The translations under genes were made by a program, and so were the position numbers. Of a stretch of 58,743 nucleotides of DNA, positions 1 to 58,743 are shown piece after piece. The notes under the pieces are model-generated. The model did not search any database. It saw only the letters and a program-made list of their open reading frames with translations, and was not told the DNA's origin. The DNA is from Terriglobales bacterium (GTDB taxonomy: Bacteria > Acidobacteriota > Terriglobia > Terriglobales > SCQP01). The stretch lies in assembly GCA_050745565.1 (NCBI GenBank), contig JBOGKJ010000362.1:1-58743 (forward strand). Reading direction: 5' to 3'. Position 1 is the stretch's first letter. Each line of letters starts with the position of its first letter.

Positions 1-319
1 ACGCATAGCGCCGCGTTGACCGCGCCACCACTCACGCGGCCGCGCTTCCACCGTCTCCCGCCCATCTCGTGCCCGCCATCTCCCGCCGGGGGACCCTCCG
101 CCCCTTCTGCCGCGCACGCTCCTAGCCCGCGTTTCTCACACGTGGCGGCGGGCCGGCCGGCGGCCGGCCGGCGGGTCAGGCCACCCGCCCCATCACTGGG
201 GCTCGACCCTGACCGGCGTGCGGGCCGCCGGCCCGCGCCCTGCGCTTTCCGGCCCACTATCGCAGCTCCGCACTCGAGTTCAGTGTGCCGGGCTACAGCG
301 CGGCGCCGGCGCCAGCCGG

Positions 320-2539
320 TCATTTGCCCCCGGGTTCCCGCATGGGCCGTCGCGCCACGGCGTAGAGCGAGCCGCACAGAAGGGCGAACAGCAGCACCGC
401 CCACAAGTTGTTCCCCGCCCAGGCGGCGCCCAGGAGGCGGGGGCCAATAGCAAACGCGCCGTGGACTATGCGCCCGGTGGCCTCGAGATAGGAGATGGCC
501 GCCGCCACCAGCCCGAACACCGCCGCGCCGGCAATCAACCCGCTGGAGTAGAGCGCGCCGCTGCTGGTGTCGCCCTCCTCGCGCGCGCCGCGCCGCTCGG
601 CCAACCAGCGCAGTGCCCCACCCACAAAGATGGTGGCCGTGGTTCCGATGCCGAGGTAGCTGCCCACCGCGAACGCCAGCGAGCGCACCCCGAGCAGCTC
701 GACCGCGATCACGATGAATACGCCGATCAGTATTAGCGCCCAGGGGAGTTGGTGGCTCAGCAGGCCGTTGATGATGGTGGCCATCAGGCGCGCCTGCGGC
801 GCCGCCACCTGCTCGCTGCCGATGCCCTGCACCCACTGAATCTCGACCTTGCCATTGGTGGGGTTGTACAGATACTTGCCGTCGGGAATGGTGTGGGACC
901 CGATCACGTTCAGCTCCCAGTACTCGCGCCGGGCGGTCTGCTGCAGCACTCCGGCGGGCAGCCGATATTTCAGGTTTTCGATGCTCACCCCTTGCACGCT
1001 GGTCACGCCCGTGTGCGCCTCGGTCGCCAGCGCGGGCAGCGCAATGATCTGAGGCTGATAGGTGGCATAGGCGACGTTCAAAAACGGCACCGTGTAGCCG
1101 ACCACGATCACCGACGCCACCACGCCAATCATCAGCGTGACCTGCTGCTTCCAGGGCGTGGCGCCCACCAGGAAGCCGGTTTTCAAGTCCTGTGAAGTCG
1201 CGCCGGCGACGGCGGCGGCAATCGCCACCGCCCCACCCACGCTGAGCGCCAGGGCGGCGTACATGTGGCCGCTCCAGCCGGCGGCGAGGAAAAACAGGCA
1301 GGTCACCACCAGGGTGGCAATCGTCATGCCTGAAACGGGATTGCTGGAGTTGCCGATCAGGCCGACGATCCGACTGGAGACGGTGACAAAGAAAAACCCG
1401 AACAAGACCACCAGCACGGCGCTGAGCACATTGGAAAACCAGGCCGCTCCCGGGTTGTAGCGAAATTCCAGGATCGCCCACATCAGCAGCCCGAGCACCA
1501 GCGCGCCGGCGGGCACGGTCCAGCCCGGCAGGTCGCGTTCGGTGCGCTCCACCGTCAGCCGGCGGCGGCCGCCGGGGCCGCTCCTGTCGCGCGCGCCGCC
1601 GCGGAAGGCGCGCACGATCGTCGGCAGCGTCCGCAACAGCGTGATCAGCCCGGCGGCGGCGACCGCGCCGGCGCCGATGGGTCGGATGTAGGCGCTCCAT
1701 AGCTGGTCGGCGGTCATTTGCGCGACCGGAATGGTGGAGGGATAAATGGCGCCGCTGAAATGGCTGCCAAAGAACTTGATTGCCGGTGCGATGACCAGCC
1801 ATGACACCACGCCGCCAGCAAACATGGTGCCGGCGATTTTCGGGCCAATGATGTAGCCCACGCCCAGGTACTCGGGGGTGACGTCCGCGCGCAGGCTGGC
1901 GCCGGGCAGCCAGCGCGGATCATAGTTCGCCGTCCCCTTCCAGAACTTAAGCGAGTCCATCAGAAGCTTGTAGACGCCGCCTACCGCCAACCCCCAGAAC
2001 ACGCGTCCGGCGAAATTGCCGCCCTTTTCGCCGGCCTGCAGCACGTCGGCGCAGGCGGCCCCCTCCGGATAGGGCAGCGTTCCATGCTCCTCGACGATCA
2101 GGTAGCGGCGCAGCGGGATCATGAACAGGATCCCCAGCCATCCACCCACCATCGTCAGCAGAAATATGCGTGAGTACTCCAGCGGGAAGCCCAGGAAAAT
2201 CATCGCCGGCAGGGTGAAGATCACCCCTGCCGCCACCGACTCGCCCGCCGAGCCGGTGGTTTGCACGATATTGTTTTCCAGGATGCTGGAGTGGCCCCAC
2301 TGCTTGAAGATGCTGATCGTCAGCACCGCGATGGGGATTGAGGCCGATACCGTCAGCCCGGCCCGCAACCCGAGATAGGTCGAGACCGCCCCGAACAAAA
2401 TGCCGAAGCCGACGCCCAGTACGACAGCGCGCAGCGTGAACTCCGGCATCACCGTCGTGCTGCTGACGAAAGGGCGGAACGTGTTGCCGGTTGAAGTTGA
2501 AGATGACTCAGGAGGCGGCGAAACCGGGGGCGAACTCAT
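320..2539 (-). CDS. OPT-superfamily oligopeptide transporter (polytopic membrane protein)
   Basis: 739-aa ORF with many hydrophobic helices. N-terminal FTLRAVVLGVGFGILFGAVSTYLGLRAGLTVSASIP and the overall layout are typical of the OPT family. Overlapping opposite-strand ORFs are Arg/Gly/Pro-rich shadows. Confidence 0.8.
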   Translation of the reverse strand: MSSPPVSPPPESSSTSTGNTFRPFVSSTTVMPEFTLRAVVLGVGFGILFGAVSTYLGLRAGLTVSASIPIAVLTISIFKQWGHSSILENNIVQTTGSAGESVAAGVIFTLPAMIFLGFPLEYSRIFLLTMVGGWLGILFMIPLRRYLIVEEHGTLPYPEGAACADVLQAGEKGGNFAGRVFWGLAVGGVYKLLMDSLKFWKGTANYDPRWLPGASLRADVTPEYLGVGYIIGPKIAGTMFAGGVVSWLVIAPAIKFFGSHFSGAIYPSTIPVAQMTADQLWSAYIRPIGAGAVAAAGLITLLRTLPTIVRAFRGGARDRSGPGGRRRLTVERTERDLPGWTVPAGALVLGLLMWAILEFRYNPGAAWFSNVLSAVLVVLFGFFFVTVSSRIVGLIGNSSNPVSGMTIATLVVTCLFFLAAGWSGHMYAALALSVGGAVAIAAAVAGATSQDLKTGFLVGATPWKQQVTLMIGVVASVIVVGYTVPFLNVAYATYQPQIIALPALATEAHTGVTSVQGVSIENLKYRLPAGVLQQTARREYWELNVIGSHTIPDGKYLYNPTNGKVEIQWVQGIGSEQVAAPQARLMATIINGLLSHQLPWALILIGVFIVIAVELLGVRSLAFAVGSYLGIGTTATIFVGGALRWLAERRGAREEGDTSSGALYSSGLIAGAAVFGLVAAAISYLEATGRIVHGAFAIGPRLLGAAWAGNNLWAVLLFALLCGSLYAVARRPMREPGGK

Positions 2540-3100
2540 TGGGGCTCAAAGTAGCACGATCCCACGGCGGGCGCAAAAGGGCATTCGTCGTTGTAGTGAC
2601 ACGCCAGTTACAGCATTTCGCCGAGGAGGGTGGGGGGCCTGAGGTGAAGACGCGAAGAAGAACCAAAAGTGGATCCGCCAGGGTGCAGAGGTTCGGCACT
2701 CCAAAGGGTGAACGCCCCAAACTGAGGCAGCAGGGAAAGCTGGCCGTTTTTAGTGGGAAAACCCGAGGCCAGCGCCCTGGCGCTATGTGGAAAACGAAAA
2801 AACCCCTTGAAACAACTGCTGAAGCCGCGCTCGCGAAACGTGCGCCGCCGCAACCTCGGTGCAAGATGCTAATTCAATTGGACTTACCAGGCATGCCTTG
2901 AGGCCGTGCCGGGTCGCGGCTCACTGCGGCGCGGGGGTTGAGGCGGGCCCACGGCAGTGTCATTTTTCACGTGTTTTCCACAGTTTTACCGGGTTGGCTC
3001 TGGCAATTTGCGGACCTAACATTGCCTGGCGTGGGCCCCGGCGGGGTTTACCGCGATTGGGCGCGTCCTCGACGCGGTTGGCGGCCGGGAGCCCATGCCC

Positions 3101-3250
3101 GGCGCGGCCGCCCTTTTCTGGACGCCCTCGTCGTTGCTCCCACCCCAAGGCGCAACCGCCTTGGGGACCCCGGGGGTCGGGCTGCGGCCGAAATGCGCTT
3201 GGCGGCAACGCGCGCCCGCTCTGCTCGGGGAACGCGCCACTGGCGCTTTC
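3101..3250 (+). repeat. Intergenic repeat module A, copy A1
   Basis: GCGGCCGCCCTTTTCTGGACGCCCTC..., hairpin CCCCAAGGCG-CAAC-CGCCTTGGGG (3143-3166), core CTTGGCGGCAACGCGCGCCCGCTCTGCTC. The flanking genes are both on the - strand. Confidence 0.9.
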
Positions 3251-3330
3251 ACCCCGTTGGAATTCCGCGGCCCTTCGCACCGATTTTGCCCGCAGTGCAA
3301 ACGGCGCGACTCCCGCGATCTGCCGGAGCG
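3251..3330 (+). repeat. Intergenic repeat module C, copy C1
   Basis: GGAATTCCGCGGCCCTTCGCACCGATTTTGCCCGCAGTGCAAACGGCGCGACTCCCGCGA. Homologous to 9690-9745 and 57325-57400. Confidence 0.8.
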
Positions 3331-3344
3331 GCAGGTCACCGCAG

Positions 3345-4634
3345 TCACCGCTTCCGGGCCGCCAGGAACGGCCCCAGGCTGGCCAGCAGCGATTGCGGTA
3401 CGCGGGCCAGCAACTCAACCTCGTCGGCGGCGTGGTGCTGGTGCAGGATTTGCCCACGCTCGTGCAGGACATGGAGCCAGCGCCCGGCCGGGTGGGGAAT
3501 CCGCAACTGGACCTCGGCGAGCGTCCCCAGGCTCAATTGGCGATCGAGGGTGGCCAGCAACTGGTCCAGCCCGGCGCCGGTTGCGGCACTGACCAGAAGG
3601 GGGTTGGCGCCCTCGGTCGCGGCCGGCGGCTGGGCGTCGCCAAGCCGGTCGGCCTTATTCCAAATCTGGACCTGGGGGGTGTCGGCCACGCCGAGTTCGC
3701 GCAGCACCTGCTGCACCTGCTGTAGTTGGCGCTCGCGCTGTGGCGCGGTGGCATCGGCGACGACGGCCAGCAGGCTGGCCCGGGTGACCTCTTCCAGGGT
3801 GGCGCGGAAAGCGTTGACCAGGCCGGGCGGGAGGTCGCGCACGAAGCCCACCGTGTCGGACAGCAGCACGTTGCGCCGGGACGGCAGGCGGAGGCTGCGG
3901 AGGGTGGGGTCAAGGGTGGCGAACATGCGCGGCGAGGTCAGCACAGTGGCGCCGGTCAGGCGGTTGAAGAGCGTACTTTTGCCGGCGTTGGTGTAGCCCA
4001 CCAGCGCAATCACCGGCAGCGGCACGCTGGCGCGGCGCTGGCGCTGCTGATCGCGCTGGCGGCGGATGCGCTCCATGGAGCGGCGCAGGGTGGCGATGCG
4101 CTGACGGATGCGTCGGCGGTCGGTTTCCAGTTGGGTTTCGCCGGGGCCGCGGGTACCGATACCGCCGCCCAGGCGCGAGAGCGCCGTGCCCCGGCCGGCA
4201 AGCCGCGGGAGGAGGTAGTCCAACTGCGCCAACTCGACCTGGAGCTGGCCCTCGCGCGAGCGGGCGTGGCGGGCGAAGATATCGAGAATGAGTTGGGTGC
4301 GGGCCAGAACGCGCACCCCGATGGCCTGCTCGAGATTGCGTTGCTGGGTGGGAGAGAGGTCGTTGTCGAAGATGACGAGGTCCACGCCCCGGGCGGCGGC
4401 CTCCAGTTCCTCCAGCTTGCCCTTGCCGATCAGCGTGGCCGGATCGGCATGGGCGCGGCGCTGACTCAGTTCGCCAGCGACGTGGGCGCCGGCGCTTTCG
4501 GTCAATTGGCGCAATTCGGCGAGTTGCGCGCTGGCGGCGGGGGCAAAATCGAGGGCGCCGCTGGCGGCAGCCGCTCGCGCGCCGGGCGCGGGGGCGGCGC
4601 CGAGTTGGACGGCCACCAGGAAAGCGGTTTCCAT
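3345..4634 (-). CDS. hflX: GTPase HflX
   Basis: G1 GYTNAGKSTLFN, G3 DTVGF and G4 NKAD motifs. Starts 17 nt downstream of the hfq stop, the classical hfq-hflX pair. Confidence 0.9.
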   Translation of the reverse strand: METAFLVAVQLGAAPAPGARAAAASGALDFAPAASAQLAELRQLTESAGAHVAGELSQRRAHADPATLIGKGKLEELEAAARGVDLVIFDNDLSPTQQRNLEQAIGVRVLARTQLILDIFARHARSREGQLQVELAQLDYLLPRLAGRGTALSRLGGGIGTRGPGETQLETDRRRIRQRIATLRRSMERIRRQRDQQRQRRASVPLPVIALVGYTNAGKSTLFNRLTGATVLTSPRMFATLDPTLRSLRLPSRRNVLLSDTVGFVRDLPPGLVNAFRATLEEVTRASLLAVVADATAPQRERQLQQVQQVLRELGVADTPQVQIWNKADRLGDAQPPAATEGANPLLVSAATGAGLDQLLATLDRQLSLGTLAEVQLRIPHPAGRWLHVLHERGQILHQHHAADEVELLARVPQSLLASLGPFLAARKR

Positions 4635-4651
4635 ATCCGGCGCGCCGCCCT

Positions 4652-4978
4652 TTAGGCGCCCTCGGCCTTCTCCTCGGCCTGCTCCTCGGCCTGCTCCTGC
4701 TCATGGGGCGGAACGACCGCCTGGGCGGCCTCGCGCGGCCGTGGGCTGGAGAAATGGCGCTCGCCCAAAGGCGAGCGCTGCAGCACCACGGTCGAAATGG
4801 CGTGCTTGAAAATCATCTGCTCCTGACTGCCCGCTTCCAGCACCAGACAATACTTGTCGAAACTGCGGATGCGGCCCGAGAGCTTGACGCCACTCAGCAA
4901 GTAAATGGTGAGGGGCAATTTTTCTTTTCTGGCGTTGTTCAGGAACGAGTCCTGGATATTTTGCGCCGGTTTGTCCAT
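4652..4978 (-). CDS. hfq: RNA chaperone Hfq with an acidic Glu/Ala-rich C-terminal tail
   Basis: Sm core [28 protein letters not shown]...[16 protein letters not shown] lies 7 nt upstream of the ATG. Confidence 0.95.
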
Positions 4979-5007
4979 CGTATTGCCTCCAGAGATAATT
5001 CTAAGAG

Positions 5008-5035
5008 CAATTAGCCATTAGCCATTAGCAATTAG
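5008..5035 (-). repeat. Heptanucleotide tandem array (4 units) in the hfq leader
   Basis: The + strand reads CAATTAG CCATTAG CCATTAG CAATTAG. The hfq sense strand reads CTAATTG CTAATGG CTAATGG CTAATTG. The array ends about 30 nt upstream of the hfq ATG. Confidence 0.9.
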
Positions 5036-5115
5036 CGAGGAAGGCTCGGGCGCGGGCATGATCCGCCAAAGTGTGCGCGACGCACGGAGCAGCGGGCCCC
5101 CACAGCCGACTCGAC

Positions 5116-8100
5116 TCAGTGGGGGCCGGTGATGACCGGGCTGACGGCCGGCAACACCGTCCAGCGGTAGGAGCGGGTCGCGGTTTGACCTTGCGAGTCG
5201 GTGGCCTTGATCGTGAAGGCGTAGGTGCCCTGGGCTGAGGCTCCAGGCACGCCGGCCAGCGTACCGTTGGGGTCGAGCGTGACGCCGGGCGGAAGGTTGC
5301 CGGTCTGCAGGCTGAAGCTGTAGGGCGCGTTGCCGAAGTTGGCGGTCAGAATCGCATTATAGGTTTGCCCCACCTGACCCGGCGCAAGCCCGGTGGTGGT
5401 GATCGCCATGGTGGCGCCAGTGAAGATCACTAGATTGAAGCTCTGGGTGGCCTGGAGGCCGTTGGCGTCCTGCACCAGCAGGGTGAAGTCATAGGAGCCG
5501 GCCGAGGCCGAGCCCGGCACGCCGGAAATCTGTCCGATCGGGTTGATCGTCAACCCGGCCGGCAGACTGCCGCCGACCAGGCTGAAGTTGAATGGCGAGG
5601 CTCCGCCCTGGATGCCCATTTGCTGCAAGTAGCCCTGGCCTTCGACGCCGGAGGGCAGTACCAAGGGCGAAATTGCGAACGGATTCACCACCAGCGTGAA
5701 CGGCTCGACCACGCGGAGCCCGTCGGCATCGGTTTCCTGCACGCTGAAGTTGTACACGCCGGCTTGAGTGGGCGTGCCGGTCAGATCCCAGCCCACCGTG
5801 GTGGCGACGCTCTGAACCGCGTTGATTCCCGGCGGCAGCGTGCCGTTCACCACCACCGGCGTATAGGGGCCGGTGCCGTTGGCCATGGTGATGGTCGCGG
5901 TGTAAGCCACGCCCACGGTGGCCGGCAACAGTTGGCGGCTGGCGGCCTGCAGGGCGGCCACGGTGATGGTGACTGGCAGCCGGGCAGTGAGAGTGGGCAC
6001 GGAGCTGTCGGTGACCTGGATGGTCGCGGTCACGACCGCGGCATTGGCGGGCGTGCCGCTGACCACACCGGCCGAGGACAGCGAAAGTCCGGTGGGCAGC
6101 GCACTGCCAACGACCGAGAAGGTATAGGGCGAGGTGCCGTTGACGGCGGTCAGAGTCAGCGAATAAGGCTCGCCCACCGTGGCCAGCGGCACCGCGGCGG
6201 GCGGCACCACGGCCAGGTGCTGGTTCACGGTCATGGTGATGGTCTGCTGGGTGGCATTGCCGGCGTTGTCGTCCACCTCAAAGGTCACATCCACCGCGCC
6301 GGCCACCAGCGGCGTGCCGCTGATCACCCCGGTGGCACCATCGAGTTGGAGGCCGTCCGGCAGCGGGTTCGAGTTGGTCGCCAGATTAAAGGTGAGCCTG
6401 TCGCCGCCGAGCGCGCCGTTGATCGCGGTAATCGAGGCGTCGTAGGGGATGTTGACGTTGCCGTCCGGCAGCGACGAGGTGAGGATGGTGAGCTGATTGC
6501 CTGGCGTATCCTGCACCACCCACAAACCGGAATTGATGTCGCTGGCGAGAATGTAATGCTGGCCGCCGGTGTTGTAGGCGGCCACGCCGTAAACCATCGC
6601 CTTGGGCGGGTTGTCCACCGCCAGATTGGCGCCGTTGGGATCGGGCGAGTCCGGGGGCACGAACGAGCCCAGCAGCACGGGCGGGTTGACGGAGGTTATG
6701 TCGAGGTCCACCACACCGCCAGAGAACCAGGCGACGTAGGCGTGCGGATCGGCCGTGTTGCCGTTCCAAGCGATGCGATTGGCGGTATAGATGCCGTTGT
6801 CGGGCGCGGGATCGGAGAGCGCCTGCGGGATGTCAAAAAAGTTAGCGATGGTCGAAGTGGACGGCGTGGGCAAATCATAGGTGCGCAGATAGCCCCAGCC
6901 GGAATCGTTGCTCAACGGCACCGCCGAGCCCGCACCGCAGACCACGTCCACCGAGGGGTTGAGCGGCAGGTTGGAGACGCCGTCGCCGCTGGGAGGCGCG
7001 ATGGCGGAGGCGCACACCTGGTCGGCAATCAGCAGTTCCGTGTCGCCCATCACCGGCAGCGCCTGGTTGGTGTTGCCCTCGGGGCTGGAGGGAGTCGAGG
7101 TGGTGGCCAGCGAGCTGAGCGGATAGCTGATGTGGTTAACCAGCACCGCCGGGTTGAAGCTGCGCACCGCGGTGGGATCGCTGACGTCGAGCACCACCAC
7201 GCCCTCGTCCCAGTAGCTCAGGTAGGCCAGCTTGTGGTCGGAGGAAAGCTGGATCGAGCTCAGGAACACGCGCTGGTCGGTGCCCTGCACCGCCTGCGGC
7301 AGCCGCGTGCCAGTGGCCGCCAGTACGCCCCAGTTGCTCACCTCGCGCGGCAGCGACGGGTCGGTGACGTCGACAATGCGCAAGTCACCTTCACCGCCAG
7401 CCGCCTCCGAACCCGGCACCGCCGCCAGCGCATAAATTTTGTCCTGGCTGTGATCCACGATTCCGAACGCGTTGACGGGCCCGGGGACGGCGACGATGGC
7501 CACATCGCCGACACCCTGGCCGCCCGAACTCCAGGTGCCGAGCGCCACCGGCTGCGTCGGGTTGGTGACGTCAAAGAACTCGATTGCGGCATTGGTGGCG
7601 CTCGCCAAGCGCGGGTCGCAGGGCTGCTCGGTCACCGCCATCAGGTCGCCGTGGCTGCCGGAGTGAAAGCCGGGCGAGCTGATGCTGGTGGCCACCTTGG
7701 CCTCTTGCTGGCTGGCGCCGGCGACACCGGCGACGGTGGCCACCAGCGTCGGGTTGGAGATCTGGCTGAGATCCACGATTTTGACCCCGGTGGCGGGACA
7801 ATCGCCGGGGTAGCCGCGGGTACCCACGTAGGCATAGCTGACGCCGCTGTTGGTGGCCGCGGCGACGGTAACGTCCGCATTCTGGCCGTGACCACCGAGG
7901 GCAAGATGGGCGACGGTTGTAAGCGTGGTGGCGGGCGCGCGCACTTTCATCAGGTAGGTGAAGGCCGCCGTTTGCGGACTCGAGGAGCTGTCCACGGCTT
8001 TGATGACGATGGGGTAAATTCCCGGCTGCGTGGGGGTGCCCGAGAGCACGCCCGCTGGACTGAGGATCAGGCCCTGCGGCAGCGCCGCATCGGTTGAAAA

Positions 8101-8364
8101 CGTCACCGGTGCTATCGCGCTCACACCCGTCTGCCCGACGTTGGTCTGAAAACCATAGGCATAGGGCGAGCCAGCCACCGCGCCGGGCAAATGGCCGGTC
8201 GAGGCCGACGACAGGATCAGAAAATTGGCCGTCGCCGGCACAAAGGGCGTGGGCGCCGCGGTGCTGCCCCCGCACGCGCTCAGCCCCAACCCGACAAGCG
8301 CGGCCAAGGCGGCGCCCAGGCAGCGCGCGCGGACGCTATAGTGGCGATAACGGTAAACTCGCAT
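5116..8364 (-). CDS. Large secreted lipoprotein with putative-Ig (He_PIG-like) modules flanking an LVIVD-type beta-propeller region
   Basis: Signal peptide with lipobox LSAC. Six LPxGLxLxxxGxxSGTP modules. Central motifs VKIVDLS, LRIVDVTDPS, VVVLDVSDP and VVDLDITS resemble LVIVD repeats. Confidence 0.7.
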   Translation of the reverse strand: MRVYRYRHYSVRARCLGAALAALVGLGLSACGGSTAAPTPFVPATANFLILSSASTGHLPGAVAGSPYAYGFQTNVGQTGVSAIAPVTFSTDAALPQGLILSPAGVLSGTPTQPGIYPIVIKAVDSSSSPQTAAFTYLMKVRAPATTLTTVAHLALGGHGQNADVTVAAATNSGVSYAYVGTRGYPGDCPATGVKIVDLSQISNPTLVATVAGVAGASQQEAKVATSISSPGFHSGSHGDLMAVTEQPCDPRLASATNAAIEFFDVTNPTQPVALGTWSSGGQGVGDVAIVAVPGPVNAFGIVDHSQDKIYALAAVPGSEAAGGEGDLRIVDVTDPSLPREVSNWGVLAATGTRLPQAVQGTDQRVFLSSIQLSSDHKLAYLSYWDEGVVVLDVSDPTAVRSFNPAVLVNHISYPLSSLATTSTPSSPEGNTNQALPVMGDTELLIADQVCASAIAPPSGDGVSNLPLNPSVDVVCGAGSAVPLSNDSGWGYLRTYDLPTPSTSTIANFFDIPQALSDPAPDNGIYTANRIAWNGNTADPHAYVAWFSGGVVDLDITSVNPPVLLGSFVPPDSPDPNGANLAVDNPPKAMVYGVAAYNTGGQHYILASDINSGLWVVQDTPGNQLTILTSSLPDGNVNIPYDASITAINGALGGDRLTFNLATNSNPLPDGLQLDGATGVISGTPLVAGAVDVTFEVDDNAGNATQQTITMTVNQHLAVVPPAAVPLATVGEPYSLTLTAVNGTSPYTFSVVGSALPTGLSLSSAGVVSGTPANAAVVTATIQVTDSSVPTLTARLPVTITVAALQAASRQLLPATVGVAYTATITMANGTGPYTPVVVNGTLPPGINAVQSVATTVGWDLTGTPTQAGVYNFSVQETDADGLRVVEPFTLVVNPFAISPLVLPSGVEGQGYLQQMGIQGGASPFNFSLVGGSLPAGLTINPIGQISGVPGSASAGSYDFTLLVQDANGLQATQSFNLVIFTGATMAITTTGLAPGQVGQTYNAILTANFGNAPYSFSLQTGNLPPGVTLDPNGTLAGVPGASAQGTYAFTIKATDSQGQTATRSYRWTVLPAVSPVITGPH

Positions 8365-8442
8365 CAGGCAAGCATCGGGAGGCTGGCAGCCGGGGCGTGA
8401 AAAACTGATGCTTCAGTGTACCCCAACCGTCTCCAGGAACGC

Positions 8443-9429
8443 ATGAAAACCCGGCTCATCGCCGCCCTTGCCGTGCTCGTTGTGGCCGCCGCCGCCGCGG
8501 CATTGTGGTGGATGTGGTCACCCGGACCGCGCCTGGCTCAGCCGGTACTGGTGGCGCTGGCCCCCGGCTCGAGCCGGGCCACCATCGCGCACCAACTGGC
8601 CGCCAGTGGCGTGGTGCGCAGCACGGCCGGCTTTGAACTCTGGACGTTGCTGCACCGGCGCCGCACGCTGAAAGCCGGCACCTACCAGTTCCATGGCGGC
8701 GAGCCGGTCAGCGCGGTGTTTGCGGCGCTGGCCTCCGGGCGCGTCTACACGCTGGCGGTGACGGTGCCCGAGGGCTACAACCGTTTCGATATCGCGCGCG
8801 AACTGGGCCGGCAGGGGCTGGCTGCCCCCGCCGCGTTCCTGACCGCTACGGCGGACCCGGGGCCGATTCGCGACCTCGATCCGGAGGCGGTGTCGCTCGA
8901 AGGGTACTTATATCCGGCCACGTATCGGATCGCGCCCGGCACGCCGGTGGAAGCAATCGTTGCCATGATGACGGGCCGCTTCCGCCAGCAATTGCGGCGC
9001 GACGGCACTCCGCCCGCCGGCGTCCATGCCTGGGTGACGCTGGCGTCGCTGGTGGAAAAGGAAACGGCGGCGCCGGCGGAGCGGGCGCTGGTTGCGGGCG
9101 TGTTCACCAACCGACTCGCACGCGGGCTGCCGCTGCAATGCGATCCGACGGTGATCTATGCGGCGCTGCTGGCCGGCAACTATACGGGCACGCTGGGCCG
9201 CGCGGATCTCGAGCGCGCCTCGCCTTACAACACCTACCGCCAGCCCGGACTGCCGCCCGGACCCATCGCCAACCCCGGGCAGGCGGCGCTCACGGCGGCG
9301 GCGCACCCAGCCGTGACGCCCTACCTTTACTTTGTAAGCGACGGCCACGGCGCCCACCGCTTCGCACGCACGCTGGCACAGCAGGAACGCAACGTCCAGC
9401 TCTATCTCAGAACGCTGCACGTCCGCTAA
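8443..9429 (+). CDS. mltG: Endolytic murein transglycosylase MltG (YceG-like)
   Basis: N-terminal TM anchor, LysM-like N domain and the LPLQCDPTVIYA motif typical of YceG/MltG. The ORF opens at GTG 8416. ATG 8443 (MKTRLIAALAVLVV) is preferred as the start but is uncertain. Confidence 0.85.
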   Translation: MKTRLIAALAVLVVAAAAAALWWMWSPGPRLAQPVLVALAPGSSRATIAHQLAASGVVRSTAGFELWTLLHRRRTLKAGTYQFHGGEPVSAVFAALASGRVYTLAVTVPEGYNRFDIARELGRQGLAAPAAFLTATADPGPIRDLDPEAVSLEGYLYPATYRIAPGTPVEAIVAMMTGRFRQQLRRDGTPPAGVHAWVTLASLVEKETAAPAERALVAGVFTNRLARGLPLQCDPTVIYAALLAGNYTGTLGRADLERASPYNTYRQPGLPPGPIANPGQAALTAAAHPAVTPYLYFVSDGHGAHRFARTLAQQERNVQLYLRTLHVR

Positions 9430-9439
9430 GTGCCTCGCG

Positions 9440-9750
9440 CATTGTTGGCGCGGGCCCCGGCGCGTGCTCGGCTGAGACGCTCGCACCGCCGTCGCCGCAC
9501 TCGGTGGGCATGGGTTGGCCGGGCGTTCGAGCCCCAGCCCAGCCTGCGGTTGACGTGGCCATGCCACGTCAACCTGGGGCCGCGCCGGCCGCGTCTCCCC
9601 GGGGGCGCAAACGCATGCGCTTGCCCCTTCGGAATTACGACCACCCCAACACGCAAGCGTGCCGGGGGCCCCGGTACGCGGCCCTTTGCGCCGGCTTTGC
9701 CCGCCGTGCAAAAGGCGCGACCCCCGCGAAGGGTCGTTCAGCCACCTCCA
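9440..9750 (+). repeat. Composite mosaic repeat: B-prime 5' part, module E (with an 11-bp-stem palindrome at 9549-9573), A-type hairpin variant (9644-9667), module C copy C2
   Basis: TTGGCGCGGGCCCCGGCGCGTGCTCGGCTGAGACGCTCGCACCGCC matches 20828- and 41484-. GTTGACGTGGC-CAT-GCCACGTCAAC. TTTGCCCGCCGTGCAAAAGGCGCGACCCCCGCGA matches C1 and C3. Confidence 0.85.
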
Positions 9751-9784
9751 CGGTCGACTTTGTCGTTCTGATATAGTGACCGCC

Positions 9785-12700
9785 ATGTCCCCCCGGCTTG
9801 GCCTCGCCGCGGCATTTTGTCTGTTTTTGGTCGGCGCCGGCGCCGCCGCCCAGACGCCGCGCCGGCTGCCCGACAATCCGGGCGCGCGCGCCGCCTGGTT
9901 CATGCACGCGCGGCGCAGTGCGGGCCAACCCCCGGCGGCGCGTCTGCAGCGCGCGCGCGTCCAGCGCCAGGCGACGGGCTATGCGCCGCGCCGTTCGGTG
10001 GTGTTCGAAGGCGCGCCTGGCCTGCCCGGCTTTTCGCCCACCCGCAGCGGCACCTGGCAGGCGCTGGGACCGGAACCGCTGGACACCACCGGCTCAACCG
10101 CCGGACTGAACGGGCCGCCAGGCCAGGACTACGGCGCCATTTCCGGCCGCGTGACCGCCATCGCCATTGACCCAGCCGACCCCACCGGCAACACCGTGTA
10201 TGTGGGCGCGGCCTTTGGCGGCGTCTGGAAATCCACCAACGCACTGAGCGCCTCGCCCACCTTCACGCCGCTCACCGACACGCAACCCACGCTTTCGGTC
10301 GGCGCCATGGCGGTGGATGCCAGCACCTCGCCCACCACCATCATCATCGGCACCGGCGAGGACAATGACGCGCTCGATTCCTATTACGGCGATGGCCTGC
10401 TCGAATCCAGCGACGGCGGTATGACCTGGACGCAGGTCACCAGCGCCGACAGCGGAACGAATAGCTTCGTCGGGCACAGCTTCTCGCGCATCCTATTCGA
10501 CCCGGCCAACCCCCAAATCGTGCTGGCGGGCGTGACCAGCCACGACATCGGCACCCAGGTCTCGGGGGCGACCGGCATCTATCGTTCCGTGGACCACGGC
10601 AAGACGTGGTCATCGGTGCTCGCCGTCTCCGGCGGCCGCAGCGCCATGGACATCGTCTATGACGCCACCAATCAGGCCTACTACGCCGCCATCGCCACCG
10701 AAGGCATTTACAAATCCACCAACCAAGGCGCCACCTGGACCCCAACCACAACCCCGTTTGCCAACGGATTGCCGACGACCATTCAGAATGGCAACAGTTA
10801 CGATTTCGAGCGCGCCGCGCTGGCCGCGCGCAACGGCACCATTTACGCGTTGATCGGCGATTCGTCGGGGTCGCTGGGCAGCCTCTCGACACCCACGCCC
10901 TGCACCGCGGCCAACACCCCCAACTGTGACACCGGGCTGGTGCAGTCCACCGACGGCGGCGCCACCTGGAAGCCGATCCCGGTGCCGGACGCCTCGTCGG
11001 CGCTAGGCGGGACCTTCAGCAACATCTTTTGCGAGAGCATCGGCGGCGCCGCCACACTGTGCCAGAGCATGTACGACATTGAAATGGCGGCCCCGCCCGG
11101 AGGCGGCGGCCTCGTGGTCGGAGGATTGGACATCTGGAGCACGGCCACCGTGCCGGCCATGACCGCCAACGGCGTGAGCAGCGCCTGGACCGACCTGACC
11201 CAGGCTTATGGGAACGCGCTGGGGGAAATCCACACCGACCAGCACGCCATCGCGCTGCTTGACGCCAACACCTGGTTCGTTGGCAATGACGGCGGCGCCT
11301 GGGCCACCACCAGCGCCGGCGCCAGTTGGAAGGACCTCAACGCCACGCTGGCGACGCTGCAGTTCTACAGCGTCGCGCCCGACCAGCAAACGCCGGACGT
11401 CTGGATCGGCGGTTCGCAGGACAACGGCACCGCCAGACTGAGCGGCGGCGGACTGAGCTGGACGCGCTGGTTCTGGGGCGATGGCGGCTTCACCGCCACT
11501 AACCCGGCCTCGGCTTCGCAGTATTTCACCGAGAACTACAACATCGGCGTGTGGCGCTCGGATCAGGCCGGCACCGACACCGACAATTCACTTACCGATG
11601 TCGTCGATGACGGCATCATCGCCGACGCCTCGGATTTTTACGTGCCCTTCCTTGTGCGTCCGGCGCCCAACACCACCTCGCTACTGTTGGGCACCTGCCG
11701 CGTGTGGGCCGGCCCGGACAATGACGCGTCATCGCCGATTTCGGGCGCGGGCGGCTGGTTCGCCTACAGCGGCGACCTCACCACCGGCGGCTCCGGCACG
11801 GGCACGTGCGCCAACAACGGCTCCTACATTACCGACGTCGCCGTCTCGGCAAGCAACCCTGACATTGCCTGGGCGGTTACCAACGATGGCAACGTCGAAG
11901 AGACCGTGAACCTCACCTCCGCCACCACCAATGCGCCCGCCGTCTGGACCAACAAGGCCGCGACGCCGCTGCCGGCCCAGGCCGTGTTCAGTTCGGTCGC
12001 CATCAACCCGGTGAACCCGAACGCGGTCTACGTCGGGGCGCAGGGTTTCGGCACCGGCCATGTCTACAAGTCCAGCGACGGCGGCAACAGTTGGACCAAC
12101 ATCAGCGGCAACCTCCCCGACGCGCCGGTGAACTGGATCCTGATTGACCCCAAGGGGCCGAACAACAATATTTACATTGCCAGCGATGTCGGCGTGTTCG
12201 TGGCCACCGACGGGGGCGTGGCAAACGAGCAGTGGACGCAGGTGGGGCAGGGGCTGCCGGACACGGCGGTGCTGCAAATCGCGCTGTCGCCTGCGACCTG
12301 GCCCACGCGCGAACTGGTCGCCGCCACCCACGGCCGCGGCATGTATCAGATTGCGCCGCTGACCACGCCGAGTTTCTCGCTCGCCGCCTCGCCCGCCACG
12401 CAAACCGTGCTGGACGGCGCGGCCGCCAGTTTCACCCTCCAGGTCACCGGCGCCAACGGCGAGGCCGGCCCGGTCACGCTGAGCTGCACGGCGCCGGCAA
12501 CCGGCTGCTCGATCTCGCCCACCTCGGTGGCGCCCGGCGCCACAGCGACGGTGACGCTGGCGGCCAGCGCGGTGGCGGCGGGCGCCAACACCGTCACCGT
12601 CTCCGGCACCGACGGCGTCAACACCGAAACCGTCTCGGCCACCATCACGGGCCAGAACTTTCAGGTGGCCGCCAGCCCGGCGCAGCAGGGTGTGAGTTCC

Positions 12701-14341
12701 GGCTCCGGCGCCAGCCTGAGCCTGAAGGTGACCGCCGCCAGCGGCTACAGCGGACCCATCGCGCTGGCTTGCACCGCGCCGGCTGCTGGCTGCAGCGTGA
12801 GCCCGGCGAGTCTTCCCGGCAGCGGCACGGCCACCGTCACGATTGCCGCCAGCTCGCTCCCAATCGGCTCCAACACCATTACGCTGAGCGCCACCGGCAG
12901 CGGCGTCACCGAGACCGCCACGGCCACCGTGAACGTGCAGATGTTCGCCGTTGCCCTCGCCGCACCCCCGGCCGCCCTCCTCGCCGGCGCCGGAGCCAGC
13001 CTGAACCTCACCACCACCGCCGCCAGCGGCTTCACGGGAACGCTGGCGCTCGCCTGCACCGCGCCCGCCTCCGGCTGCAGCGTCAGCCCCGCGAGCGTCG
13101 CCGCAGGCGGCTCGGCCATGGTGTCGCTCGCGGCCAGCGCGCTGAACGGTGGCGACAACACCGTGACAGTGACGGCCACCTCGAGCGGCGTGACGCAGAC
13201 CGCGTCGGCCACCGTGACAGTCGAGGATTTTGGCGTCGCCCTCGCCGCGCCCGCCACGGCCGTCGTGAGCGGCAGCCCGGCCACGCTGCCGCTCACGACC
13301 AGCGCCATCGGCGGCTATAGCGGCACGCTGGCGCTCGCCTGCACCACGCCCGCCACCGGCTGCACCGTCAGCCCCACCAGTGTCGCCGCGGGCGGCTCGG
13401 CCACGGTAACCGTCGCCGCCACCGCGCTGGCGCCTGGCGCCAACACCGTCACTGTCGCCGCCACTGGCGGCGGCCTCACCCATTCCGCCACCGCCACCGC
13501 CACGGTCGGGGACTTTGGCGTGGCGCTCACCGCGCCCTCCCAGGCTGTGGCCGTCGGCACCGCCGCAACGTTGGGGCTGACCACCACCGCGATCAGCGGC
13601 TACAGCGGCTCGCTGGCGCTCGCCTGCACCGTGCCCGCTTCCGGTTGCACCGTCAGCCCCGCCACCGTCAGGGCCGGCGGCACGGCCACCGTCACCGTCG
13701 CCGCCAGCGCGCTGACGCTCGGCGCCAACACCGTCACCGCCACTGCCACCGGCAGCGGCCTCACCCACACGGCGTCCGCCACCGCCAACGTAGCCGACTT
13801 CAGCCTCACTGCGACCTCATCCTCGGCCAGCGTAACGCCAGGCCAGAGCGCGACCTATGCCCTGACGCTCACGGCCGAGGGCGGCTTCAGCCGCGCCGTT
13901 GGCCTGGCCTGCACCGGCGCGCCAGCGACCACCAACTGTACCGTCTCGCCTGCTTCGCTCACCCCCGGCGCCAGCGGCACCGCCGCCACCGTTACCGTCA
14001 CTACCACCGCAGCCGGCGCCGTTGTGCCGCCGCCGGCGGGCCCGCCGAGTGGGGGCGGCCGCGATTGGCTGCTCGCCCTGCTGGCGCTCGCCGCGCTAGC
14101 GCTGGCCACGGCGTACGCAATGAGCCGCCGCATCTCCGTCACGGCCGTGACTTGGGTCCGCACCGGGCTCGGGGCCGCGCTCATCGGTGGCACGCTGCTG
14201 CTGGCGGGCTGCGGCACGCCGAATCAGCCCGTCCAGCCGGTCACGACCCCCGGCACGCCGCAAGGCAGCTACACGTTCACCGTCACCGCCAGCGGCGGTT
14301 CGGCCAAGCACACCTTGCCACTGACACTGATGGTTCAGTAA
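9785..14341 (+). CDS. Giant secreted BNR/sortilin-like beta-propeller protein with six tandem Ig-like domains and a hydrophobic C-terminal region
   Basis: Signal peptide MSPRLGLAAAFCLFLVGAGAAAQ. SxDxGxTW motifs (SSDGGMTW, SVDHGKTW, STNQGATW, STDGGATW, SSDGGNSW). Six 95-aa repeats, each with LACTxPxxGCxVSP. The ORF track start at 9659 runs through repeat DNA, so ATG 9785 is preferred. Confidence 0.7.
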   Translation: MSPRLGLAAAFCLFLVGAGAAAQTPRRLPDNPGARAAWFMHARRSAGQPPAARLQRARVQRQATGYAPRRSVVFEGAPGLPGFSPTRSGTWQALGPEPLDTTGSTAGLNGPPGQDYGAISGRVTAIAIDPADPTGNTVYVGAAFGGVWKSTNALSASPTFTPLTDTQPTLSVGAMAVDASTSPTTIIIGTGEDNDALDSYYGDGLLESSDGGMTWTQVTSADSGTNSFVGHSFSRILFDPANPQIVLAGVTSHDIGTQVSGATGIYRSVDHGKTWSSVLAVSGGRSAMDIVYDATNQAYYAAIATEGIYKSTNQGATWTPTTTPFANGLPTTIQNGNSYDFERAALAARNGTIYALIGDSSGSLGSLSTPTPCTAANTPNCDTGLVQSTDGGATWKPIPVPDASSALGGTFSNIFCESIGGAATLCQSMYDIEMAAPPGGGGLVVGGLDIWSTATVPAMTANGVSSAWTDLTQAYGNALGEIHTDQHAIALLDANTWFVGNDGGAWATTSAGASWKDLNATLATLQFYSVAPDQQTPDVWIGGSQDNGTARLSGGGLSWTRWFWGDGGFTATNPASASQYFTENYNIGVWRSDQAGTDTDNSLTDVVDDGIIADASDFYVPFLVRPAPNTTSLLLGTCRVWAGPDNDASSPISGAGGWFAYSGDLTTGGSGTGTCANNGSYITDVAVSASNPDIAWAVTNDGNVEETVNLTSATTNAPAVWTNKAATPLPAQAVFSSVAINPVNPNAVYVGAQGFGTGHVYKSSDGGNSWTNISGNLPDAPVNWILIDPKGPNNNIYIASDVGVFVATDGGVANEQWTQVGQGLPDTAVLQIALSPATWPTRELVAATHGRGMYQIAPLTTPSFSLAASPATQTVLDGAAASFTLQVTGANGEAGPVTLSCTAPATGCSISPTSVAPGATATVTLAASAVAAGANTVTVSGTDGVNTETVSATITGQNFQVAASPAQQGVSSGSGASLSLKVTAASGYSGPIALACTAPAAGCSVSPASLPGSGTATVTIAASSLPIGSNTITLSATGSGVTETATATVNVQMFAVALAAPPAALLAGAGASLNLTTTAASGFTGTLALACTAPASGCSVSPASVAAGGSAMVSLAASALNGGDNTVTVTATSSGVTQTASATVTVEDFGVALAAPATAVVSGSPATLPLTTSAIGGYSGTLALACTTPATGCTVSPTSVAAGGSATVTVAATALAPGANTVTVAATGGGLTHSATATATVGDFGVALTAPSQAVAVGTAATLGLTTTAISGYSGSLALACTVPASGCTVSPATVRAGGTATVTVAASALTLGANTVTATATGSGLTHTASATANVADFSLTATSSSASVTPGQSATYALTLTAEGGFSRAVGLACTGAPATTNCTVSPASLTPGASGTAATVTVTTTAAGAVVPPPAGPPSGGGRDWLLALLALAALALATAYAMSRRISVTAVTWVRTGLGAALIGGTLLLAGCGTPNQPVQPVTTPGTPQGSYTFTVTASGGSAKHTLPLTLMVQ
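12371..14083 (+). repeat. Six tandem 285-nt (95-aa) intragenic repeats
   Basis: The Phe codon that opens each unit sits at 12374, 12659, 12944, 13229, 13514 and 13799, exactly 285 nt apart. CTGGCGCTCGCCTGCACC is shared verbatim by units 3-5. Confidence 0.9.
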
Positions 14342-14350
14342 GAGCCGAAG

Positions 14351-14520
14351 CGGCGCGGCCGCCAGTCTCAGGACGCCCTCCCGCAGCTCCCACCCCAAGG
14401 CGCAAGCGCCTTGGGGGCCCGGGGGTCGGGCTGCGGCCGGAACTCGCTTGGCGGCAACGCGAGCCCGCTCTGCTCGGTGAACGCGCCACCGGCGCCTTCT
14501 CCCGTCCAAGTTGCCTCGTC
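14351..14520 (+). repeat. Module A, copy A2 (long 3' variant)
   Basis: Full-length copy with hairpin 14393-14416. Core CTTGGCGGCAACGCGAGCCCGCTCTGCTC. 3' end CCGTCCAAGTTGCCTCG. The flanking genes are both on the + strand. Confidence 0.9.
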
Positions 14521-14566
14521 TGGCGCTCAGGGACTGAAATAAAGCGCGCGCCGGGTGGGGATAAAG

Positions 14567-14572
14567 TATACT
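14567..14572 (+). promoter_or_regulatory. -10-like TATACT upstream of the S9 peptidase gene
   Basis: GATAAAGTATACT lies 18 nt before the ATG, with GAGGTG in between. Confidence 0.3.
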
Positions 14573-14590
14573 GCCGCCGAGGTGTTGCTC

Positions 14591-17197
14591 ATGTCCTTCG
14601 CCCGCCACTGTCGTCTCCTCACCCTTGCCGCCGCGCTGTCGGTCGCGGCGTCGCTCGCCGGTTCAGCGCTGGCCCAAGGCACGGCCGCCGACTACAACCG
14701 CGCTGAACATCTCAGCCAGCATTTTCGCGACTTGGCGCTGAATCTGCCGGGGCCGACGAACTGGATCGCGGGCAGCGATCACTTCTGGTACCACAAGACG
14801 GTGCCCGGAGGAATCGAGTTCATCTGGGTGGACGCCGCCACCGCGACCAAGCGCCCGGCGTTCGATCACGCGCGCCTCGCGGCCGCGCTCACCACCGCGA
14901 CCGGCCACACCTACAGCGCCACCACGCTGCCGTTTTTTGATCCGCCACCGCCGGGCCGGCGGGGCGGTTTCGGCCGCGGCCGCGGCGGCGTGGGCGGGCT
15001 CGAGTTTGTGGAGGGCGAGCAGGCGATCGCGTTTGGGCTGGCCGGCTACCAGTGGCGGTGCGATCTGCAGAGCTACAACTGTGCGCGCGGAGCGGCGATC
15101 ACCGGCGGCCGTGGCGGGCGCGGCGCGTTCGGGCGCGGCCCGCAGGCGGACCCGCCCTATGCACAGGTTGGGTTGGGGGCGAGCCTCAGCGGGATGCGTG
15201 GCACAGCCGCGCAGGGGCCCGCGCCAGAAAATGCCGCGACTCAACTACCGCCCTATGATCCCTATGGGTTTGACGCGCCACCGATGATGGACAACGACGT
15301 CGTGGACGGCGTTCAGAACCTGGTGCCGGATGCGACCGCGGCGGCGGCGGCGGCGATGCAGGCAGCGCCGCCCGCGCCGCCCCGTACCAACGGCCCCACT
15401 TTCAAAACCTCCGCTGACGGCCAGTGGGAGGCCTACATCGAAAACTACAACGTCTTCCTGCGCCATCCCGGCGACAAAACCGGCACGCCGCTCAGCTACG
15501 ACGGCTCCGAGGGCAACTACTATAGCCTGCGCACCGTCGCCTGGTCGCCCAACTCCGAGTTTCTGGCCGCCTACGCGACCCGCCCCGGCTACCAGCGCCA
15601 CATCCAATACGTCGAGAGCTCGCCCACCACGCAGGTGCAGCCCATCGCCTTCCAGGGTCCGCTCTACAACAAGGCCGGCGACACGCTGCCCATCGCGCAC
15701 CCGGCGCTGTTCTCGATCGCCACGCGGCACGAGACTGAAATCAGCGACGCGCTGTTCCCCAACCCATTCAATCTGACGCCGCCGGTCTGGTGGAAGGACA
15801 GCCGCGGCTTCACCTTCGACTACAACCAGCGCGGCCACCAGGTCTACCGCGTCATCCAGGTGGATGCGCCCTCGGGCCGCGCCCGCACGCTGATTGACGA
15901 GACCAGCAAGACCTTCATTGACTACCAACCGCTGGGGGCGAACCCCACCGACACCGGCAAGACGTACCGCTACGACGTGAACGACGGCCGCCAGATCATC
16001 TGGGCCTCGGAGCGCGACGGCTGGGAGCACCTCTACCTGTACACGTTCGCGGCCGGCGGCGCGCCCACCATCCACAAAATCACCGCCGGCGACTGGCCGG
16101 TGCGGGCCGTGGACTACGTGGACCCGGTGCAGCACCAAATCTGGTTTGAGGCCAGCGGCACCATGCCCGGCCAGGACCCCTACTTCCTGCACTATTACCG
16201 GATCAACTTCGACGGCACCGGCCTGGTGCAGTACACCAGCGCCGACGGCGACCACACGGTCAGCTTCTCGCCCGACCGCCAGTACTACACCGACACCTGG
16301 TCGCGCGTGGATCAGGCGCCGGCCTCGGAACTGCGGCGCACGTCGGATCAGAAAGTGCTGCTGCCGCTGGAGCAGGGCGACATTTCGAAACTCGAAGCCG
16401 CCGGCTGGAAGCCGCCGCTCGTGATGCACGCCAAGGGGCGCGACGGGGTGACCGACATCTGGGGCATCATCTGGCGGCCGACCAACTTCGACCCGCAGAA
16501 GAAGTATCCGGTGGTGGAGAGCATCTACGCCGGCCCGCAGGGGAATTTCGTTCCCAAAACGTTCAGCCCGCGGGCCCAGGCGCTCGCCGAGCTGGGCTTC
16601 GTCGTGGTCCAGATTGATGGCATGGGCACCAACAACCGCAGCCGCGCCTTCCACGACGTGGCCTGGAAGGACCTCAAGGACGCGGGCTTTCCCGACCGCA
16701 TTCTCTGGCACAAGGCGGCGGCGGCGCGCTATCCCTGGTATGACATCAGCCAGGGCGTCGGCATTTACGGCACCTCGGCCGGCGGGCAGAGCGCGCTGGG
16801 CGCGCTGCTGTTCCATCCGGATTTCTACAAGATCGGTGTCTCCAACAGCGGCTGCCACGACAACCGCATGGACAAGATCTGGTGGAACGAGCAGTGGATG
16901 GGCTGGCCGGTGGGCCCGCAGTACGCCGAGGACTCGAACGTGGACAATGCCTGGCGGTTGCAGGGCAAGCTGCTGCTGGTACTGGGTGAACTCGACAACA
17001 ACGTGGACCCGTCCTCCACGCTGCAGGTTGTCAACCAACTCATCAAGCACAATAAGCGCTTTGATCTGCTCGAAGTCCCCGGCGGCGGCCACGGCGCCGG
17101 CGGCGCTTATTACCAGCACCTGCTGGAGGATTTTTTCGTTCACAACATGCTGCACGTGGAGCCGCCGGTGTGGAACACGGCGGCGGCCAGTCGTTAA
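14591..17197 (+). CDS. S9-family serine peptidase (dipeptidyl-peptidase IV-like N-terminal propeller plus prolyl-oligopeptidase catalytic domain)
   Basis: Signal peptide [29 protein letters not shown]. Nucleophile elbow [10 protein letters not shown]-terminal Asp/His region LGELDNNVD...GGGHG. GAGGTG lies 6 nt upstream of ATG 14591. Confidence 0.85.
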
Positions 17198-17218
17198 TCG
17201 TTGGTCGTTAGTCGTTAG
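17191..17218 (+). repeat. Heptanucleotide tandem array (4 units) spanning the S9 peptidase stop codon
   Basis: TCGTTAA TCGTTGG TCGTTAG TCGTTAG. The TAA in the first unit is the stop codon. Confidence 0.9.
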
Positions 17219-17254
17219 CTCGATGCGCGCTCGCGAAGGGATTGGGGAACTCGA

Positions 17255-20200
17255 ATGAACATGAAGCTTGCAATGGCGGTGGTGGCGGCAATGAGTGTGG
17301 CGGCGGTGGGGCAGCGCTTCGGGCGTGGTCCGGCTGGACCGCAGCGGGCGCAAACCCCGGCGGCGCTGCATTTTGACTACCTCGGCCCGCAACCGTCGGG
17401 GCGGATCGCCGCGGCGGCGGGCGTGGAGGGCGACCCGAACACTTATTACCTCGGGGCTTCCTCCGGCGGGGTATGGAAGTCCACCGATGGCGGGCACACG
17501 TTTAAGCCGGTGTTCGACGGCGAGGACGCGCTGGCGATCGGTGCGCTAGCGGTGGCGCCCTCCGACCCCAACACGGTGTGGGCGGGAACGGGCGAGGCCT
17601 GGGCCATCCGCGACATTGACATGATGGGCGACGGCATCTACAAATCGAGCGACGCCGGCGCCACCTGGACCCACCTGGGCCTGGAAAAGACCGGCCGCAT
17701 TGGACGCATCCTCGTCAGCCCCGCCGACGTCAACACCGTCTACGTCTGCGCGCTGGGCACCACCACCGGGCCGCAGCAGGACCGGGGCGTGTTCAAGACC
17801 ACCGACGGCGGCGCGCACTGGCAGCGGGTGCTGTTCGTCAACCCCTGGACGGGCTGCTCTGGCCTCGCCATGGACGCGCACGACCCCAACACGCTGCTGG
17901 CGGGCACCTGGCAGGTGCTAATGCACACCTGGGGCGAGTTCAGCGGCACTTGGCCGGGCTACACCGGCACCCCCGGCAGCGGCGTCTACATCAGCCACGA
18001 CGGCGGCGCCACCTGGACGCACATCACCGAGGGGATGCCCAAACCGCCGGTGGGCAAAATTGACGTCGCCATCGCGCCCAGCGACTCCCAGCGCATGTAC
18101 GCGCTCATCCAGACCGCCGACCAGGGCTCGCTGTGGCGCTCGGACGACGGCGGCGTGACCTGGCGCGACGAGAACTGGAACCGCACCCTCATCGGCCGCG
18201 CCGGCTACTACATCCGCATCGCCGTCAACCCGCAGAACGAGGATGACGTGCTGGTGACCAACAGCGGCTTTCATCGCTCCTACAACGGCGGCAAGACCTT
18301 TGACGAGCCGCGGCCGCGGCCCGCGCCGGGCGCCCCGCGCCTCGACGCCAGTTGCGGCGACTGCCACGACATTTGGATGGACCCGAAAATTCCCGGCCGC
18401 TACGTGCTGACCGACGACGGCGGCGCCAGCATCGCCACCGGCCACAACGTGCTCTCCGTCCGCATCCCCGATGGCCAGATGTATCACGTCGCGCTGGACA
18501 ATCAGGTGCCCTACTGGGTCTACACCAACCGCCAGGACAACGGCACCATGCGCGGGCCCAGCAACGGCCCCGAGGGCACCGGCAACGGCGTGGTGCCGGG
18601 CGTGGCACAGAACCCGCGCGCTCCCGGGCGCGGCGGGCGCGGGGGCTTCGGCGGCCGCGGTGAGCAGGCGCCGGCGTGGCAGTACGCGCTGGGCGGGTGC
18701 GAATCCGGTTTTACCATTCCCGATCCCAAGGATCCGAACATCATCTGGGCCAGTTGCTATGGCGACGAAATCACGCGCTATGACGCCCGCGAAGGCATCG
18801 CGCGCTCAGTTTCGCCCTGGATGCATACGCTCGACTCCCAGCCCAATCTGCTCAAATACCGCTGCCACTGGACCCCGCCGATGGCGGTGGACCCGTTTGA
18901 CGGCAGCGTCTATTACGGCTGCCAGGTGATCTTCCATACCACCGACGGCGGCCAGTCCTGGAAGGTGATCAGCCCGGATCTCTCCACCCACAATCCGGCG
19001 CATATCGTCTCCTCCGGCGGCCTGGTGGGCGACAACCTGGGGCAGTTCTACGGCGACGTGGTGTTTGCCATAGCGCCCTCGCCCGTCCAGCGCCACCTGC
19101 TGTGGGCCGGCACCAACGATGGCAAGCTCTGGTACACCAGGGATGGCGGCGCGAATTGGGTGGATGTGACCAGCCATATCCACGGCCTGCCGGCGGAGGG
19201 CACGGTGGTCCAGATTTCGCCCTCGCATTTTGACCCGGCGACCGCCTACGTGGCATTTGATCTGCATCTCGACAACGACACCAATCCTTATCTGTTCAAG
19301 ACCACCGACTTCGGCCAGACCTGGACGCGGATCAGCGATGGCCTGCCGCACGGCAACCCGCTCGACTACACCCGCTCGATCGCCGACAACCCCAACCGCA
19401 AAGGCATGTTGTTTGCCGGCACCGGCCACGGCTTCTTCTACTCGCTCAACGACGGCCAAAGCTGGGCGCAGTTCCAGAAGGATCTGCCGCAGACGGCGGT
19501 GACCTGGATTACGGTCGAGCCGCGCTATCACGACGTGGTGGTTTCGACCTATGGGCGCGGCATCTACGTGCTGCGCAACATCAGCCTGCTGGAGCAGACC
19601 GGCGAGACGGCGCCGGCGGCCGACGCAACCCGGCTGTATAAGCCGACGGCCGGGTTCCGCATGCCGCGCTCGGGCAACGCTGGCTTCGAGTTCTCGCTGG
19701 CAGCGGCGCCGGCGGCGCCGCTGCAGTTCGAGATCCATGACGCAAACGGCGCCGTCATCCGCACCTTCGAGGCGGCCGGGCACGCCGGACTCAACCGCGT
19801 CACCTGGGACCTGCGCTATGAGGCGCCGACGCAGGTCGCTCTACGTTCCACGCCGCCCGACAACCCCACCATCTGGCAGGAGCCGCGCTTCCGGGGCCAT
19901 GATACCCGCCCCGTGGTGCACTGGGGTATCGAGGGCGCCGTGCGCACCGGGCCGATCGCCGCGCCCGGCAACTACACCGTGAGCGTCGCTGTGGATGGCA
20001 AAACGCTGAGCCAACCCTTCACGGTGCTCAAAGACCCGGCGATTGAAGCTTCGGACGCCGACCTCGTCGCCTCGACCAAGATGCAAGTCCGCGTGCGCAA
20101 CGACATGAACGAGGCTGCCGACATGATCAACCGCCTCGAGATCGTCCGCCGTCACGTGCAGGATGACACCGCGCAGAACAAGCCTAGGCCCGAACTGGTG

Positions 20201-20533
20201 AGCTCGCTCGACGGCTTCCAGAAGAAGCTCCTGGGGGTCGAACTGCAACTGCTGTCGCACTCGTCCATGCAGAGCGACGACAAGTACTACCCCGAGCAAT
20301 ACAAGGTCTACATGAACCTGATCTGGTTCAACGGCGAAATCGGCAGCGGCGCCGGCGACGTCGCCGGCGGCGCCGACCACCGGCCGACCGACGTCTCCTA
20401 CCCGATCCTTGACGGGATCGAGAAGCAGATGGCCACGGCCAAGGCTGGTTTCAATCAACTGATGAACGTGGACCTGGCCGCCTTCAACCGCGAGATGGCG
20501 GGCAAGCTGCCCGCCATCACCACGCAGCCGTAG
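17255..20533 (+). CDS. Sortilin/VPS10-like BNR-repeat protein (annotated in relatives as glycosyl hydrolase BNR repeat)
   Basis: 1092 aa with a signal peptide. Repeated S/TxDxGxTW motifs (STDGGHTF, SSDAGATW, TTDGGAHW, SHDGGATW, SDDGGVTW, TTDGGQSW, TRDGGANW, TTDFGQTW, LNDGQSW). Confidence 0.75.
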   Translation: MNMKLAMAVVAAMSVAAVGQRFGRGPAGPQRAQTPAALHFDYLGPQPSGRIAAAAGVEGDPNTYYLGASSGGVWKSTDGGHTFKPVFDGEDALAIGALAVAPSDPNTVWAGTGEAWAIRDIDMMGDGIYKSSDAGATWTHLGLEKTGRIGRILVSPADVNTVYVCALGTTTGPQQDRGVFKTTDGGAHWQRVLFVNPWTGCSGLAMDAHDPNTLLAGTWQVLMHTWGEFSGTWPGYTGTPGSGVYISHDGGATWTHITEGMPKPPVGKIDVAIAPSDSQRMYALIQTADQGSLWRSDDGGVTWRDENWNRTLIGRAGYYIRIAVNPQNEDDVLVTNSGFHRSYNGGKTFDEPRPRPAPGAPRLDASCGDCHDIWMDPKIPGRYVLTDDGGASIATGHNVLSVRIPDGQMYHVALDNQVPYWVYTNRQDNGTMRGPSNGPEGTGNGVVPGVAQNPRAPGRGGRGGFGGRGEQAPAWQYALGGCESGFTIPDPKDPNIIWASCYGDEITRYDAREGIARSVSPWMHTLDSQPNLLKYRCHWTPPMAVDPFDGSVYYGCQVIFHTTDGGQSWKVISPDLSTHNPAHIVSSGGLVGDNLGQFYGDVVFAIAPSPVQRHLLWAGTNDGKLWYTRDGGANWVDVTSHIHGLPAEGTVVQISPSHFDPATAYVAFDLHLDNDTNPYLFKTTDFGQTWTRISDGLPHGNPLDYTRSIADNPNRKGMLFAGTGHGFFYSLNDGQSWAQFQKDLPQTAVTWITVEPRYHDVVVSTYGRGIYVLRNISLLEQTGETAPAADATRLYKPTAGFRMPRSGNAGFEFSLAAAPAAPLQFEIHDANGAVIRTFEAAGHAGLNRVTWDLRYEAPTQVALRSTPPDNPTIWQEPRFRGHDTRPVVHWGIEGAVRTGPIAAPGNYTVSVAVDGKTLSQPFTVLKDPAIEASDADLVASTKMQVRVRNDMNEAADMINRLEIVRRHVQDDTAQNKPRPELVSSLDGFQKKLLGVELQLLSHSSMQSDDKYYPEQYKVYMNLIWFNGEIGSGAGDVAGGADHRPTDVSYPILDGIEKQMATAKAGFNQLMNVDLAAFNREMAGKLPAITTQP

Positions 20534-20555
20534 TTCCGCCTTCCGAAATGCGGGG

Positions 20556-20657
20556 CATTGACGGGCGCGGGCCCCTGCCCGGCTACGCCGTGCATCCCGC
20601 TTGGGCTCGCGCCGGCCCGGGGCCCGGTGAGCCCAAGCCGGCGCGAGCCTCGCGGGG
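20556..20657 (+). repeat. Module B, copy B1
   Basis: CATTGACGGGCGCGGGCCCCTGCCCGGCTACGCCGTGCATCCCGCTTGGGCTCGCGCCGGCCCGGGGCCCGGTGAGCCCAAGCCGGCGCGAGCCTCGCGGGG, with a long imperfect hairpin CTTGGGCTCG...TGAGCCCAAG (CGAGCCCAAG in copy B3). Confidence 0.9.
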
Positions 20658-20827
20658 CGGCGAAGGGCACAGTCCCGCGCCGGTTTGTGTATTCCGGATG
20701 GCGGGGGCCGGGGGCTCAGGCCCGGTTCAGAGCCGGTCGGGTAAACTGCCCGCGATTACGGGATGGCTCTGGGCAGGCGTTCAGCGATCCGCATCGGGCG
20801 TGAGCTAGGTGGGCCAGCGGCGGCATC

Positions 20828-20953
20828 CATTGACGGGCGCGGGCCCCTGCCCCTGCTCGCTGAGACGCTCGCAGCGCCGGACCCGCACTCGAAGGGCTGT
20901 GGAGCGCCGGCCCGGGGGCCCGGCGAACCCAAGCCGGCGCGAACCTCGCGGGG
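20828..20953 (+). repeat. Module B-prime, copy B'2 (B ends with a different ~60-nt internal segment)
   Basis: Same 5' CATTGACGGGCGCGGGCCCCTGCCC and 3' GGCCCGGCGAACCCAAGCCGGCGCGAACCTCGCGGGG as B. The internal segment is CTGCTCGCTGAGACGCTCGCAGCGCCGGACCCGCACTCGAAGGGCTGTGGAGCGCCGG. Confidence 0.9.
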
Positions 20954-20963
20954 CTGCCGCGGC

Positions 20964-20969
20964 TATACT
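20964..20969 (+). promoter_or_regulatory. -10-like TATACT positioned for a leaderless mRNA
   Basis: TATACT, then 6 nt, then ATG 20976. There is no SD. Confidence 0.35.
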
Positions 20970-20975
20970 CGCGCC

Positions 20976-21416
20976 ATGCGCGATTTCCTGCACGACCACT
21001 CGCTCACGCTCGCCGCCGGGGGCGTTTTGCTGCTGTGGATCATTCTTTATTTGGTCTCGAACCCCAGCACCCACTTCGGCAACTTCTTCGGCAATGCCAT
21101 CGCCGACTGGTCGGGCGTGGTGGTGATGGTGGTCGCGACCAAGTTCATGTACGAACGTGGATCGAGCGAGAGCCGCACGCCGCCGCCGGATGATCAGGGC
21201 CACCGCCTGCTGGATTTTCTGCGCGACCACTCGCTGACCGTATTCCTGGCACTAACACTCGTGGGCTGGGTTTATTGGTACGCGCACGTGGACGTCAATG
21301 GCAAGTGGGGGCAGGTGGTGGGCAACATCGTCAGCGAATGGACGCAGGCGATCGGCATGGTGCTGCTGACCAAACGCTTCATTGAGCGCCATTCCAAAGA
21401 ATCGGCCGAGGAATGA
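20976..21416 (+). CDS. Small membrane protein made of two tandem ~65-aa two-helix modules (resembles the DUF6766 family)
   Basis: The halves RDFLHDHSLT...NAIADWSGVVVMVVATKFMYERGSSESR and LDFLRDHSLT...NIVSEWTQAIGMVLLTKRFIERHSKES align. The part of the ORF upstream of ATG 20976 is repeat DNA. Confidence 0.55.
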   Translation: MRDFLHDHSLTLAAGGVLLLWIILYLVSNPSTHFGNFFGNAIADWSGVVVMVVATKFMYERGSSESRTPPPDDQGHRLLDFLRDHSLTVFLALTLVGWVYWYAHVDVNGKWGQVVGNIVSEWTQAIGMVLLTKRFIERHSKESAEE

Positions 21417-21441
21417 GCCCCAGCACTCGCTCCCGGCAATC

Positions 21442-21459
21442 TTGACTTTTTAGTACAGA
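21442..21459 (+). promoter_or_regulatory. Candidate Rrf2/IscR-type operator overlapping a -35-like TTGACT upstream of sufB
   Basis: TTGACTTTTTAGTACA resembles the GACT-AT-rich-AGTC core of the E. coli IscR type-1 site, but with a 4-nt rather than 5-nt spacer and one arm mismatch. Confidence 0.3.
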
Positions 21460-21476
21460 TTTGCCAGCCTGAAGGA

Positions 21477-22925
21477 GTGAGCACTCAGGCACAAGACTTA
21501 GAGGCCCTGGCGAACCGCGAGTACCAGTATGGTTTCGTCAGCGCCATTGACGCCGACACCATTCCGCGCGGGCTGAACGAAGACATCATCCACCTGATCT
21601 CGGCCAAGAAGCAGGAGCCGGAATTCATGCTGCAGTGGCGGCTGCGGGCCTACCGGCAGTGGCTCAAGATGACCGAGCCCACATGGCAGAACGTCCACTA
21701 TGCGCCGATTGATTACCAGGACATCATCTATTACTCCGCGCCCAAAACCTTCGCCGACGGCCCCAAGAGCCTGGAGGAGGTAGACCCGGAACTGCTTGAG
21801 GTCTACGAAAAGCTGGGTGTGCCGCTGCGCGAGCGCGAGCTGTTGGCGGGTGTGGCGGTGGACGCGATTTTCGACAGCGTCTCGGTGGCGACCACATTCC
21901 GGGAGAAGCTGGCGTCGGAGGGAGTGATCTTCTGTTCGTTCTCCGAGGCTGTGCGCGAGCACCCGGCGCTGATCGAGAAGTACCTGGGCTCGGTCGTGCC
22001 CTACACCGACAACTTCTTCGCCACGCTGAACTCGGCGGTGTTCAGCGACGGTTCGTTCTGCTACATCCCGAAGGGCGTGCGCTGCCCGATGGAGCTTTCG
22101 AGCTATTTCCGCATCAACTCCAATGAGAGCGGCCAGTTCGAGCGGACGCTGATCATTGCCGACGAAGGCGCCAAGGTCAGCTATCTGGAAGGCTGCACCG
22201 CGCCCAAGCGCGACAAGAACCAGTTGCACGCGGCGGTGGTGGAGCTGGTGGCGCTCGACAACGCGCAGATCAAGTACTCGACGGTGCAGAACTGGTACCC
22301 GGGCGACAAAGAAGGCAAGGGCGGAATTTTCAACTTTGTGACCAAGCGCGGCAAGTGCCTGGGGCGGCACTCGAAGATTTCCTGGACACAGGTGGAAACC
22401 GGCTCCGCCATCACCTGGAAGTACCCGAGCTGCATCCTGCAGGGCGACGACTCGGTGGGCGAGTTCTATTCGGTGGCGCTGACCAAGAACCGGCAGCAGG
22501 CCGACACCGGCACCAAGATGCTGCACTTGGGCAAGCGCACGCGCAGCACGATTGTGAGCAAGGGCATATCGGCCGGCCATGGGCAGAACACCTACCGCGG
22601 CGCGGTGCGGATACTGGCCGGCGCCGAGGGGGCGCGCAACTACTCGCAGTGCGATTCGCTGCTGATCGGCGACCAGTGCGGGGCGCACACGTTCCCGGTG
22701 CTGGAGGTGAAGAACCCGACCGCGCAGGTGGAGCACGAGGCTTCGACCTCGCGCATTGGCGAGGACCAGTTGTTCTACTGCCGCCAGCGCGGCATTTCGA
22801 ACGAAGATGCGGTTTCGATGATCGTCAACGGGTTTTGCAAGGAAGTGTTCCGCGAGCTGCCGATGGAATTTGCCGTCGAGGCGCAGAAGCTGCTGGGCAT
22901 CAGTCTCGAAGGCAGCGTCGGGTAA
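21477..22925 (+). CDS. sufB: Fe-S cluster assembly scaffold SufB
   Basis: Conserved along its length ([50 protein letters not shown]). GTG start is immediately preceded by GAAGGA. The start is uncertain by a few codons. Confidence 0.95.
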
Positions 22926-22927
22926 AA

Positions 22928-22976
22928 GAGTGGGGAGTGGGGAGTGGGAAGCGGGCGTGGGTGCATGGGGGACAGG
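22928..22976 (+). repeat. G-rich heptad array and G-quadruplex-type motif in the sufB-sufC spacer
   Basis: GAGTGGG x3 exact, then AAGCGGG CGTGGGT GCATGGG GGACAGG. Six G-runs of 3 or more separated by loops of 3-5 nt. The array ends 7 nt before the sufC ATG. Confidence 0.9.
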
Positions 22977-22983
22977 ATACGGA

Positions 22984-23763
22984 ATGCTGGAGATACGGAA
23001 TTTGCATGCCGAGGTGGCGGGGCGCGAGATCCTGCGTGGCCTCGATTTGACGGTGAAGGCGGGCGAGGTGCACGCCATCATGGGACCGAACGGGAGCGGC
23101 AAGTCCACGCTGGCGCAGGTGCTGGCCGGGCGCGACACCTATGCCGTCACCGCCGGCGAGGTGCGCTATCAGGGCGGAGACCTTTTCGAGCTCTCGCCCG
23201 AGGACCGGGCGCGGTCGGGGCTGTTTCTGGCGTTCCAGTACCCGGTTGAGATTCCCGGGGTGAGCAACCAGTACTTTCTGCGCGCGGCGCTGAATGCCAT
23301 CCGCAAGTATCAGGGCCAGGAGGAGTTGGACGCGGTGGACTTCCTGGCGCTGGTGCAGCAGAAGATGCGGCTGCTGCACATGGACGAGGCGCTGATGAAG
23401 CGGGCGGTCAACGAGGGCTTTTCCGGCGGCGAAAAGAAGCGCAACGAAATCTTCCAGATGGCGGTGCTGGAGCCGAAGCTGGCGATACTGGACGAAACCG
23501 ACAGCGGGCTCGACATTGACGCGCTGAAGATGGTGGCGGAGGGGGTGAACGCGCTGCGCGCGCCGGAGCGGGCCATATTGCTCGTCACGCACTACCAGCG
23601 GCTGCTGAACTACATCGTGCCCGATTACGTGCACGTGCTTTCGAATGGGCGGATCGTCAAGAGCGGGGGCAAGGAGCTGGCGCTCGAGCTCGAGGAGAAG
23701 GGCTACCAGTGGCTATGCGAGCCGGAGCCGGAGGCGGTGGGCCGCGGACGGGCAGGGGCCTGA
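22984..23763 (+). CDS. sufC: Fe-S cluster assembly ATPase SufC
   Basis: MLEIRNLHAEV start, Walker A GPNGSGKST, signature FSGGEKKRNE, Walker B LAILDETDSGLD. The ORF track start at 22870 lies in the spacer. Confidence 0.95.
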   Translation: MLEIRNLHAEVAGREILRGLDLTVKAGEVHAIMGPNGSGKSTLAQVLAGRDTYAVTAGEVRYQGGDLFELSPEDRARSGLFLAFQYPVEIPGVSNQYFLRAALNAIRKYQGQEELDAVDFLALVQQKMRLLHMDEALMKRAVNEGFSGGEKKRNEIFQMAVLEPKLAILDETDSGLDIDALKMVAEGVNALRAPERAILLVTHYQRLLNYIVPDYVHVLSNGRIVKSGGKELALELEEKGYQWLCEPEPEAVGRGRAGA

Positions 23764-23766
23764 GCG

Positions 23767-25101
23767 ATGGCGATGCTGGGGTTGAAGGACGCGACCACGG
23801 GCGTGTTCGCCAGCTACATGGCGCGCTTCGCCGGGCTGAACCCGCGCCCGGCGTGGCTGCAGGAGCTGCGGCAGCGGGCATTCCAGCGCTTCACGGAGCT
23901 GGGCTTTCCGGGGCGCAAGCACGAGCAGTGGCGGCAGACCAACATCGCCCCCATCGCTGAAGCGATCTTCGAGCCGCAGCCGGCGCCGGGCCCGCGCGAG
24001 TTGGTGGAGCGGCTGCGCGCGCTCGACCTGCCGGGCGTGGACTGGAGCGGGGAGGCCGCGCGGCTGGTGTTCGTCAACGGCGGCTATGCGCCGGGGTTGT
24101 CGTCGGAGGGCAGCGGCGATGGGGTGCGGGTGGGCGCGCTGGCGCCGCTGCTGATGGCGCACGACGCCGAGGTGGCGGACCTGTTGGAGTTTGAAGACGA
24201 GAGCGACCAGGCGTTCGTGCAACTCAACACAGCGTTTCTGGCCGACGGCGCGTATGTGGCGATTGCGCCGGGGACGGTGCTGGAGCGGCCGGTTAGCATC
24301 CTCCATATCACCACGGGGAGCGCGGCGCACAGGGGCATATCCCATCCGCGGACGCTGATCGTGGCGGGACGCGAGAGCCAGGCGGCGGTGGTCGAAACCT
24401 GCGCGGGCTTTGAAGGCGACGTTTATTTCGCCAATGCGGTCACGATGGCGGAGGTGGGCGAAAACGCCTCACTCGAGTACGTGCGGCTGGAGCAGGAAAG
24501 CCGCGCCGCCTTCCACATTTCGAAATTGCGCGCGCGGCAGCGGCGCGACAGCCGCTTCCGCGGCCACAGCATCGCGCTCGGGGGCGCGCTGGTGCGCAAC
24601 AACGTGCACGTCATCCTGGATGGCGAGGGCGCCGAGTGCACCCTCAATGGCCTCTACGCGCTGGACGGCACGCAGCACGTGGACAACGCCACGGTGCTCG
24701 ACCACGCCCAGCCGCTCGGCACCAGCCGCGAGTACTACAAAGGCGTACTCGACGGCAAGGCGGTCGGGGTGTTCAACGGGCGCATCATCGTGCGTCCGGG
24801 GGCGCAGCACACCGACGCCATTCAGAGCAACAAGAACCTGCTGCTGTCGGAGTCGGCGGCGACGGTCAACGCCCAGCCGCAACTGGAAATCTACGCCGAC
24901 GACGTGCGCTGCACCCATGGCGCCACCGTGGGCCAGCTCGACGCGCAGGCGCTGTTCTACCTGCGCTCGCGCGGGCTCGGGCTGGAGGAGAGCCGCAAGC
25001 TGCTGATCTACGCCTTTGCCGCCGACGTGCTGGGGCGGGTGCAGGCGCCGGGGATGCGCGAAGCGCTGGAGGAGTTGGTGTGGAAGAAGTGGGCACAGTA
25101 A
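23767..25101 (+). CDS. sufD: Fe-S cluster assembly protein SufD
   Basis: Position between sufC and sufS, 444 aa, C-terminal SufB/SufD beta-helix motifs (QLEIYADDVRCTHGATVGQLD). Confidence 0.9.
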   Translation: MAMLGLKDATTGVFASYMARFAGLNPRPAWLQELRQRAFQRFTELGFPGRKHEQWRQTNIAPIAEAIFEPQPAPGPRELVERLRALDLPGVDWSGEAARLVFVNGGYAPGLSSEGSGDGVRVGALAPLLMAHDAEVADLLEFEDESDQAFVQLNTAFLADGAYVAIAPGTVLERPVSILHITTGSAAHRGISHPRTLIVAGRESQAAVVETCAGFEGDVYFANAVTMAEVGENASLEYVRLEQESRAAFHISKLRARQRRDSRFRGHSIALGGALVRNNVHVILDGEGAECTLNGLYALDGTQHVDNATVLDHAQPLGTSREYYKGVLDGKAVGVFNGRIIVRPGAQHTDAIQSNKNLLLSESAATVNAQPQLEIYADDVRCTHGATVGQLDAQALFYLRSRGLGLEESRKLLIYAFAADVLGRVQAPGMREALEELVWKKWAQ

Positions 25102-26318
25102 CGGAAGTCCGGCGCAAGCTGGCCGAGGCCCGCGGCGATTTCCCGCTGCTGCGTCTGAACCCGGAGTTGGCCTACCTCGACAGCGCGGCCACGGCGCAGA
25201 AGCCGCAGGCGGTGCTGGATGCGCTCAACCACTTTTACACCGCCACCTGCGCCAACATCCATCGTTCGGTGCACCGGCTGGGCGAGCGCGCCACGGCCGA
25301 CTACGAAGCCGCGCGGGAGAGGGCGCGGCGCTTCGTGAACGCCGCGAACCCGCAGGAGATCGTGTTTGTGCGCGGCGCCACCGAGGCCGTCAATCTGGTG
25401 GCGCAAACCCTGGCACGCGCGGAGTTGCGCGCGGGCGACGAGGTGTTGATCACCGGCCTTGAGCACCATTCGAACATCGTCCCCTGGCAGATGGCGTGCG
25501 AGGCAAGCGGGGCGACGCTGCGGGTGGCGCCGATCAACGACCGCGGCGAGGTGCCGCTCGAGGCGTTCACGGCGCTGCTGTCGCCGCGGACGAAGATCGC
25601 GGCGTTCGCGCACATCTCGAACGCGCTGGGCACGGTGAACCCGGTGCGGGCAATGGTGGCGGCGGCGCGCGCCGCCGGCGCCGCCACGCTGATTGACGGC
25701 GCCCAGGCGGCGCCGCACGCGCGGATTGACGTACAGGAGCTCGACTGCGACTTCTATGCAATCTCGGGGCACAAGATGTACGGGCCGTCGGGCATCGGCA
25801 TCCTTTATGGGCGCGAGCGCTGGCTGGAGCGGCTGCCGCCGTGGCAGGGTGGCGGGGACATGATCCGCTCGGTGACCTTCGAGGAGACGCTCTACAACGA
25901 ACTGCCCTATAAGTTCGAGGCGGGCACGCCGCACATCGCTGGCGCCATCGGGCTGGGGGCGGCGATCGAGTATCTGGAGGGGTGGGGGTTGGAGCGGATT
26001 GCGCGACATGAGCACGCGCTGCTGGAGTACGGCACGGAGCGGCTGCGGGAGATTCCGGGGTTGCGGCTGATCGGCACGGCAGCGGAGAAGGCGGCGGTGC
26101 TGTCGTTTGTGATGGAGGGCATCCACCCGCATGATGTGGGGACGGTGCTGGACGCGGCGGGGGTGGCGGTGCGCGCCGGCCACCACTGCGCCCAGCCGGT
26201 CATGGAGAAGTTCGGGATTGCCGCCACCACGCGCGCCTCGCTGGGGCTGTACAACACGCGCGAGGACCTGGACCGGCTGGCGCGCGGCCTGGAAAAAACG
26301 CAGCAGATGTTTGGCTGA
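25089..26318 (+). CDS. sufS: Cysteine desulfurase SufS (class V aminotransferase)
   Basis: PLP-lysine motif ISGHKMYGPSG and active-site RAGHHCAQP. No ATG is present. An in-frame GTG at 25089 (or 25080) overlaps the sufD stop. The 150 codons further upstream in the ORF track overlap sufD and are not credited. Confidence 0.9.
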   Translation: MGTVTEVRRKLAEARGDFPLLRLNPELAYLDSAATAQKPQAVLDALNHFYTATCANIHRSVHRLGERATADYEAARERARRFVNAANPQEIVFVRGATEAVNLVAQTLARAELRAGDEVLITGLEHHSNIVPWQMACEASGATLRVAPINDRGEVPLEAFTALLSPRTKIAAFAHISNALGTVNPVRAMVAAARAAGAATLIDGAQAAPHARIDVQELDCDFYAISGHKMYGPSGIGILYGRERWLERLPPWQGGGDMIRSVTFEETLYNELPYKFEAGTPHIAGAIGLGAAIEYLEGWGLERIARHEHALLEYGTERLREIPGLRLIGTAAEKAAVLSFVMEGIHPHDVGTVLDAAGVAVRAGHHCAQPVMEKFGIAATTRASLGLYNTREDLDRLARGLEKTQQMFG

Positions 26319-26347
26319 AGGCGGTTGTAGGAAATTGGTCGTTGGTT

Positions 26348-26815
26348 ATGTCGCAACTGGATGATCTTTATCAGGAACTAATCCTCGACCACAGCAAGCG
26401 GCCGCGGCGGTTCGGGCCCCTGGCGGAGGCCAACCGCCAGGCGGAGGGCTTCAACCGGCTGTGCGGCGACCGGGTGACGGTGCGGCTGGAAATGGAGGGC
26501 GGCCGCGTGCGCCAGGTGCGGTTCCAGGGCTCCGGCTGCGCCATCTCGACCGCCAGCGCCTCGCTGATGGCCGAGGCAGTGGAGGGGAAGACGCGGGAGG
26601 AGGCTGAGCGGTTGTTCCAGCGCTTTCATGCGATGGTGACGGGGCGCACGCCGGCGGCGGGGGCGGCGGACGAGGCGCCGCTGGGCAAGCTGGCGGTATT
26701 TGCCGGGGTGAGCGAGTACCCGGCGCGGGTCAAGTGCGCGAGCCTCGCCTGGCACACGCTGGAGCGGGCGTTGCACGGCGAGCCGGACAGGAAGGCGCCG
26801 GTGACCACGGAGTAG
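26348..26815 (+). CDS. sufU: SufU/IscU-like sulfur-transfer/scaffold protein
   Basis: LYQELILDHSKRPRR, NRLCGD, GSGCAISTASAS and KCASLAWHTL are the conserved Cys-containing SufU motifs. Confidence 0.85.
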   Translation: MSQLDDLYQELILDHSKRPRRFGPLAEANRQAEGFNRLCGDRVTVRLEMEGGRVRQVRFQGSGCAISTASASLMAEAVEGKTREEAERLFQRFHAMVTGRTPAAGAADEAPLGKLAVFAGVSEYPARVKCASLAWHTLERALHGEPDRKAPVTTE

Positions 26816-26817
26816 CC

Positions 26818-27342
26818 ATGGACGATTTTCTGCTGCGCGAAGCCGATCACAAAGAGGCCATCGCCGCCGAACTCGACCAGAACGGCGAGCCGGCGGTGCG
26901 CAAGGAGGCCGAGCGCCAGCGCGACGCCGCGCGCGAGTTGCGGCGCGAGTGGGAACGGCGGCAGCCGGCGGCGGCAGCGGCCGTGGCCGAGCCGGCGGCC
27001 GCGGCCGCAGCCCCGGCGGACGAGTCACCGGAGAATGCCGAGCTGCGCGAGTACATCATTGATGTCATCAAGAGCTGCTACGACCCCGAGATCCCGATCA
27101 ACGTTTACGACCTCGGCCTGATTTACGCCATCCGCATCGGCCCGGAAGGCATGGTCGAGGTGGACATGACCCTCACCGCGCCCGGCTGCCCCGCCGCCGG
27201 CGTGCTGCCGGGCGAGGTCGAGAGCAAAGTCCGCTCGGTGCCCGGCGTGAGCGATGTGAAACTGGATCTGGTGTGGGAGCCGCCCTGGGATCAGAACAAA
27301 ATGTCGGCTGCCGCGCGCCTGCAACTTGGCATCGATTGGTGA
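26818..27342 (+). CDS. DUF59/MIP18-family Fe-S assembly protein (SufT-like) with a ~70-aa charged, Ala-rich N-terminal extension
   Basis: C-terminal YDPEIPINVYDLGLIY...MTLTAPGCPAAG...DVKLDLVWEPPW is the DUF59 signature. The ATG at 26818 overlaps the sufU stop region. Confidence 0.8.
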   Translation: MDDFLLREADHKEAIAAELDQNGEPAVRKEAERQRDAARELRREWERRQPAAAAAVAEPAAAAAAPADESPENAELREYIIDVIKSCYDPEIPINVYDLGLIYAIRIGPEGMVEVDMTLTAPGCPAAGVLPGEVESKVRSVPGVSDVKLDLVWEPPWDQNKMSAAARLQLGIDW

Positions 27343-27348
27343 TTCCCC

Positions 27349-27849
27349 ATGAAATTCTCAAGCCAGGAAGAATACGGCCTTCGCTGCCTGCTGCGGCTGG
27401 GCATGCGCCATCCCACTGACGGCGCGGCTCCGGGCAGCCTGACCATTGCCGAGGTCAGCCGCCAGGAGGGCCTCTCGGCCGCCTACGTCGCCAAGCTGAT
27501 GCGCGTGCTGCGCACCGGCGGGCTGGTGACCAGCGCCCGCGGCGCGGCCGGTGGCTACGTGCTGGCGCGTGCGCCGGAGCGGATCTCGGTGGGCGAGGCG
27601 CTGGCGGTGCTGGGCGGGCGGTTGTATGAGCCGCAGTTCTGCAAGGAGCACTCCGGCGACGAGCGCGTCTGCACGCACTCGGTGGACTGCTCGCTGCGCT
27701 CGCTGTGGCGCTCGCTGCAACTCGTGCTCGACCAGGTGCTCGACAAGACCACGCTGCGCGACCTGCTCTGCAATGAAACCGAAATGACCAGCTGGATCGG
27801 CCACCTAGTCAGCGTCAGCGGCCTGGCCTCGAATGCCTCGCGAAACTGA
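27349..27849 (+). CDS. Rrf2-family transcriptional regulator (IscR/SufR-like, Cys-containing)
   Basis: N-terminal wHTH MKFSSQEEYGLRCLLRL...IAEVSRQEGLSAAYVAKLMRVLRTGGLVTSARGAAGGYVLA. Cys cluster CKEHSGDERVCTHSVDC. Confidence 0.85.
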   Translation: MKFSSQEEYGLRCLLRLGMRHPTDGAAPGSLTIAEVSRQEGLSAAYVAKLMRVLRTGGLVTSARGAAGGYVLARAPERISVGEALAVLGGRLYEPQFCKEHSGDERVCTHSVDCSLRSLWRSLQLVLDQVLDKTTLRDLLCNETEMTSWIGHLVSVSGLASNASRN

Positions 27850-28459
27850 CGCGGCCGCGATTCCGGTGCTGCTGTTCGACGTTGGCGGCGTGGTGCTTTC
27901 GAACGGCTGGGACCACCAGGAACGGGCGCTCGCCTGCAAACACTTCGCGCTCGAGCCGGCGGCGCTCGAAGCCCGGCATGCACGCCTAGCCCCCCCGTTC
28001 GAGTCCGGCACGCTGAGCCTCGACGACTACCTGGCCCAGGCCGTGTTCTACGAGCCGCGGGCGTTTACGCCGGCGCAATTCCGCGATTTCATCTTCTCCT
28101 GCTCCCAGCCGCTGCCGGAAAGCCTGGCGCTGGTGGCCGAGCTGGCCGCCGCCGGCCGCGCGCGCCTCGCCACGGTCAACAACGAGAGCCGCGAGTTGAA
28201 CCAGTACCGCATCGCCACCTTCGGCCTGGGCCGCTACTTCACCACCTTCTGCTCCTCCTGCTACCTGGGAACGCGCAAACCCGGCGCCGACATCTTCCGC
28301 CGCGCGCTGGGCATTCTCCAGGCCGCCCCCGCCGACTGCGTCTTCATTGACGACCGCGCGGAAAACCTTGGCGCCCCGCGCGCGCTGGGGATCGCCGTGG
28401 TGCAGTTCGAGTCGGCGCCGCAGGTGCGCCAGGACCTCGCCGCCCGCCGCCTGCTCTGA
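27833..28459 (+). CDS. HAD-superfamily hydrolase (subfamily IA-like)
   Basis: Motif I LLFDVGGVV, motif II TVNNES, motif IV FIDDRAENL. Overlaps the Rrf2 stop by 17 nt. Confidence 0.75.
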   Translation: MPRETDAAAIPVLLFDVGGVVLSNGWDHQERALACKHFALEPAALEARHARLAPPFESGTLSLDDYLAQAVFYEPRAFTPAQFRDFIFSCSQPLPESLALVAELAAAGRARLATVNNESRELNQYRIATFGLGRYFTTFCSSCYLGTRKPGADIFRRALGILQAAPADCVFIDDRAENLGAPRALGIAVVQFESAPQVRQDLAARRLL

Positions 28460-28462
28460 AAC

Positions 28463-28612
28463 GGCGACGCGGCCGCCCTTCTCAGGACGCCCTCCCGCTG
28501 TCACCCCAGCGCGCCAGCGCACCGGGGGCCCCGGCACTGGTCGGGCTGCGGCCGGATTCGCTTGGCGGCAACGCGCGCCCGCTCTGCTCAGGGCGCCTCG
28601 AAGTTGCCCGGT
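28463..28612 (+). repeat. Module A, copy A3 (short 3' variant, alternative hairpin sequence)
   Basis: GCGGCCGCCCTTCTCAGGACGCCCTCCCG, hairpin CCCCAGCGCG-CCAG-CGCACCGGGG, core identical, 3' CAGGGCGCCTCGAAGTTGCCC. Confidence 0.9.
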
Positions 28613-28620
28613 CACGCGCG

Positions 28621-28691
28621 ACTGCGGAGCCCCGCCACGTCAAACTGGGGCCGCGCGCCCGCGTCGTTCCCCGGAGGCGCAAGCCAGCCCC
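28621..28691 (+). repeat. Module E, copy E2
   Basis: GCCACGTCAAACTGGGGCCGCGCGCCCGCGTCGTTCCCCGGAGGCGCAAGC aligns with 9563-9612. Confidence 0.75.
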
Positions 28692-28697
28692 TATAAT
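28692..28697 (+). promoter_or_regulatory. -10 TATAAT positioned for a leaderless cupin mRNA
   Basis: Perfect TATAAT, then 7 nt, then ATG 28705. There is no SD. Confidence 0.4.
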
Positions 28698-28704
28698 GGC
28701 GGCT

Positions 28705-29064
28705 ATGCCTGTCGTCATCGCTGAACCCACGCGCATCGCGCCCGCCGGCAACAAGCCGAAGGTCATTGACGAATTTATTGGGCGCGTCAACAGCCGCACA
28801 TCGGGCTGCAGCATTGCCCATATGCATAGCCCGGCGGGCTGGCGCGAGCCGGGGCAGACGCCGGAGTTTGATGAGTTCACGCTGGTGCTGGAGGGGAGGC
28901 TGGTGGTGGAGTCGCGCGGCGGAACGGTCGAGGCCGGGGCCGGGCAGGCGGTGGTGGCGACGGCGGGGGAATGGGTACGGTACTCGACCCCGGAGGGCGC
29001 CGACTATATTGCCGTCTGCCTGCCGGCGTTCAGTCCCGGCACCGTGCACCGCGACCCGGAGTAG
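28705..29064 (+). CDS. Cupin-domain protein
   Basis: About 120 aa with a beta-barrel pattern (GWREPGQTPEFDEFTLVLEGRLVVE...GQAVVATAGEWVRY). Two ATGs are possible (28696, 28705). 28705 is preferred because 28696 overlaps a TATAAT box. Confidence 0.65.
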   Translation: MPVVIAEPTRIAPAGNKPKVIDEFIGRVNSRTSGCSIAHMHSPAGWREPGQTPEFDEFTLVLEGRLVVESRGGTVEAGAGQAVVATAGEWVRYSTPEGADYIAVCLPAFSPGTVHRDPE

Positions 29065-29091
29065 CGGCAGCCTTGGCGTAGCTGATAGTGG

Positions 29092-29219
29092 ACGGCGCGG
29101 CCGCCCTTCTCAGGACGCGCTCCCGCTGCCACCCCAGCGCGCCAGCGCGCCGGGGGCCCCGGCACGGGTCGGGCTGCGGCCGAGATTCGCTTGGCGGCAA
29201 CGCGCGCCCGCTCTGCTCA
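29092..29219 (+). repeat. Module A, copy A4 (3' end replaced by module B)
   Basis: Hairpin CCCCAGCGCG-CCAG-CGCGCCGGGG (29132-29155). The core is identical and is joined directly to B at 29220. The flanking genes are convergent. Confidence 0.9.
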
Positions 29220-29318
29220 TTGCCGAGCGCGGGCCCCTGCCCGGCTACGCCGGGCATCCCGCTTGGGCTCGCGCCGGCCCGGGGCCCGGCGAGCCCAAGC
29301 CGGCGCGAGCCTCGCGGG
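29220..29318 (+). repeat. Module B, copy B3
   Basis: Near-identical to B1 (CGAGCGCGGGCCCCTGCCCGGCTACGCCGGGCATCCCGCTTGGGCTCGCGCCGGCCCGGGGCCCGGCGAGCCCAAGCCGGCGCGAGCCTCGCGGGG). Confidence 0.9.
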
Positions 29319-29325
29319 GGAGCGT

Positions 29326-29350
29326 GCGGCTTTGCCGGTTGCAAAGCCGC
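29326..29350. terminator. 10-bp-stem hairpin between the convergent cupin and recN genes (possible bidirectional terminator)
   Basis: GCGGCTTTGC-CGGTT-GCAAAGCCGC. There is no clear U-tract on either side. Confidence 0.35.
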
Positions 29351-29422
29351 AGCGTTGCCCGGCGCCGGCGCGGCTAACGCCCCGGGGCCGCGCAGCATAG
29401 TTTGCCGAGAGCTGTTCTTGCG

Positions 29423-31135
29423 CTACCCGCGGTTGGCGGCGAGCAGTTCCTTGGCGTGGCGCAGCGCGGTGGGATTTTGGGTGTCGCCGGCGAGCATGCG
29501 GGCGATTTCCTCGATGCGCGCGGGGCCTTCAAGCCGGGAGACTTCGGTGCGGGTGCGGCCGCCGTGCTCGCGCTTTTCGACGCGGAGGTGGTGGGCGGCG
29601 CAGGTGGCGATTTGCGGCAGATGGGTGACGCAAAGCACCTGGTAATGCTCGCCCAACTGGCGCAATTTCTGGCCGACGGACTGGGCCGCCTGGCCGCCGA
29701 TGCCGGCGTCAATTTCGTCAAGCACCAGCGTCCGGCGCGACCGGCGCGGGTGGCGCTGGGGGCGGGCGGCGGCTTCGGTTACCAGATGCAACGCCAGCAG
29801 CAGGCGCGAGAGCTCGCCGCCGGAGGCGATGGACTCGACCGGCTGCAGCGGCTCGCCGGGGTTGGTGGAGGCCAGAAAGCGGATGCGGTCCCAGCCGTTG
29901 GTTGTCCATTGCGGCTCGGGCGGTGCGTCGGGCGCGGGCTCGAAGGCGACTTCGAAGCGCAGCGCCATGGCGAGATCGGCGACCTCGGCGACGAGGCGGC
30001 GCTCGAGTTGGCGCGCGGCGGTGCGGCGGCGTTCGCTGAGGGCAGCGGCGAGCTGGCGGTAGGCGGTGGCGGCAGCGGCGGTGCGGGCGGCGGCGGCGGC
30101 TTCGAGCTCAGTGGCGCTCTCGGCGGCGGCGAGGTCGGCGGCGAGCTGGTCGCGGTGCTGGCGCACCCCGTCGAGACCGGGCCCGTACTTGCGTTTCAGC
30201 CGGTCGAGCGCCGCCAGGCGGTCCTCGACCTGCGCCAGCCGTCCGGGCGCGGCCTCGATGCGGTCGGCGCGGGCGCGGATCTCGCCGGCGATGTCGGCGA
30301 TTTCGGCGCGCAGCGACTCCAGCCGCGGCGCCAGCGCTTCAGCGGCAACGTCAAAGCGGGCCCAGTCCTGCACCTGCCGCTGGGCCGCCTTGACCTGCGC
30401 GGCGGCCGCGCCGGGAGCGTCGTAGAGGCTGGCGTAGGCCGCTTCGGCCGCGGTGAGGATGCGTTCGGTGTTGGCCAACACCGTCCGTTCCTGCTCCAGC
30501 GCGGCGTCCTCGCCTTCCAAAGGCCGCACGGCGTCAATCTCGTCCGCCTGAAAGCGCCAGAGGTCGAGATCCTGGAGCCGGCGGCGCTGCGCGGCCTGCT
30601 CCCGCTCGAGCGCGACGGTAGCCTCGCGCCAGGCGGTGTGGGCGGCGGCGGCCTCGGCCGCCACGTCCTCAGCGCCGGCGAAGCGATCGAGCAGGCGCAA
30701 CTGCGCCGCCGGGCTGAAGGAGACCAGCGCTTCATTCTGCGAGTGAATCTCGCCCAACTGCCGCGCCAGCTCGCGCAACACCGCCAGCGTGGCCAACTGT
30801 TGCTCCACAAAGGCCCGGCTGCGTCCGCCGGCGCTCAACTCGCGCCGCAGCAGCACGCTGCCGTCCAGGGGCCGCAAGCCCCGCTCGCTTGCCCAGCGGG
30901 CGGCGGCGCCAGCGTCGGCAAACGGCGAGCTGAAGCAGCCGGTGACGCTGGCCGACGCCGCCCCGCTGCGAATGGCGCCGCTATCGGCGCGCTCGCCCAG
31001 GAGCAGACCCAGTGCGTCCACGATAATGGATTTCCCCGAGCCCGTCTCTCCAGTGAGCACATTAAAACCGGGCCCGAACGGGATCGAGACCTGCTCGACC
31101 AGTGCATAGTTTTCAATCTGCAGGGTATCGAGCAT
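29423..31135 (-). CDS. recN: DNA repair protein RecN
   Basis: MLDTLQIENYALV start, Walker A GETGSGKSI, long coiled-coil middle, C-terminal SGGELSRLLLAL and LVLDEIDAGIGG. Confidence 0.92.
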   Translation of the reverse strand: MLDTLQIENYALVEQVSIPFGPGFNVLTGETGSGKSIIVDALGLLLGERADSGAIRSGAASASVTGCFSSPFADAGAAARWASERGLRPLDGSVLLRRELSAGGRSRAFVEQQLATLAVLRELARQLGEIHSQNEALVSFSPAAQLRLLDRFAGAEDVAAEAAAAHTAWREATVALEREQAAQRRRLQDLDLWRFQADEIDAVRPLEGEDAALEQERTVLANTERILTAAEAAYASLYDAPGAAAAQVKAAQRQVQDWARFDVAAEALAPRLESLRAEIADIAGEIRARADRIEAAPGRLAQVEDRLAALDRLKRKYGPGLDGVRQHRDQLAADLAAAESATELEAAAAARTAAAATAYRQLAAALSERRRTAARQLERRLVAEVADLAMALRFEVAFEPAPDAPPEPQWTTNGWDRIRFLASTNPGEPLQPVESIASGGELSRLLLALHLVTEAAARPQRHPRRSRRTLVLDEIDAGIGGQAAQSVGQKLRQLGEHYQVLCVTHLPQIATCAAHHLRVEKREHGGRTRTEVSRLEGPARIEEIARMLAGDTQNPTALRHAKELLAANRG

Positions 31136-31157
31136 GTACAGATCGCTTCATTGTACG
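31135..31157. promoter_or_regulatory. Inverted repeat TGTACA-N11-TGTAC abutting the recN start codon
   Basis: GTACA (31136-31140) and TGTAC (31152-31156) are reverse complements. recN is a classical SOS gene, but this sequence matches no LexA consensus I can recall. Confidence 0.3.
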
Positions 31158-31251
31158 CCGCTCCACGCGAGTTCCTCCTATGCTAGCGTTAACCTAATGA
31201 GAACTGCGGCGCCCACGCCGCAGCGTGGCCGATATCGGCTGCGGAAAGGGA

Positions 31252-31992
31252 ATGCCGTTGACCCTTCTAGCCTTTATCGCATCCGGGGATGCGATCACCG
31301 ACATGCTGGCGAACACCGGCGGGGTGGCCAAGACCATTCTGGCCATCCTGCTGATTTTGTCGTTTGCCTCCTGGGCAATTATTTTCAACAAATGGCGGTC
31401 CTACCGCACCCGCCGGCGCAACACCCGCCGCTTCCTCCGCGCACTGTACAAGGTCAACCGGTTGAGCGAACTGCACGCCGCGAGCGACAACTTCCGCCCC
31501 GCTCCGGCGGCGGAAGTGTTCGAGGCCGGCTTCGACGAGCTCGAGCGCCAATTGCAGCCCGGCGCCAGCCACAGCATTGCCAGCGTCGAGCGGGCGCTGC
31601 GCGCCGAGACCGGCGACCAGGTGGCGATGCTGGAAAAGGGTCTGCCGTGGCTGGCGACCATCGCCTCCGCCAGCCCCTTCATCGGGCTGTTTGGCACGGT
31701 CTGGGGCATCATGGACGCCTTTCTGGACCTGAGCAACGTGGGCACCACCACCATACGGGCCGTGGGGCCGGGCGTGTCCGAAGCGCTGATCACGACCGCC
31801 GCCGGGTTGTTTGCGGCGATTCCGGCGCTGATCGCCTACAACCAGTTCGTGCACCAGGTGCGCGTGCTCACCACCGCCACCGAGGAGTGTGCGCTGGAGT
31901 TCACCAGCCGCGCCGAGGACGTGGTCAACTCGCCCAACGCCGAGCACGGGAAGGAGCACGCCGGCGAACGCTCGACCGTCGTGAGCCGCTAG
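31252..31992 (+). CDS. exbB: MotA/TolQ/ExbB proton-channel protein
   Basis: Three TM helices and the conserved LATIASASPFIGLFGTVWGIM and GVSEALITTAAGL motifs. The start is uncertain (GTG 31225, ATG 31252 or ATG 31300). Confidence 0.85.
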   Translation: MPLTLLAFIASGDAITDMLANTGGVAKTILAILLILSFASWAIIFNKWRSYRTRRRNTRRFLRALYKVNRLSELHAASDNFRPAPAAEVFEAGFDELERQLQPGASHSIASVERALRAETGDQVAMLEKGLPWLATIASASPFIGLFGTVWGIMDAFLDLSNVGTTTIRAVGPGVSEALITTAAGLFAAIPALIAYNQFVHQVRVLTTATEECALEFTSRAEDVVNSPNAEHGKEHAGERSTVVSR

Positions 31993-32003
31993 GAGACAAC
32001 TTC

Positions 32004-32432
<429 letters not shown>

Positions 32433-33236
32433 ATGTCCAGCGAGCGCACGCACCGGACCGAATCGGCGCGCGCCGGCGTGGCGCTGTCGCTGGTGCTGCA
32501 CGCGGCGCTGGCCGGCCTGGTGGTGTACGGCGCCTTGATCGGCCATCTGCTGCCACTGGGCGGGGCGCACCCGGGCACGGCGGCCGCCGGTGCGATGCAG
32601 GCCACGCTGGTCTCGTCGGTGCCCGGCGGCGCCATTCCGATGCCGACGCCGATTGTGACGCCGACCAAAAACCGGCTGGCCAGCGACAGCGCCGCGAAGG
32701 GGATTACGCGCCCGACGCGCGCCGCCGCGCCGCGCCATTCGGTGGCGCTGCCCGCCTACGATGCCACCCGGCTCGCGCGCGAAGAAGCGCGTCGCGAACT
32801 CCGCAAGCTGGCGCAGGCCGATCGCGACAAGAAGAACAAATACGTTCCCAACGGGTCAGGCGGAGCGGTCTCGTTTGACGCCACCAACGGCGCCACCGGC
32901 GCCAGCGGCAGCGGCGGCGTGTCGTTTGGCGACGCCAACTTCGGCAACCTCTACACCGACTGGGTGAACCACCTGCGCGACCGCCTGCAGTTCTACTGGA
33001 ACCAGCAGCCGCGCGACCCCACCCTCGCCCCTGGCCAAAAAGTCACCGTCACCCTGACCGTGCACCGTAACGGGCTAATTGATTCGATTCATTACGTCCG
33101 CCGCTCCGGTTCGGTCGAGGTCAACGGCATGGCCTTCAACTCGGTGGAGCAAATGGCCGCCGCCGAGCATTTCCCGCTGCCGCCCGGCTACGTCCCCGCT
33201 TCGCTCACCGTCACCGTGGCCTTTTTGTTGAACTAG
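32433..33236 (+). CDS. tonB: TonB-family energy transducer
   Basis: The ATG directly abuts the exbD stop. N-terminal TM anchor, low-complexity linker, and a C-terminal TonB-like domain (VTVTLTVHRNGLIDSIHYVRRSGSVEVNGMAFNSV). Confidence 0.75.
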   Translation: MSSERTHRTESARAGVALSLVLHAALAGLVVYGALIGHLLPLGGAHPGTAAAGAMQATLVSSVPGGAIPMPTPIVTPTKNRLASDSAAKGITRPTRAAAPRHSVALPAYDATRLAREEARRELRKLAQADRDKKNKYVPNGSGGAVSFDATNGATGASGSGGVSFGDANFGNLYTDWVNHLRDRLQFYWNQQPRDPTLAPGQKVTVTLTVHRNGLIDSIHYVRRSGSVEVNGMAFNSVEQMAAAEHFPLPPGYVPASLTVTVAFLLN

Positions 33237-33240
33237 CGAC

Positions 33241-33430
33241 GGCGCGGTCCAGCGCGGGCTCGGCGGAGACGCTCGCAGCGCCGTCCCCGCACGCGATTTG
33301 TGGCGGCGCGGCCGCCCATCTCTGGACGCCCTCCCGTTGCTCCCACCCCAAGGCGCGAGCGCCTGGGGCGTGCCCGCTCTGCTCGGCGAACGCACCACCG
33401 GCACCTTTACCCGTCCAAGTTGCCTCGCCG
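33241..33430 (+). repeat. B-prime fragment (33241-33300) plus module A copy A5 (internal ~45-nt deletion)
   Basis: GGAGACGCTCGCAGCGCCGTCCCCGCAC, then GCGGCCGCCCATCTCTGGACGCCCTCCCGTTGCTCCCACCCCAAGGCGCGAGCGCCTGGGG joined directly to CGTGCCCGCTCTGCTCGGCGAACGC...CCGTCCAAGTTGCCTCG. Confidence 0.85.
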
Positions 33431-33554
33431 GGCTGTCAAGCATCAATTATCTTCTTTATAACCAACCCACGAGGAGTCAGGATGCACCGCCGGAAGCACC
33501 GCCCGGGTGGTGCCGATCACGGAACCTTTTGCGGGAATAGTAGTATCAGAGGCT

Positions 33555-35978
33555 ATGGACATCTTCCGGCAATGGCGCTTGGCGCTGCGGGGGCTTGCGC
33601 GTCGGCCTGCGTATGCGGCAACCGCGGTAATTGTATTGGCGTTGGGCATTGGAGCCACGGCAACGCTGTTTTCGGTGGTGAACACGGTGCTGTTGCGACC
33701 GCTGCCGTTTCCCGCTTCCGGCCAACTGGCGCTGGTGCTGGCCGCGAATCCAGCGAAGCGGCAGAACGCAAGCCTGGTGTCGCCGGCCGAGGTGGCCGAC
33801 TGGAACCGCATGAACCAGGCGTTTGTCCCCGGCCTCGGCATCACCGGCCTATACGGCGAGAACGACACCGACACCAGTGGCAGCATGCCGCAGCGGCTGG
33901 CCGCCGTGCGCGTCTTGCCGGGCTTCTTCGGCGTCTACGGCATGCCGGCGCTGCGGGGGCGGACTTTTATCCCCGCCGAAGATGCCACCACCGGTCCCGG
34001 TGCGGCGGTGATCAGCTACGGCTACTGGACGCGCCGCTACGGCCGCAGCCTTTCGGCACTGGGCCAGCACCTGGTGTTGGGCGGCGTGGCCTACACCATC
34101 GTGGGTGTGATGCCGGCGGACTTCACCAGCTCGGCGACCGAGGCCTGGCTGCCGGCCAAGCTGCCGCAGTCGCTGCTGTCGGTGCGGGAAGCGCGGTTTC
34201 TGACCTGCATTGGGCGGCTGCGCGCGGGCGTGACGCTGGCGGCGGCGCAGGCGGATTTGGGGCGCATCCAGGCGCAGCAGGGGCGGAAATACACCGCCGA
34301 GCGGGGCTGGTCGGCGCAGGTGAGCAGCCTGAAGACCAACCTTGTCGGTGACGACAGCGCGGCACTCTGGATCGTGTTTGGGGCGACGCTGCTGTTGCTG
34401 CTGCTGGCGGTGGCCAACATCGCCGGGCTGACGCTGGCGCAGTTGCAGGGGCGGCGGCGCGAGCTGGCGATCCGGACGGCGCTGGGCGGTTCGGCGCGCC
34501 AGGTGGCGGCGGGCGTACTGCGGGAGTGCTTGTGGCTGGCGGCGATCGGGGCGGCGGGCGGCGGAGCGCTGGCGTGGGCGGGCGTGCGGGCGATTGCGGG
34601 GCTGGCGCCGGGCACGCTGCCGCGGATGGCGGAGTTAAGTTTTGACGGGCGCGGCTGGGCCTTTGCCGTGGTGGTGAGCGCGCTGGCCGCAGCGGCGTTC
34701 GGGCTGCTGCCGGCGCTCGGGGCGACGCGTCCGCGGCAGGGCCGGCTGGCGGGCCTGCTGGTCAGCCTCAATGCCGGCGCGCCCGGCGGCCGGCGCCGGG
34801 CGCAGCACGGGCTGGTGGTGGCGCAGTTTGCGCTGACGGTGCTGCTGGTGGCCGCGGCCGGACTGCTTTGGCGCAGTTATTACAATCTCAACCACGTCAC
34901 CGCCGGCTTTGAGCCCGGCAACGTGCTCACCTTCCACATCGGCGCCGCCTGGAACGAGAACCGAACCCAGGTTGGCGCCATGCAGCATCGCGTGCTCGAC
35001 CAACTCGACCACCTGCCGGGAGTCGTGGCGGCTGGTTTCACCAATTTTCTTCCTGCCAGCGACGCGACGCTGCAGTATCAGATCCTCTTGCAGGGCCTCG
35101 CCGGCCCAGCGCAAAACGGCGCTTTCTCGGCCGGCGAGCGTTCGGTGTCCCCCGGCTATTTCGCCTCGCTGAAAGTTCCAATCGTGGCCGGCGGCGACTG
35201 TCCGGCGATGCCGATCATGACGGACGCTGAGGTGGCGGGCACGGCGCTCGTCAACGAGAGTTTCGTGCGGACTTACTTGCGCGGGCAGGCGGCGGTGGGC
35301 CGGGAATGGAAGGTCGCGCAGGATGGGCCGACCGCGCCTTGGTCGCGCATTGTCGGCGTGGTCGGCGATGTGCGGGAGAACAGCCTGGCCGAGGCCCCGA
35401 CGCCGTTTATATACGCCTGCATACCCGCCGGCGGCTGGCCCGACCCGAACTACGTGGTCCGCACCGCTGGCGGTGCGGGGCCAACCCTTGCCGCCCTGCG
35501 TGGCCTGGTGGCGAAGTCGGCGCCGGGGCGGGCGCTGTTTGGCGTTGAGCCATTGACGCAGTTGCTCGCCGCCGGACTGGCGCAGCCGCAACTGGAGGCC
35601 GATTGCCTGGCGATGTTTGCCGGATTCGCGCTGCTGCTGGCCGCGGTCGGACTCTATGGCCTGATCAGCCTGATGGTGCTGGCCCAACGGCGGGAGCTGG
35701 GCGTGCGGCTGGCGCTGGGAGCGCGGCCGTCGCAATTGGCGCGGACCGTGCTCGCCGGGGCAGCGCGTCTGGTGGGCTGGGGCGCGGCGGCCGGCTTACT
35801 GCTGACATGGGCGGCGGGCCACGCGCTCAGGGCGGTGCTGTACGGGATCTCGCCGTTCGACGGCGCGACGCTCACGGCGGCGGTCGCAGTGCTGGCCGCG
35901 ATCGCGCTGTTGGCCGCCTGGCTGCCCGCCCGCCGGGCTGCCGCTACCGATCCGCTAGTGGCTCTGAAAAGCGATTAG
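33555..35978 (+). CDS. ADOP-family duplicated orphan permease (two MacB-periplasmic/FtsX units, no ATPase)
   Basis: MDIFRQWRLALRGLARRPAYAATAVIVLALGIGATATLFSVVNTVLLRPLPF start typical of the family. Two FtsX-type 4-TM blocks. C-terminal RRAAATDPLVALKSD. Confidence 0.85.
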   Translation: MDIFRQWRLALRGLARRPAYAATAVIVLALGIGATATLFSVVNTVLLRPLPFPASGQLALVLAANPAKRQNASLVSPAEVADWNRMNQAFVPGLGITGLYGENDTDTSGSMPQRLAAVRVLPGFFGVYGMPALRGRTFIPAEDATTGPGAAVISYGYWTRRYGRSLSALGQHLVLGGVAYTIVGVMPADFTSSATEAWLPAKLPQSLLSVREARFLTCIGRLRAGVTLAAAQADLGRIQAQQGRKYTAERGWSAQVSSLKTNLVGDDSAALWIVFGATLLLLLLAVANIAGLTLAQLQGRRRELAIRTALGGSARQVAAGVLRECLWLAAIGAAGGGALAWAGVRAIAGLAPGTLPRMAELSFDGRGWAFAVVVSALAAAAFGLLPALGATRPRQGRLAGLLVSLNAGAPGGRRRAQHGLVVAQFALTVLLVAAAGLLWRSYYNLNHVTAGFEPGNVLTFHIGAAWNENRTQVGAMQHRVLDQLDHLPGVVAAGFTNFLPASDATLQYQILLQGLAGPAQNGAFSAGERSVSPGYFASLKVPIVAGGDCPAMPIMTDAEVAGTALVNESFVRTYLRGQAAVGREWKVAQDGPTAPWSRIVGVVGDVRENSLAEAPTPFIYACIPAGGWPDPNYVVRTAGGAGPTLAALRGLVAKSAPGRALFGVEPLTQLLAAGLAQPQLEADCLAMFAGFALLLAAVGLYGLISLMVLAQRRELGVRLALGARPSQLARTVLAGAARLVGWGAAAGLLLTWAAGHALRAVLYGISPFDGATLTAAVAVLAAIALLAAWLPARRAAATDPLVALKSD

Positions 35979-36190
35979 ACGTCCGCATTTGCGGCGAAAT
36001 GCAGACCGCAATCATCAATTAATTTGGCGGCGCGGTCGCCCACTGGGCGACTGTCGCATCTTCCCGTGTCTCAGTTTGGGGGTGCACTCCAGGGTTATGG
36101 ACTACTTGAAAATTGTCCAGCTTTCCCGTGTAAGTGATTGAAAATCCTGGAAAAGCGATTGGAGACGCTGGGCGCTTCAGGCGGCCTACC

Positions 36191-36233
36191 AAAGCAGAAA
36201 AAGGGTGACGCCGAGGCGCGATCCTCGGCGTCA
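36191..36233 (-). terminator. Intrinsic terminator reading on the - strand
   Basis: The - strand reads TGACGCCGAGG-ATCGCG-CCTCGGCGTCA followed by CCCTTTTTCTGCTTT. It has an 11-bp GC-rich stem and a T-rich tail, which is rare in this window. Confidence 0.65.
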
Positions 36234-36356
36234 GCAAGAGTATTCAATTGTCAATTCGAACCTACAGCCCGCCGCCCCTGGGGGCAGCCCAACCAGAGTC
36301 AGATGCGGCTCATGGTGTCTGGTTGGCCAGCCCCCAAAAGAAGCTGCCGGGCTACT

Positions 36357-36539
36357 CTAGCTGCCCGGACGGAACAGCGCCATCACGAACAGCTCGCGCT
36401 GGCCGATGGCGGGACCGAAGTGGCGCTGCTCGATGCGGTGCATCACGACCTCGGCAGGGCCGGTGAACCGCAGCATTTCGATGGCGGCGCCGTCGAGGCT
36501 GAGGGTGGCGCAGCGCGGGCGGGCGGAGTCATAAATAAC
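36357..36539 (-). other. 60-codon open frame without a canonical start (possible gene remnant or small protein)
   Basis: Translation is ..DSARPRCATLSLDGAAIEMLRFTGPAEVVMHRIEQRHFGPAIGQRELFVMALFRPGS*. It has protein-like composition and GC3-rich codons. The first ATG leaves only 39 aa. An ATG in another frame at 36527-36529 (+ strand CAT) suggests a frameshift. Confidence 0.25.
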
Positions 36540-36562
36540 TCATTTCAGCAGAATTATATGAC

Positions 36563-39088
36563 CTATTCGGCCCGAAGGGCGGCCAGCGGGTCGGCGCGGG
36601 CAGCGCGGCGGGCGGGGAACCAGGCGGCGGCCAGGGCGGCGACGACCAGCAGCGCGGCAACGGCGGCGAGCGTGGCGGGGTCGGCGGGGCGGACGCCGAA
36701 CAGCTCGCTCCGCAGCCCGCGCGTGAGCGCCCAAGCGCCGGCGAGCCCCAGGGCGAGGCCGGCGGCGGCGAGCGCGGCGGCGAGTCGCAGCATCATGTCG
36801 AGGACTTGGCCGGGGCGGGCGCCGAGCGCCAGCCGGATGCCGACTTCGCGCGTGCGGCGCGTGACCTCCTGCGCCAGCAGGGCATAGAGGCCAAGGGCGG
36901 CGAGCAGCAGCGCGAGCGCGGCAAACAGACCCGCGAGGCGGGCCAGCAGGCGCTCGCGGAACAGGAGCCGGGCGATGGTCTGGCGCTGGGTGGTGACGTC
37001 CGTGAGTGGCAGGTTGAGGTCAATGTGCCCGACGGTGCGGCGGACAGCCGCGAGCAGGGCGAGCGGGGGACCGGCGGTGCGCAACTGGAAGTTGGCGTAG
37101 CTGTGGTTCGAGGGAGTGTAGAACATGGGCTCGAACGCGGTGCGCAAGTTCTGGTTTTTGGCGTTGGCGACGACGCCGATGATCACATAGTGGGCGTACG
37201 CGTTGCCGAAAGATTGTCCGAGCGGGTTGGCGGCGGGGTAATAGGCGCGCGCGAAGGCCTGGTTGACGATAGCCGCGGTGGGCGGGCCGCTGGCGAGTGG
37301 CGGGCCGGCGGGCGTGCGGGGTCGGGCGGGGTGGAAGTCGTCCGGCTGAAAACTGCGGCCCAGCAGCAGCGGGATGCGGAGGGTGGTGAAAAAGGCCGGC
37401 CCCACCGACATGGCCAGGGGCGCGGCATGGCGGGCGCCGATGGTGACCGGCTCCTTGCTCCAAGTGTTGCTCAGGAAGGAATTGTCGCCGTAGGTCACAT
37501 TTTCAACGCCGGGCAGGGCGCCCAGGCGGCGCCGCATGCGGGCATAGAGGTCGAGCGTCGCCTGGCCCTGATAGCCGGCGGCGGAGGCATCGATGTCGAA
37601 CTGCAGCAGGTTGTGGGCGTCGAAGCCGGCGGGGATGGATTCCAGGTTGGTGAGCGTACGCAGGAGCAGGCCGGCGCCGGCGAGCACGACCAGCGCCAGT
37701 GCCAGTTGAACGACCACGAGAGCGTTGCCGGCATGGAGCCAGCGCCAGCGGCGGGTGGGGAAGATGGCCGCAGGCGAATCGCGCTTGAGGGCAGTGGCGA
37801 GGTCGGTGCGGCCGGCCGCGAGCGCGGGGGCCAGCCCGGCGACGAGACCGGTGAGCAGCGTGGCGGCGGCGGTGAAGGCGAGCACGCGGCCATCGAGCGC
37901 GAGCGGCAGCGCGGGCGGATGCAGAGCGCCGGAAAGCAGGAAAGCACGCAGCGCGCGCGCGGCGCCGAGCGCGAGGGCAAGACCGGCGGCGCCGCCCAGG
38001 GCGGCGAGCAGCAGGCTCTCGCCCAACAGATCGCCGAGCAGGCGGGGGCGGGAGGCGCCGAGCGCGCGGCGCAGCGCCAGCTCGCGCCCCCGGCGCTGGG
38101 CGCGCGCCAGCAGTAGGCCGGCGACGTTGGCGCAGGCCAGCAGCAGGATGGCGCCGGAAACCCACAGCAGCAGCTCGAGTGACGGCGCGTACTTGGTGCG
38201 CGAGCCGGCAAGGCCGGTCTGGGCCGGGAGCAGGGCGACGGCGGGCTGATCCTGGGCGCTCGAAAGTGGCGGCGAGGCGGCGAGCATGGCGGCGCGCCAG
38301 CGGGCACTGACCTCAGCCTGCGCCCGGGCGGGCATGACGCCCGGGCGCAATCGGCCGAACAGCACCAGATAGGCGCCGCGTGGTCCGCCCGACATGTTGG
38401 GATCTACGTTGATCATCGTGGCCAGCGTGGTCCAGCCATCCAGGATGCTGCCGGGCGTGATGCCGCCGAAGTTTTTTGGCGCCACGCCCACGATCGTCAC
38501 CGGCTTTCTGTTGAGGGTGACCGTGGCGCCAATCGCGTCCGGCGAGCCGCCAAACGCGCGCTGCCACAGGTTCCAACTGAGCACCAGCGTGAGCGGGGCC
38601 GAGGGGCGGTCATCGGCCGGGGCGAACAGTCGCCCGGCGGCGGGCCGCACGCCCAGCATTTGAAAGTAGTTCCCCGCCACCCCACGGGTGTAGATCTCGC
38701 TTGCAGTCCCATGGCCGCCGAGCGTGTAGTTGTCTGTGCCGCTGAGCGCGGTCACGCCCGCCAGAGCGCCCGGCTGCGCCTGGAGGGAGCGGAAGAAGGG
38801 CTCGGTGAAACTGCAGCCCGAGAACTGCCCGCCGCCTGCGTCGCCGCAGTCGCCATACGAGGCCGCGCCGCTGAATTTGGGGAAGCTGCGCGCGCTCCAG
38901 CGCAGCACCACGAGGCTTCCGGGGTCGCCGACCGGGAGCGGCCGCAGCAGCAAGCTGTCGAGCAGGCTGAAGATGGCGGTGTTGGCGCCGATGGTCAACG
39001 CCATGGTGACCACCACCACCGCGCACACGCCGGGCTGGCGGCGGAGCACGCGCCTGGCGGCGGCGAACAGGGATGCGGACAATGCCAT
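36563..39088 (-). CDS. ADOP-family duplicated orphan permease
   Basis: The start MALSASLFAAARRVLRRQPGVCAVVVVTMALTIGANTAIFSLLDSLLLRPLPV was located by hand (ATG at 39088). Ends ARRAARADPLAALRAE. The 1343-aa ORF in the track is a read-through artefact. Confidence 0.85.
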   Translation of the reverse strand: MALSASLFAAARRVLRRQPGVCAVVVVTMALTIGANTAIFSLLDSLLLRPLPVGDPGSLVVLRWSARSFPKFSGAASYGDCGDAGGGQFSGCSFTEPFFRSLQAQPGALAGVTALSGTDNYTLGGHGTASEIYTRGVAGNYFQMLGVRPAAGRLFAPADDRPSAPLTLVLSWNLWQRAFGGSPDAIGATVTLNRKPVTIVGVAPKNFGGITPGSILDGWTTLATMINVDPNMSGGPRGAYLVLFGRLRPGVMPARAQAEVSARWRAAMLAASPPLSSAQDQPAVALLPAQTGLAGSRTKYAPSLELLLWVSGAILLLACANVAGLLLARAQRRGRELALRRALGASRPRLLGDLLGESLLLAALGGAAGLALALGAARALRAFLLSGALHPPALPLALDGRVLAFTAAATLLTGLVAGLAPALAAGRTDLATALKRDSPAAIFPTRRWRWLHAGNALVVVQLALALVVLAGAGLLLRTLTNLESIPAGFDAHNLLQFDIDASAAGYQGQATLDLYARMRRRLGALPGVENVTYGDNSFLSNTWSKEPVTIGARHAAPLAMSVGPAFFTTLRIPLLLGRSFQPDDFHPARPRTPAGPPLASGPPTAAIVNQAFARAYYPAANPLGQSFGNAYAHYVIIGVVANAKNQNLRTAFEPMFYTPSNHSYANFQLRTAGPPLALLAAVRRTVGHIDLNLPLTDVTTQRQTIARLLFRERLLARLAGLFAALALLLAALGLYALLAQEVTRRTREVGIRLALGARPGQVLDMMLRLAAALAAAGLALGLAGAWALTRGLRSELFGVRPADPATLAAVAALLVVAALAAAWFPARRAARADPLAALRAE

Positions 39089-39125
39089 ATCTATATAACC
39101 CGCGGCTGAGCCCGCTCGTGGCAAA

Positions 39126-39157
39126 TTGTTGGCGTGGGCCTCAGCGCGGCTTCGCGG
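39126..39157 (+). repeat. Module D, copy D1
   Basis: TTGTTGGCGTGGGCCTCAGCGCGGCTTCGCGG matches 57181-57210. Confidence 0.75.
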
Positions 39158-39216
39158 TGGGCGGACCGCTGGCGGGCGGCCGGCCGGCGGGCGTGCGGGG
39201 ACGGGCGGGCGCAGCG

Positions 39217-39362
39217 GCACGGTCGCCCTTCTCAGGACGCCCTCCCGATGCTCCCACCCCAAGGCGCAAGCACCTTGGGGGCCCGGGGGGTCGGGCTGCG
39301 GCCGGAATTCGCTTGGCGGCAACGCGCGCCCGCTCGGCTCAGGGCGCGTCCAAGTTGCCTTG
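39217..39362 (+). repeat. Module A, copy A6 (short 3' variant)
   Basis: Full copy between two - strand genes. The core has one change (CGCTCGGCTC). It lies in frame inside the artefactual 1343-aa ORF. Confidence 0.9.
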
Positions 39363-39432
39363 CGGCGAGGCGCCCCACCCAGCGCCAACTGCCAGCCCAG
39401 CGCCCCTGGGGCTCGCGCTTTGCGGACGCGCC

Positions 39433-40344
39433 TCAGCGCAGCAGTTGCACCGCGGCCAGCGCGCCGGCGCCAATGGCGAGCCAGAGCAGCAACGCCAGCA
39501 GCAGCGGGCGCACGCCCAGGCTGCGCAACGTATGGCGCGAGAGCCCGGCGCCGATGAGAAACAGTGTGAAGGTGAAGCCCAGCACCGCCAGCCGCGACAG
39601 CCACGGCCCCAGCGCGGCCAGCGGCGCCACCAGGGTGCGCGCCAGCGAGGCCAGCAGAAACAGGGCGATAAACCAGGGCACTTGCACCTTGGCGCGGGAG
39701 CCGGTCTTCCAGCCCGCGATGATCGCCACCGGCACGATCCAGAGGGCGCGGGAGAGCTTGACGGCGGTGGCGGTCTGCAGCGCCACCAGTCCATACTCGG
39801 AGGCGGCGCCGACCACGGACGAGATGTCGTGGATGGCCATGCCGGCCCAGGTGCCGAACTGCACCTGAGTAAGCGCGAGGTGGTGGCCCAGGCGCGGGAA
39901 CAGATACAGTGCCACCGCGTTGAGCAGGAACACCACCCCCATCGCCAGGCTCATCTCGGCCTCCGGCGCCTCCACCACGGCGGAGACGGCGGCGATGGCG
40001 GAGCCGCCGCAGATGGCGGTGCCGGCCGCGATCAGCGTCGCCAACCGGCCGGGGATGCGGAGCCAGCGCGCCAGCGCCGCCGCCAGCAGAAAGGTGCCCG
40101 AAATGGTCAGCAGCGCCAGCCCCAGGCCGCGCTCGCCCGCCCGCGCCACCGCCCCGAGGTCCATGCCGAAGCCCAGCAGCACGACGCTCACCTGCAGCAG
40201 CAGCCGCGCCGCCGGCCGGGTGCGGCGGGCGAAGGGATTGCCCACGGCCAGCGCCAGCGCGATGCCGAGCGCCAGGGCGAGGCCGGGCGTCGCCCAGGGC
40301 GAGAGGCAAAACGCCGCCGCCAGCAGATAGAGCAGGGTCACCCA
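39433..40344 (-). CDS. YeiH/UPF0324-family membrane protein (putative sulfate exporter family)
   Basis: Ten or more TM helices with motifs AAGTAICGGSAIAA and GTWAGMAIHDISSVVGA. Divergent from a LysR gene, as in the yeiE-yeiH pair. Start preferred at MWVTLLYLL. Confidence 0.8.
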   Translation of the reverse strand, partial: WVTLLYLLAAAFCLSPWATPGLALALGIALALAVGNPFARRTRPAARLLLQVSVVLLGFGMDLGAVARAGERGLGLALLTISGTFLLAAALARWLRIPGRLATLIAAGTAICGGSAIAAVSAVVEAPEAEMSLAMGVVFLLNAVALYLFPRLGHHLALTQVQFGTWAGMAIHDISSVVGAASEYGLVALQTATAVKLSRALWIVPVAIIAGWKTGSRAKVQVPWFIALFLLASLARTLVAPLAALGPWLSRLAVLGFTFTLFLIGAGLSRHTLRSLGVRPLLLALLLWLAIGAGALAAVQLLR

Positions 40345-40383
40345 CATGCTCTTCAGGATCGGGGGCGGCGGGACAGAACTCCA

Positions 40384-40420
40384 ATATATAATTACATTGG
40401 CTGCCATACATTTTATATAT
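40384..40420. promoter_or_regulatory. AT-rich divergent control region with an inverted repeat between the yeiH-like and lysR genes
   Basis: ATATATAA (40384-40391) and TTATATAT (40413-40420) are inverted. The region contains T-N11-A type sequences expected for LysR boxes. There is no SD before the lysR ATG. Confidence 0.45.
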
Positions 40421-41303
40421 GTTGAATCTGCACCACGTGCGGCTGTTCGCCGCCGCCGCCGAACATGGCAATGTGAGCGCCGCGGCGGCGCGCCTGCGCC
40501 TGAGCCAGCCGGCGCTTTCCAAACAGGTGCAGGAACTGGAGGCGGCGCTGGGGGTGCGGCTGCTCGAGCGCCTGCCGCGCGGCGTGCGGCCCACGGCGGC
40601 GGGCGAGCTGCTGGCCGGCTACGCCCGGCAGATCGGGGCGCTGGCGGAGGAGGCCGAGGGGGCGCTGGCCGACCTACGCGGCCTGCGGCGGGGCCGGCTG
40701 CGGCTGGGGGCCAGCATGACTATCGGCGTCTATCTGCTGCCGCGGCTGGTGGCCGGGGCGCGCCAACGCTGGCCCGGTCTCGATATTGACTGCGAGATCG
40801 GCAACACCGACGCGGTGCAGCGGGGCCTGGTGGAGCGCCGGCTTGATCTGGGCCTGGTCGAGGGTCCGGGGCCGCGGGAGGAGCAACTGGCCAGCCGCAC
40901 GTTCCAGCGCGACGCGATGATCGTGGTGGCCTCGCCCGCGCTGCGGCCGTGGCCGCGCAGCCTGGCGCAGTTGGCGGCCGCGCCCTGGGTGATGCGCGAG
41001 CCGGGCTCGGGCACGCGCGCCGTGGCCGAGCGCGCGCTGGCGCGGCTGGGGGTGCGCCTCCACCCCGCCTGGACGTTCAACAACCCCGAGGCCATTCAGC
41101 AGGCCGTGCTCGCCGGTTTGGGGGTGGCGCTGATGCCGCAGGTGGCGGTGGCCTCGGCCCTCGCCGAGGGGCGCCTGCGCCAGGTGCCGGTGCCGGGCCT
41201 CACGCTCCGCCGCCCCCTGCGGGCGCAATGGCTGCGCCCACGGCCGCTGACTCCGGCCGCGGCCGCATTTCTGGCCAGCCTGCACCCCGCCGCCGGCGCG
41301 TGA
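40419..41303 (+). CDS. LysR-family transcriptional regulator
   Basis: N-terminal HTH LHHVRLFAAAAEHGNVSAAAARLRLSQPALSKQVQELE plus a LysR substrate-binding domain. Confidence 0.9.
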   Translation: MLNLHHVRLFAAAAEHGNVSAAAARLRLSQPALSKQVQELEAALGVRLLERLPRGVRPTAAGELLAGYARQIGALAEEAEGALADLRGLRRGRLRLGASMTIGVYLLPRLVAGARQRWPGLDIDCEIGNTDAVQRGLVERRLDLGLVEGPGPREEQLASRTFQRDAMIVVASPALRPWPRSLAQLAAAPWVMREPGSGTRAVAERALARLGVRLHPAWTFNNPEAIQQAVLAGLGVALMPQVAVASALAEGRLRQVPVPGLTLRRPLRAQWLRPRPLTPAAAAFLASLHPAAGA

Positions 41304-41333
41304 CGAGAGCGCGGGAGCGCCGGCTGCGGTTCG

Positions 41334-41482
41334 CGGCGCGGCCGCCCTATTCTGGACGCCCTCCCGTTGCTCCCACCCCAAGGCGCACGCGCCCTGGGGG
41401 CCCCAGGGGTCGGGCTGCGGCCAAAATTCGCTGGGCGGCAACGCGCGCCCGCTCTGCTCAGGGCGCGTCCAGGTTGCCTCGT
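41334..41482 (+). repeat. Module A, copy A7 (short 3' variant)
   Basis: GGCGCGGCCGCCCTATTCTGGACGCCCTCCCGTTGCTCCCACCCCAAGGCGCACGCGCCCTGGGGG..., core CTGGGCGGCAACGCGCGCCCGCTCTGCTC. The flanking genes are convergent. Confidence 0.9.
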
Positions 41483-41483
41483 A

Positions 41484-41590
41484 TGGACGGGCGCGGGCCT
41501 CTGCCCGTGCTCGGCTGAGACGCTCGCACCGCCGTGCCCGCACTCGAAGGGCTGTGGAGCGCCGGCCCGGGGCCCGGCGAGCCCAAGCCG
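41484..41590 (+). repeat. Module B-prime, copy B'4
   Basis: GGACGGGCGCGGGCCTCTGCCCGTGCTCGGCTGAGACGCTCGCACCGCCGTGCCCGCACTCGAAGGGCTGTGGAGCGCCGGCCCGGGGCCCGGCGAGCCCAAGCCG. Confidence 0.9.
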
Positions 41591-41640
41591 ACCCCCTGAC
41601 CGCGCTCCGCGGCGAGTGCAGCCATGCACGCCGCGGCGAC

Positions 41641-42162
41641 CTACGGCAGCAGTTTGGTGGCGTGGGCCGCCACGGTCTGAAGATGCCGGACTCGCCAGGC
41701 GTTCCAGACTGCCTCGCCCCATGCCCGTACCAGGCGCTGGCGTTCGGAGGCACTGGCGGCGGCAGCGACATCGGCGATGGTCAGCGTGCCCGCAAAGGAC
41801 GGGGGCTCGAGCCGTTGGAATCCGGCAACCCGACAGGCGTCTTCGACGATTCGTTTGAGGGCCGCGGTTGCGTGTGTGGCTGCCAGGCCCTTTTCGTACA
41901 CCAGATACAGGCCGACAAGGTGGCTGTTCACCGACTGGATGGCGCGTCGTTCCGGCTTGCCGGGGTGCTGGCATGCGTAGGCATCCACGATGGTTTGGTG
42001 GAGGCCGGGATCGCGGTGGTCGGGCGCGTACTGGTTCGCGAGCACTTGTCCGTACAAGCTCCAGCAGCCCGGCGACGAAGTCATATATGGATGGATGGGC
42101 CCGTCAATGTCGGGAGCGAGCGCGCCGCAGGAAAAACAAGGCTTCTGGCGATCCATGGTCAC
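41641..42162 (-). CDS. Conserved hypothetical protein (resembles DUF5946), last gene of the efflux operon
   Basis: 173 aa with an N-terminal CFSCG motif and protein-like composition. Starts 11 nt after the emrB-like stop. The family assignment is from memory only. Confidence 0.5.
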   Translation of the reverse strand: MTMDRQKPCFSCGALAPDIDGPIHPYMTSSPGCWSLYGQVLANQYAPDHRDPGLHQTIVDAYACQHPGKPERRAIQSVNSHLVGLYLVYEKGLAATHATAALKRIVEDACRVAGFQRLEPPSFAGTLTIADVAAAASASERQRLVRAWGEAVWNAWRVRHLQTVAAHATKLLP

Positions 42163-42173
42163 GGCAACCTGGA

Positions 42174-43733
42174 TTAGTGGGCGGAGATGGCCTTGGTGGA
42201 TTTGGGCCGTTTCATCAGCAGCACCAGCGGGGTCATCAGCAAAAAGACCACCGCCAATACCCAGAAGGCCTCGACGTAGCTGAGCAGCGCCGCTTGCTGC
42301 TGGACCATTCCGTAGACGGCGCCCAGCGCCTGGCGCCCGGCGGTCGCCGCATCCACGCCGCGGGCGATCAGCATCGCCTTAAAGCCGGCCAGCATATGCC
42401 GCAGGGTGGGATTGGCGGCGCTGACGTTGGCGACGAGGCGGTTCTGGTGGAACTGGCTGCGGCGCACCACCAGGGTGGTCACCGAGCTGATGCCGGCGCC
42501 GGCGCCGAGATTGCGCATGAGGTTGAACAGGCTGGTGGCGTTGCCCATCTCGCTGTTGGGCACCGGGTCCATGGTGACCGTAGTCAAGGGGACAAAAATG
42601 AACGCCAGGCCGGCGCCCTGGATGATTTGCGGCCAGAAAAAACCCCAGGGTCCGGTGTTGAGATCGAAATGGGAGAAGGCCCAGAGGCTATAGGCGCCGG
42701 TGAGCAGGCCGAGGCCCAGCAGGATGCGCGGGTCCCATTTGCGCGAGAGCAGGATGCCGGTGATGGGCATGAAAATGAGCGCACCGATGCCGCGGGGCGC
42801 GGTCCAGATGCCGGCGGCGACGGCGCTGTAGCCGAGCAACACCTGCATGAACAGGGGCAGCAGCACCAGCGCGCCATAGAGCACGAAGCCCAGCAGCGTC
42901 ATTAAAAACACACCGGTGGCGTAGGTGCGGTCCTTGAAGACGCGCAGGTTCACGATGGGATCTTTGATCTTGAGCTCCCAAACGACAAACGCGGTCAGCA
43001 ACGCCATGGCGATGATCGCCAGCGCGACGATGAAGTGGGAGCCGAACCAGTCGGCCTCCTGCCCCTTGTCGAGCATGATCTGCAGGCAGGCGATACCGAC
43101 CGCCATCATGCCCAGACCCCAGCCGTCCACGCGGCCGCCGCGGGGCTTGATGTAGTGCGGGTCCCAGATGAACATCTTGGTCATGATGATGCTGGCGATC
43201 CCGATCGGCAGGTTGATGTAGAACACCCAGCGCCAGGAGAAGGCGTCGGTGAGCCAGCCGCCGAGGGTGGGGCCGAGAATGGGGGCGACCACAATGCCCA
43301 ACCCCCAGAACGCCATCGCCTTGCCGCGATCCTCGGGCGGAAAGCTCTCGAGCAGCACCGCCTGCGAGATCGGCTGGAGCGCGCCGCCAAAGGCGCCCTG
43401 CAGCACACGGAACAGCACCAGCGCCGGCAGCGTGGGGGCGATGCCACACAAGAGGCTGGCGCCGGTGAAGCCGGTGACGGCGGCAATGAGCAGGCGCTTG
43501 CGTCCGAACTGATTGGCGAGCCAGCCGGTGATGGGCAGGATGATGGCGTTGGCAACCAGGTAGCTGGTGAGCACCCAAGTGGCTTCGTCAATGGTGGCCG
43601 AGAGGCTGCCGGCGATGTGCGGCAGGCTGACGTTCACCACCGACGTGTCCAGCACCTCGAGGAAGGTGCTGAGCATCACCGTGATGGCGATGATCCAGGG
43701 ATTGATCAGCGGCCTGCTGTCGTCATTCGCCAT
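42174..43733 (-). CDS. emrB: DHA2-family MFS multidrug efflux permease (EmrB/QacA type, 14 TMS)
   Basis: LDTSVVNVSLPHIAGSL, WLANQFGRKRL and GPTLGGWLTD are hallmark DHA2 motifs. 519 aa. Confidence 0.9.
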   Translation of the reverse strand: MANDDSRPLINPWIIAITVMLSTFLEVLDTSVVNVSLPHIAGSLSATIDEATWVLTSYLVANAIILPITGWLANQFGRKRLLIAAVTGFTGASLLCGIAPTLPALVLFRVLQGAFGGALQPISQAVLLESFPPEDRGKAMAFWGLGIVVAPILGPTLGGWLTDAFSWRWVFYINLPIGIASIIMTKMFIWDPHYIKPRGGRVDGWGLGMMAVGIACLQIMLDKGQEADWFGSHFIVALAIIAMALLTAFVVWELKIKDPIVNLRVFKDRTYATGVFLMTLLGFVLYGALVLLPLFMQVLLGYSAVAAGIWTAPRGIGALIFMPITGILLSRKWDPRILLGLGLLTGAYSLWAFSHFDLNTGPWGFFWPQIIQGAGLAFIFVPLTTVTMDPVPNSEMGNATSLFNLMRNLGAGAGISSVTTLVVRRSQFHQNRLVANVSAANPTLRHMLAGFKAMLIARGVDAATAGRQALGAVYGMVQQQAALLSYVEAFWVLAVVFLLMTPLVLLMKRPKSTKAISAH

Positions 43734-43806
43734 GAACAGGGACTCTTATCGCGGCATGGTCCAGGCTGGGGTTGCCCCGCAACTGCACTGCGCTAGCCGC
43801 TGGCTA

Positions 43807-45060
43807 CTATTTGGTGAAAACGGTGGCCTCGACCGACATGCCGGGGCGCAGCCGGGTTAGGTCCTGGCCGCCGGCGAAAGTGATCTTGACCGGGACGCGC
43901 TGCACCACCTTGACGTAGTTGCCGGTGGCGTTTTCCGGCGGCAGCAGGCTGAAGATGGCGCCGGTGCCGGCGCCGATGGAGTTGATCTGGCCGCGGAGCG
44001 TGGTCCCGAAGGCATCGACGCCGATTTCGGCGGACTGGCCGGTGTGCATGTTCTCGAGCTGGGTTTCTTTGAAATCGGCCACCACCCAGACGTCGTTGAC
44101 CGGGACCACCACCAGGGCGGTTTGACCGGGGGCAAAGTTCTGCCCCAGCTCGACATGCTTGTCGCCGACCTGGCCGTCGCTGGGCGCGGTGACGGTGGTG
44201 TAGTCGAGATTGAGCTGGGCGAGGGCCAGGGCGGCTTCCGCCTGCGCCACCTTGGCTTGGGCCAGCCGCGCCTGCGAACGGCTGACGGAAAGTTGCTGGG
44301 GGGCGGTGGCGGCCTTGCGCTCGTCGGCGGCGGCCTGGGCGACCTTGTCGCGCGCCACCTGGACGTTGGCCTGGGCGCTGGCCACCTGCTGCCCGGCGGC
44401 GGCAGCCCGCGCCTGGGCGGCATCGACGCCGGCGGCGGCGGTTTTGGCCGTGGTGGCGGCCTGGTCGTATTGCAGTTGACTGACCTCCTGCTTGCCCACC
44501 AGTTGGGCATAGCGATGCTCGGTGGTGACGGCGTTTTGGGCGTTGGCCTGCGCCTGATTGACGCTGGCCTGGGCGGCGTTGAGTTGGGCCTGCGCCACCC
44601 CCACCTGCTTTTCCGCCAGGGTCGCGCCCGCCTGCGCCTGGCGCAGCATGGCCTGGGCGGCGGTCAGGGTGCCGGCGCTGGAGACGCTGGTAATGGGGAT
44701 ATTGGTGCTGGCGCTGGCGGCGGCGGCCCGCGCGGCGGCCAGGTTGGCCTGGGACTGCTGGAGCGCGGCCTGGTAGTCGCGCGGATCGAGGCGGAACAGC
44801 ACTTGGCCGGCGCGCACCATCTGGTTGTCGTTCACGTCGACCTCGATGACGGTGCCGGCAACGCGCGGCGCCACCGACTGGACGTGGCCCTGAATCTGGG
44901 CGTCATCGGTGCTCTCACGATTGCGGTAATGCAGATAGAAGGCGATGGCGGCGGCAATCAACACCAGAATGACGATCGCCACTGCCAGGGTGCGTCCGCG
45001 GCGCGAGGGGGCGACAGTGGAGCCTGCAGATTCCGGCGGCGTGGTGGTTTGGGTCGACAT
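43807..45060 (-). CDS. emrA: HlyD/EmrA-family periplasmic adaptor
   Basis: N-terminal TM, TDDAQIQGHV motif, long Ala/Gln coiled coil and a C-terminal beta-barrel (GNYVKVVQRVPVKI). Confidence 0.9.
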   Translation of the reverse strand: MSTQTTTPPESAGSTVAPSRRGRTLAVAIVILVLIAAAIAFYLHYRNRESTDDAQIQGHVQSVAPRVAGTVIEVDVNDNQMVRAGQVLFRLDPRDYQAALQQSQANLAAARAAAASASTNIPITSVSSAGTLTAAQAMLRQAQAGATLAEKQVGVAQAQLNAAQASVNQAQANAQNAVTTEHRYAQLVGKQEVSQLQYDQAATTAKTAAAGVDAAQARAAAAGQQVASAQANVQVARDKVAQAAADERKAATAPQQLSVSRSQARLAQAKVAQAEAALALAQLNLDYTTVTAPSDGQVGDKHVELGQNFAPGQTALVVVPVNDVWVVADFKETQLENMHTGQSAEIGVDAFGTTLRGQINSIGAGTGAIFSLLPPENATGNYVKVVQRVPVKITFAGGQDLTRLRPGMSVEATVFTK

Positions 45061-45071
45061 GATCGTGATCC

Positions 45072-46526
45072 TTAGCGAGCGGGCAGATAGTGCCGGTAGT
45101 CGGTCGCGGCGACGCCCAGCGCCTGGGCGAGCGTGGCCTTGGCCAGGTTGTAGCCATAGAGGCTGGCGATGTAGGCTTCGTCGGCTTCGGCCACCGACTG
45201 CTGAGCCTGCACCACATCGAGATTGTCGGCCACGCCGGCCTTGAACCGGTCCTGGGCCAGCGTCAGTTCCTGCTGCGCCAGGCTGCGGGTATTGCTCGCC
45301 ACGCCCACCTGCTGGCGGTTCTCTTGCAGATCGAGCAGCGCCGAGCGCACCTGCACGGCGATAGCCGCCCTGAGGTCGGCCGCGCGGTTTTCGGCGTCGC
45401 GCACTTGCGCGGCGGCCCGCAGCCGCTGAGCGCGCAACAGCCCGCCGGAAAACACCGGCACCTCAATCGTGGCGCCGACGGAAAAGATGGGGTGGTTGCT
45501 GTCGATTTCGTGGCCGATGGTGCCGTAGTTGCCCTGGAGCGAGAGAGTGGGCAGACGCGCGTCGCGCGCGGCCGCCACCAGCAACTGCGCCGACCGGACG
45601 GTTTGCTGCGCGGCGCGGAAATCCGGGCGCGTCGCCAGCGCCTGGGCCACCGCCGCCGCCGGCGTGGGCGGATTCAAAGCCTCGAACGCGGCCACGGTGG
45701 CGAAGCTGAACTGCTGCTCGAGCGGCAGGCCGATGGCGCGCGCCAGCGTCAGCCGCTGCTTGGCGAGTGCGTTTTCCTGGGCGGTGAGCTGCTGCTGCTG
45801 GCGGTCCTGCTGCACGGCGGCGCGCACCACGGTCAGCGCTTCCACGGTGCCCGCCTTCAGCATGTCCTGCGCCTGCTGCAAGGCGTTCTGCGCGGTGGCG
45901 AGCTCGGCCCGGGCGGCCTCGACCCGGCTCTGGTCTGCCACCCCCAGCAGATACTGGTTGGCCACCGCCAGCACCACCAGGTTGCGCGTGGCGTCGTAGT
46001 TGAGTTGGGCCACGCTTTGCAGCCCGCTCGCCGCGCGCGCGCTTTGGATGGCGGACAGGTCAAGCAACGGCACGTTGGCGGCGGCGCTGGCCTGAAACAC
46101 ATTGAACGGGCCCACGAGCTGCGGAAATCCCGGAAAGCTGAAGCCAAACGCGGCCAGGTTGATCTTTTGCCGCAGCTCGCCGGCGCTCGCATTCACGCTC
46201 GGCAACAGGCCCGCCAGTGCGCTCAGACGCTGCGCCCGCGCCTGCTGGCTTAGATTGGCCGCCAGCAGCGGAGCCAGATTCTGGCGCAGGCCGCGCGCGA
46301 TGGCGTCGCCCAGCGTCAGCGGCAGCGTGCCGGGCATCACGGCGCCGACCGGCACGCCCCCGGCCAAATCGTTCATGCCCGGCGCCGCGAACGGCACCTG
46401 CACCGGTGGCGCGACCACCGACCGCGCCGGCGGCAGGCCTTGCGCCAGCGCCATGGTTGCCATTAACCCCGTCCCCAACGCCACCACTACGGCTTGCCTC
46501 ATGCTTTTGCCCCGCAACCATTCCAA
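45072..46526 (-). CDS. TolC-like outer-membrane efflux factor
   Basis: Signal peptide and two OEP repeats with coiled-coil Ala/Gln-rich segments. The start is either 46526 (MEWL) or 46502 (MRQA), which abuts the tetR stop. Confidence 0.85.
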   Translation of the reverse strand: MEWLRGKSMRQAVVVALGTGLMATMALAQGLPPARSVVAPPVQVPFAAPGMNDLAGGVPVGAVMPGTLPLTLGDAIARGLRQNLAPLLAANLSQQARAQRLSALAGLLPSVNASAGELRQKINLAAFGFSFPGFPQLVGPFNVFQASAAANVPLLDLSAIQSARAASGLQSVAQLNYDATRNLVVLAVANQYLLGVADQSRVEAARAELATAQNALQQAQDMLKAGTVEALTVVRAAVQQDRQQQQLTAQENALAKQRLTLARAIGLPLEQQFSFATVAAFEALNPPTPAAAVAQALATRPDFRAAQQTVRSAQLLVAAARDARLPTLSLQGNYGTIGHEIDSNHPIFSVGATIEVPVFSGGLLRAQRLRAAAQVRDAENRAADLRAAIAVQVRSALLDLQENRQQVGVASNTRSLAQQELTLAQDRFKAGVADNLDVVQAQQSVAEADEAYIASLYGYNLAKATLAQALGVAATDYRHYLPAR

Positions 46527-47113
46527 AACAAATCAAAAACGAAGCTCTCGCCGTCCAGGCCGGCTTCCAGCCCCGGCACGCCCGAGAACCGCATCGTGAA
46601 TACACCCTTCACCAAGTCCATGAGGGCGACGGCCGCAGCCTGCGTGTTGACGGCGCGCAACTCGCCCGAGCGCACCCCGGCATCCAGCACGCCCGCCAGA
46701 TAGGAGGCCGCCTCCAGGTACAGCGCATGCATCGGCCCATCTTTGGTCCGGCACATGTGCCCAAACTCGGTCACGTACATCCGCACAAACTGCTCGTCGG
46801 AGCGCAGGAACTCGAAACGCACCCGCAGCCCCGCCTGAATCTTCGCCCGCGCGCCTTCAACGGCCTCCATGTCGCATTTCATCTCGTCCAACATCGTCCG
46901 GAAGCGCGAGCTCAGGGCGGCCCAGAAAATGGCGTCCTTGCTGGCGTAATAGAGATAGATAGTGCCCTTGGCGACGCCGGCCTCAGCCGCAATCAGGTCC
47001 ACGGTCGCATCCGCATAGCCGTGCTCGCCGAAGACCTTGCGGGCGGCCTCAAGAATTTCCGCCTCACGGAATTCGGTCAGCGCCTGGCGGCGAGTTTTGC
47101 CTTGCAATGTCAT
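46499..47113 (-). CDS. TetR/AcrR-family transcriptional repressor
   Basis: HTH ILEAARKVFGEHGYADATVDLIAAEAGVAKGTIYLYYASKD. First gene of the efflux operon. A palindromic operator lies 12 nt upstream. Confidence 0.9.
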   Translation of the reverse strand: MTLQGKTRRQALTEFREAEILEAARKVFGEHGYADATVDLIAAEAGVAKGTIYLYYASKDAIFWAALSSRFRTMLDEMKCDMEAVEGARAKIQAGLRVRFEFLRSDEQFVRMYVTEFGHMCRTKDGPMHALYLEAASYLAGVLDAGVRSGELRAVNTQAAAVALMDLVKGVFTMRFSGVPGLEAGLDGESFVFDLFWNGCGAKA

Positions 47114-47124
47114 GTCATTCTTAA

Positions 47125-47140
47125 GACTGACTGGTCAGTC
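47125..47140. promoter_or_regulatory. Palindromic operator candidate for the TetR repressor
   Basis: GACTGAC-TG-GTCAGTC (7-bp arms), 12 nt upstream of the tetR ATG, in the only low-GC stretch of that gap. Confidence 0.6.
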
Positions 47141-47241
47141 AATTTATTACAACACCATTCTTACGCGCGGCGGCGGCGGGTGTCAAGCCAATTTAGGGGG
47201 ACAAAAGCAGGGACGGCTGAGGCCGGGCGCGGTGTATGGCT

Positions 47242-47757
47242 TCAGGATGCGAGCGCGCTGGGCTGCAAGGCCTTTTCTAGGGCAAGGAGGCGGACTTTGA
47301 TGCCAAGCCCGCTGCGGCCGGCGTAGCCGACCAGGGCGCCATCGCTGCCAATCACGCGATGGCAAGGCACCACGATGGGGAGCGGGTTTCTGCGATTCGC
47401 GCCGCCGACGGCGCGGCAGGCTTTGGGGCGGCCGACAGCGCGGGCGACCTGGGCGTAACTGGCGGTGGCGCCGTAGGGGATGTCGAGCAGCGCCTTCCAG
47501 ACGCGCTGCTGAAACGGCGTGCCGACCCAGTCGAGCGGATAGTCAAAGTTCTGGAGCGAACCGCTGAAGTAGGCTTGCAGTTGCTGGGCGAGCTCGGCGG
47601 TGGCGCCGGCGGAGGCAGGAGCATCGGTGGGGACGGGAGCGCGGCCGAATTGAATGGAACGGGCGCCACGATTGGATATGAGCAGCGTCAGCGGGCCGAT
47701 GGGAGAATCCATCACCGACCAATGGAGAGCGCTGGTCACAGTTTCAGGGTAACGCAT
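47242..47757 (-). CDS. ogt: Methylated-DNA-protein-cysteine methyltransferase
   Basis: Active-site PCHRVIGSDG and the helix-turn-wing YGATASYAQVA. An alternative start exists at 47712 (MDSPIGPL). Confidence 0.9.
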   Translation of the reverse strand: MRYPETVTSALHWSVMDSPIGPLTLLISNRGARSIQFGRAPVPTDAPASAGATAELAQQLQAYFSGSLQNFDYPLDWVGTPFQQRVWKALLDIPYGATASYAQVARAVGRPKACRAVGGANRRNPLPIVVPCHRVIGSDGALVGYAGRSGLGIKVRLLALEKALQPSALAS

Positions 47758-47797
47758 TTAGAGCAGAGGCGGCACGGTCGCCGTTTCGAAGTTGGCG

Positions 47798-47965
47798 GCG
47801 GCGCGGCCGCCCTTTTCAGGACGCCCCATCCCTGACAATTCCAGCGCGCAGGTGCGTCGGGTGCCCCCTGGTCGGTCTGCTGTCGCAATTCGTTTGGCGG
47901 CAACGCGCACCCGCGCTGCTCGGTGCACGCGCCAGCGGCGCCTTCACCCGTCCAAGTTGCCTGGT
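47798..47965 (+). repeat. Module A, copy A8 (most divergent copy, long 3' variant)
   Basis: GGCGCGGCCGCCCTTTTCAGGACGCCCC..., core TTTGGCGGCAACGCGCACCCGCGCTGCTC, 3' CCGTCCAAGTTGCCTGG. The flanking genes are divergent. Confidence 0.8.
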
Positions 47966-48007
47966 TAACCTCCCAGCGGCGGGCTGCGGCAAGGCTACCA
48001 TGGAGGC

Positions 48008-48982
48008 TTGACGGGGCTGGTCATTGCGGGGTTGGGCCTGACCGCGGCGGCGGTGCTGGGGCTGATATGGCTGGCGGCGGCCGCCCCACCGGTGGCACGC
48101 TTCCCGTGGTATGGAGGGTGGGCGTTGGCGGCGCTGGCGGCTTGCGCGCTGATGTTGGCGCTGCGGGTAGCGTGGGTGGCAACTTTTTTCACCGCGCTGA
48201 TGTGGACCGCCTACATTGCGGCGGTGGATGCGGCGGTGTATCGGCTGCGCGGGGATTCGCTGCTGCGCCGCCCCGGCGCGCTGGCCGCCATGGCGCTGCT
48301 GTCGGTGCCGCTGTGGCTGATTTTCGAGGCCTACAACCTGCGTTTGGCGAACTGGCGATACGTGGGCGTGCCGGCCCGATTCTGGCTGTTTGCCGTGGGC
48401 GCCACCTGGGCGTTCGCCACCATCCTCCCCGGCATTTTTGAAACCGCGGACCTGATCCACACCGCCTGGACCAGCCGCTGGCGTTGGCCGAGGTGGCGCA
48501 GCCGGGGCTGGCCGTGGATGGCGGCGGGTGCGGCGCTGCTTGCGGTGCCGCTCGTCGCGCCCGCCGCCTGGGCACCCTATCTGTTCGCCCTGGTGTGGGC
48601 GGGTTTTATATTCCTGCTGGACCCGGTGAACCGCGCCTGCGGCTGGCCCGCGCTGCTCGCCGACCTGGAGCAGGGCGCGGCCGGGCGCATCGCCGCCCTG
48701 CTGTTGGCGGGCGCGGCCTGCGGGTTCCTGTGGGAGTGCTGGAATTACTGGGCGGCGGCGCGCTGGGAATACGTGTTTCCGATCCTGCACCGCTACCGCA
48801 TCTTTGCCATGCCCGCGCCGGGGTTTCTGGGGTTTCCGCCGTTTGCGCTGGAATGCTTTGTGCTCTACACGCTGGCCGCGCACGCGCTGCTGCCGCCCCG
48901 GCTGCGCGCCCGCCTGCTGGAGCCTTGTGCTAGCCTGAACGCCAGGAGGGTTGCCGAGATTTGGCCGGACGCGCGGAACTGA
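48008..48982 (+). CDS. Unknown polytopic membrane protein (about 9 TM) with internal duplication
   Basis: 324 aa, Trp-rich, with paired motifs LWLIFEAYNLRLANWRYVGVP and GFLWECWNYWAAARWEYVFP. TTG start directly after GGAGG, so the start is uncertain. The 3' end overlaps the mlaD-like gene by 22 nt. Confidence 0.55.
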   Translation: MTGLVIAGLGLTAAAVLGLIWLAAAAPPVARFPWYGGWALAALAACALMLALRVAWVATFFTALMWTAYIAAVDAAVYRLRGDSLLRRPGALAAMALLSVPLWLIFEAYNLRLANWRYVGVPARFWLFAVGATWAFATILPGIFETADLIHTAWTSRWRWPRWRSRGWPWMAAGAALLAVPLVAPAAWAPYLFALVWAGFIFLLDPVNRACGWPALLADLEQGAAGRIAALLLAGAACGFLWECWNYWAAARWEYVFPILHRYRIFAMPAPGFLGFPPFALECFVLYTLAAHALLPPRLRARLLEPCASLNARRVAEIWPDARN

Positions 48983-50040
48983 GATGGTCGCAACTGCGGG
49001 TGGGCATCGTGGTGGCGATCGCGGTGGCGATCATCGTGTTCGTCATCTTCGCCAGCACCGGCGGGTCGGGCTGGTTCGCCTCCCGCATGACACTGCACAC
49101 CTACGTGCCGGATGCGGGCGGTATGCGGCCGGGCGCGAGCGTCAACCTGGAGGGGGTGGGCATCGGCAACGTCACCACCATTCACCTCGCCGAAAGCCCG
49201 CCCGACGCCCAAAATCCGGTCGAGGTGACCATGCAGGTCAGCGAGGGGCATGAACGCTGGCTGCGCACCAACTCGACGGTGGAGCTGGGCACGGCCGGAC
49301 CGCTGGGCGAGACGCTGGTGAACATCAGCGCTGGCACACTGGCCGCGCCGCCGGCCCACGACGGCACGGTGCTGCCGGGAGCGCCCTCGACCGGCATCAA
49401 CCAGTTGCTGGTCTCCAGCCACAATGTGATTCAAAACGCCAACCTTATGGAACAGCGCATCGGGCAGCTCCTCGACCAGATTCAAAATGGCAAGGGCTCG
49501 CTGGGCAAGCTGCTCTACAGCAGCGAGCTCTATGACCGCTTCAATGACACCGCGCTGAACCTGCAGCACATCACCGCCAAGCTGAATTCCGGCCAGGGCA
49601 CGGCCGGCAAACTGCTCAACGACGCCTCGCTTTACGACAACCTGAACACCACGCTGGCCAACCTCAACGCGTTGTTGAACTCGATCCAACATGGCAACGG
49701 CACCGCTGCGCGGCTGATCAACGATCCCAGCCTGTACAACAACCTCAACCAGGTGACGACCAGCCTGCACCAGACGATTGTGGCGCTCAACGCAGGCCAC
49801 GGCGCGCTGGGCGCCCTAATGACGGACTCGGCGACCAGCGCCAAGCTGAAAGATTCCCTGGCGCGGCTCGACGCCGTGCTGCAGTCGCTGCAGGCAGGCC
49901 AGGGCACGGCCGGCAAGCTGCTCACCGATCAGGCGCTCTACAACAACCTGACCAACCTGAGCGCCGAAGCCCGGGCGCTGATTCAGGCCATCCGCGCCAA
50001 CCCGAAGCGGTATCTGACCATTCATCTCGATATTTTCTAG
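48961..50040 (+). CDS. MlaD/MCE-domain protein with five 34-aa C-terminal repeats
   Basis: N-terminal TM LRVGIVVAIAVAIIVFVIFA and an MCE domain (GMRPGASVNLEGVGIGNVTTIHL). TTG start at 48961 (alternative GTG 49000). Confidence 0.8.
   Translation: MAGRAELRWSQLRVGIVVAIAVAIIVFVIFASTGGSGWFASRMTLHTYVPDAGGMRPGASVNLEGVGIGNVTTIHLAESPPDAQNPVEVTMQVSEGHERWLRTNSTVELGTAGPLGETLVNISAGTLAAPPAHDGTVLPGAPSTGINQLLVSSHNVIQNANLMEQRIGQLLDQIQNGKGSLGKLLYSSELYDRFNDTALNLQHITAKLNSGQGTAGKLLNDASLYDNLNTTLANLNALLNSIQHGNGTAARLINDPSLYNNLNQVTTSLHQTIVALNAGHGALGALMTDSATSAKLKDSLARLDAVLQSLQAGQGTAGKLLTDQALYNNLTNLSAEARALIQAIRANPKRYLTIHLDIF
49489..49998 (+). repeat. Five tandem 102-nt (34-aa) intragenic repeats in the mlaD-like gene
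   Basis: The units start with a GGC codon at 49489, 49591, 49693, 49795 and 49897. Peptide pattern GxG(T/S)xGKLLxDxxLYxNL. Confidence 0.9.
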
Positions 50041-50047
50041 GCGGGGG

Positions 50048-50138
50048 CATTATTTGGCGCGGGGCCTGGCGTGGCACGGCCACCCGCTTGCATTACTTGG
50101 CGCGGGGCCTGGCGTGGCTCCGCCACGCAACCCGCTTA
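50048..50138 (+). repeat. Module F: two tandem ~43-48-nt units immediately after the mlaD-like stop
   Basis: CATTATTTGGCGCGGGGCCTGGCGTGGCACGGCCACCCGCTTG followed by CATTACTTGGCGCGGGGCCTGGCGTGGCTCCGCCACGCAACCCGCTTACG. The second unit holds the hairpin GCGTGGC-TCC-GCCACGC. Confidence 0.85.
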
Positions 50139-50339
50139 CGATTGTGCGGGCGTCCAGCGCATGCGCCGGCGGAGCCAGCCAGTGCGCCGCGCAGCGTGCT
50201 ATGACCACGCTGTCACGCGCATGAAATATCCTGCAGCTTATGTTTTTAGTTTGACTCTAAGCCGGTTGTGGACATACAACCAAGTAACATCTACGCCCTA
50301 TTCCGGGCGGCACTCGGACGAAAGAGGAGCGACTTTTTT

Positions 50340-53300
50340 ATGATGCGAACCCTGCAGATGCGGTGGCTGATCACGGTGGCATGCCTGCTGGCTGGCGCCG
50401 GGATGGCGTGGTCGCAGGTGGCGACCAGCACGTTGAGCGGCACGGTGCTGGACAGCGCCAATGCTTCGGTACCGGGGGTCGCCGTCACGGTGGTGAATCC
50501 CAGCACAGGGGCCAAGCTGGCCGCCTCCACCGACCTGCACGGCTACTGGGCGCTGCCGGCGATGTCGGCCGGCACGTACCAGGTTTCGGTGTCGCACGTG
50601 GGCTTCCAGACGCAGGTGGTTTCGAACGTCAAGATTGACGCCGGCGTGCCGGCGACGGTGAACGTGACGCTCAAAGTGGGCGAGGCCAGCCAAACGATCG
50701 AGGTCACCGGCGGAGCCGAAGTGCTGCAGACCTCGACCGCGGCGGTGAGCTCGACGCTGCAGGGGGCACAGATCCACAACCTTCCGTTCACCAGCCGCAA
50801 CGTCACTGAGCTGATCGCGACCCAGCCCGGCACGCAAACCGGCGATGCGGTGCGGCAGTCGCTGATGGACGGCCTGCCGCAGTCGGCGATCAGCCAGACG
50901 CTGGATGGCATCAACATCCAGGACAACACCGCCAAGTCCGGCGACGGCGTATTTGTGGCCGTGTTTCCGCGCACCGACGCGGTGGAGGAGGTGACGGTGG
51001 GTTCGGCCGCGGCCGGCGCCGACAGCCTCGGCGGCGGCGCGGTGCAGATCAAGTTCGTCACCCGTTCCGGCAGCAACCAGTGGCACGGCGACCTGTTCGA
51101 ACAGAACCGCAACCAAGCGCTCGAGGCCAACTACGTCTTCAACGCCGCCTCCGGGCTGCCGCGTGACAAGCTGAACCTGAACGAGTTCGGCGGCAGCGTG
51201 GGCGGGCCCATCCTGAAGAACAAGCTGTTCATGTTCTTTTCGGTCGAGGCGTTCCGGTTGCCGCAGTCCTTCCTGATCACCAACCAGAACTGGCTGACGC
51301 CCACCGCCCAGACCGGCGTGTTCACCTACAAGGACTCCAAGGGAAACGTACAGGCGATCAACCTGTACGCGCTGGCGACGGCACAGAACGCGAGCCTGCC
51401 GGCCGGCACCCGGGCCTTCGCCACCGCGCCCGACCCGCTGCTGGCCAAGACCGAGGCCGACATCCAGACGCTGGTGGACAAGAGCGAGCTGGCGCAGGTG
51501 AGCCGCATCACCAGCAACAACGACTACAACCGCTACAACTTCAGCTCCGCGCCCCCGACCTACAACAACCGCAACTTCCCGGTGGCGCGCTTTGATTGGG
51601 ACATCAACGCCAAAAACCGGCTCAGCTACATCACCAACTGGCAGACCAACGACCGCCATCCCGACGCGCTCAACGGCACGGTGCAGATTCTGCCGGGCAC
51701 GGGCACGGTGTTGGGCTCGCCCGATATCGCCGACCAGATCGGCGAGGAGTTCACCGACGACGCGCAGCTGCGCACCATCTTCTCCCCGACAATCACCAAC
51801 GCGCTGAACTGGGGTATCGAGGGCGGCAACGTCTGGTTCAGCTCCGGGCTCACGCCGGTGCCCTACGCCCAGTGGAACAATGTGCTGCCGAGCTTCAACG
51901 GCTACATCACCAACCCCTACCGCTCCACCATTGACAGCCAGTCCAAGCGCAATACCCCGGTGACCAACTTCAGCGACGCGGTCTCCTGGCTGAAGGGCAG
52001 CCACCTGCTCCAGTTCGGCTTCGATTTCAGTTCGGTAAGCGGGTACTCGTCAAACAACGGTTCGCAGATCCTGCCCACGCTGACGCTGGCGAACCTCTCG
52101 ACCGATCCGGACAACTCCGGCAGCACCAGCCTGTTCACCACCACCACGCTGCCCAACAGTTCCTCGACGCAGCGCAGCGACGCGGCCGCGCTCTATGCGG
52201 TGCTGACCGGGCGGGTGTCGGCGATCACCAGCTCGGCTTCGCTGGACCCGACCACCGGCACCTACGGCCCGTTCCACACCATCAGTTGGACGCGGCAGCG
52301 CGAGTATGGCATCTACGCCCAGGACGACTGGAAGGTGAGCCCCCGGCTGTCATTCAACTACGGGTTGCGCTTCGACAAGCAGCAGCCCTTCCAGGATCTG
52401 ACCGGCGCCAGCACCACCAACCCGGGGCTGGCGGGCATGTACGGGGTCTCGGGCGTGGGCAACCTGTTCATGCCGGGCACGCTGACGGGCGTAACGCCTG
52501 GCTTCCAGCAGGTGGCCAAGGGCGCCTACGCCTACAACACCAGCTATAAGTTCGACCCGACTGTGGGCTTCGCCTATCAGCTTCCAAGCTGGGGCGGGTT
52601 CATGCACACGCTGCTAGGCAGCAACTCGGTGGTGCGGGCCGGGTTTGCGATTTCGAACATCCGCGAGGGCATTGGCGAGTTCACCGGCGTACTGGGGCGC
52701 AACCCAGGCGCCACGCTCTCCACGTCGGTAAACCCGAACACGGCGCCCGCGGTGTTCCCGGCCGGCAGCGTGTACTTCAGCGACGCGGCCTCGACCCGCC
52801 CCACGCTGGCGCCGACTTCGATTGACCCCAACTTCCCCGAGACGAGCTACCCCATCCCGGTGCAGACCAGCAACTCGCTGAACACCTACGATCCCAACCT
52901 GAAGATGGAGTATGTCTCCTCCTGGGACTTCGGGCTGCAGCGCGAGTTCGGCGCCAACACCGCGCTCGAAATTCGCTACGTCGGCAACCACGGCACCGAC
53001 CTCTTCCGCACCTTCAACCTGAACGAAGTCAACATTTTCGAGAACGGCTTCCTGGATGAGTTCAAAACGGCGCAGGCCAACCTCGCCCTCGCCCAGCAGT
53101 CGAGTCCGACCAGCACCACCTTCGCCGGCCTGGCGGGGCAACAGTCGGTGCCGATTCTGACGACGGCGCTGGGCAAGAGCAGCGATCAAACCACGGCCAC
53201 GCGCCTGGAGGAGGGCGCCGCCGGCGCCCTGGCCACCAGCATCGCTACCAATGTGGGCGAAATGGGCAGCCTGGTCAAAGCCGGCTACGCACCCAATCTG

Positions 53301-54182
53301 TTTGTGGTGAACCCGGCCACGACCAGTTCCGTGAACCTCACCACCAACGGCGGCGACAGCACCTACAATTCGCTGCAAATCGTGCTGCGGCGGCGCATGA
53401 GCGCCGGGCTGCAGGTGCAGGGCAGCTATGTCTATTCCAAGTCGCTGACCAACACCAGCAACACGCCGTTCACGCTGCGCAATGTGGGCGCCGACAAGGC
53501 GCCGTCGTTTTCCGACCAGCGCGACGCCTTCAAGTTCAATTGGATTTACCAGCTCCCGATTGGGCCCAAGCACTATCTGCTCAGCCATATGCAAAACGCG
53601 GTGGGCCGGGCGCTGCTGACCAACTGGTCGTTTGACGGCGTGGCCCGCGTGCAGAGCGGCGTGCCCGAGGAACTGGGCAGCGGCACCGGTTTTGCCACGG
53701 TGAATAACGACGATCCCGGCGTGGTGCTGCACGGCATCACGCCCAAACAGCTCCAGAGCGAGATGCATCCCTACGTCGTGGGCAGCGACCCGAGCGCGGT
53801 GGTTTACTATCTGCCGCAAGCGCTGGTAACCAACACCAAGGCCGCCTACGGCATTGCGGGCACGCTCGACCCTTCCGCGCCCTATATCGGGCCGCCGGCG
53901 GCGGGCGAGTTCGGCCAGCGCGTCTACCTGTATGGCCCATGGCTGTCGAAGTTTGACATGAGCCTGACCAAGGTGGCTCCGATTCACGAGAGCATGAACC
54001 TCGAGATGCGGGTGCAGGCGCTCAACGTGTTCAACGCCATCAACTTCCTGCTACCGGGTCAGAGCCTGCAGAGCGTGGATTCGAGCAGCTTTGGACAGAC
54101 GACGAACGCGTTCCGCGACTTCAGCAACACCAACGATCCCGGTTCGCGCACCATTGAGTTTGTCATTACCCTGCATTTCTAG
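50340..54182 (+). CDS. TonB-dependent receptor with an N-terminal carboxypeptidase-regulatory-like domain
   Basis: Signal peptide MMRTLQMRWLITVACLLAGAGMAWSQ, then the CarboxypepD_reg pattern LSGTVLDSANASVPGVAVTVVN...YWALPAMSAGTYQVSVSHVGFQ, a plug region and a terminal aromatic residue (LHF). AGAGGAG lies upstream. Confidence 0.85.
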   Translation: MMRTLQMRWLITVACLLAGAGMAWSQVATSTLSGTVLDSANASVPGVAVTVVNPSTGAKLAASTDLHGYWALPAMSAGTYQVSVSHVGFQTQVVSNVKIDAGVPATVNVTLKVGEASQTIEVTGGAEVLQTSTAAVSSTLQGAQIHNLPFTSRNVTELIATQPGTQTGDAVRQSLMDGLPQSAISQTLDGINIQDNTAKSGDGVFVAVFPRTDAVEEVTVGSAAAGADSLGGGAVQIKFVTRSGSNQWHGDLFEQNRNQALEANYVFNAASGLPRDKLNLNEFGGSVGGPILKNKLFMFFSVEAFRLPQSFLITNQNWLTPTAQTGVFTYKDSKGNVQAINLYALATAQNASLPAGTRAFATAPDPLLAKTEADIQTLVDKSELAQVSRITSNNDYNRYNFSSAPPTYNNRNFPVARFDWDINAKNRLSYITNWQTNDRHPDALNGTVQILPGTGTVLGSPDIADQIGEEFTDDAQLRTIFSPTITNALNWGIEGGNVWFSSGLTPVPYAQWNNVLPSFNGYITNPYRSTIDSQSKRNTPVTNFSDAVSWLKGSHLLQFGFDFSSVSGYSSNNGSQILPTLTLANLSTDPDNSGSTSLFTTTTLPNSSSTQRSDAAALYAVLTGRVSAITSSASLDPTTGTYGPFHTISWTRQREYGIYAQDDWKVSPRLSFNYGLRFDKQQPFQDLTGASTTNPGLAGMYGVSGVGNLFMPGTLTGVTPGFQQVAKGAYAYNTSYKFDPTVGFAYQLPSWGGFMHTLLGSNSVVRAGFAISNIREGIGEFTGVLGRNPGATLSTSVNPNTAPAVFPAGSVYFSDAASTRPTLAPTSIDPNFPETSYPIPVQTSNSLNTYDPNLKMEYVSSWDFGLQREFGANTALEIRYVGNHGTDLFRTFNLNEVNIFENGFLDEFKTAQANLALAQQSSPTSTTFAGLAGQQSVPILTTALGKSSDQTTATRLEEGAAGALATSIATNVGEMGSLVKAGYAPNLFVVNPATTSSVNLTTNGGDSTYNSLQIVLRRRMSAGLQVQGSYVYSKSLTNTSNTPFTLRNVGADKAPSFSDQRDAFKFNWIYQLPIGPKHYLLSHMQNAVGRALLTNWSFDGVARVQSGVPEELGSGTGFATVNNDDPGVVLHGITPKQLQSEMHPYVVGSDPSAVVYYLPQALVTNTKAAYGIAGTLDPSAPYIGPPAAGEFGQRVYLYGPWLSKFDMSLTKVAPIHESMNLEMRVQALNVFNAINFLLPGQSLQSVDSSSFGQTTNAFRDFSNTNDPGSRTIEFVITLHF

Positions 54183-54186
54183 AGGC

Positions 54187-54220
54187 GTTACTTGGCGCGG
54201 GTGGCGGGGCCCCGCCGCCC
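54187..54220 (+). repeat. Module F-like single unit immediately after the TonB-dependent receptor stop
   Basis: GTTACTTGGCGCGGGTGGCGGGGCCCCGCCGCCCC shares TTACTTGGCGCGGG with 50091-. It contains the palindrome GGCGGGGCCCCGCC. Confidence 0.65.
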
Positions 54221-54314
54221 CATTCCCGCCCTCGCAGGAAAGGGTTGGGCGCCGGCTTCACTCGCCGGCAGGGCCGGCGAGAGTGGTAGGGCCGGGGGGA
54301 ATGGGTCCCGTGAC

Positions 54315-54320
54315 TATAAT
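54315..54320 (+). promoter_or_regulatory. -10 TATAAT upstream of the M28 peptidase gene
   Basis: TGACTATAATGAGAGCGCCCGGAGGAACCCCATG: perfect TATAAT, then GGAGGA, then the ATG. Confidence 0.4.
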
Positions 54321-54341
54321 GAGAGCGCCCGGAGGAACCCC

Positions 54342-55793
54342 ATGAATCGTCTGACATCCGTTTTGGTCGCCGTGGGCCTGCTGGCCGCGGCGGGAGTGGC
54401 ACAGTACCGCGGCCCGCGCATGCCACAGAAACCGACCGAGAAATACACCTTCGATTCGCCGCCCAAGGTCCAACTCGCGGCTGACAGCGCCGAGTTGAAG
54501 CAGATTGCCGCCGCCATCAGCGCCGAGAACATCAAAAGCGACACCTCGCACCTGGTGGCGTTCGGGACGCGGCAGGCGACAGTGGAGAGCGACTCGAAGA
54601 GCACCGGCACGGCGGCGGCGCGGGCGTGGCTGGTGGCCGAGTTCGAGCGCATCTCGCAGGCGACCGGAGGCCGTTTGCAGGTGCGGGTGGACACGTTTCC
54701 GGTGCCGGCGGGCGGGCGCGTGCCCAAGGCCGGAACCATGGCCAACGTGATTGCCACGCTGCCGGGCGATGACGCGGCCAACCATCAGGTGATCATCATC
54801 AGCGGCGACTACGACACCATTGGCGGCTTTGGCGGGGGCGCCGACCCGGGGCAAAAGCCGACCGTGGGCCCGGGCGCCAACGACGACGCGAGTGGCGTGG
54901 CGGTGGCGCTCGAGTGCGCGCGCGTCATGAGCGCGCTGCACTTCCCGGCCACCATTGAGTTCATCGCCTTTGACGGCGAGGAGGAGGGCCTCTACGGCGC
55001 CTACCACGATGCCGAGACGGCGAAGGCGGCCGGCCAGGACGTGGTGGCGGAGTTCGACGATGACATCGTGGGTGGCGACAACACTCCCGGCCACGCCAAC
55101 ACCAACCGCATGCGCGTGTACAGCCCGCCGCTGGCGGAAGCCGCCACCGAACAGCAGATTCTACGCCTGGCCGACATTGGCGGCGAGAACGACTCGCCGG
55201 CGCGCGCGCTGGGCCGCTATGCCTCCGGGCTGGCGGCGGTGTACCTGCCCGACTTCCAGGTGGTGCAAGAGTACCGGCGCGACCGTTTCAGCCGCGGCGG
55301 CGACGACGACGCCTACCTGCAAAATGGCTTCACGGCCGTGCGTTTCAGCGACTACTACGAGAACTACGATCACCAGCACCAGTGGGCGCGGACCCATGAC
55401 GGGGTGCAGTTTGGCGACCTGCAGCGGTTCACCACGCCTGCCTACACCGCCAACGTCGCCCGTGTGAACGCGCTGGCCACGGCCGCGCTGGCGCTGGCGC
55501 CGCCGGCGGTGGACAAGCTGCAGCAACGCCGGGCGGGCTGGGGCACGCACCTGTCCTGGACGGCGGTTCCGGGCGCGGTCTCCTACCGCATCCTGATGCG
55601 CCCCACCGCCGCGCCACAGTGGACGCGGCGGCTGGCGGTCACCGGCACCGAGGTGCAGATTCCGGAGACGCTCGACGATTACATCATGGCGGTGGTGGCC
55701 GTGGGCAAGGCTGGAACCGAGAGCCTGCCCACCATTCCCTACGTCGTGGTGCGGCGGCCGCGGCCGTCGCCGTTCGCCGCGAAAAAACCCTGA
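54342..55793 (+). CDS. M28-family metallopeptidase with a C-terminal FN3-like domain
   Basis: Signal peptide. Zinc-ligand motifs GANDDASGVAVALECAR and FIAFDGEEEGLYGA. C-terminal WTAVPGAVSYRILMRP. GGAGGA lies 5 nt upstream of the ATG. Confidence 0.8.
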   Translation: MNRLTSVLVAVGLLAAAGVAQYRGPRMPQKPTEKYTFDSPPKVQLAADSAELKQIAAAISAENIKSDTSHLVAFGTRQATVESDSKSTGTAAARAWLVAEFERISQATGGRLQVRVDTFPVPAGGRVPKAGTMANVIATLPGDDAANHQVIIISGDYDTIGGFGGGADPGQKPTVGPGANDDASGVAVALECARVMSALHFPATIEFIAFDGEEEGLYGAYHDAETAKAAGQDVVAEFDDDIVGGDNTPGHANTNRMRVYSPPLAEAATEQQILRLADIGGENDSPARALGRYASGLAAVYLPDFQVVQEYRRDRFSRGGDDDAYLQNGFTAVRFSDYYENYDHQHQWARTHDGVQFGDLQRFTTPAYTANVARVNALATAALALAPPAVDKLQQRRAGWGTHLSWTAVPGAVSYRILMRPTAAPQWTRRLAVTGTEVQIPETLDDYIMAVVAVGKAGTESLPTIPYVVVRRPRPSPFAAKKP

Positions 55794-55797
55794 CCTT

Positions 55798-55950
55798 CGC
55801 GGCCAGGCCAGCCGCACTTTTCTGAACGCCCTCCCGTAGCCACTCCGGCGTTGGTCGGGCTGAGGCCGGAATTCGCTTGGCGGCAACGCGCGCCCGCTCT
55901 GCTCGGTGAACGCGCCGCCGGCGCTTTCACCCGCCCAAGTTCCCTCCTCC
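55798..55950 (+). repeat. Module A, copy A9 (central hairpin missing, long 3' variant)
   Basis: CGCGGCCAGGCCAGCCGCACTTTTCTGAACGCCCTCCCGTAGCCACTCCGGCGTTGGTCGGGCTGAGGCCGGAATTCGCTTGGCGGCAACGCGCGCCCGCTCTGCTCGGTGAACGCGCCGCCGGCGCTTTCACCCGCCCAAGTTCC. Confidence 0.85.
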
Positions 55951-56021
55951 GGTGTCTCCATCAGCACCCTGGGGCGCATCCAAGCGCGCTGGGCCATCGC
56001 AATGGACCAGAGGAGACACTC

Positions 56022-56900
56022 ATGACCACGAACAATTCACAGTTGGCGGCGGCTTTCTTCTCCGACACAGGCAAGGCGGAGAAGGCGGTAAGAGCGTTGC
56101 GGCAGGCAGGCTTCGCCCAGATCGGCGTAGCCGCGCAGGATGAAAACAAGGAACGCAAGGTCGCTGAGCGCGGGCCGGCGCAGCCGGGCGTGGCGGTAAG
56201 CCCGGATGCGGGCCCGGAGCTGCGCGAGTCCATGGGCGAGAGCGAGTACGCCGACTCGGGCGATCTGCGCGGAACGCTGCTGGCCGCCGGGTTCAGCGAG
56301 GACCAGGCCGACCACTTTGAACAGCAGATCTCGGACCATGGAATATTGGTCACCGTGCAGGCGCCGGAGGAGCGCTCGGAGGAGGCGCGGCGGACGCTCG
56401 AAAGCTGCGGCGGCGTGCTGGGCCCGGCTCCGGAAGCGCGCACCACGGCGGCAGCGCCGATGCCGGTGCGGACGGCGGCAGTGCCGTCGGCGGCGCCCGC
56501 GGCCGACATGAGCGGGATGCGCCGCATCCAACTGCGGGGCGAGCTGCTGCGCGTCCACACGGATCGGGTGCAGCGGGGCGAAGCGCGCATATCCAAGGAG
56601 GTCGTGACCACGCCCGAAACCGTCGAGGTGCCGGTGTCACGCGAAGACCTGGTGGTGGAAACGCATCCGGCCGCGGCCGGCACGCCCGCCAGTGGGCCCA
56701 TCGCCGAGGGCGGCGAAATTCGCGTACCGCTCAGCGAGGAGCACGCGCGGGTGGAAAAGGTGCCGGTGGCAATCGAGGAAGTGGACATCGGCAAGCGGAC
56801 GAGCGAAGGGGTGGAACACGTCACCGAGCAGGTCAAGCGGGAAAAACTGAAGTTGGAAGATATCTCCCGCGATCAGCCTGGCGCCGACCGCGCCGCCTGA
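56022..56900 (+). CDS. YsnF/AvaK (DUF2382) domain stress-associated protein
   Basis: N-terminal AAFFSDTGKAEKAVRALRQAGF (general-stress 17M-like). C-terminal duplicated DUF2382 pattern (VSREDLVVETHP...VPLSEEHARVEKVPVAIEEVDIGKR). AGGAGA lies upstream. Confidence 0.75.
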   Translation: MTTNNSQLAAAFFSDTGKAEKAVRALRQAGFAQIGVAAQDENKERKVAERGPAQPGVAVSPDAGPELRESMGESEYADSGDLRGTLLAAGFSEDQADHFEQQISDHGILVTVQAPEERSEEARRTLESCGGVLGPAPEARTTAAAPMPVRTAAVPSAAPAADMSGMRRIQLRGELLRVHTDRVQRGEARISKEVVTTPETVEVPVSREDLVVETHPAAAGTPASGPIAEGGEIRVPLSEEHARVEKVPVAIEEVDIGKRTSEGVEHVTEQVKREKLKLEDISRDQPGADRAA

Positions 56901-56938
56901 GCGCCGGCCAGCGGGCGGAGCAGGGATAGGCTGGGGCG

Positions 56939-56966
56939 CCGTCCGAGCCCACTGGGACTCGGACGG
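56939..56966 (+). terminator. 9-bp-stem hairpin downstream of the DUF2382 gene
   Basis: CCGTCCGAG-CCCACTGGGA-CTCGGACGG lies 39 nt after the stop. It is followed by CCCTTCTCCC, which is only weakly T-rich. Confidence 0.35.
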
Positions 56967-57074
56967 CCCTTCTCCCACAAGGACGCCCGATCTCCGCGCG
57001 GAGCCGGGGCGATGCGCGGGGAGTTCCGCGCCCATAAGTGCAGGATCAGGGCCGGCTGTAGCCGGGCAGAGCCG

Positions 57075-57180
57075 GCACGGCCGCCCTTCTCAGGACACCC
57101 TCCCGATGGTCCCACCCCAAGTCGCAAGCGCCTTGGGGCCCCGGGGACGCGCGTCCGCTCTGCTCAGGGCGCGTCCAAAT
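57075..57180 (+). repeat. Module A, copy A10 (middle segment deleted, short 3' variant)
   Basis: GGCACGGCCGCCCTTCTCAGGACACCCTCCCGATGGTCCCACCCCAAGTCGCAAGCGCCTTGGGGCCCCGGGG joined to ACGCGCGTCCGCTCTGCTCAGGGCGCGTCCAAAT. Confidence 0.85.
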
Positions 57181-57210
57181 AGTTGGCGCGGGCCTCAGCG
57201 CGGCTTCGCC
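57181..57210 (+). repeat. Module D, copy D2
   Basis: AGTTGGCGCGGGCCTCAGCGCGGCTTCGCC matches 39126-39157. Confidence 0.75.
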
Positions 57211-57324
57211 ATCCCCGCACCCGTTTTCAGGCAGGCCGGACCGGGGACCCCGTGAGCCCCGGTCGAGCCTGCGGCCGCGCCAGCTTCGTTTGCCGGGGCG
57301 GTGCGAGCGCCAGTGGCGTTTGCA

Positions 57325-57400
57325 GCCCTTCGAAATTCCGCAGCCTTTCGTGCCTACTTTGCCCACGGTGCAAAAGGCGCGCCCCCCGCGAGTTCCCTCG
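57325..57400 (+). repeat. Module C, copy C3
   Basis: CCCTTCGAAATTCCGCAGCCTTTCGTGCCTACTTTGCCCACGGTGCAAAAGGCGCGCCCCCCGCGAGTTCCC aligns with C1 and C2. Confidence 0.8.
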
Positions 57401-57509
57401 CCCGAACCGGGTGGGGCTGGTGCACTACGGCAGGATCACAGTTGCTGTAGCTACCCGAACTGCCGCGTGGCGCCGGCCGGCGGCCGACGCGCGGGTCGGC
57501 GACCCGCCC

Positions 57510-57614
57510 CACAGCAAAGCCCCGGCCACAGCATTTCTGATTCCACTCAAGTAAGCGGTAATCGGTCAGGCACAACACAGCAACGCCGCGGCCACAGCAT
57601 CTCTGATTTCGCAC
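57510..57614 (+). repeat. Imperfect ~37-nt direct repeat pair upstream of the response regulator
   Basis: CACAGCAAAGCCCCGGCCACAGCATTTCTGATTCCAC (57510-57546) and CACAGCAACGCCGCGGCCACAGCATCTCTGATTTCGCAC (57576-57614). The starts are 66 nt apart. Confidence 0.85.
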
Positions 57615-57645
57615 TAAACTACGCGAGAATAGTGCAGAGCGCCCG

Positions 57646-58335
57646 ATGCGTGTCCTTGTGATCGAAGACGAGCCCCGGCTGGCCGCCAACGTTGCCCAAA
57701 CGCTGCGCGAGAGCGCCGGCTATGCGGTGGACATCGCTTCGGACGGCGACCAAGGTTTGTTTCTGGCCCAGTCGGGGGATGCGGCCGGCTACGACCTGCT
57801 GATACTGGACCTGATGCTGCCACGGCTCGGCGGGATGGACTTGTTGCGCACGCTGCGCCGGCAGGGCTGCCGCACGCCGGTGCTGGTGCTCAGCGCCCGG
57901 GACGAAAAGGAATCGGTGGTGGCGCTGCTCAACGCCGGCGCCGACGACTATGTGGCGAAGCCGTTTGACCTGGGCGAGCTGCTGGCGCGCGCCAAGGCAC
58001 TGATCCGGCGTCACCAGGGGCACGGCTCGCCGGTGCTGGAGGTGGCCGACCTGCAGGTCCACACCGTTGAGCGCGCAGTGACGCGGGCGGGGCGGCCGAT
58101 CACGCTGGCGCCAATGGAGTACCGGGTGCTCGAGTATCTGGCCCACCGCCCGCGCGCCGTGGTATCGAAGGCGGAGCTGCTGGAACATCTCTACGATTTC
58201 AACTGGGAGAAGTTCAGCAACGTCATCGAGGTTTACATTTCCGGACTCCGGCGCAAGCTGGACGATCCCTTCGAGCAGAAACTTATTCATACCCTGCGCG
58301 GCCAGGGCTACGTGCTGCGGGCGCCGGAGCCATGA
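57646..58335 (+). CDS. OmpR/PhoB-family response regulator
   Basis: Receiver domain MRVLVIEDE...LLILDLMLP...ARDEKESVVALLNAGADDYVAKPF and a winged-helix output domain (YRVLEYLAHRP...IEVYISGLRRKL). Confidence 0.92.
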   Translation: MRVLVIEDEPRLAANVAQTLRESAGYAVDIASDGDQGLFLAQSGDAAGYDLLILDLMLPRLGGMDLLRTLRRQGCRTPVLVLSARDEKESVVALLNAGADDYVAKPFDLGELLARAKALIRRHQGHGSPVLEVADLQVHTVERAVTRAGRPITLAPMEYRVLEYLAHRPRAVVSKAELLEHLYDFNWEKFSNVIEVYISGLRRKLDDPFEQKLIHTLRGQGYVLRAPEP

Positions 58336-58743
58336 AGCGCCGCCGGCCGCAATCGCTCACCGTTCGCCTGGTCGCCGGCGTCATGGTGGCGCAATTGTTG
58401 CTGGCCGGGGGGCTGGTGTGGGCCGGGATCGTGTTCACCCGACGCCAACTGTCGCTTGCGTTTGACGCCGGGCTGGACGGCCAGTTGAAAAGCGTGGCCG
58501 CGCTGGTCCGCTATGCGGAAGCGGGCAACAAGCTGGTGTTCGACCCCACGCTGCTGCCGCTGGCGCGCGATCCGCGGCACCCGCCTTTGTATCTGGTCCG
58601 GAGCGAGGGAGCGACACTGGCGGGCACATTCCCTGCCTCGGTCGCGTTGCCGGGACCGGAGCGCGCCGCCCATTATTTCGATTTCGACCTGGGCGGCGTC
58701 CACTACCGCGGCCTGGAACTCGCGCAACTGCCCGTGCTCGACG
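58332..58743 (+). CDS. Sensor histidine kinase, N-terminal part only (runs off the window)
   Basis: The ATG overlaps the regulator stop (ATGA). MKRRRPQSLTVRLVAGVMVAQLLLAGGLVWAGIVF is a TM anchor followed by a periplasmic-looking segment. There is no stop before the window end and no kinase motifs are reached yet. Confidence 0.6.
   Translation, partial: MKRRRPQSLTVRLVAGVMVAQLLLAGGLVWAGIVFTRRQLSLAFDAGLDGQLKSVAALVRYAEAGNKLVFDPTLLPLARDPRHPPLYLVRSEGATLAGTFPASVALPGPERAAHYFDFDLGGVHYRGLELAQLPVLD

Follow-up and report, generated by a model that had tools for sequence, protein, structure and literature searches.

Co-oriented, hairpin-rich modular repeats between the genes of an uncultured Terriglobales lineage, probably small mobile DNA elements

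The BOX elements of Streptococcus pneumoniae and the ERIC and RU elements of enterobacteria are known in both orientations, ERIC having terminal inverted repeats. Miniature derivatives of IS200/IS605 elements include the PATEs of haloarchaea and the small ISDra2-related repeats of Deinococcus. A BIME is composed of a REP and an inverted REP (PMC3333891). Y1 transposases act on one strand, recognise hairpins lying close to the element ends and favour the template of the lagging strand (PMC3333891, PMC6006769), and genes for RAYT-like Y1 proteins (TIRYTs) with flanking hairpin repeats are common in Acidobacteriaceae (PMC3733652). RPE-4 and RPE-6 of the Rickettsia palindromic elements (RPE) correspond to CGTC-tagged REPs (PMC3733652).

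Here we describe a window of 58.7 kb, the whole stretch of DNA that was analysed, which is ordinary chromosome of an uncultured soil lineage of Terriglobales (Acidobacteriota). An earlier note had reported a dense modular family of intergenic repeats in it, and our analysis confirmed that this family is real. It is not catalogued in Rfam (scans at the gathering threshold and at E<=5 gave no match), nor is it described in the literature that we searched.

Element A, its companion modules and their orientation

Element A is 110-170 nt long, with GCGGCRCGGCCGCC at its 5' end and CCAAGTTGCCTCGT at its 3' end. An nhmmer profile recovered exactly ten copies in the window, all on the plus strand, which is the number reported before; its hits to copies 2, 5, 6, 8 and 9 stop slightly short of the limits given below, at 14510, 33415, 39361, 47956 and 55935. 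The 28-29-nt core, previously noticed in eight copies, was found by a 29-nt search allowing at most three mismatches in precisely eight places (starts at 3198, 14447, 28561, 29190, 39312, 41431, 47893 and 55876, all on the plus strand), with 0 matches expected and none in the 100 shuffles used as a control. 

Copy 1 (3098-3255; nhmmer E=1e-40, core without mismatches) consists of the head, the a2 hairpin, a3, the core and a tail of type i; it is followed by module C and lies 3' of the minus-strand gene hflX, hence antisense to it. Copy 2 (14347-14519), full-length with tail type i, begins 5 nt past the stop codon of a gene for a 1521-aa BNR protein, and copy 3 (28458-28618), with tail type ii and a variant a2 stem, starts at the stop codon of a HAD hydrolase gene. 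Module D takes the place of the tail in copy 4 (29085-29223), located in the convergent gap between a cupin gene and recN. Tail type ii recurs in copy 6 (39213-39363), flanked by two minus-strand genes, and in copy 7 (41330-41482), followed by module B. Copy 8 (47792-47965) is the most diverged one; it occupies a divergent promoter region, behind a 29-nt head-plus-tail mini copy of A at 47769-47797. Copy 9 (55803-55950) lacks the a2 hairpin and has tail type i. All of these were recovered by both searches. The two copies said to lack the core, copy 5 (33296-33428) and copy 10 (57068-57185, followed by a G head and, further on, by C), were found by nhmmer and are indeed devoid of a3 and the left half of the core. 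Identity between copies reaches 93% in the core vs 54-83% in the head, a2 and tail; as A copies are 7-45% divergent by segment, the family is old, which weighs against the mobile-element reading given below.

Modules B to F were likewise present as claimed (B four times, C three times, D and E twice each, and F as three units), spliced in the combinations A+C, A+B, B'+A, A+D, B+E+C and so on; the modules have shared ends and nest in one another. B and D have the same 25-nt head and the same tail, the latter ~50 nt long. Module B is represented by the head TTGGCGCGGGCC with the B middle at 9445-9522, by a copy with the head and tail common to D at 20828-20954, by a partial B' at 33239-33298 directly 5' of A copy 5, and by a copy with the shared tail at 41484-41590, directly 3' of A copy 7. 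In the D copy at 20556-20662, which has a B-type head and tail, the middle and the tail form a 14-bp perfect palindrome; the second D (29218-29324), fused to A copy 4, is 94-96% identical to it. Module C follows A copy 1 (3266-3318) and recurs at 9677-9729 and 57339-57391. Module E, counted at 9563 and 28634, contains a 12-bp perfect palindrome, GGTTGACGTGGC/GCCACGTCAACC, at 9540-9600, its second copy (28634-28656) being partial. Two tandem F units, beginning at 50050 and 50093 (50050-50145; TTGGCGCGGGG, a hairpin and CCCGCTT), come directly after an mlaD-like gene, and one more F-type unit (54188-54240) comes directly after the gene of an outer-membrane beta-barrel protein. A further head, G (TTGGCGTGGGCCTCAGCGCGGCTTCGC, 39122-39155), has a second copy at 57176-57209 with 94% identity over 34 nt. 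Finally, a free-standing a2-type hairpin is nested in module C at 9642-9680, which shows that a2 can insert on its own as a unit of ~38 nt. All of these modules lie on the plus strand.

Modules occupy 13 of the 15 gaps of at least 200 nt, in agreement with the statement that they fill almost every long gap. That they make up most of the intergenic DNA was an overstatement: gaps of at least 100 nt add up to 6434 nt, and 2255 nt (35%) of this is matched by another gap. Their density is also patchy, since another 10.5 kb from this species comprises four gaps of 170-270 nt with zero modules. The reported absence from coding regions was overstated as well, the exception being a fragment of about 60 nt of the B/D head on the minus strand at about 15168-15232, inside an S9 peptidase ORF, where it encodes a 20-aa stretch missing from the nearest homologue. 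This is the one inverted fragment, and it counts against the mobile-element reading.

Across the 58.7 kb, the intergenic modules all point one way regardless of the direction of the neighbouring genes, which lie on both strands. All blast matches between gaps were plus/plus, and no inverted match between any two gaps of the window was found; for ~13 independent gaps, the chance of such an outcome under random orientation is about 2x0.5^13. The GC3 skew (-0.052 for plus-strand and -0.156 for minus-strand genes) and a gene-strand bias of 26:13 suggest that the window lies within one replichore with the plus strand leading, the skew estimate being weak. Co-orientation is demonstrated for this single 58.7-kb stretch only.

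Distribution, empty orthologous sites and an exact insertion

Among 185,579 species genomes, the A core was found only in two sister MAGs, and carriers of the elements beyond the window are limited to a few sister MAGs; searches of phages, plasmids, viral contigs and JGI metagenome contigs gave no match. Module C also occurs in JBOGKX (L022) and DATKSZ (L029), and module C with an a2-like hairpin occupies a non-orthologous site in a relative with 70% RecN identity.

We regard as next to negligible the chance that the mosaics are artefacts of metagenome assembly, namely chimeric joins via a few real repeats. Several MAG contigs do terminate inside elements, and the GCA_975322235.1 (L004) version of the A copy at 14347 is a hybrid joined to a different locus, its 5' half being swapped for that of another A copy; this shows that inter-copy recombination or assembly chimerism also shapes the picture. 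However, GCA_975322235.1 is an independent assembly and carries the same mosaics at 99.8% identity. JBOGKO (L020) and JBOGKR (L128) carry them too, although these two are perhaps bins from a single co-assembly and not independent of each other, and across assemblies the mosaic gaps agree at 99.8-99.9%. Moreover, the genes around the A-bearing gaps at 28458 and 29085 are ordered as in relatives, and the copies are mutually different, so they are no collapsed single sequence.

The gene order tonB-exbD-exbB / recN / cupin / HAD / suf is conserved in four relatives (L029, L030, L032 and L041), and two A-bearing gaps, those with copies 3 and 4, are comparable with them. The cupin-recN gap measures 358 nt in the window vs 4-45 nt in all four, and the HAD-cupin gap 236 nt vs 0-10 nt in L030, L032 and L041. 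The extra length is mostly A with D or E. Judged from these gaps, the elements were gained in this lineage.

An insertion event can be read directly in the sister MAG JBOGKL (L003), where a 111-nt A element splits the Q and W of a GT2 'KxRQ|WES' motif in frame, adding 37 codons to the glycosyltransferase. The flanks are CGGCAA | TGGGAG with zero duplicated bases; as these flanks read, the insertion was exact and without target duplication. The A-type element of L001 is likewise 111 nt long. Neither a target duplication nor a conserved target was detected at the seven other copies with intact ends.

Classical MITEs, i.e., deletion derivatives of an insertion sequence with a DDE transposase that move by cut-and-paste via terminal inverted repeats, would share with these elements a length of 110-170 nt, the non-coding and intergenic character and the shared ends with variable interiors; in addition, the head (GGACGC-CCT) and tail type ii (AGGGCGCGTCC) are weakly complementary. 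Still, we find such an origin very unlikely, given that target-site duplication is lacking at the L003 insertion and those seven copies and that the outermost ends (GCGGCRCGGCC... and ...GTTGCCTCGT) are not mutual inverted repeats. Besides, DDE MITEs insert both ways, whereas the intergenic copies here are all co-oriented.

It seems highly improbable that we are dealing with site-specific recombination sites (integron attC-like or Xer/dif-like) or with a by-product of recombination or gene conversion between intergenic regions. Co-orientation and placement just past stop codons do recall attC arrays, the core GGCAAC and the tail GTTGCC are reverse complements like the R''/R' boxes of attC, and the hybrid A copy mentioned above amounts to an exchange within the element. 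Yet the boxes of A misfit the attC consensus RYYYAAC/GTTRRRY, the flanking genes are not cassettes (they are large, have housekeeping roles, lie on both strands and keep their synteny), and no integrase or recombinase was found nearby. An in-frame intragenic insertion and the nesting of a2 in both A and C are also unlike recombination sites.

Hairpin architecture and a possible role in host RNA

The elements are built of imperfect hairpins in series between conserved ends, with an interior that is variable and swapped among copies, and all modules are predicted to fold as strong hairpins. One subterminal hairpin lies ~15 nt and the other ~10 nt from its end, and the two are alike in direct orientation. 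Four pairs of the a2 stem show compensatory changes (0 of 500 shuffles reached the observed covariation), and the L029 copy of a2 has a wholly different yet perfect 12-bp stem; on the evidence of these substitutions, the a2 hairpin structure is under selection. The head hairpin has GAGA or GAAA loops with a covarying closing pair, and its C.A mismatch on the plus strand corresponds to a G.U/G.T wobble on the minus strand. The latter gives the more stable fold in 8 of the 10 A copies.

Host RNA roles have been proposed for many REPs, ERICs and Correia elements. By analogy, the elements might be functional RNA signals in 3' or 5' UTRs (transcript-end stabilisers, terminators or regulatory structures) whose spread is kept by selection. 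Half of the A copies (5/10) start at most ~30 nt from an upstream stop codon, the hairpins are strong and one carries compensatory changes, and the minus-strand loops resemble stable GNRA and CUUG tetraloops. Furthermore, a 26-29-nt core much more conserved than the remainder of A could point to a host function rather than to recognition by a transposase. We nonetheless consider this explanation unlikely. With orthologous gaps of 0-45 nt in four relatives, the same operons work without the elements. Orientation is independent of the adjacent gene: the copies at 3098 and 39213 are antisense, the copy of the sister MAG L002 is antisense to its upstream gene, and the one at 47792 lies between divergent genes; for most upstream genes, the better-pairing strand is the antisense one. 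T tails are lacking in all modules, although the genome uses canonical T-tailed terminators (e.g., 36233-36206). Neither an internal promoter-like box nor a conserved upstream sequence was found, Rfam gave no match, and one A copy (L003) sits in frame within a gene.

The mobile-element reading and comparison with known systems

Three features missed in the earlier note lead beyond a mere repeat family to a lineage-specific family of mobile elements: the modules are strictly co-oriented, the orthologous sites of relatives are empty, and a sister MAG has an in-frame insertion with no duplication of the target. We estimate at roughly 0.6 the probability that the modules are small mobile DNA elements, non-coding and non-autonomous, whose families spread through a single narrow lineage of uncultured Terriglobales by movement of the HUH/Y1 type, the enzyme class and the link to replication being what we infer. 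The family would represent previously uncatalogued, hairpin-rich, cut-and-paste-like repeats inserted in this lineage only.

Such elements would enter chromosomal DNA without duplicating the target, would survive almost solely between genes or in frame within tolerant protein loops, and would also land inside or beside each other, giving rise to the mosaics. An HUH/Y1 transposase supplied in trans (IS200/IS605-, RAYT- or TIRYT-like) might cut the hairpin-marked ends on one strand at replication forks, and the orientation of the elements would then be set by the direction of replication. Co-orientation, subterminal hairpins instead of terminal inverted repeats and the lack of target duplication together form the signature of single-strand HUH/Y1 transposition, and shared ends with variable middles (the A subtypes; B vs D) are expected if the mobilising enzyme reads the ends. 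No transposase of any kind was found in the window or in any element-carrying locus.

BOX, ERIC and RU elements are unrelated in sequence to our modules and occur in both orientations, unlike the co-oriented modules here. They resemble them in their modular build, in which subunits between the conserved end modules may be kept, lost or repeated. Stable secondary structure is shared as well, and so is a location between genes, copies within genes being rare (for RU, PMC2759123).

REP, BIME and REPIN repeats of Proteobacteria, mobilised by RAYT Y1 enzymes, are likewise short, GC-rich, non-coding imperfect palindromes, dense between genes, often just past stop codons, forming mosaic clusters with occasional intragenic copies; mobilisation in trans by a single-copy HUH enzyme is probably another common trait. 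The units described here differ in their size of 110-170 nt, their several different hairpins, their co-orientation and their unrelated sequences, and no RAYT was found. The general idea of the earlier note, a dense, modular, structured intergenic family, is supported. Its likeness to BIME/REP mosaics fails on the defining features of those elements, with zero inverted REP/iREP pairs and no GTAG/CGTC tag beside the hairpins (compare PMC3733652); the modules are not BIMEs.

With IS200/IS605 elements and their derivatives, our elements have in common no terminal inverted repeats, no target-site duplication, subterminal hairpins near both ends, strand-specific stem features and an orientation bias as expected of insertion at replication forks (PMC3333891, PMC6006769). 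Differences are that neither a parent element encoding tnpA or tnpB between the same ends nor a conserved 4-5-nt target beside one end was found here, and that modular nesting is far more elaborate. If the plus strand is leading, the (slightly) better-pairing strand is not the lagging-strand template, which misfits the simple IS608 picture.

The TIRYT-associated repeats of Acidobacteria (Di Nocera et al. 2013, PMC3733652) come from the same phylum and are hairpins of 30-46 nt with CCCC...GGGG stems, like the a2 unit (CCCCAAGGCGC..GCGCCTTGGGG). Hairpin repeats flanked the RAYT-like Y1 gene in 43 of 45 TIRYT loci (the first 45 full-length ones of 80 retrieved). Unlike our modules, they bear a GGGTG 5' tag and form inverted pairs around the gene; the repeats of Acidobacteriaceae have no sequence in common with our modules, and the element-bearing lineage yielded no TIRYT gene.

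The Rickettsia palindromic elements differ in sequence and host, and ours are overwhelmingly intergenic. RPE are, however, of similar size (100-150 nt) and insert in frame into coding genes, adding a peptide segment, a behaviour paralleled here by the 37 codons that A contributes to the glycosyltransferase of L003 and by the 20 codons of the S9 peptidase fragment.

Repeat modules and their chromosomal setting

The genes of the window (G+C content of 68%) are ordinary chromosomal ones. They include an OPT transporter gene, hflX-hfq, yceG, genes for two BNR/sortilin-like proteins and an S9 peptidase, the suf operon, recN, exbB-exbD-tonB, genes for two ADOP/MacB-type permeases, a LysR regulator and an MFS/HlyD/OEP efflux set, ogt, mlaD, and genes for a TonB-dependent-like barrel protein, an M28 peptidase and an OmpR-type regulator. 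Transposase, integrase and phage genes are lacking, and no tRNA or tmRNA was found in the window. Exact protein matches assign the window to an uncultured lineage of Terriglobales. The same DNA is present at 99.8-99.9% identity in GCA_975322235.1, GCA_050745685.1, GCA_050745545.1 and the Logan assembly of SRR27067714, while RecN identity to the nearest species-level genomes (in a set of 185,579) is only 62-74%. The agreement of other assemblies, together with synteny with relatives, excludes the reading of the repeats as an assembly artefact, which the earlier note had named as a refuting outcome.

Several features of this DNA may be recorded separately. The gene of the 1521-aa BNR/sortilin-like protein contains 3.8 tandem repeats of a 285-nt unit with 75% matches (12699-13767), which probably encode repeated Ig-like domains; BNR/Asp-box motifs (S-x-D-x-G-x-T-W) are found several times both here and in the 1092-aa gene at 17255-20533. 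Ahead of hfq, a gap of 137 nt holds a short AT-rich tandem of ATTAGCC/ATTAGCA, present four times (5005-5035) and conspicuous in a genome of such G+C content. Upstream of the OPT transporter gene, there are ~640 nt of non-repetitive, comparatively AT-rich non-coding DNA without an Rfam match (2453-3095), which could contain a long leader or an unannotated small gene.

The earlier note described ten copies of an intergenic element, A, sharing a conserved core. A search with the 29-nt core, allowing up to 3 mismatches, gave eight matches, all on the plus strand, and none in 100 shuffles; a profile made from the aligned copies returned exactly ten copies of A, again all on the plus strand, and none elsewhere in the window. 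The further modules described there were recovered in their places by repeat finding and by all-against-all blast of the 18 gaps of at least 100 nt. On a gene map drawn from codon usage, modules occupy 13 of the 15 gaps of at least 200 nt, which bears out the statement that they sit in nearly every long gap; the two gaps without them are 35979-36562 and the edge-cut gap 1-319. The statement that they account for most of the intergenic DNA proved too strong, since matches between gaps cover 35% of gap DNA. In another 10.5 kb of the same species, taken from GCA_975322235.1, four gaps of 170-270 nt contain no module, and the repeat density is therefore regional.

The distribution of element A is narrow. 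Among 185,579 species genomes, a 26-nt core pattern was found on three contigs from only two sister MAGs (JBOGKL and JBOGKX), and a degenerate head pattern added one more JBOGKX contig (L022), the rest of the matches listed being due to chance. All 13 matches of a 21-nt core in the JGI metagenome set were chance matches in coding DNA, and viral contigs, phages and plasmids gave no element match. Module C and an a2-type hairpin (a2 being a segment of A) reach a relative with 70% RecN identity, but element A does not.

It is also important to note that several MAG contigs terminate within elements. Contigs retrieved for the left end of the window stop at the same point as the window itself, and searches with the response-regulator gene gave no match. 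In GCA_975322235.1, the copy of A that starts at 14347 in the window (A14347) has its 5' half from a different A copy. This hybrid, on contig CDICNZ010000366.1 (578-744 in locus L004, 9846-10012 in locus L129), joins the S9 peptidase side of the window to an unrelated locus coding for a 171-aa protein, NUDIX, AhpC and RecJ; 19 of the 28 differences between this contig and the window fall within the element. Either a chimeric assembly or a real recombination or exchange between copies would produce such a structure. The elements break short-read MAG assemblies, one public contig being a hybrid joined through a copy, and knowing the family aids in judging how these genomes are assembled and binned.

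Anatomy of element A and of the other modules

Element A begins with a head (GCGGCGCGGCCGCCCTTCTCAGGACGCCCTCCCG), which is followed by the optional hairpin a2 (CCACCCCAAGGCGCAAGCGCCTTGGGGGCCCGG), by a3 (GGTCGGGCTGCGGCCGGAATTCGCTTGGCGGCAAC; missing in two copies), by a nearly invariant segment (GCGCGCCCGCTCTGCTC) and by a tail. The tail is of two types, either the hairpin GGTGAACGCGCC-ACC-GGCGCCTTCACC (type i) or AGGGCGC (type ii), and both types have the end GTCCAAGTTGCCTCGT. Between copies, mean identity falls from 93% in the core through 88% in a3, 83% in the head and 76% in a2 to 54% in the tail. The head and a3 pair with each other (CGGCCGC/GCGGCCG and GCCC/GGGC) to give a long hairpin, of which a2 forms the tip.

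The a2 unit, ~38 nt long with an 11-bp stem, is present in 8-10 copies and is found free-standing within module C at 9642. In L029 (DATKSZ), a related MAG, a2 at the same position in C has an entirely different but perfect 12-bp stem. When ten a2 units were aligned, two-sided changes were seen at 4 of the 11 stem pairs, and none of 500 shuffles reached the observed covariation. Such evidence, taken with the different stem of L029, means that the hairpin structure is what is conserved. Consensus RNA folds of whole elements on either strand gave covariation only in the a2 hairpin.

Modules B and D have a 25-nt head (CATTGACGGGCGCGGGCCCCTGCCC) and a ~50-nt tail in common and differ only in their middles. 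The TTGGCGCGGGCC-type head also starts the F and G units, and in intergenic DNA it is always on the plus strand. Strong hairpin folds were found in all modules; among them, E has a perfect 12-bp palindrome and D a perfect 14-bp one. Overall, the elements form a multicopy, lineage-restricted family with conserved ends, variable interiors and structurally constrained hairpins.

Two partial sequences resembling A were also observed. At 47769-47797, directly 5' of the full copy A47792, a 29-nt unit has an A head (GCGGCACGGTCGCC) nearly abutting the A-tail-like TCGAAGTTGGCG; internal deletion of a copy may have produced this unit, or it may be what an excision left behind. A lone A-head-like sequence, GCGGCGCGGTCGCCCACTGGGCGAC, lies at 36027-36060 in an otherwise repeat-free gap of 584 nt.

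Insertion at sites empty in relatives

Four related MAGs keep the gene order tonB-exbD-exbB / recN / cupin / HAD / suf. The distance from the cupin stop to the recN stop is 4-45 nt in all four of them versus 358 nt in the window, where A and D are present, and the distance from the HAD stop to the cupin start is 0-10 nt in three of the four versus 236 nt in the window, where A and E are present. In the window (28675-28698) as well as in L029 (~8095-8115) and in another related MAG, L030 (~8075-8095), the ATG of the small cupin gene has a TATAAT box 7 nt ahead of it, which suggests that the transcript of this gene is leaderless or near-leaderless. The A+E block of the window was inserted just upstream of the box, at a place taken in relatives by the end of the HAD gene.

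A more exact case comes from the sister MAG JBOGKL (locus L003), in which an A element lies within a family-2 glycosyltransferase gene. In comparison with seven homologues of 361-376 aa, whose alignment is gap-free across K-x-R-Q|W-E-S, the product has gained 37 residues, placed exactly at the junction of Q and W. The inserted 111 nt, from GCGGCACGGCC to GTTGCCTCGT, are in frame and have no stop codon, and the ORF stays open. At another locus, L001, an element of the same 111-nt length occupies an intergenic site. The flanks of the L003 insertion (CGGCAA | TGGGAG) have zero bases in common with the ends of the element, and there is therefore no target-site duplication; none was seen at seven further A copies either. 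Classical MITEs of the DDE type are bounded by terminal inverted repeats of ~15-30 bp and by target-site duplications. Since A lacks both, its ends GCGGCRCGGCCGCC and CCAAGTTGCCTCGT not being complementary, the elements cannot be filed among them and this explanation fails.

An explanation by attC-like or other recombination sites fails as well. Sites of the attC type have an R''/L''...L'/R' architecture with RYYYAAC and GTTRRRY boxes and are found in arrays of promoterless cassettes next to an integrase. The sequences CGGCAAC and GTTGCCT of our elements do not match these boxes, the genes around the elements are housekeeping genes in conserved order, encoded on both strands, and an integrase is absent.

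The modules had been described in the earlier note as absent from coding regions, and they are indeed intergenic, except that a fragment of ~60 nt, roughly 83% identical to the B/D head, lies within the S9 peptidase ORF (~15168-15232, minus strand). This fragment, the sole inverted copy of any module in the window, encodes 20 linker residues of the peptidase, which the closest homologue (60% identity) does not have.

A second candidate for a module insertion in a gene, at 37274-37330 of an ADOP/MacB-type permease gene (36563-39049, minus strand), was rejected. An intergenic stretch of 57 nt next to A39213 (39153-39209) is 91% identical to this part of the adjacent permease gene and has the same orientation. 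Homologues of the permease also have a loop there, rich in Pro/Ala; the gene copy is therefore native, and 39153-39209 is a copied gene fragment.

Orientation, mobility and comparison with known systems

All blast matches between different gaps were in plus/plus orientation, with no inverted match between any two of the 18 gaps, and the minus-strand matches were two self-palindromes only. With ~13 independent gaps, the probability of such co-orientation under random orientation is ~2x0.5^13. The orientation of the elements is not set by transcription, because copies of A sit antisense to the gene they follow (A3098, A39213 and the copy at the sister-MAG locus L002), between divergent genes (A47792) and between convergent genes (A29085, A41330). 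Third-position GC skew is -0.052 for plus-strand genes and -0.156 for minus-strand genes, with a strand component of ~+0.05. This skew and the 26:13 split of genes in favour of the plus strand suggest that the plus strand is the leading one throughout the window, in one replichore. The co-orientation is an observation on a single 58.7-kb stretch whose skew suggests a single replichore.

These same facts bear on the view that the elements are primarily RNA signals. The very conserved core may speak for such a role, but relatives run the same operons without the elements, and the orientation is independent of gene direction. An intrinsic terminator is a GC-rich hairpin followed by a T tract. The elements have no T tail, though the genome has canonical terminators, such as the T-tailed one that serves the permease gene in the module-free 584-nt gap (36233-36206, minus strand), and no terminator-like site was found in the modules of 27000-46999. 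The elements also lack a promoter-like box and, in the Rfam check that the earlier note had proposed, they matched no catalogued ncRNA family: there were 0 matches at the gathering threshold and three at E<=5, which were unrelated and lay in coding DNA. Overall, a primary role as RNA signals seems unlikely, while a secondary effect on transcripts is conceivable.

The elements have been gained at sites empty in relatives, one copy is an exact, duplication-free insertion, their units nest, and they are strictly co-oriented. We consider it probable, at roughly four chances in five, that they are, or once were, mobile non-autonomous elements.

As to what moves them, a single-strand HUH/Y1 transposase acting in trans would be a candidate, which we propose tentatively and with some doubt. 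Enzymes of this class use a single strand, recognize subterminal hairpins, make no duplication and prefer the lagging-strand template, so that their insertions are biased in orientation (PMC3333891, PMC6006769). Acidobacteria, moreover, frequently carry RAYT-like Y1 genes (PMC3733652, PMC6006769). Against this proposal, no transposase was recovered from the DNA of the element-bearing lineage that was searched: Pfam found none among all genes of the window or among the neighbours of sister-MAG copies, and tblastn with seven Y1 proteins (six acidobacterial TIRYTs and E. coli RayT, from the supplement of PMC3733652) found no Y1 gene in the window or in any element-bearing locus.

The folding of the elements also speaks against a Y1 enzyme, as the strand that folds slightly better differs from the one that the IS608 model predicts for a leading plus strand. 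The head hairpin reads CGCCCT-TCTC-AGGACG on the plus strand, with a C.A mismatch in all copies. On the minus strand it reads CGUCCU-GAGA-AGGGCG, where the mismatch becomes a G.U wobble and the loop is GAGA or GAAA. In copy 33296 its closing pair is A-U instead of U-A, and in copy 57068 a change of G to A preserves pairing only on the minus strand. Moreover, a2 is 94.5% paired on the minus strand versus 90.0% on the plus strand (with 8 versus 3 wobbles), and the folding energy is better on the minus strand in 8 of the 10 A copies. The minus strand has a modest advantage, much of which the copies share by descent and did not gain independently.

The 80 TIRYT loci of Acidobacteriaceae (L048-L127) have no sequence in common with our modules. 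The first 45 full-length ones were examined, and in 43 an inverted repeat flanks the Y1 gene, mostly as a hairpin of the form GGGTGCCCC-stem-loop-stem-GGG(A), in which stem sequences vary between genomes and pairing is kept. The CCCC...GGGG design of these stems is like that of a2, while the sequence is not. These loci represent a large and apparently little-studied set of REP-like systems.

It is tempting to go further and to suppose that the elements are polar, replication-oriented single-strand DNA transposons, with one or a few domesticated HUH/Y1 enzymes recognizing A, a2, B/D, C, E and F, and with orientation flipping at the origin and the terminus, though we regard this scenario as unlikely. 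Hairpin cassettes would then be stacked head to tail into co-oriented mosaics whose orientation marks the replichores, and the host might possibly use them as strand-specific signals. If orientation tracks replication, the elements would preserve a natural record of how single-strand transposition proceeds at the fork in an uncultured phylum and would test whether RAYT/TIRYT-type enzymes can spread direct-oriented composite elements.

To our knowledge, work on small interspersed repeats has dealt almost only with Proteobacteria, Firmicutes and Cyanobacteria, and the searchable literature yielded no account of repeats like these from Terriglobales, a dominant group of soil bacteria, or from Acidobacteria. 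Our elements behave most like REP/BIME/REPIN sequences, miniature derivatives of IS200/IS605 and Rickettsia palindromic elements (RPEs).

As in the first group, short imperfect palindromes (20-40 nt) lie between genes, in the form of a2, and the other modules are hairpins too. The likeness to BIME/REP mosaics drawn in the earlier note holds to this extent, as short hairpins repeated between genes, but not for the defining features of REP and BIME. REP palindromes have a conserved unpaired GTAG (or CGTC) tetranucleotide at their foot (PMC3733652, PMC3333891). In our elements, a2 is flanked by CCCA/CCAC (5') and GCCC (3'), the head and core hairpins have no GTAG, and CGTC is found only 3' of tail hairpins on the plus strand, not as a 5' foot. 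Nor do they form inverted pairs of REP and iREP, all ten A copies found by nhmmer being on the plus strand. Without inverted pairs, a GTAG/CGTC tag or a RAYT in the DNA searched, the family cannot be filed as REP/BIME.

The structure of A is that of a miniature (PATE-like) derivative of IS200/IS605. It lacks terminal inverted repeats and target-site duplication, and it has a subterminal hairpin at each end: the head hairpin lies ~10 nt from one end and the core/tail hairpin ~15 nt from the other, and the two are alike in direct orientation. Unlike in such derivatives, a partner TnpA(Y1) or a parent element with the same ends was not found in the DNA searched, and in place of a conserved target tetra- or pentanucleotide the flanks show a loose NNGG on one side.

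With RPEs, our elements share in-frame insertion that leaves the ORF open (37 codons in the L003 glycosyltransferase and 20 in the S9 peptidase), so that here, too, repeats add peptide segments to proteins. This likeness is one of behaviour only; the sequences are unrelated, and RPE-4 and RPE-6 carry a CGTC tag that our modules do not have. The most unusual features of the family are its complete co-orientation and head-to-tail cassette architecture. Should the reading as polar, replication-oriented transposons prove true, the family would be the first miniature-element system of this sort to be described from Acidobacteriota, set apart from REPINs and BIMEs by having no inverted pairs.

Follow-up and report, generated by a model that had tools for sequence, protein, structure and literature searches.

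Intergenic repeat modules co-oriented on one DNA strand in a contig of an uncultured Terriglobales bacterium

Repeat modules between the genes of the contig

The window, that is, the whole stretch of 58,743 nucleotides analysed here, is a complete 58.7-kb contig from a metagenome-assembled genome (MAG) of an uncultured soil bacterium of the Terriglobales (Acidobacteriota). Approximately 30 copies of short repeat modules lie between its genes, ten belonging to module A (115-170 nt) and the others to at least six further module families. Overall, the modules are 35-170 nt long, contain several different hairpins and combine in variable order. Profile searches with E-values up to about 0.01 generated 30 matches on the + strand (the ten module A copies, one partial hairpin copy and 19 matches from six other module profiles) and one match on the − strand, which was intragenic; the other − strand matches were discounted as self-complementary hairpins matching their own sequence. 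As 14 of the 23 listed intergenic gaps contained modules, the family was regarded as high-copy and extragenic. Copies are spaced 0.6 to 14 kb apart, and the genes between them include hfq-hflX, suf, recN and exbBD-tonB.

The ten A copies were all located on the + strand with nhmmer. A1 (3099..3254, E = 1.7e-43), between hflX and an OPT transporter gene, and A6 (39213..39362), between an ADOP permease gene and a DUF698 gene, are flanked by − strand genes on both sides and are antisense to both neighbours. Five copies lie between + strand genes: A2 (14348..14511, E = 1.3e-43; BNR/sortilin gene and S9 peptidase gene), A3 (28463..28616; HAD hydrolase gene and cupin gene), A5 (33300..33420; tonB and ADOP permease gene), A9 (55805..55940; M28 peptidase gene and DUF2382 gene) and A10 (57070..57184; DUF2382 gene and response regulator gene). 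A4 (29091..29222; cupin gene on +, recN on −) and A7 (41332..41484; lysR gene on +, DUF5946 gene on −) occupy convergent gaps, and A8 (47797..47957; MGMT gene on −, hypothetical gene on +) a divergent one. These flanking orientations, which the sequence-only reading had listed for all ten copies, were correct when checked with Pfam. Direct A copies bracket three small gene units, the cupin gene (A3/A4), DUF698 plus lysR (A6/A7) and DUF2382 (A9/A10). A3 and A4 share 95-96% identity, and A8 is the most diverged copy (71-80% identity to the others). Sub-modules are optional: A9 lacks the a2 hairpin, a3 is deleted in A5 and A10, and A4 is without the a5 tail and abuts a module C copy.

The partial copy, an isolated a2 hairpin of module A, was found at 9638..9675 (+, E = 0.0022). 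Among the other families, likewise matched by nhmmer on the + strand, the head family comprises module B at 9448..9521 (E = 3e-18, with alignment) and at 33242..33300 directly 5′ of A5, module C at 20556..20661 (96% identity with 29218-29319) and at 29218..29323 directly 3′ of A4, a B/C hybrid at 20828..20957 overlapping the 5′ part of a provisional ORF (20763-21416), a B/C copy at 41483..41597 directly 3′ of A7, module G at 39122..39155 (E = 3e-9) 5′ of A6, a G/C-like copy at 57176..57262 3′ of A10, and, at 50054..50150, a tandem pair of head motifs (identical over 22 nt, at a distance of 43 nt) with a weak module C match (E = 0.0098). Module D was found at 3234..3318 (E = 2.8e-25) 3′ of A1, at 9675..9729 (E = 1.1e-13) and at 57307..57391 (E = 1.4e-25), module E at 9563..9610 and at 28634..28682 3′ of A3, and module F at 153..192, close to the contig end, and at 57473..57511.

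At its 5′ end, module A has a small GC hairpin (CGGC-GCG-GCCG, only 4-6 bp) followed by CTTTTCT or CTTCTC. A second hairpin, unlike the first, is found 10-20 nt short of the 3′ end. The 3′ half folds as GGCAAC…hairpin…GTTGCC, and repeat conservation stops about 4 nt past GTTGCC. The a2 hairpin showed compensatory changes at three pairs, and none of 500 shuffles reached the observed pairing or covariation score; its pairing was slightly better on the − strand (93%) than on the + strand (88%). Little covariation was seen beyond one hairpin, and folding z-scores of the whole module were about zero on both strands. Neither terminal inverted repeats nor target-site duplications were found at the ten A copies or at L003, a module A insertion in a second Terriglobales MAG. 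Comparison of the left flanks of 12 copies revealed no shared base beyond a G at position −1, with no conserved 4-5-nt target, and no conserved tetranucleotide was seen at hairpin feet or element ends. Searches with the covariance models of Rfam 15 found nothing that reached gathering scores, nor any hit within the modules at E-values up to 5.

Orthologous sites in relatives are empty of modules (L007, L010), and the L003 insertion is a 114-117-nt version of module A that lies within a GT2 glycosyltransferase gene and preserves its reading frame. The modules are thus lineage-specific insertions. Module copies in frame and free of stop codons occur both in this GT2 gene and in the S9 peptidase gene of the window. 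Outside the contig, the family was found in only a few NCBI Terriglobales MAGs, a genome-collection scan yielding three short loci. No transposase or recombinase family was matched in Pfam among the scanned genes of the window, and RAYT, IS200, Y1 and tnpA/tnpB were all absent from these matches.

Orientation of the modules relative to genes and to the probable direction of replication

Thirteen independent intergenic regions, eight between +/+ genes, two between −/− genes, two convergent and one divergent, are all co-oriented (P = 2.4e-4). The forward core of module A, GGCGGCAACGCGCGCCCGCTCTGCTC, is always on the + strand, with no match expected in shuffled sequence, and the 26-mer reverse-complement core gave eight matches at up to three mismatches, each on the − strand. 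The earlier claim that every copy of module A and of the other modules reads in the same sense on the + strand was borne out by the 30 + strand profile matches, which include all intergenic copies. In both unambiguous −/− regions (2540-3344 and 39110-39432), the modules are antisense to the neighbouring genes, and a contig of a related MAG (L002) has the same antisense arrangement. A strand rule had a likelihood of about 1 and the best transcription-coupled model one of about 8e-4, a fit approximately 1000 times worse. Identity among the A copies is 71-95%, and, A3/A4 excepted, each copy is separated by 18-53 kb from the one that it most resembles; therefore, recent local duplication does not explain their co-orientation. 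These results support, for this contig, the proposal of the sequence-only reading that repeat orientation follows the DNA strand and not the flanking genes.

The sole inverted copy, at 15162..15247 (− strand; E = 6.4e-6, match 15179-15232), belongs to the head/module C family; this 86-nt fragment lies in frame within the S9 peptidase gene. A perfect direct repeat of 10 bp, CCGCCCTATG, borders it on both sides (15152-15161 and 15248-15257), and it consists of a module C fragment joined to unrelated sequence, with weakly similar ends, AG(G)TTGRGT. The segment is missing from nine homologues, and third-position GC dips there. It may represent a templated repair insertion instead of DDE transposition. 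As this copy is intragenic, the earlier observation that intergenic gaps contain no reverse-complement core stands.

GC skew at four-fold sites, calculated on the + strand, was +0.023 for + genes and +0.168 for − genes (36 genes, with large gene-to-gene scatter), and 66% of the coding bases are on the + strand. The skew and the coding share suggest that the contig lies within a single replichore, with + as the leading-strand sequence. These two features are the one indirect indication that the repeats may spread, or be retained, in concert with replication, a possibility suggested by their co-orientation.

Possible origins of the strand polarity

We favour, with a probability of roughly 0.42, the reading that the modules are non-autonomous mosaic repeats whose insertion is strand-polar and coupled to the replication fork, and that the contig lies within one replichore. 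The modules, which are lineage-specific and bear hairpins, would have a REP/BIME- or MITE-like lifestyle; insertion at the fork would impose polarity relative to the DNA strand, and the position of the contig inside one replichore would best explain why all copies point one way. Polarity would then stem from insertion, presumably not from selection. Replication-linked orientation bias is known for IS200, IS200/IS605, IS607, IS91, IS110 and ISL3 (PMC3971601), and for IS608 and ISDra2 the lagging-strand template is the site of insertion, other members of their family being oriented accordingly in genomes (PMC5027513). For module A, the favoured route would be mobilisation as ssDNA by an enzyme acting in trans and encoded outside the contig, possibly an HUH/Y1 enzyme (IS200/IS605 TnpA or RAYT) or one from an orientation-biased family such as IS110 or IS91. 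Several features fit this reading poorly. The a2 hairpin pairs slightly better on the − strand, which would be the leading-strand and not the lagging-strand template. The 5′ hairpin measures only about 4 bp, the window holds no Y1, RAYT or other transposase gene, and the lack of a conserved 4-5-nt 5′ target at module A argues against an IS200/IS605-type element. The variable module order is not predicted by a simple one-element model. The insert at 15162-15247, the only one with clean junctions, carries in its 10-bp duplication a signature of DDE transposition or templated repair and not of HUH enzymes, and is inverted as well.

Alternatively, the polarity could be maintained by selection, for a function at the DNA level or one related to collisions, and not be created by insertion, which we consider rather unlikely. 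The modules could be polar elements of chromosome architecture (long analogues of KOPS or Chi, oriented nucleoid or gyrase sites) or strongly transcribed small units that, like rRNA and tRNA genes, would be tolerated solely in the direction of fork movement. The full co-orientation of intergenic copies, the presence of modules in almost all intergenic gaps of some size (14 of 23 listed), the compensatory changes that preserve one hairpin and the age of the copies implied by 71-95% identity, which would have given selection time to act, agree with such a function. A core chromosomal function, however, is difficult to reconcile with the absence of the elements from the examined orthologous sites and their presence in few Terriglobales MAGs, and selection in general with the free loss of sub-modules (a2 in A9; a3 in A5 and A10), the scarcity of covariation apart from one hairpin and the absence of promoter- and terminator-like sites from the modules across the 20-kb segment that was scanned (28001-48000).

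Transcription-linked modules, such as 3′ or 5′ UTRs, terminator or stabiliser hairpins or cis-regulatory RNAs, would favour the sense of the neighbouring gene, and the strand lock would be only apparent, reflecting the two thirds of genes on +, with antisense cases as tolerated exceptions. Seven of ten A copies do start close to the stop codon of a + gene (3-30 nt past it, 170 nt for A10), five end 46-88 nt upstream of a + gene start, the 5′ GC hairpin is followed by CTTTTCT or CTTCTC, and only two −/− regions in the window put this idea to the test. Gene direction is nevertheless not followed in those two regions, in the two convergent and one divergent regions or in L002, and the likelihood comparison given above disfavours it. 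Terminator prediction did not pick up the 5′ hairpin with its short T-tract, and no sigma-70-like promoter was found in modules (28001-48000), while the Rfam searches and folding z-scores likewise lend no support, making this explanation decidedly unlikely.

A further candidate is ordinary DDE-type MITEs, for which contact between transposase and replisome (for example through the beta clamp or TnsE-like targeting) would produce the strong orientation bias. Several DDE families are known to be biased in orientation, but most show no consistent replication-linked bias, a significant one occurring in a minority of chromosomes only (PMC3971601). The insert at 15162-15247, with its direct repeat and weakly similar ends, is what such an element might leave; this sole duplication-bearing copy is, however, inverted, contains only a fragment of module C and may be templated repair, and module A lacks terminal inverted repeats and duplications at its ten copies and at L003, so that we regard this origin as quite improbable. 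Recombination sites of a cassette system resembling integron attC sites, which are always co-oriented irrespective of cassette gene direction, would account for the co-orientation, the three bracketed gene units and the AAC and GTT triplets in GGCAAC…GTTGCC that recall R′′/R′ boxes, but are highly improbable, as CGGCAAC and GTTGCCT fail three of four and two of four degenerate positions of RYYYAAC/GTTRRRY, about 90 conserved nt precede the putative R′′ box, up to 14 kb with housekeeping operons (hfq-hflX, suf, exbBD-tonB) separate copies, and the window contains no tyrosine recombinase gene.

More broadly, we tentatively raise the doubtful possibility that these modules represent an undescribed mosaic-repeat family of Acidobacteriota confined to one strand per replichore, reflecting either a new fork-coupled ssDNA mobilisation system that lacks the canonical REP/RAYT or IS200 architecture or a long polar marker of replichore orientation maintained by selection. 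If so, repeat orientation alone would show the direction of replication in fragmentary MAGs of this lineage.

Comparison with known repeat systems

Integron attC arrays have closely spaced sites, single promoterless cassettes and intI nearby. The modules resemble these arrays and the Vibrio cholerae repeats in co-orientation, single-strand folding and gene units between direct copies, whereas they depart from the R′′/R′ consensus, enclose housekeeping operons over as much as 14 kb and have no integrase gene nearby; the boxes, the 0.6-14 kb spacing and the lack of a recombinase gene among those found speak against an attC array. Module A does not have the form of a DDE-type MITE either, with neither terminal inverted repeats nor a fixed target-site duplication.

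REP sequences are palindromes of 20-40 nt with a conserved 5′ GTAG-type tetranucleotide, usually arranged as inverted pairs (REP/iREP, REPIN). The REP/BIME and RAYT (TnpA-REP) systems of Enterobacteria and Pseudomonas are similarly abundant, extragenic, hairpin-built and variable mosaics of motif types without terminal inverted repeats or target duplications, and in a proposed RAYT-based model BIMEs spread via ssDNA at the fork, their suggested substrate (PMC3333891). Membership in REP/RAYT, systems that the sequence-only reading had cited as a parallel, was not supported: the modules are longer (35-170 nt overall, 115-170 nt for A), have no conserved 5′ tetranucleotide, form no inverted pairs and include no inverted intergenic copy, and no RAYT or other Y1 gene is present in the window. 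The pneumococcal BOX (boxA-B-C) and Rickettsia RPE elements share optional sub-modules (here a2 and a3) and in-frame intragenic copies with the modules; neither family is known to be confined to a single DNA strand regardless of transcription.

From IS200/IS605 elements and PATEs, their derivatives without a transposase gene, the modules differ in being mosaics recombined in different orders, in the very short 5′ hairpin, the dissimilar end hairpins and the lack of a conserved 4-5-nt left target of module A, and in the absence of tnpA/tnpB from the window. [quoted passage not shown]

Orientation of the repeat modules

Profile HMM searches of the window, run with filters off and counting + strand matches at E values up to about 0.01, gave 11 matches for module A, 4 for B, 6 for C, 3 for D, 2 for E, 2 for F and 2 for G on the + strand. 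The − strand yielded one real match, at 15179-15232 (E = 6e-6), within the ORF of an S9 peptidase; the remaining − strand matches were self-complementary hairpins matching themselves. A sensitive BLAST comparison of every intergenic gap with the window, also repeated at looser settings, returned 149 same-strand and 3 inverted matches, all three of the latter at one site in the S9 peptidase ORF. The 26-mer quoted in the sequence-only reading is the reverse complement of the module A core, and its eight matches (8/8) are on the − strand, which places the forward core on + in every case. The statement of that reading that the intergenic gaps hold no reversed copy was thus borne out, and the gene contexts it gave for the ten module A copies (A1 to A10 in order) were correct in 10 of 10 cases.

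The 14 module-bearing intergenic regions comprise eight between +/+ gene pairs, two −/−, two convergent, one divergent and one at the contig end. Counting regions rather than copies and omitting the contig-end region, the chance of 13 regions all being co-oriented is P = 2.4e-4, and a model giving elements a preference for the direction of neighbouring genes reached a likelihood of 8e-4 at best. The earlier claim that orientation follows the strand and not transcription therefore stands, and the strand-locked, transcription-indifferent orientation is real on this contig.

In the gene map, based on third-position GC and Pfam, the window, which is a complete contig (68% G+C), begins with a − strand block of OPT, hflX, hfq and He_PIG, followed on the + strand by yceG, BNR/sortilin, S9 peptidase, BNR/sortilin, a hypothetical gene, the suf operon, rrf2, HAD and cupin. 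Next are recN (−); exbB, exbD, tonB and an ADOP permease (+); an ADOP permease and DUF698 (−); lysR (+); DUF5946, MFS, hlyD, OEP, tetR and MGMT (−); and finally, on the + strand, a hypothetical gene, mlaD, TonB-dependent receptor, M28 peptidase, DUF2382 and response regulator. No transposase or recombinase family was matched among the window genes scanned with Pfam. The gene of a 1,518-aa BNR/sortilin-like protein contains four tandem 285-nt (95-codon) repeats at 12581-13720, 66-74% identical to the reference copy. The two ADOP permease paralogues converge on a 584-nt gap that is free of repeat modules and carries a strong hairpin (11 pairs, 8 G-C) with a T-tract at 36206-36233 (−), and a 33-nt direct repeat, its copies 91% identical at a spacing of 66 nt, lies upstream of the response regulator gene at 57510-57608.

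An assembly artefact was rejected as the source of this layout. Window 1-12095 is covered at 99.94% identity by an independent NCBI assembly, GCA_050745545.1, of a near-identical strain from a Terriglobales MAG series (contig L004), and the DUF698-lysR unit at about 39.3-41.4 kb is matched by a 2,032-nt Logan contig (L008), both ends of which lie within repeats; because two independent assemblies reproduce these parts of the window, the layout is not the product of one assembly. Moreover, the divergence and short length of the repeat copies speak against their having collapsed in assembly, and chimeric joins would not enforce a single orientation. L004 ends at most 1 base from window position 1, and as two assemblies break at one place, a longer repeat probably lies just beyond the contig end.

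Module anatomy and distribution

Module A is itself modular. Part a1 is a small hairpin, CGGC-GCG-GCCG, then CTTCTCAGGACGCCCTCCCG; a2 is an optional 10-bp hairpin, CCCCAAGGCG-CAAG-CGCCTTGGGG; a3 is GGTCGGGCTGCGGCCGGAATTCGCTTGGCGGCAAC and a4 is GCGCGCCCGCTCTGCTC; and a5 is one of two alternative tails, each with a terminal TCCAAGTTGCCTCGT. A9 lacks the a2 hairpin, and A5 and A10 lack a3. Modules B, C and G share the head CATTGnnGGCGCGGGCCyC and differ in their bodies. Modules are combined in varying orders (B→A, A→C, A→D, A→E, G→A, A→G→D→F), with a constant relative orientation whatever the order. Inverted termini, a target duplication and a conserved flanking tetranucleotide were all absent from the ends of module A.

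Among module RNA structures, the a2 hairpin alone is supported: compensatory changes at three pairs maintain pairing, and its pairing and covariation scores were reached by none of 500 shuffles. Pairing is slightly better on the − strand (93% vs 88% on +), since A·C on the + strand becomes G·U on the − strand. Outside a2, no evidence of a conserved global fold was obtained on either strand, whole-module RNA folding giving z-scores near zero and an alifold covariation term of about 0 on both. No module matched Rfam at gathering scores, nor with the cut-off relaxed to E = 5, and scans of 28001-48000 for sigma-70 promoters and intrinsic terminators found nothing in the modules.

Several duplications adjoin or involve modules. 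Upstream of the TonB-dependent receptor gene, at 50054-50118, the head motif (TTGGCGCGGGGCCTGGCGTGGC) is duplicated in tandem as two exact 22-nt copies 43 nt apart. A7 and the first part of the adjoining B/C module lie between two copies (41314-41324 and 41556-41566) of an 11-bp direct repeat, GGAGCGCCGGC; the second copy belongs to the module B consensus, and the arrangement may reflect nested insertion or a scar left by recombination. The ADOP permease gene (−) contains a 57-nt stretch (37274-37330) that recurs in the same orientation and at 91% identity at 39153-39209, just upstream of that gene's start and adjoining module G and A6. Three small gene units lie between direct module A copies, namely cupin (28463-29222, between A3 and A4, which are 95-96% identical), DUF698 with divergent lysR (39213-41484) and DUF2382 (55805-57184). 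Module A copies are 71-95% identical to one another and, except for A3/A4 around the cupin gene, the closest relatives are 18-53 kb apart; the co-orientation thus did not arise through recent duplication in place.

Sequence comparison shows the repeat modules to be insertions. In another Terriglobales MAG (JBOGKL010000430.1, 1768-1882), a 114-117-nt module A form a1+a3+a4+a5, without the a2 hairpin, lies in frame and stop-free within a GT2 glycosyltransferase gene, between ...EKKVRQ and (W)ESAGGS.... Of the loci reached via ADOP-permease relatives, the syntenic locus in a more distant relative (L007) has empty A4 and A5 sites and one module C copy, and an ADOP orthologue 80% identical (L010) has no modules nearby; in the other two (L005 and L006), modules A, B and C are absent and the sole match in each is a weak one to module D (E = 4e-4). 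A degenerate-core scan of the genome collection identified at least three short MAG contigs, every one carrying a single copy, and a protein search with six-frame translations of module A, aimed at catching spurious ORFs on other contigs, gave five real matches on short NCBI contigs. Among the matches listed, the repeat family is known from a few NCBI Terriglobales MAGs only. The JGI metagenome collection gave no match to an exact 28-mer and one to the degenerate core, within a coding region and judged to be chance; the plasmid collection gave no match to the family. Strain-level contigs duplicate the window (L004) or break at repeats (L008), and no presence/absence polymorphism was seen among them.

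The single inverted copy lies in a 96-nt in-frame insertion (15152-15257) in the S9/DPP-IV peptidase gene, consisting of an 86-nt inverted fragment (15162-15247) and one copy of CCGCCCTATG, the 10-bp sequence that borders the fragment on both sides as a perfect direct repeat. The corresponding segment of ~30 residues, which precedes the DPPIV_N domain and falls within a low-complexity linker, is missing in nine homologues and coincides with a third-position GC dip and the inverted module C fragment. Reverse orientation is therefore physically possible, and the 10-bp repeats indicate that a target-type duplication was produced on at least this occasion, a pattern that agrees with DDE transposition or templated repair and not with HUH transposition. 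The insert was treated as an atypical event because only about its first 55 nt are homologous to module C. As the in-frame insertions in the glycosyltransferase and peptidase genes show, the elements also remodel proteins.

Possible replication link and candidate mechanisms

The polarity may be linked to replication. Within the window, raw GC skew and skewed-oligomer counts were uninformative as replication markers, being dominated by gene content, whereas skew at four-fold degenerate sites was positive on the + strand for both gene orientations (+0.023 for + genes, +0.168 for − genes). Its replication-type component is about +0.10 and its coding-strand component about −0.07. As the + strand also holds 66% of coding bases, the window suggests one replichore in which + is the leading-strand sequence and the lagging-strand template, with large gene-to-gene scatter of the four-fold-site skew. 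The same skew on short related contigs was too noisy, and one of them (L002) disagrees with the window. GGGAGGG (8 on −, 0 on +) was dropped as a KOPS-like marker, as it does not fit GGGNAGGG and lies on the strand inferred to be lagging.

Orientation bias from fork-coupled insertion is established for IS200/IS605, IS607, IS91, IS110 and ISL3 (PMC3971601, PMC5027513), and ssDNA at the fork has been proposed as the substrate in REP/BIME spread (PMC3333891). The most economical mechanism for the present repeats, at a probability of about 0.4, would be that an enzyme encoded at another place in the genome inserts non-autonomous elements in a polar, fork-coupled way. A rival source of the fixed orientation would be selection, either for a polar function or for one that avoids collisions. 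Another would be a transcription-linked preference with exceptions, against which the low likelihood of the gene-sense model speaks. Replisome-biased DDE MITEs would suit the duplication at the S9 insert, and the ends of module A offer them neither inverted termini nor a target duplication. The last rival, attC-like recombination sites, is unlikely, since the defining tests for attC identity failed.

The co-orientation would acquire wider meaning if it flips at ori and ter: the repeats would then be a clean natural case of fork-coupled insertion or replication-oriented selection of non-autonomous elements, a pointer to the responsible enzyme, and a practical replication-direction marker for contigs of the lineage. 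To our knowledge, hardly any description exists of interspersed repeats in uncultured soil Acidobacteriota. As the defining tests for REP/BIME membership and classical MITE identity failed, like those for attC sites, and IS200/IS605 derivatives fit only partly, the repeats were filed under no named family, as a variant of 'interspersed mosaic repeats'. Unlike them, REP/BIME and classical MITEs do not have complete strand co-orientation that ignores transcription.
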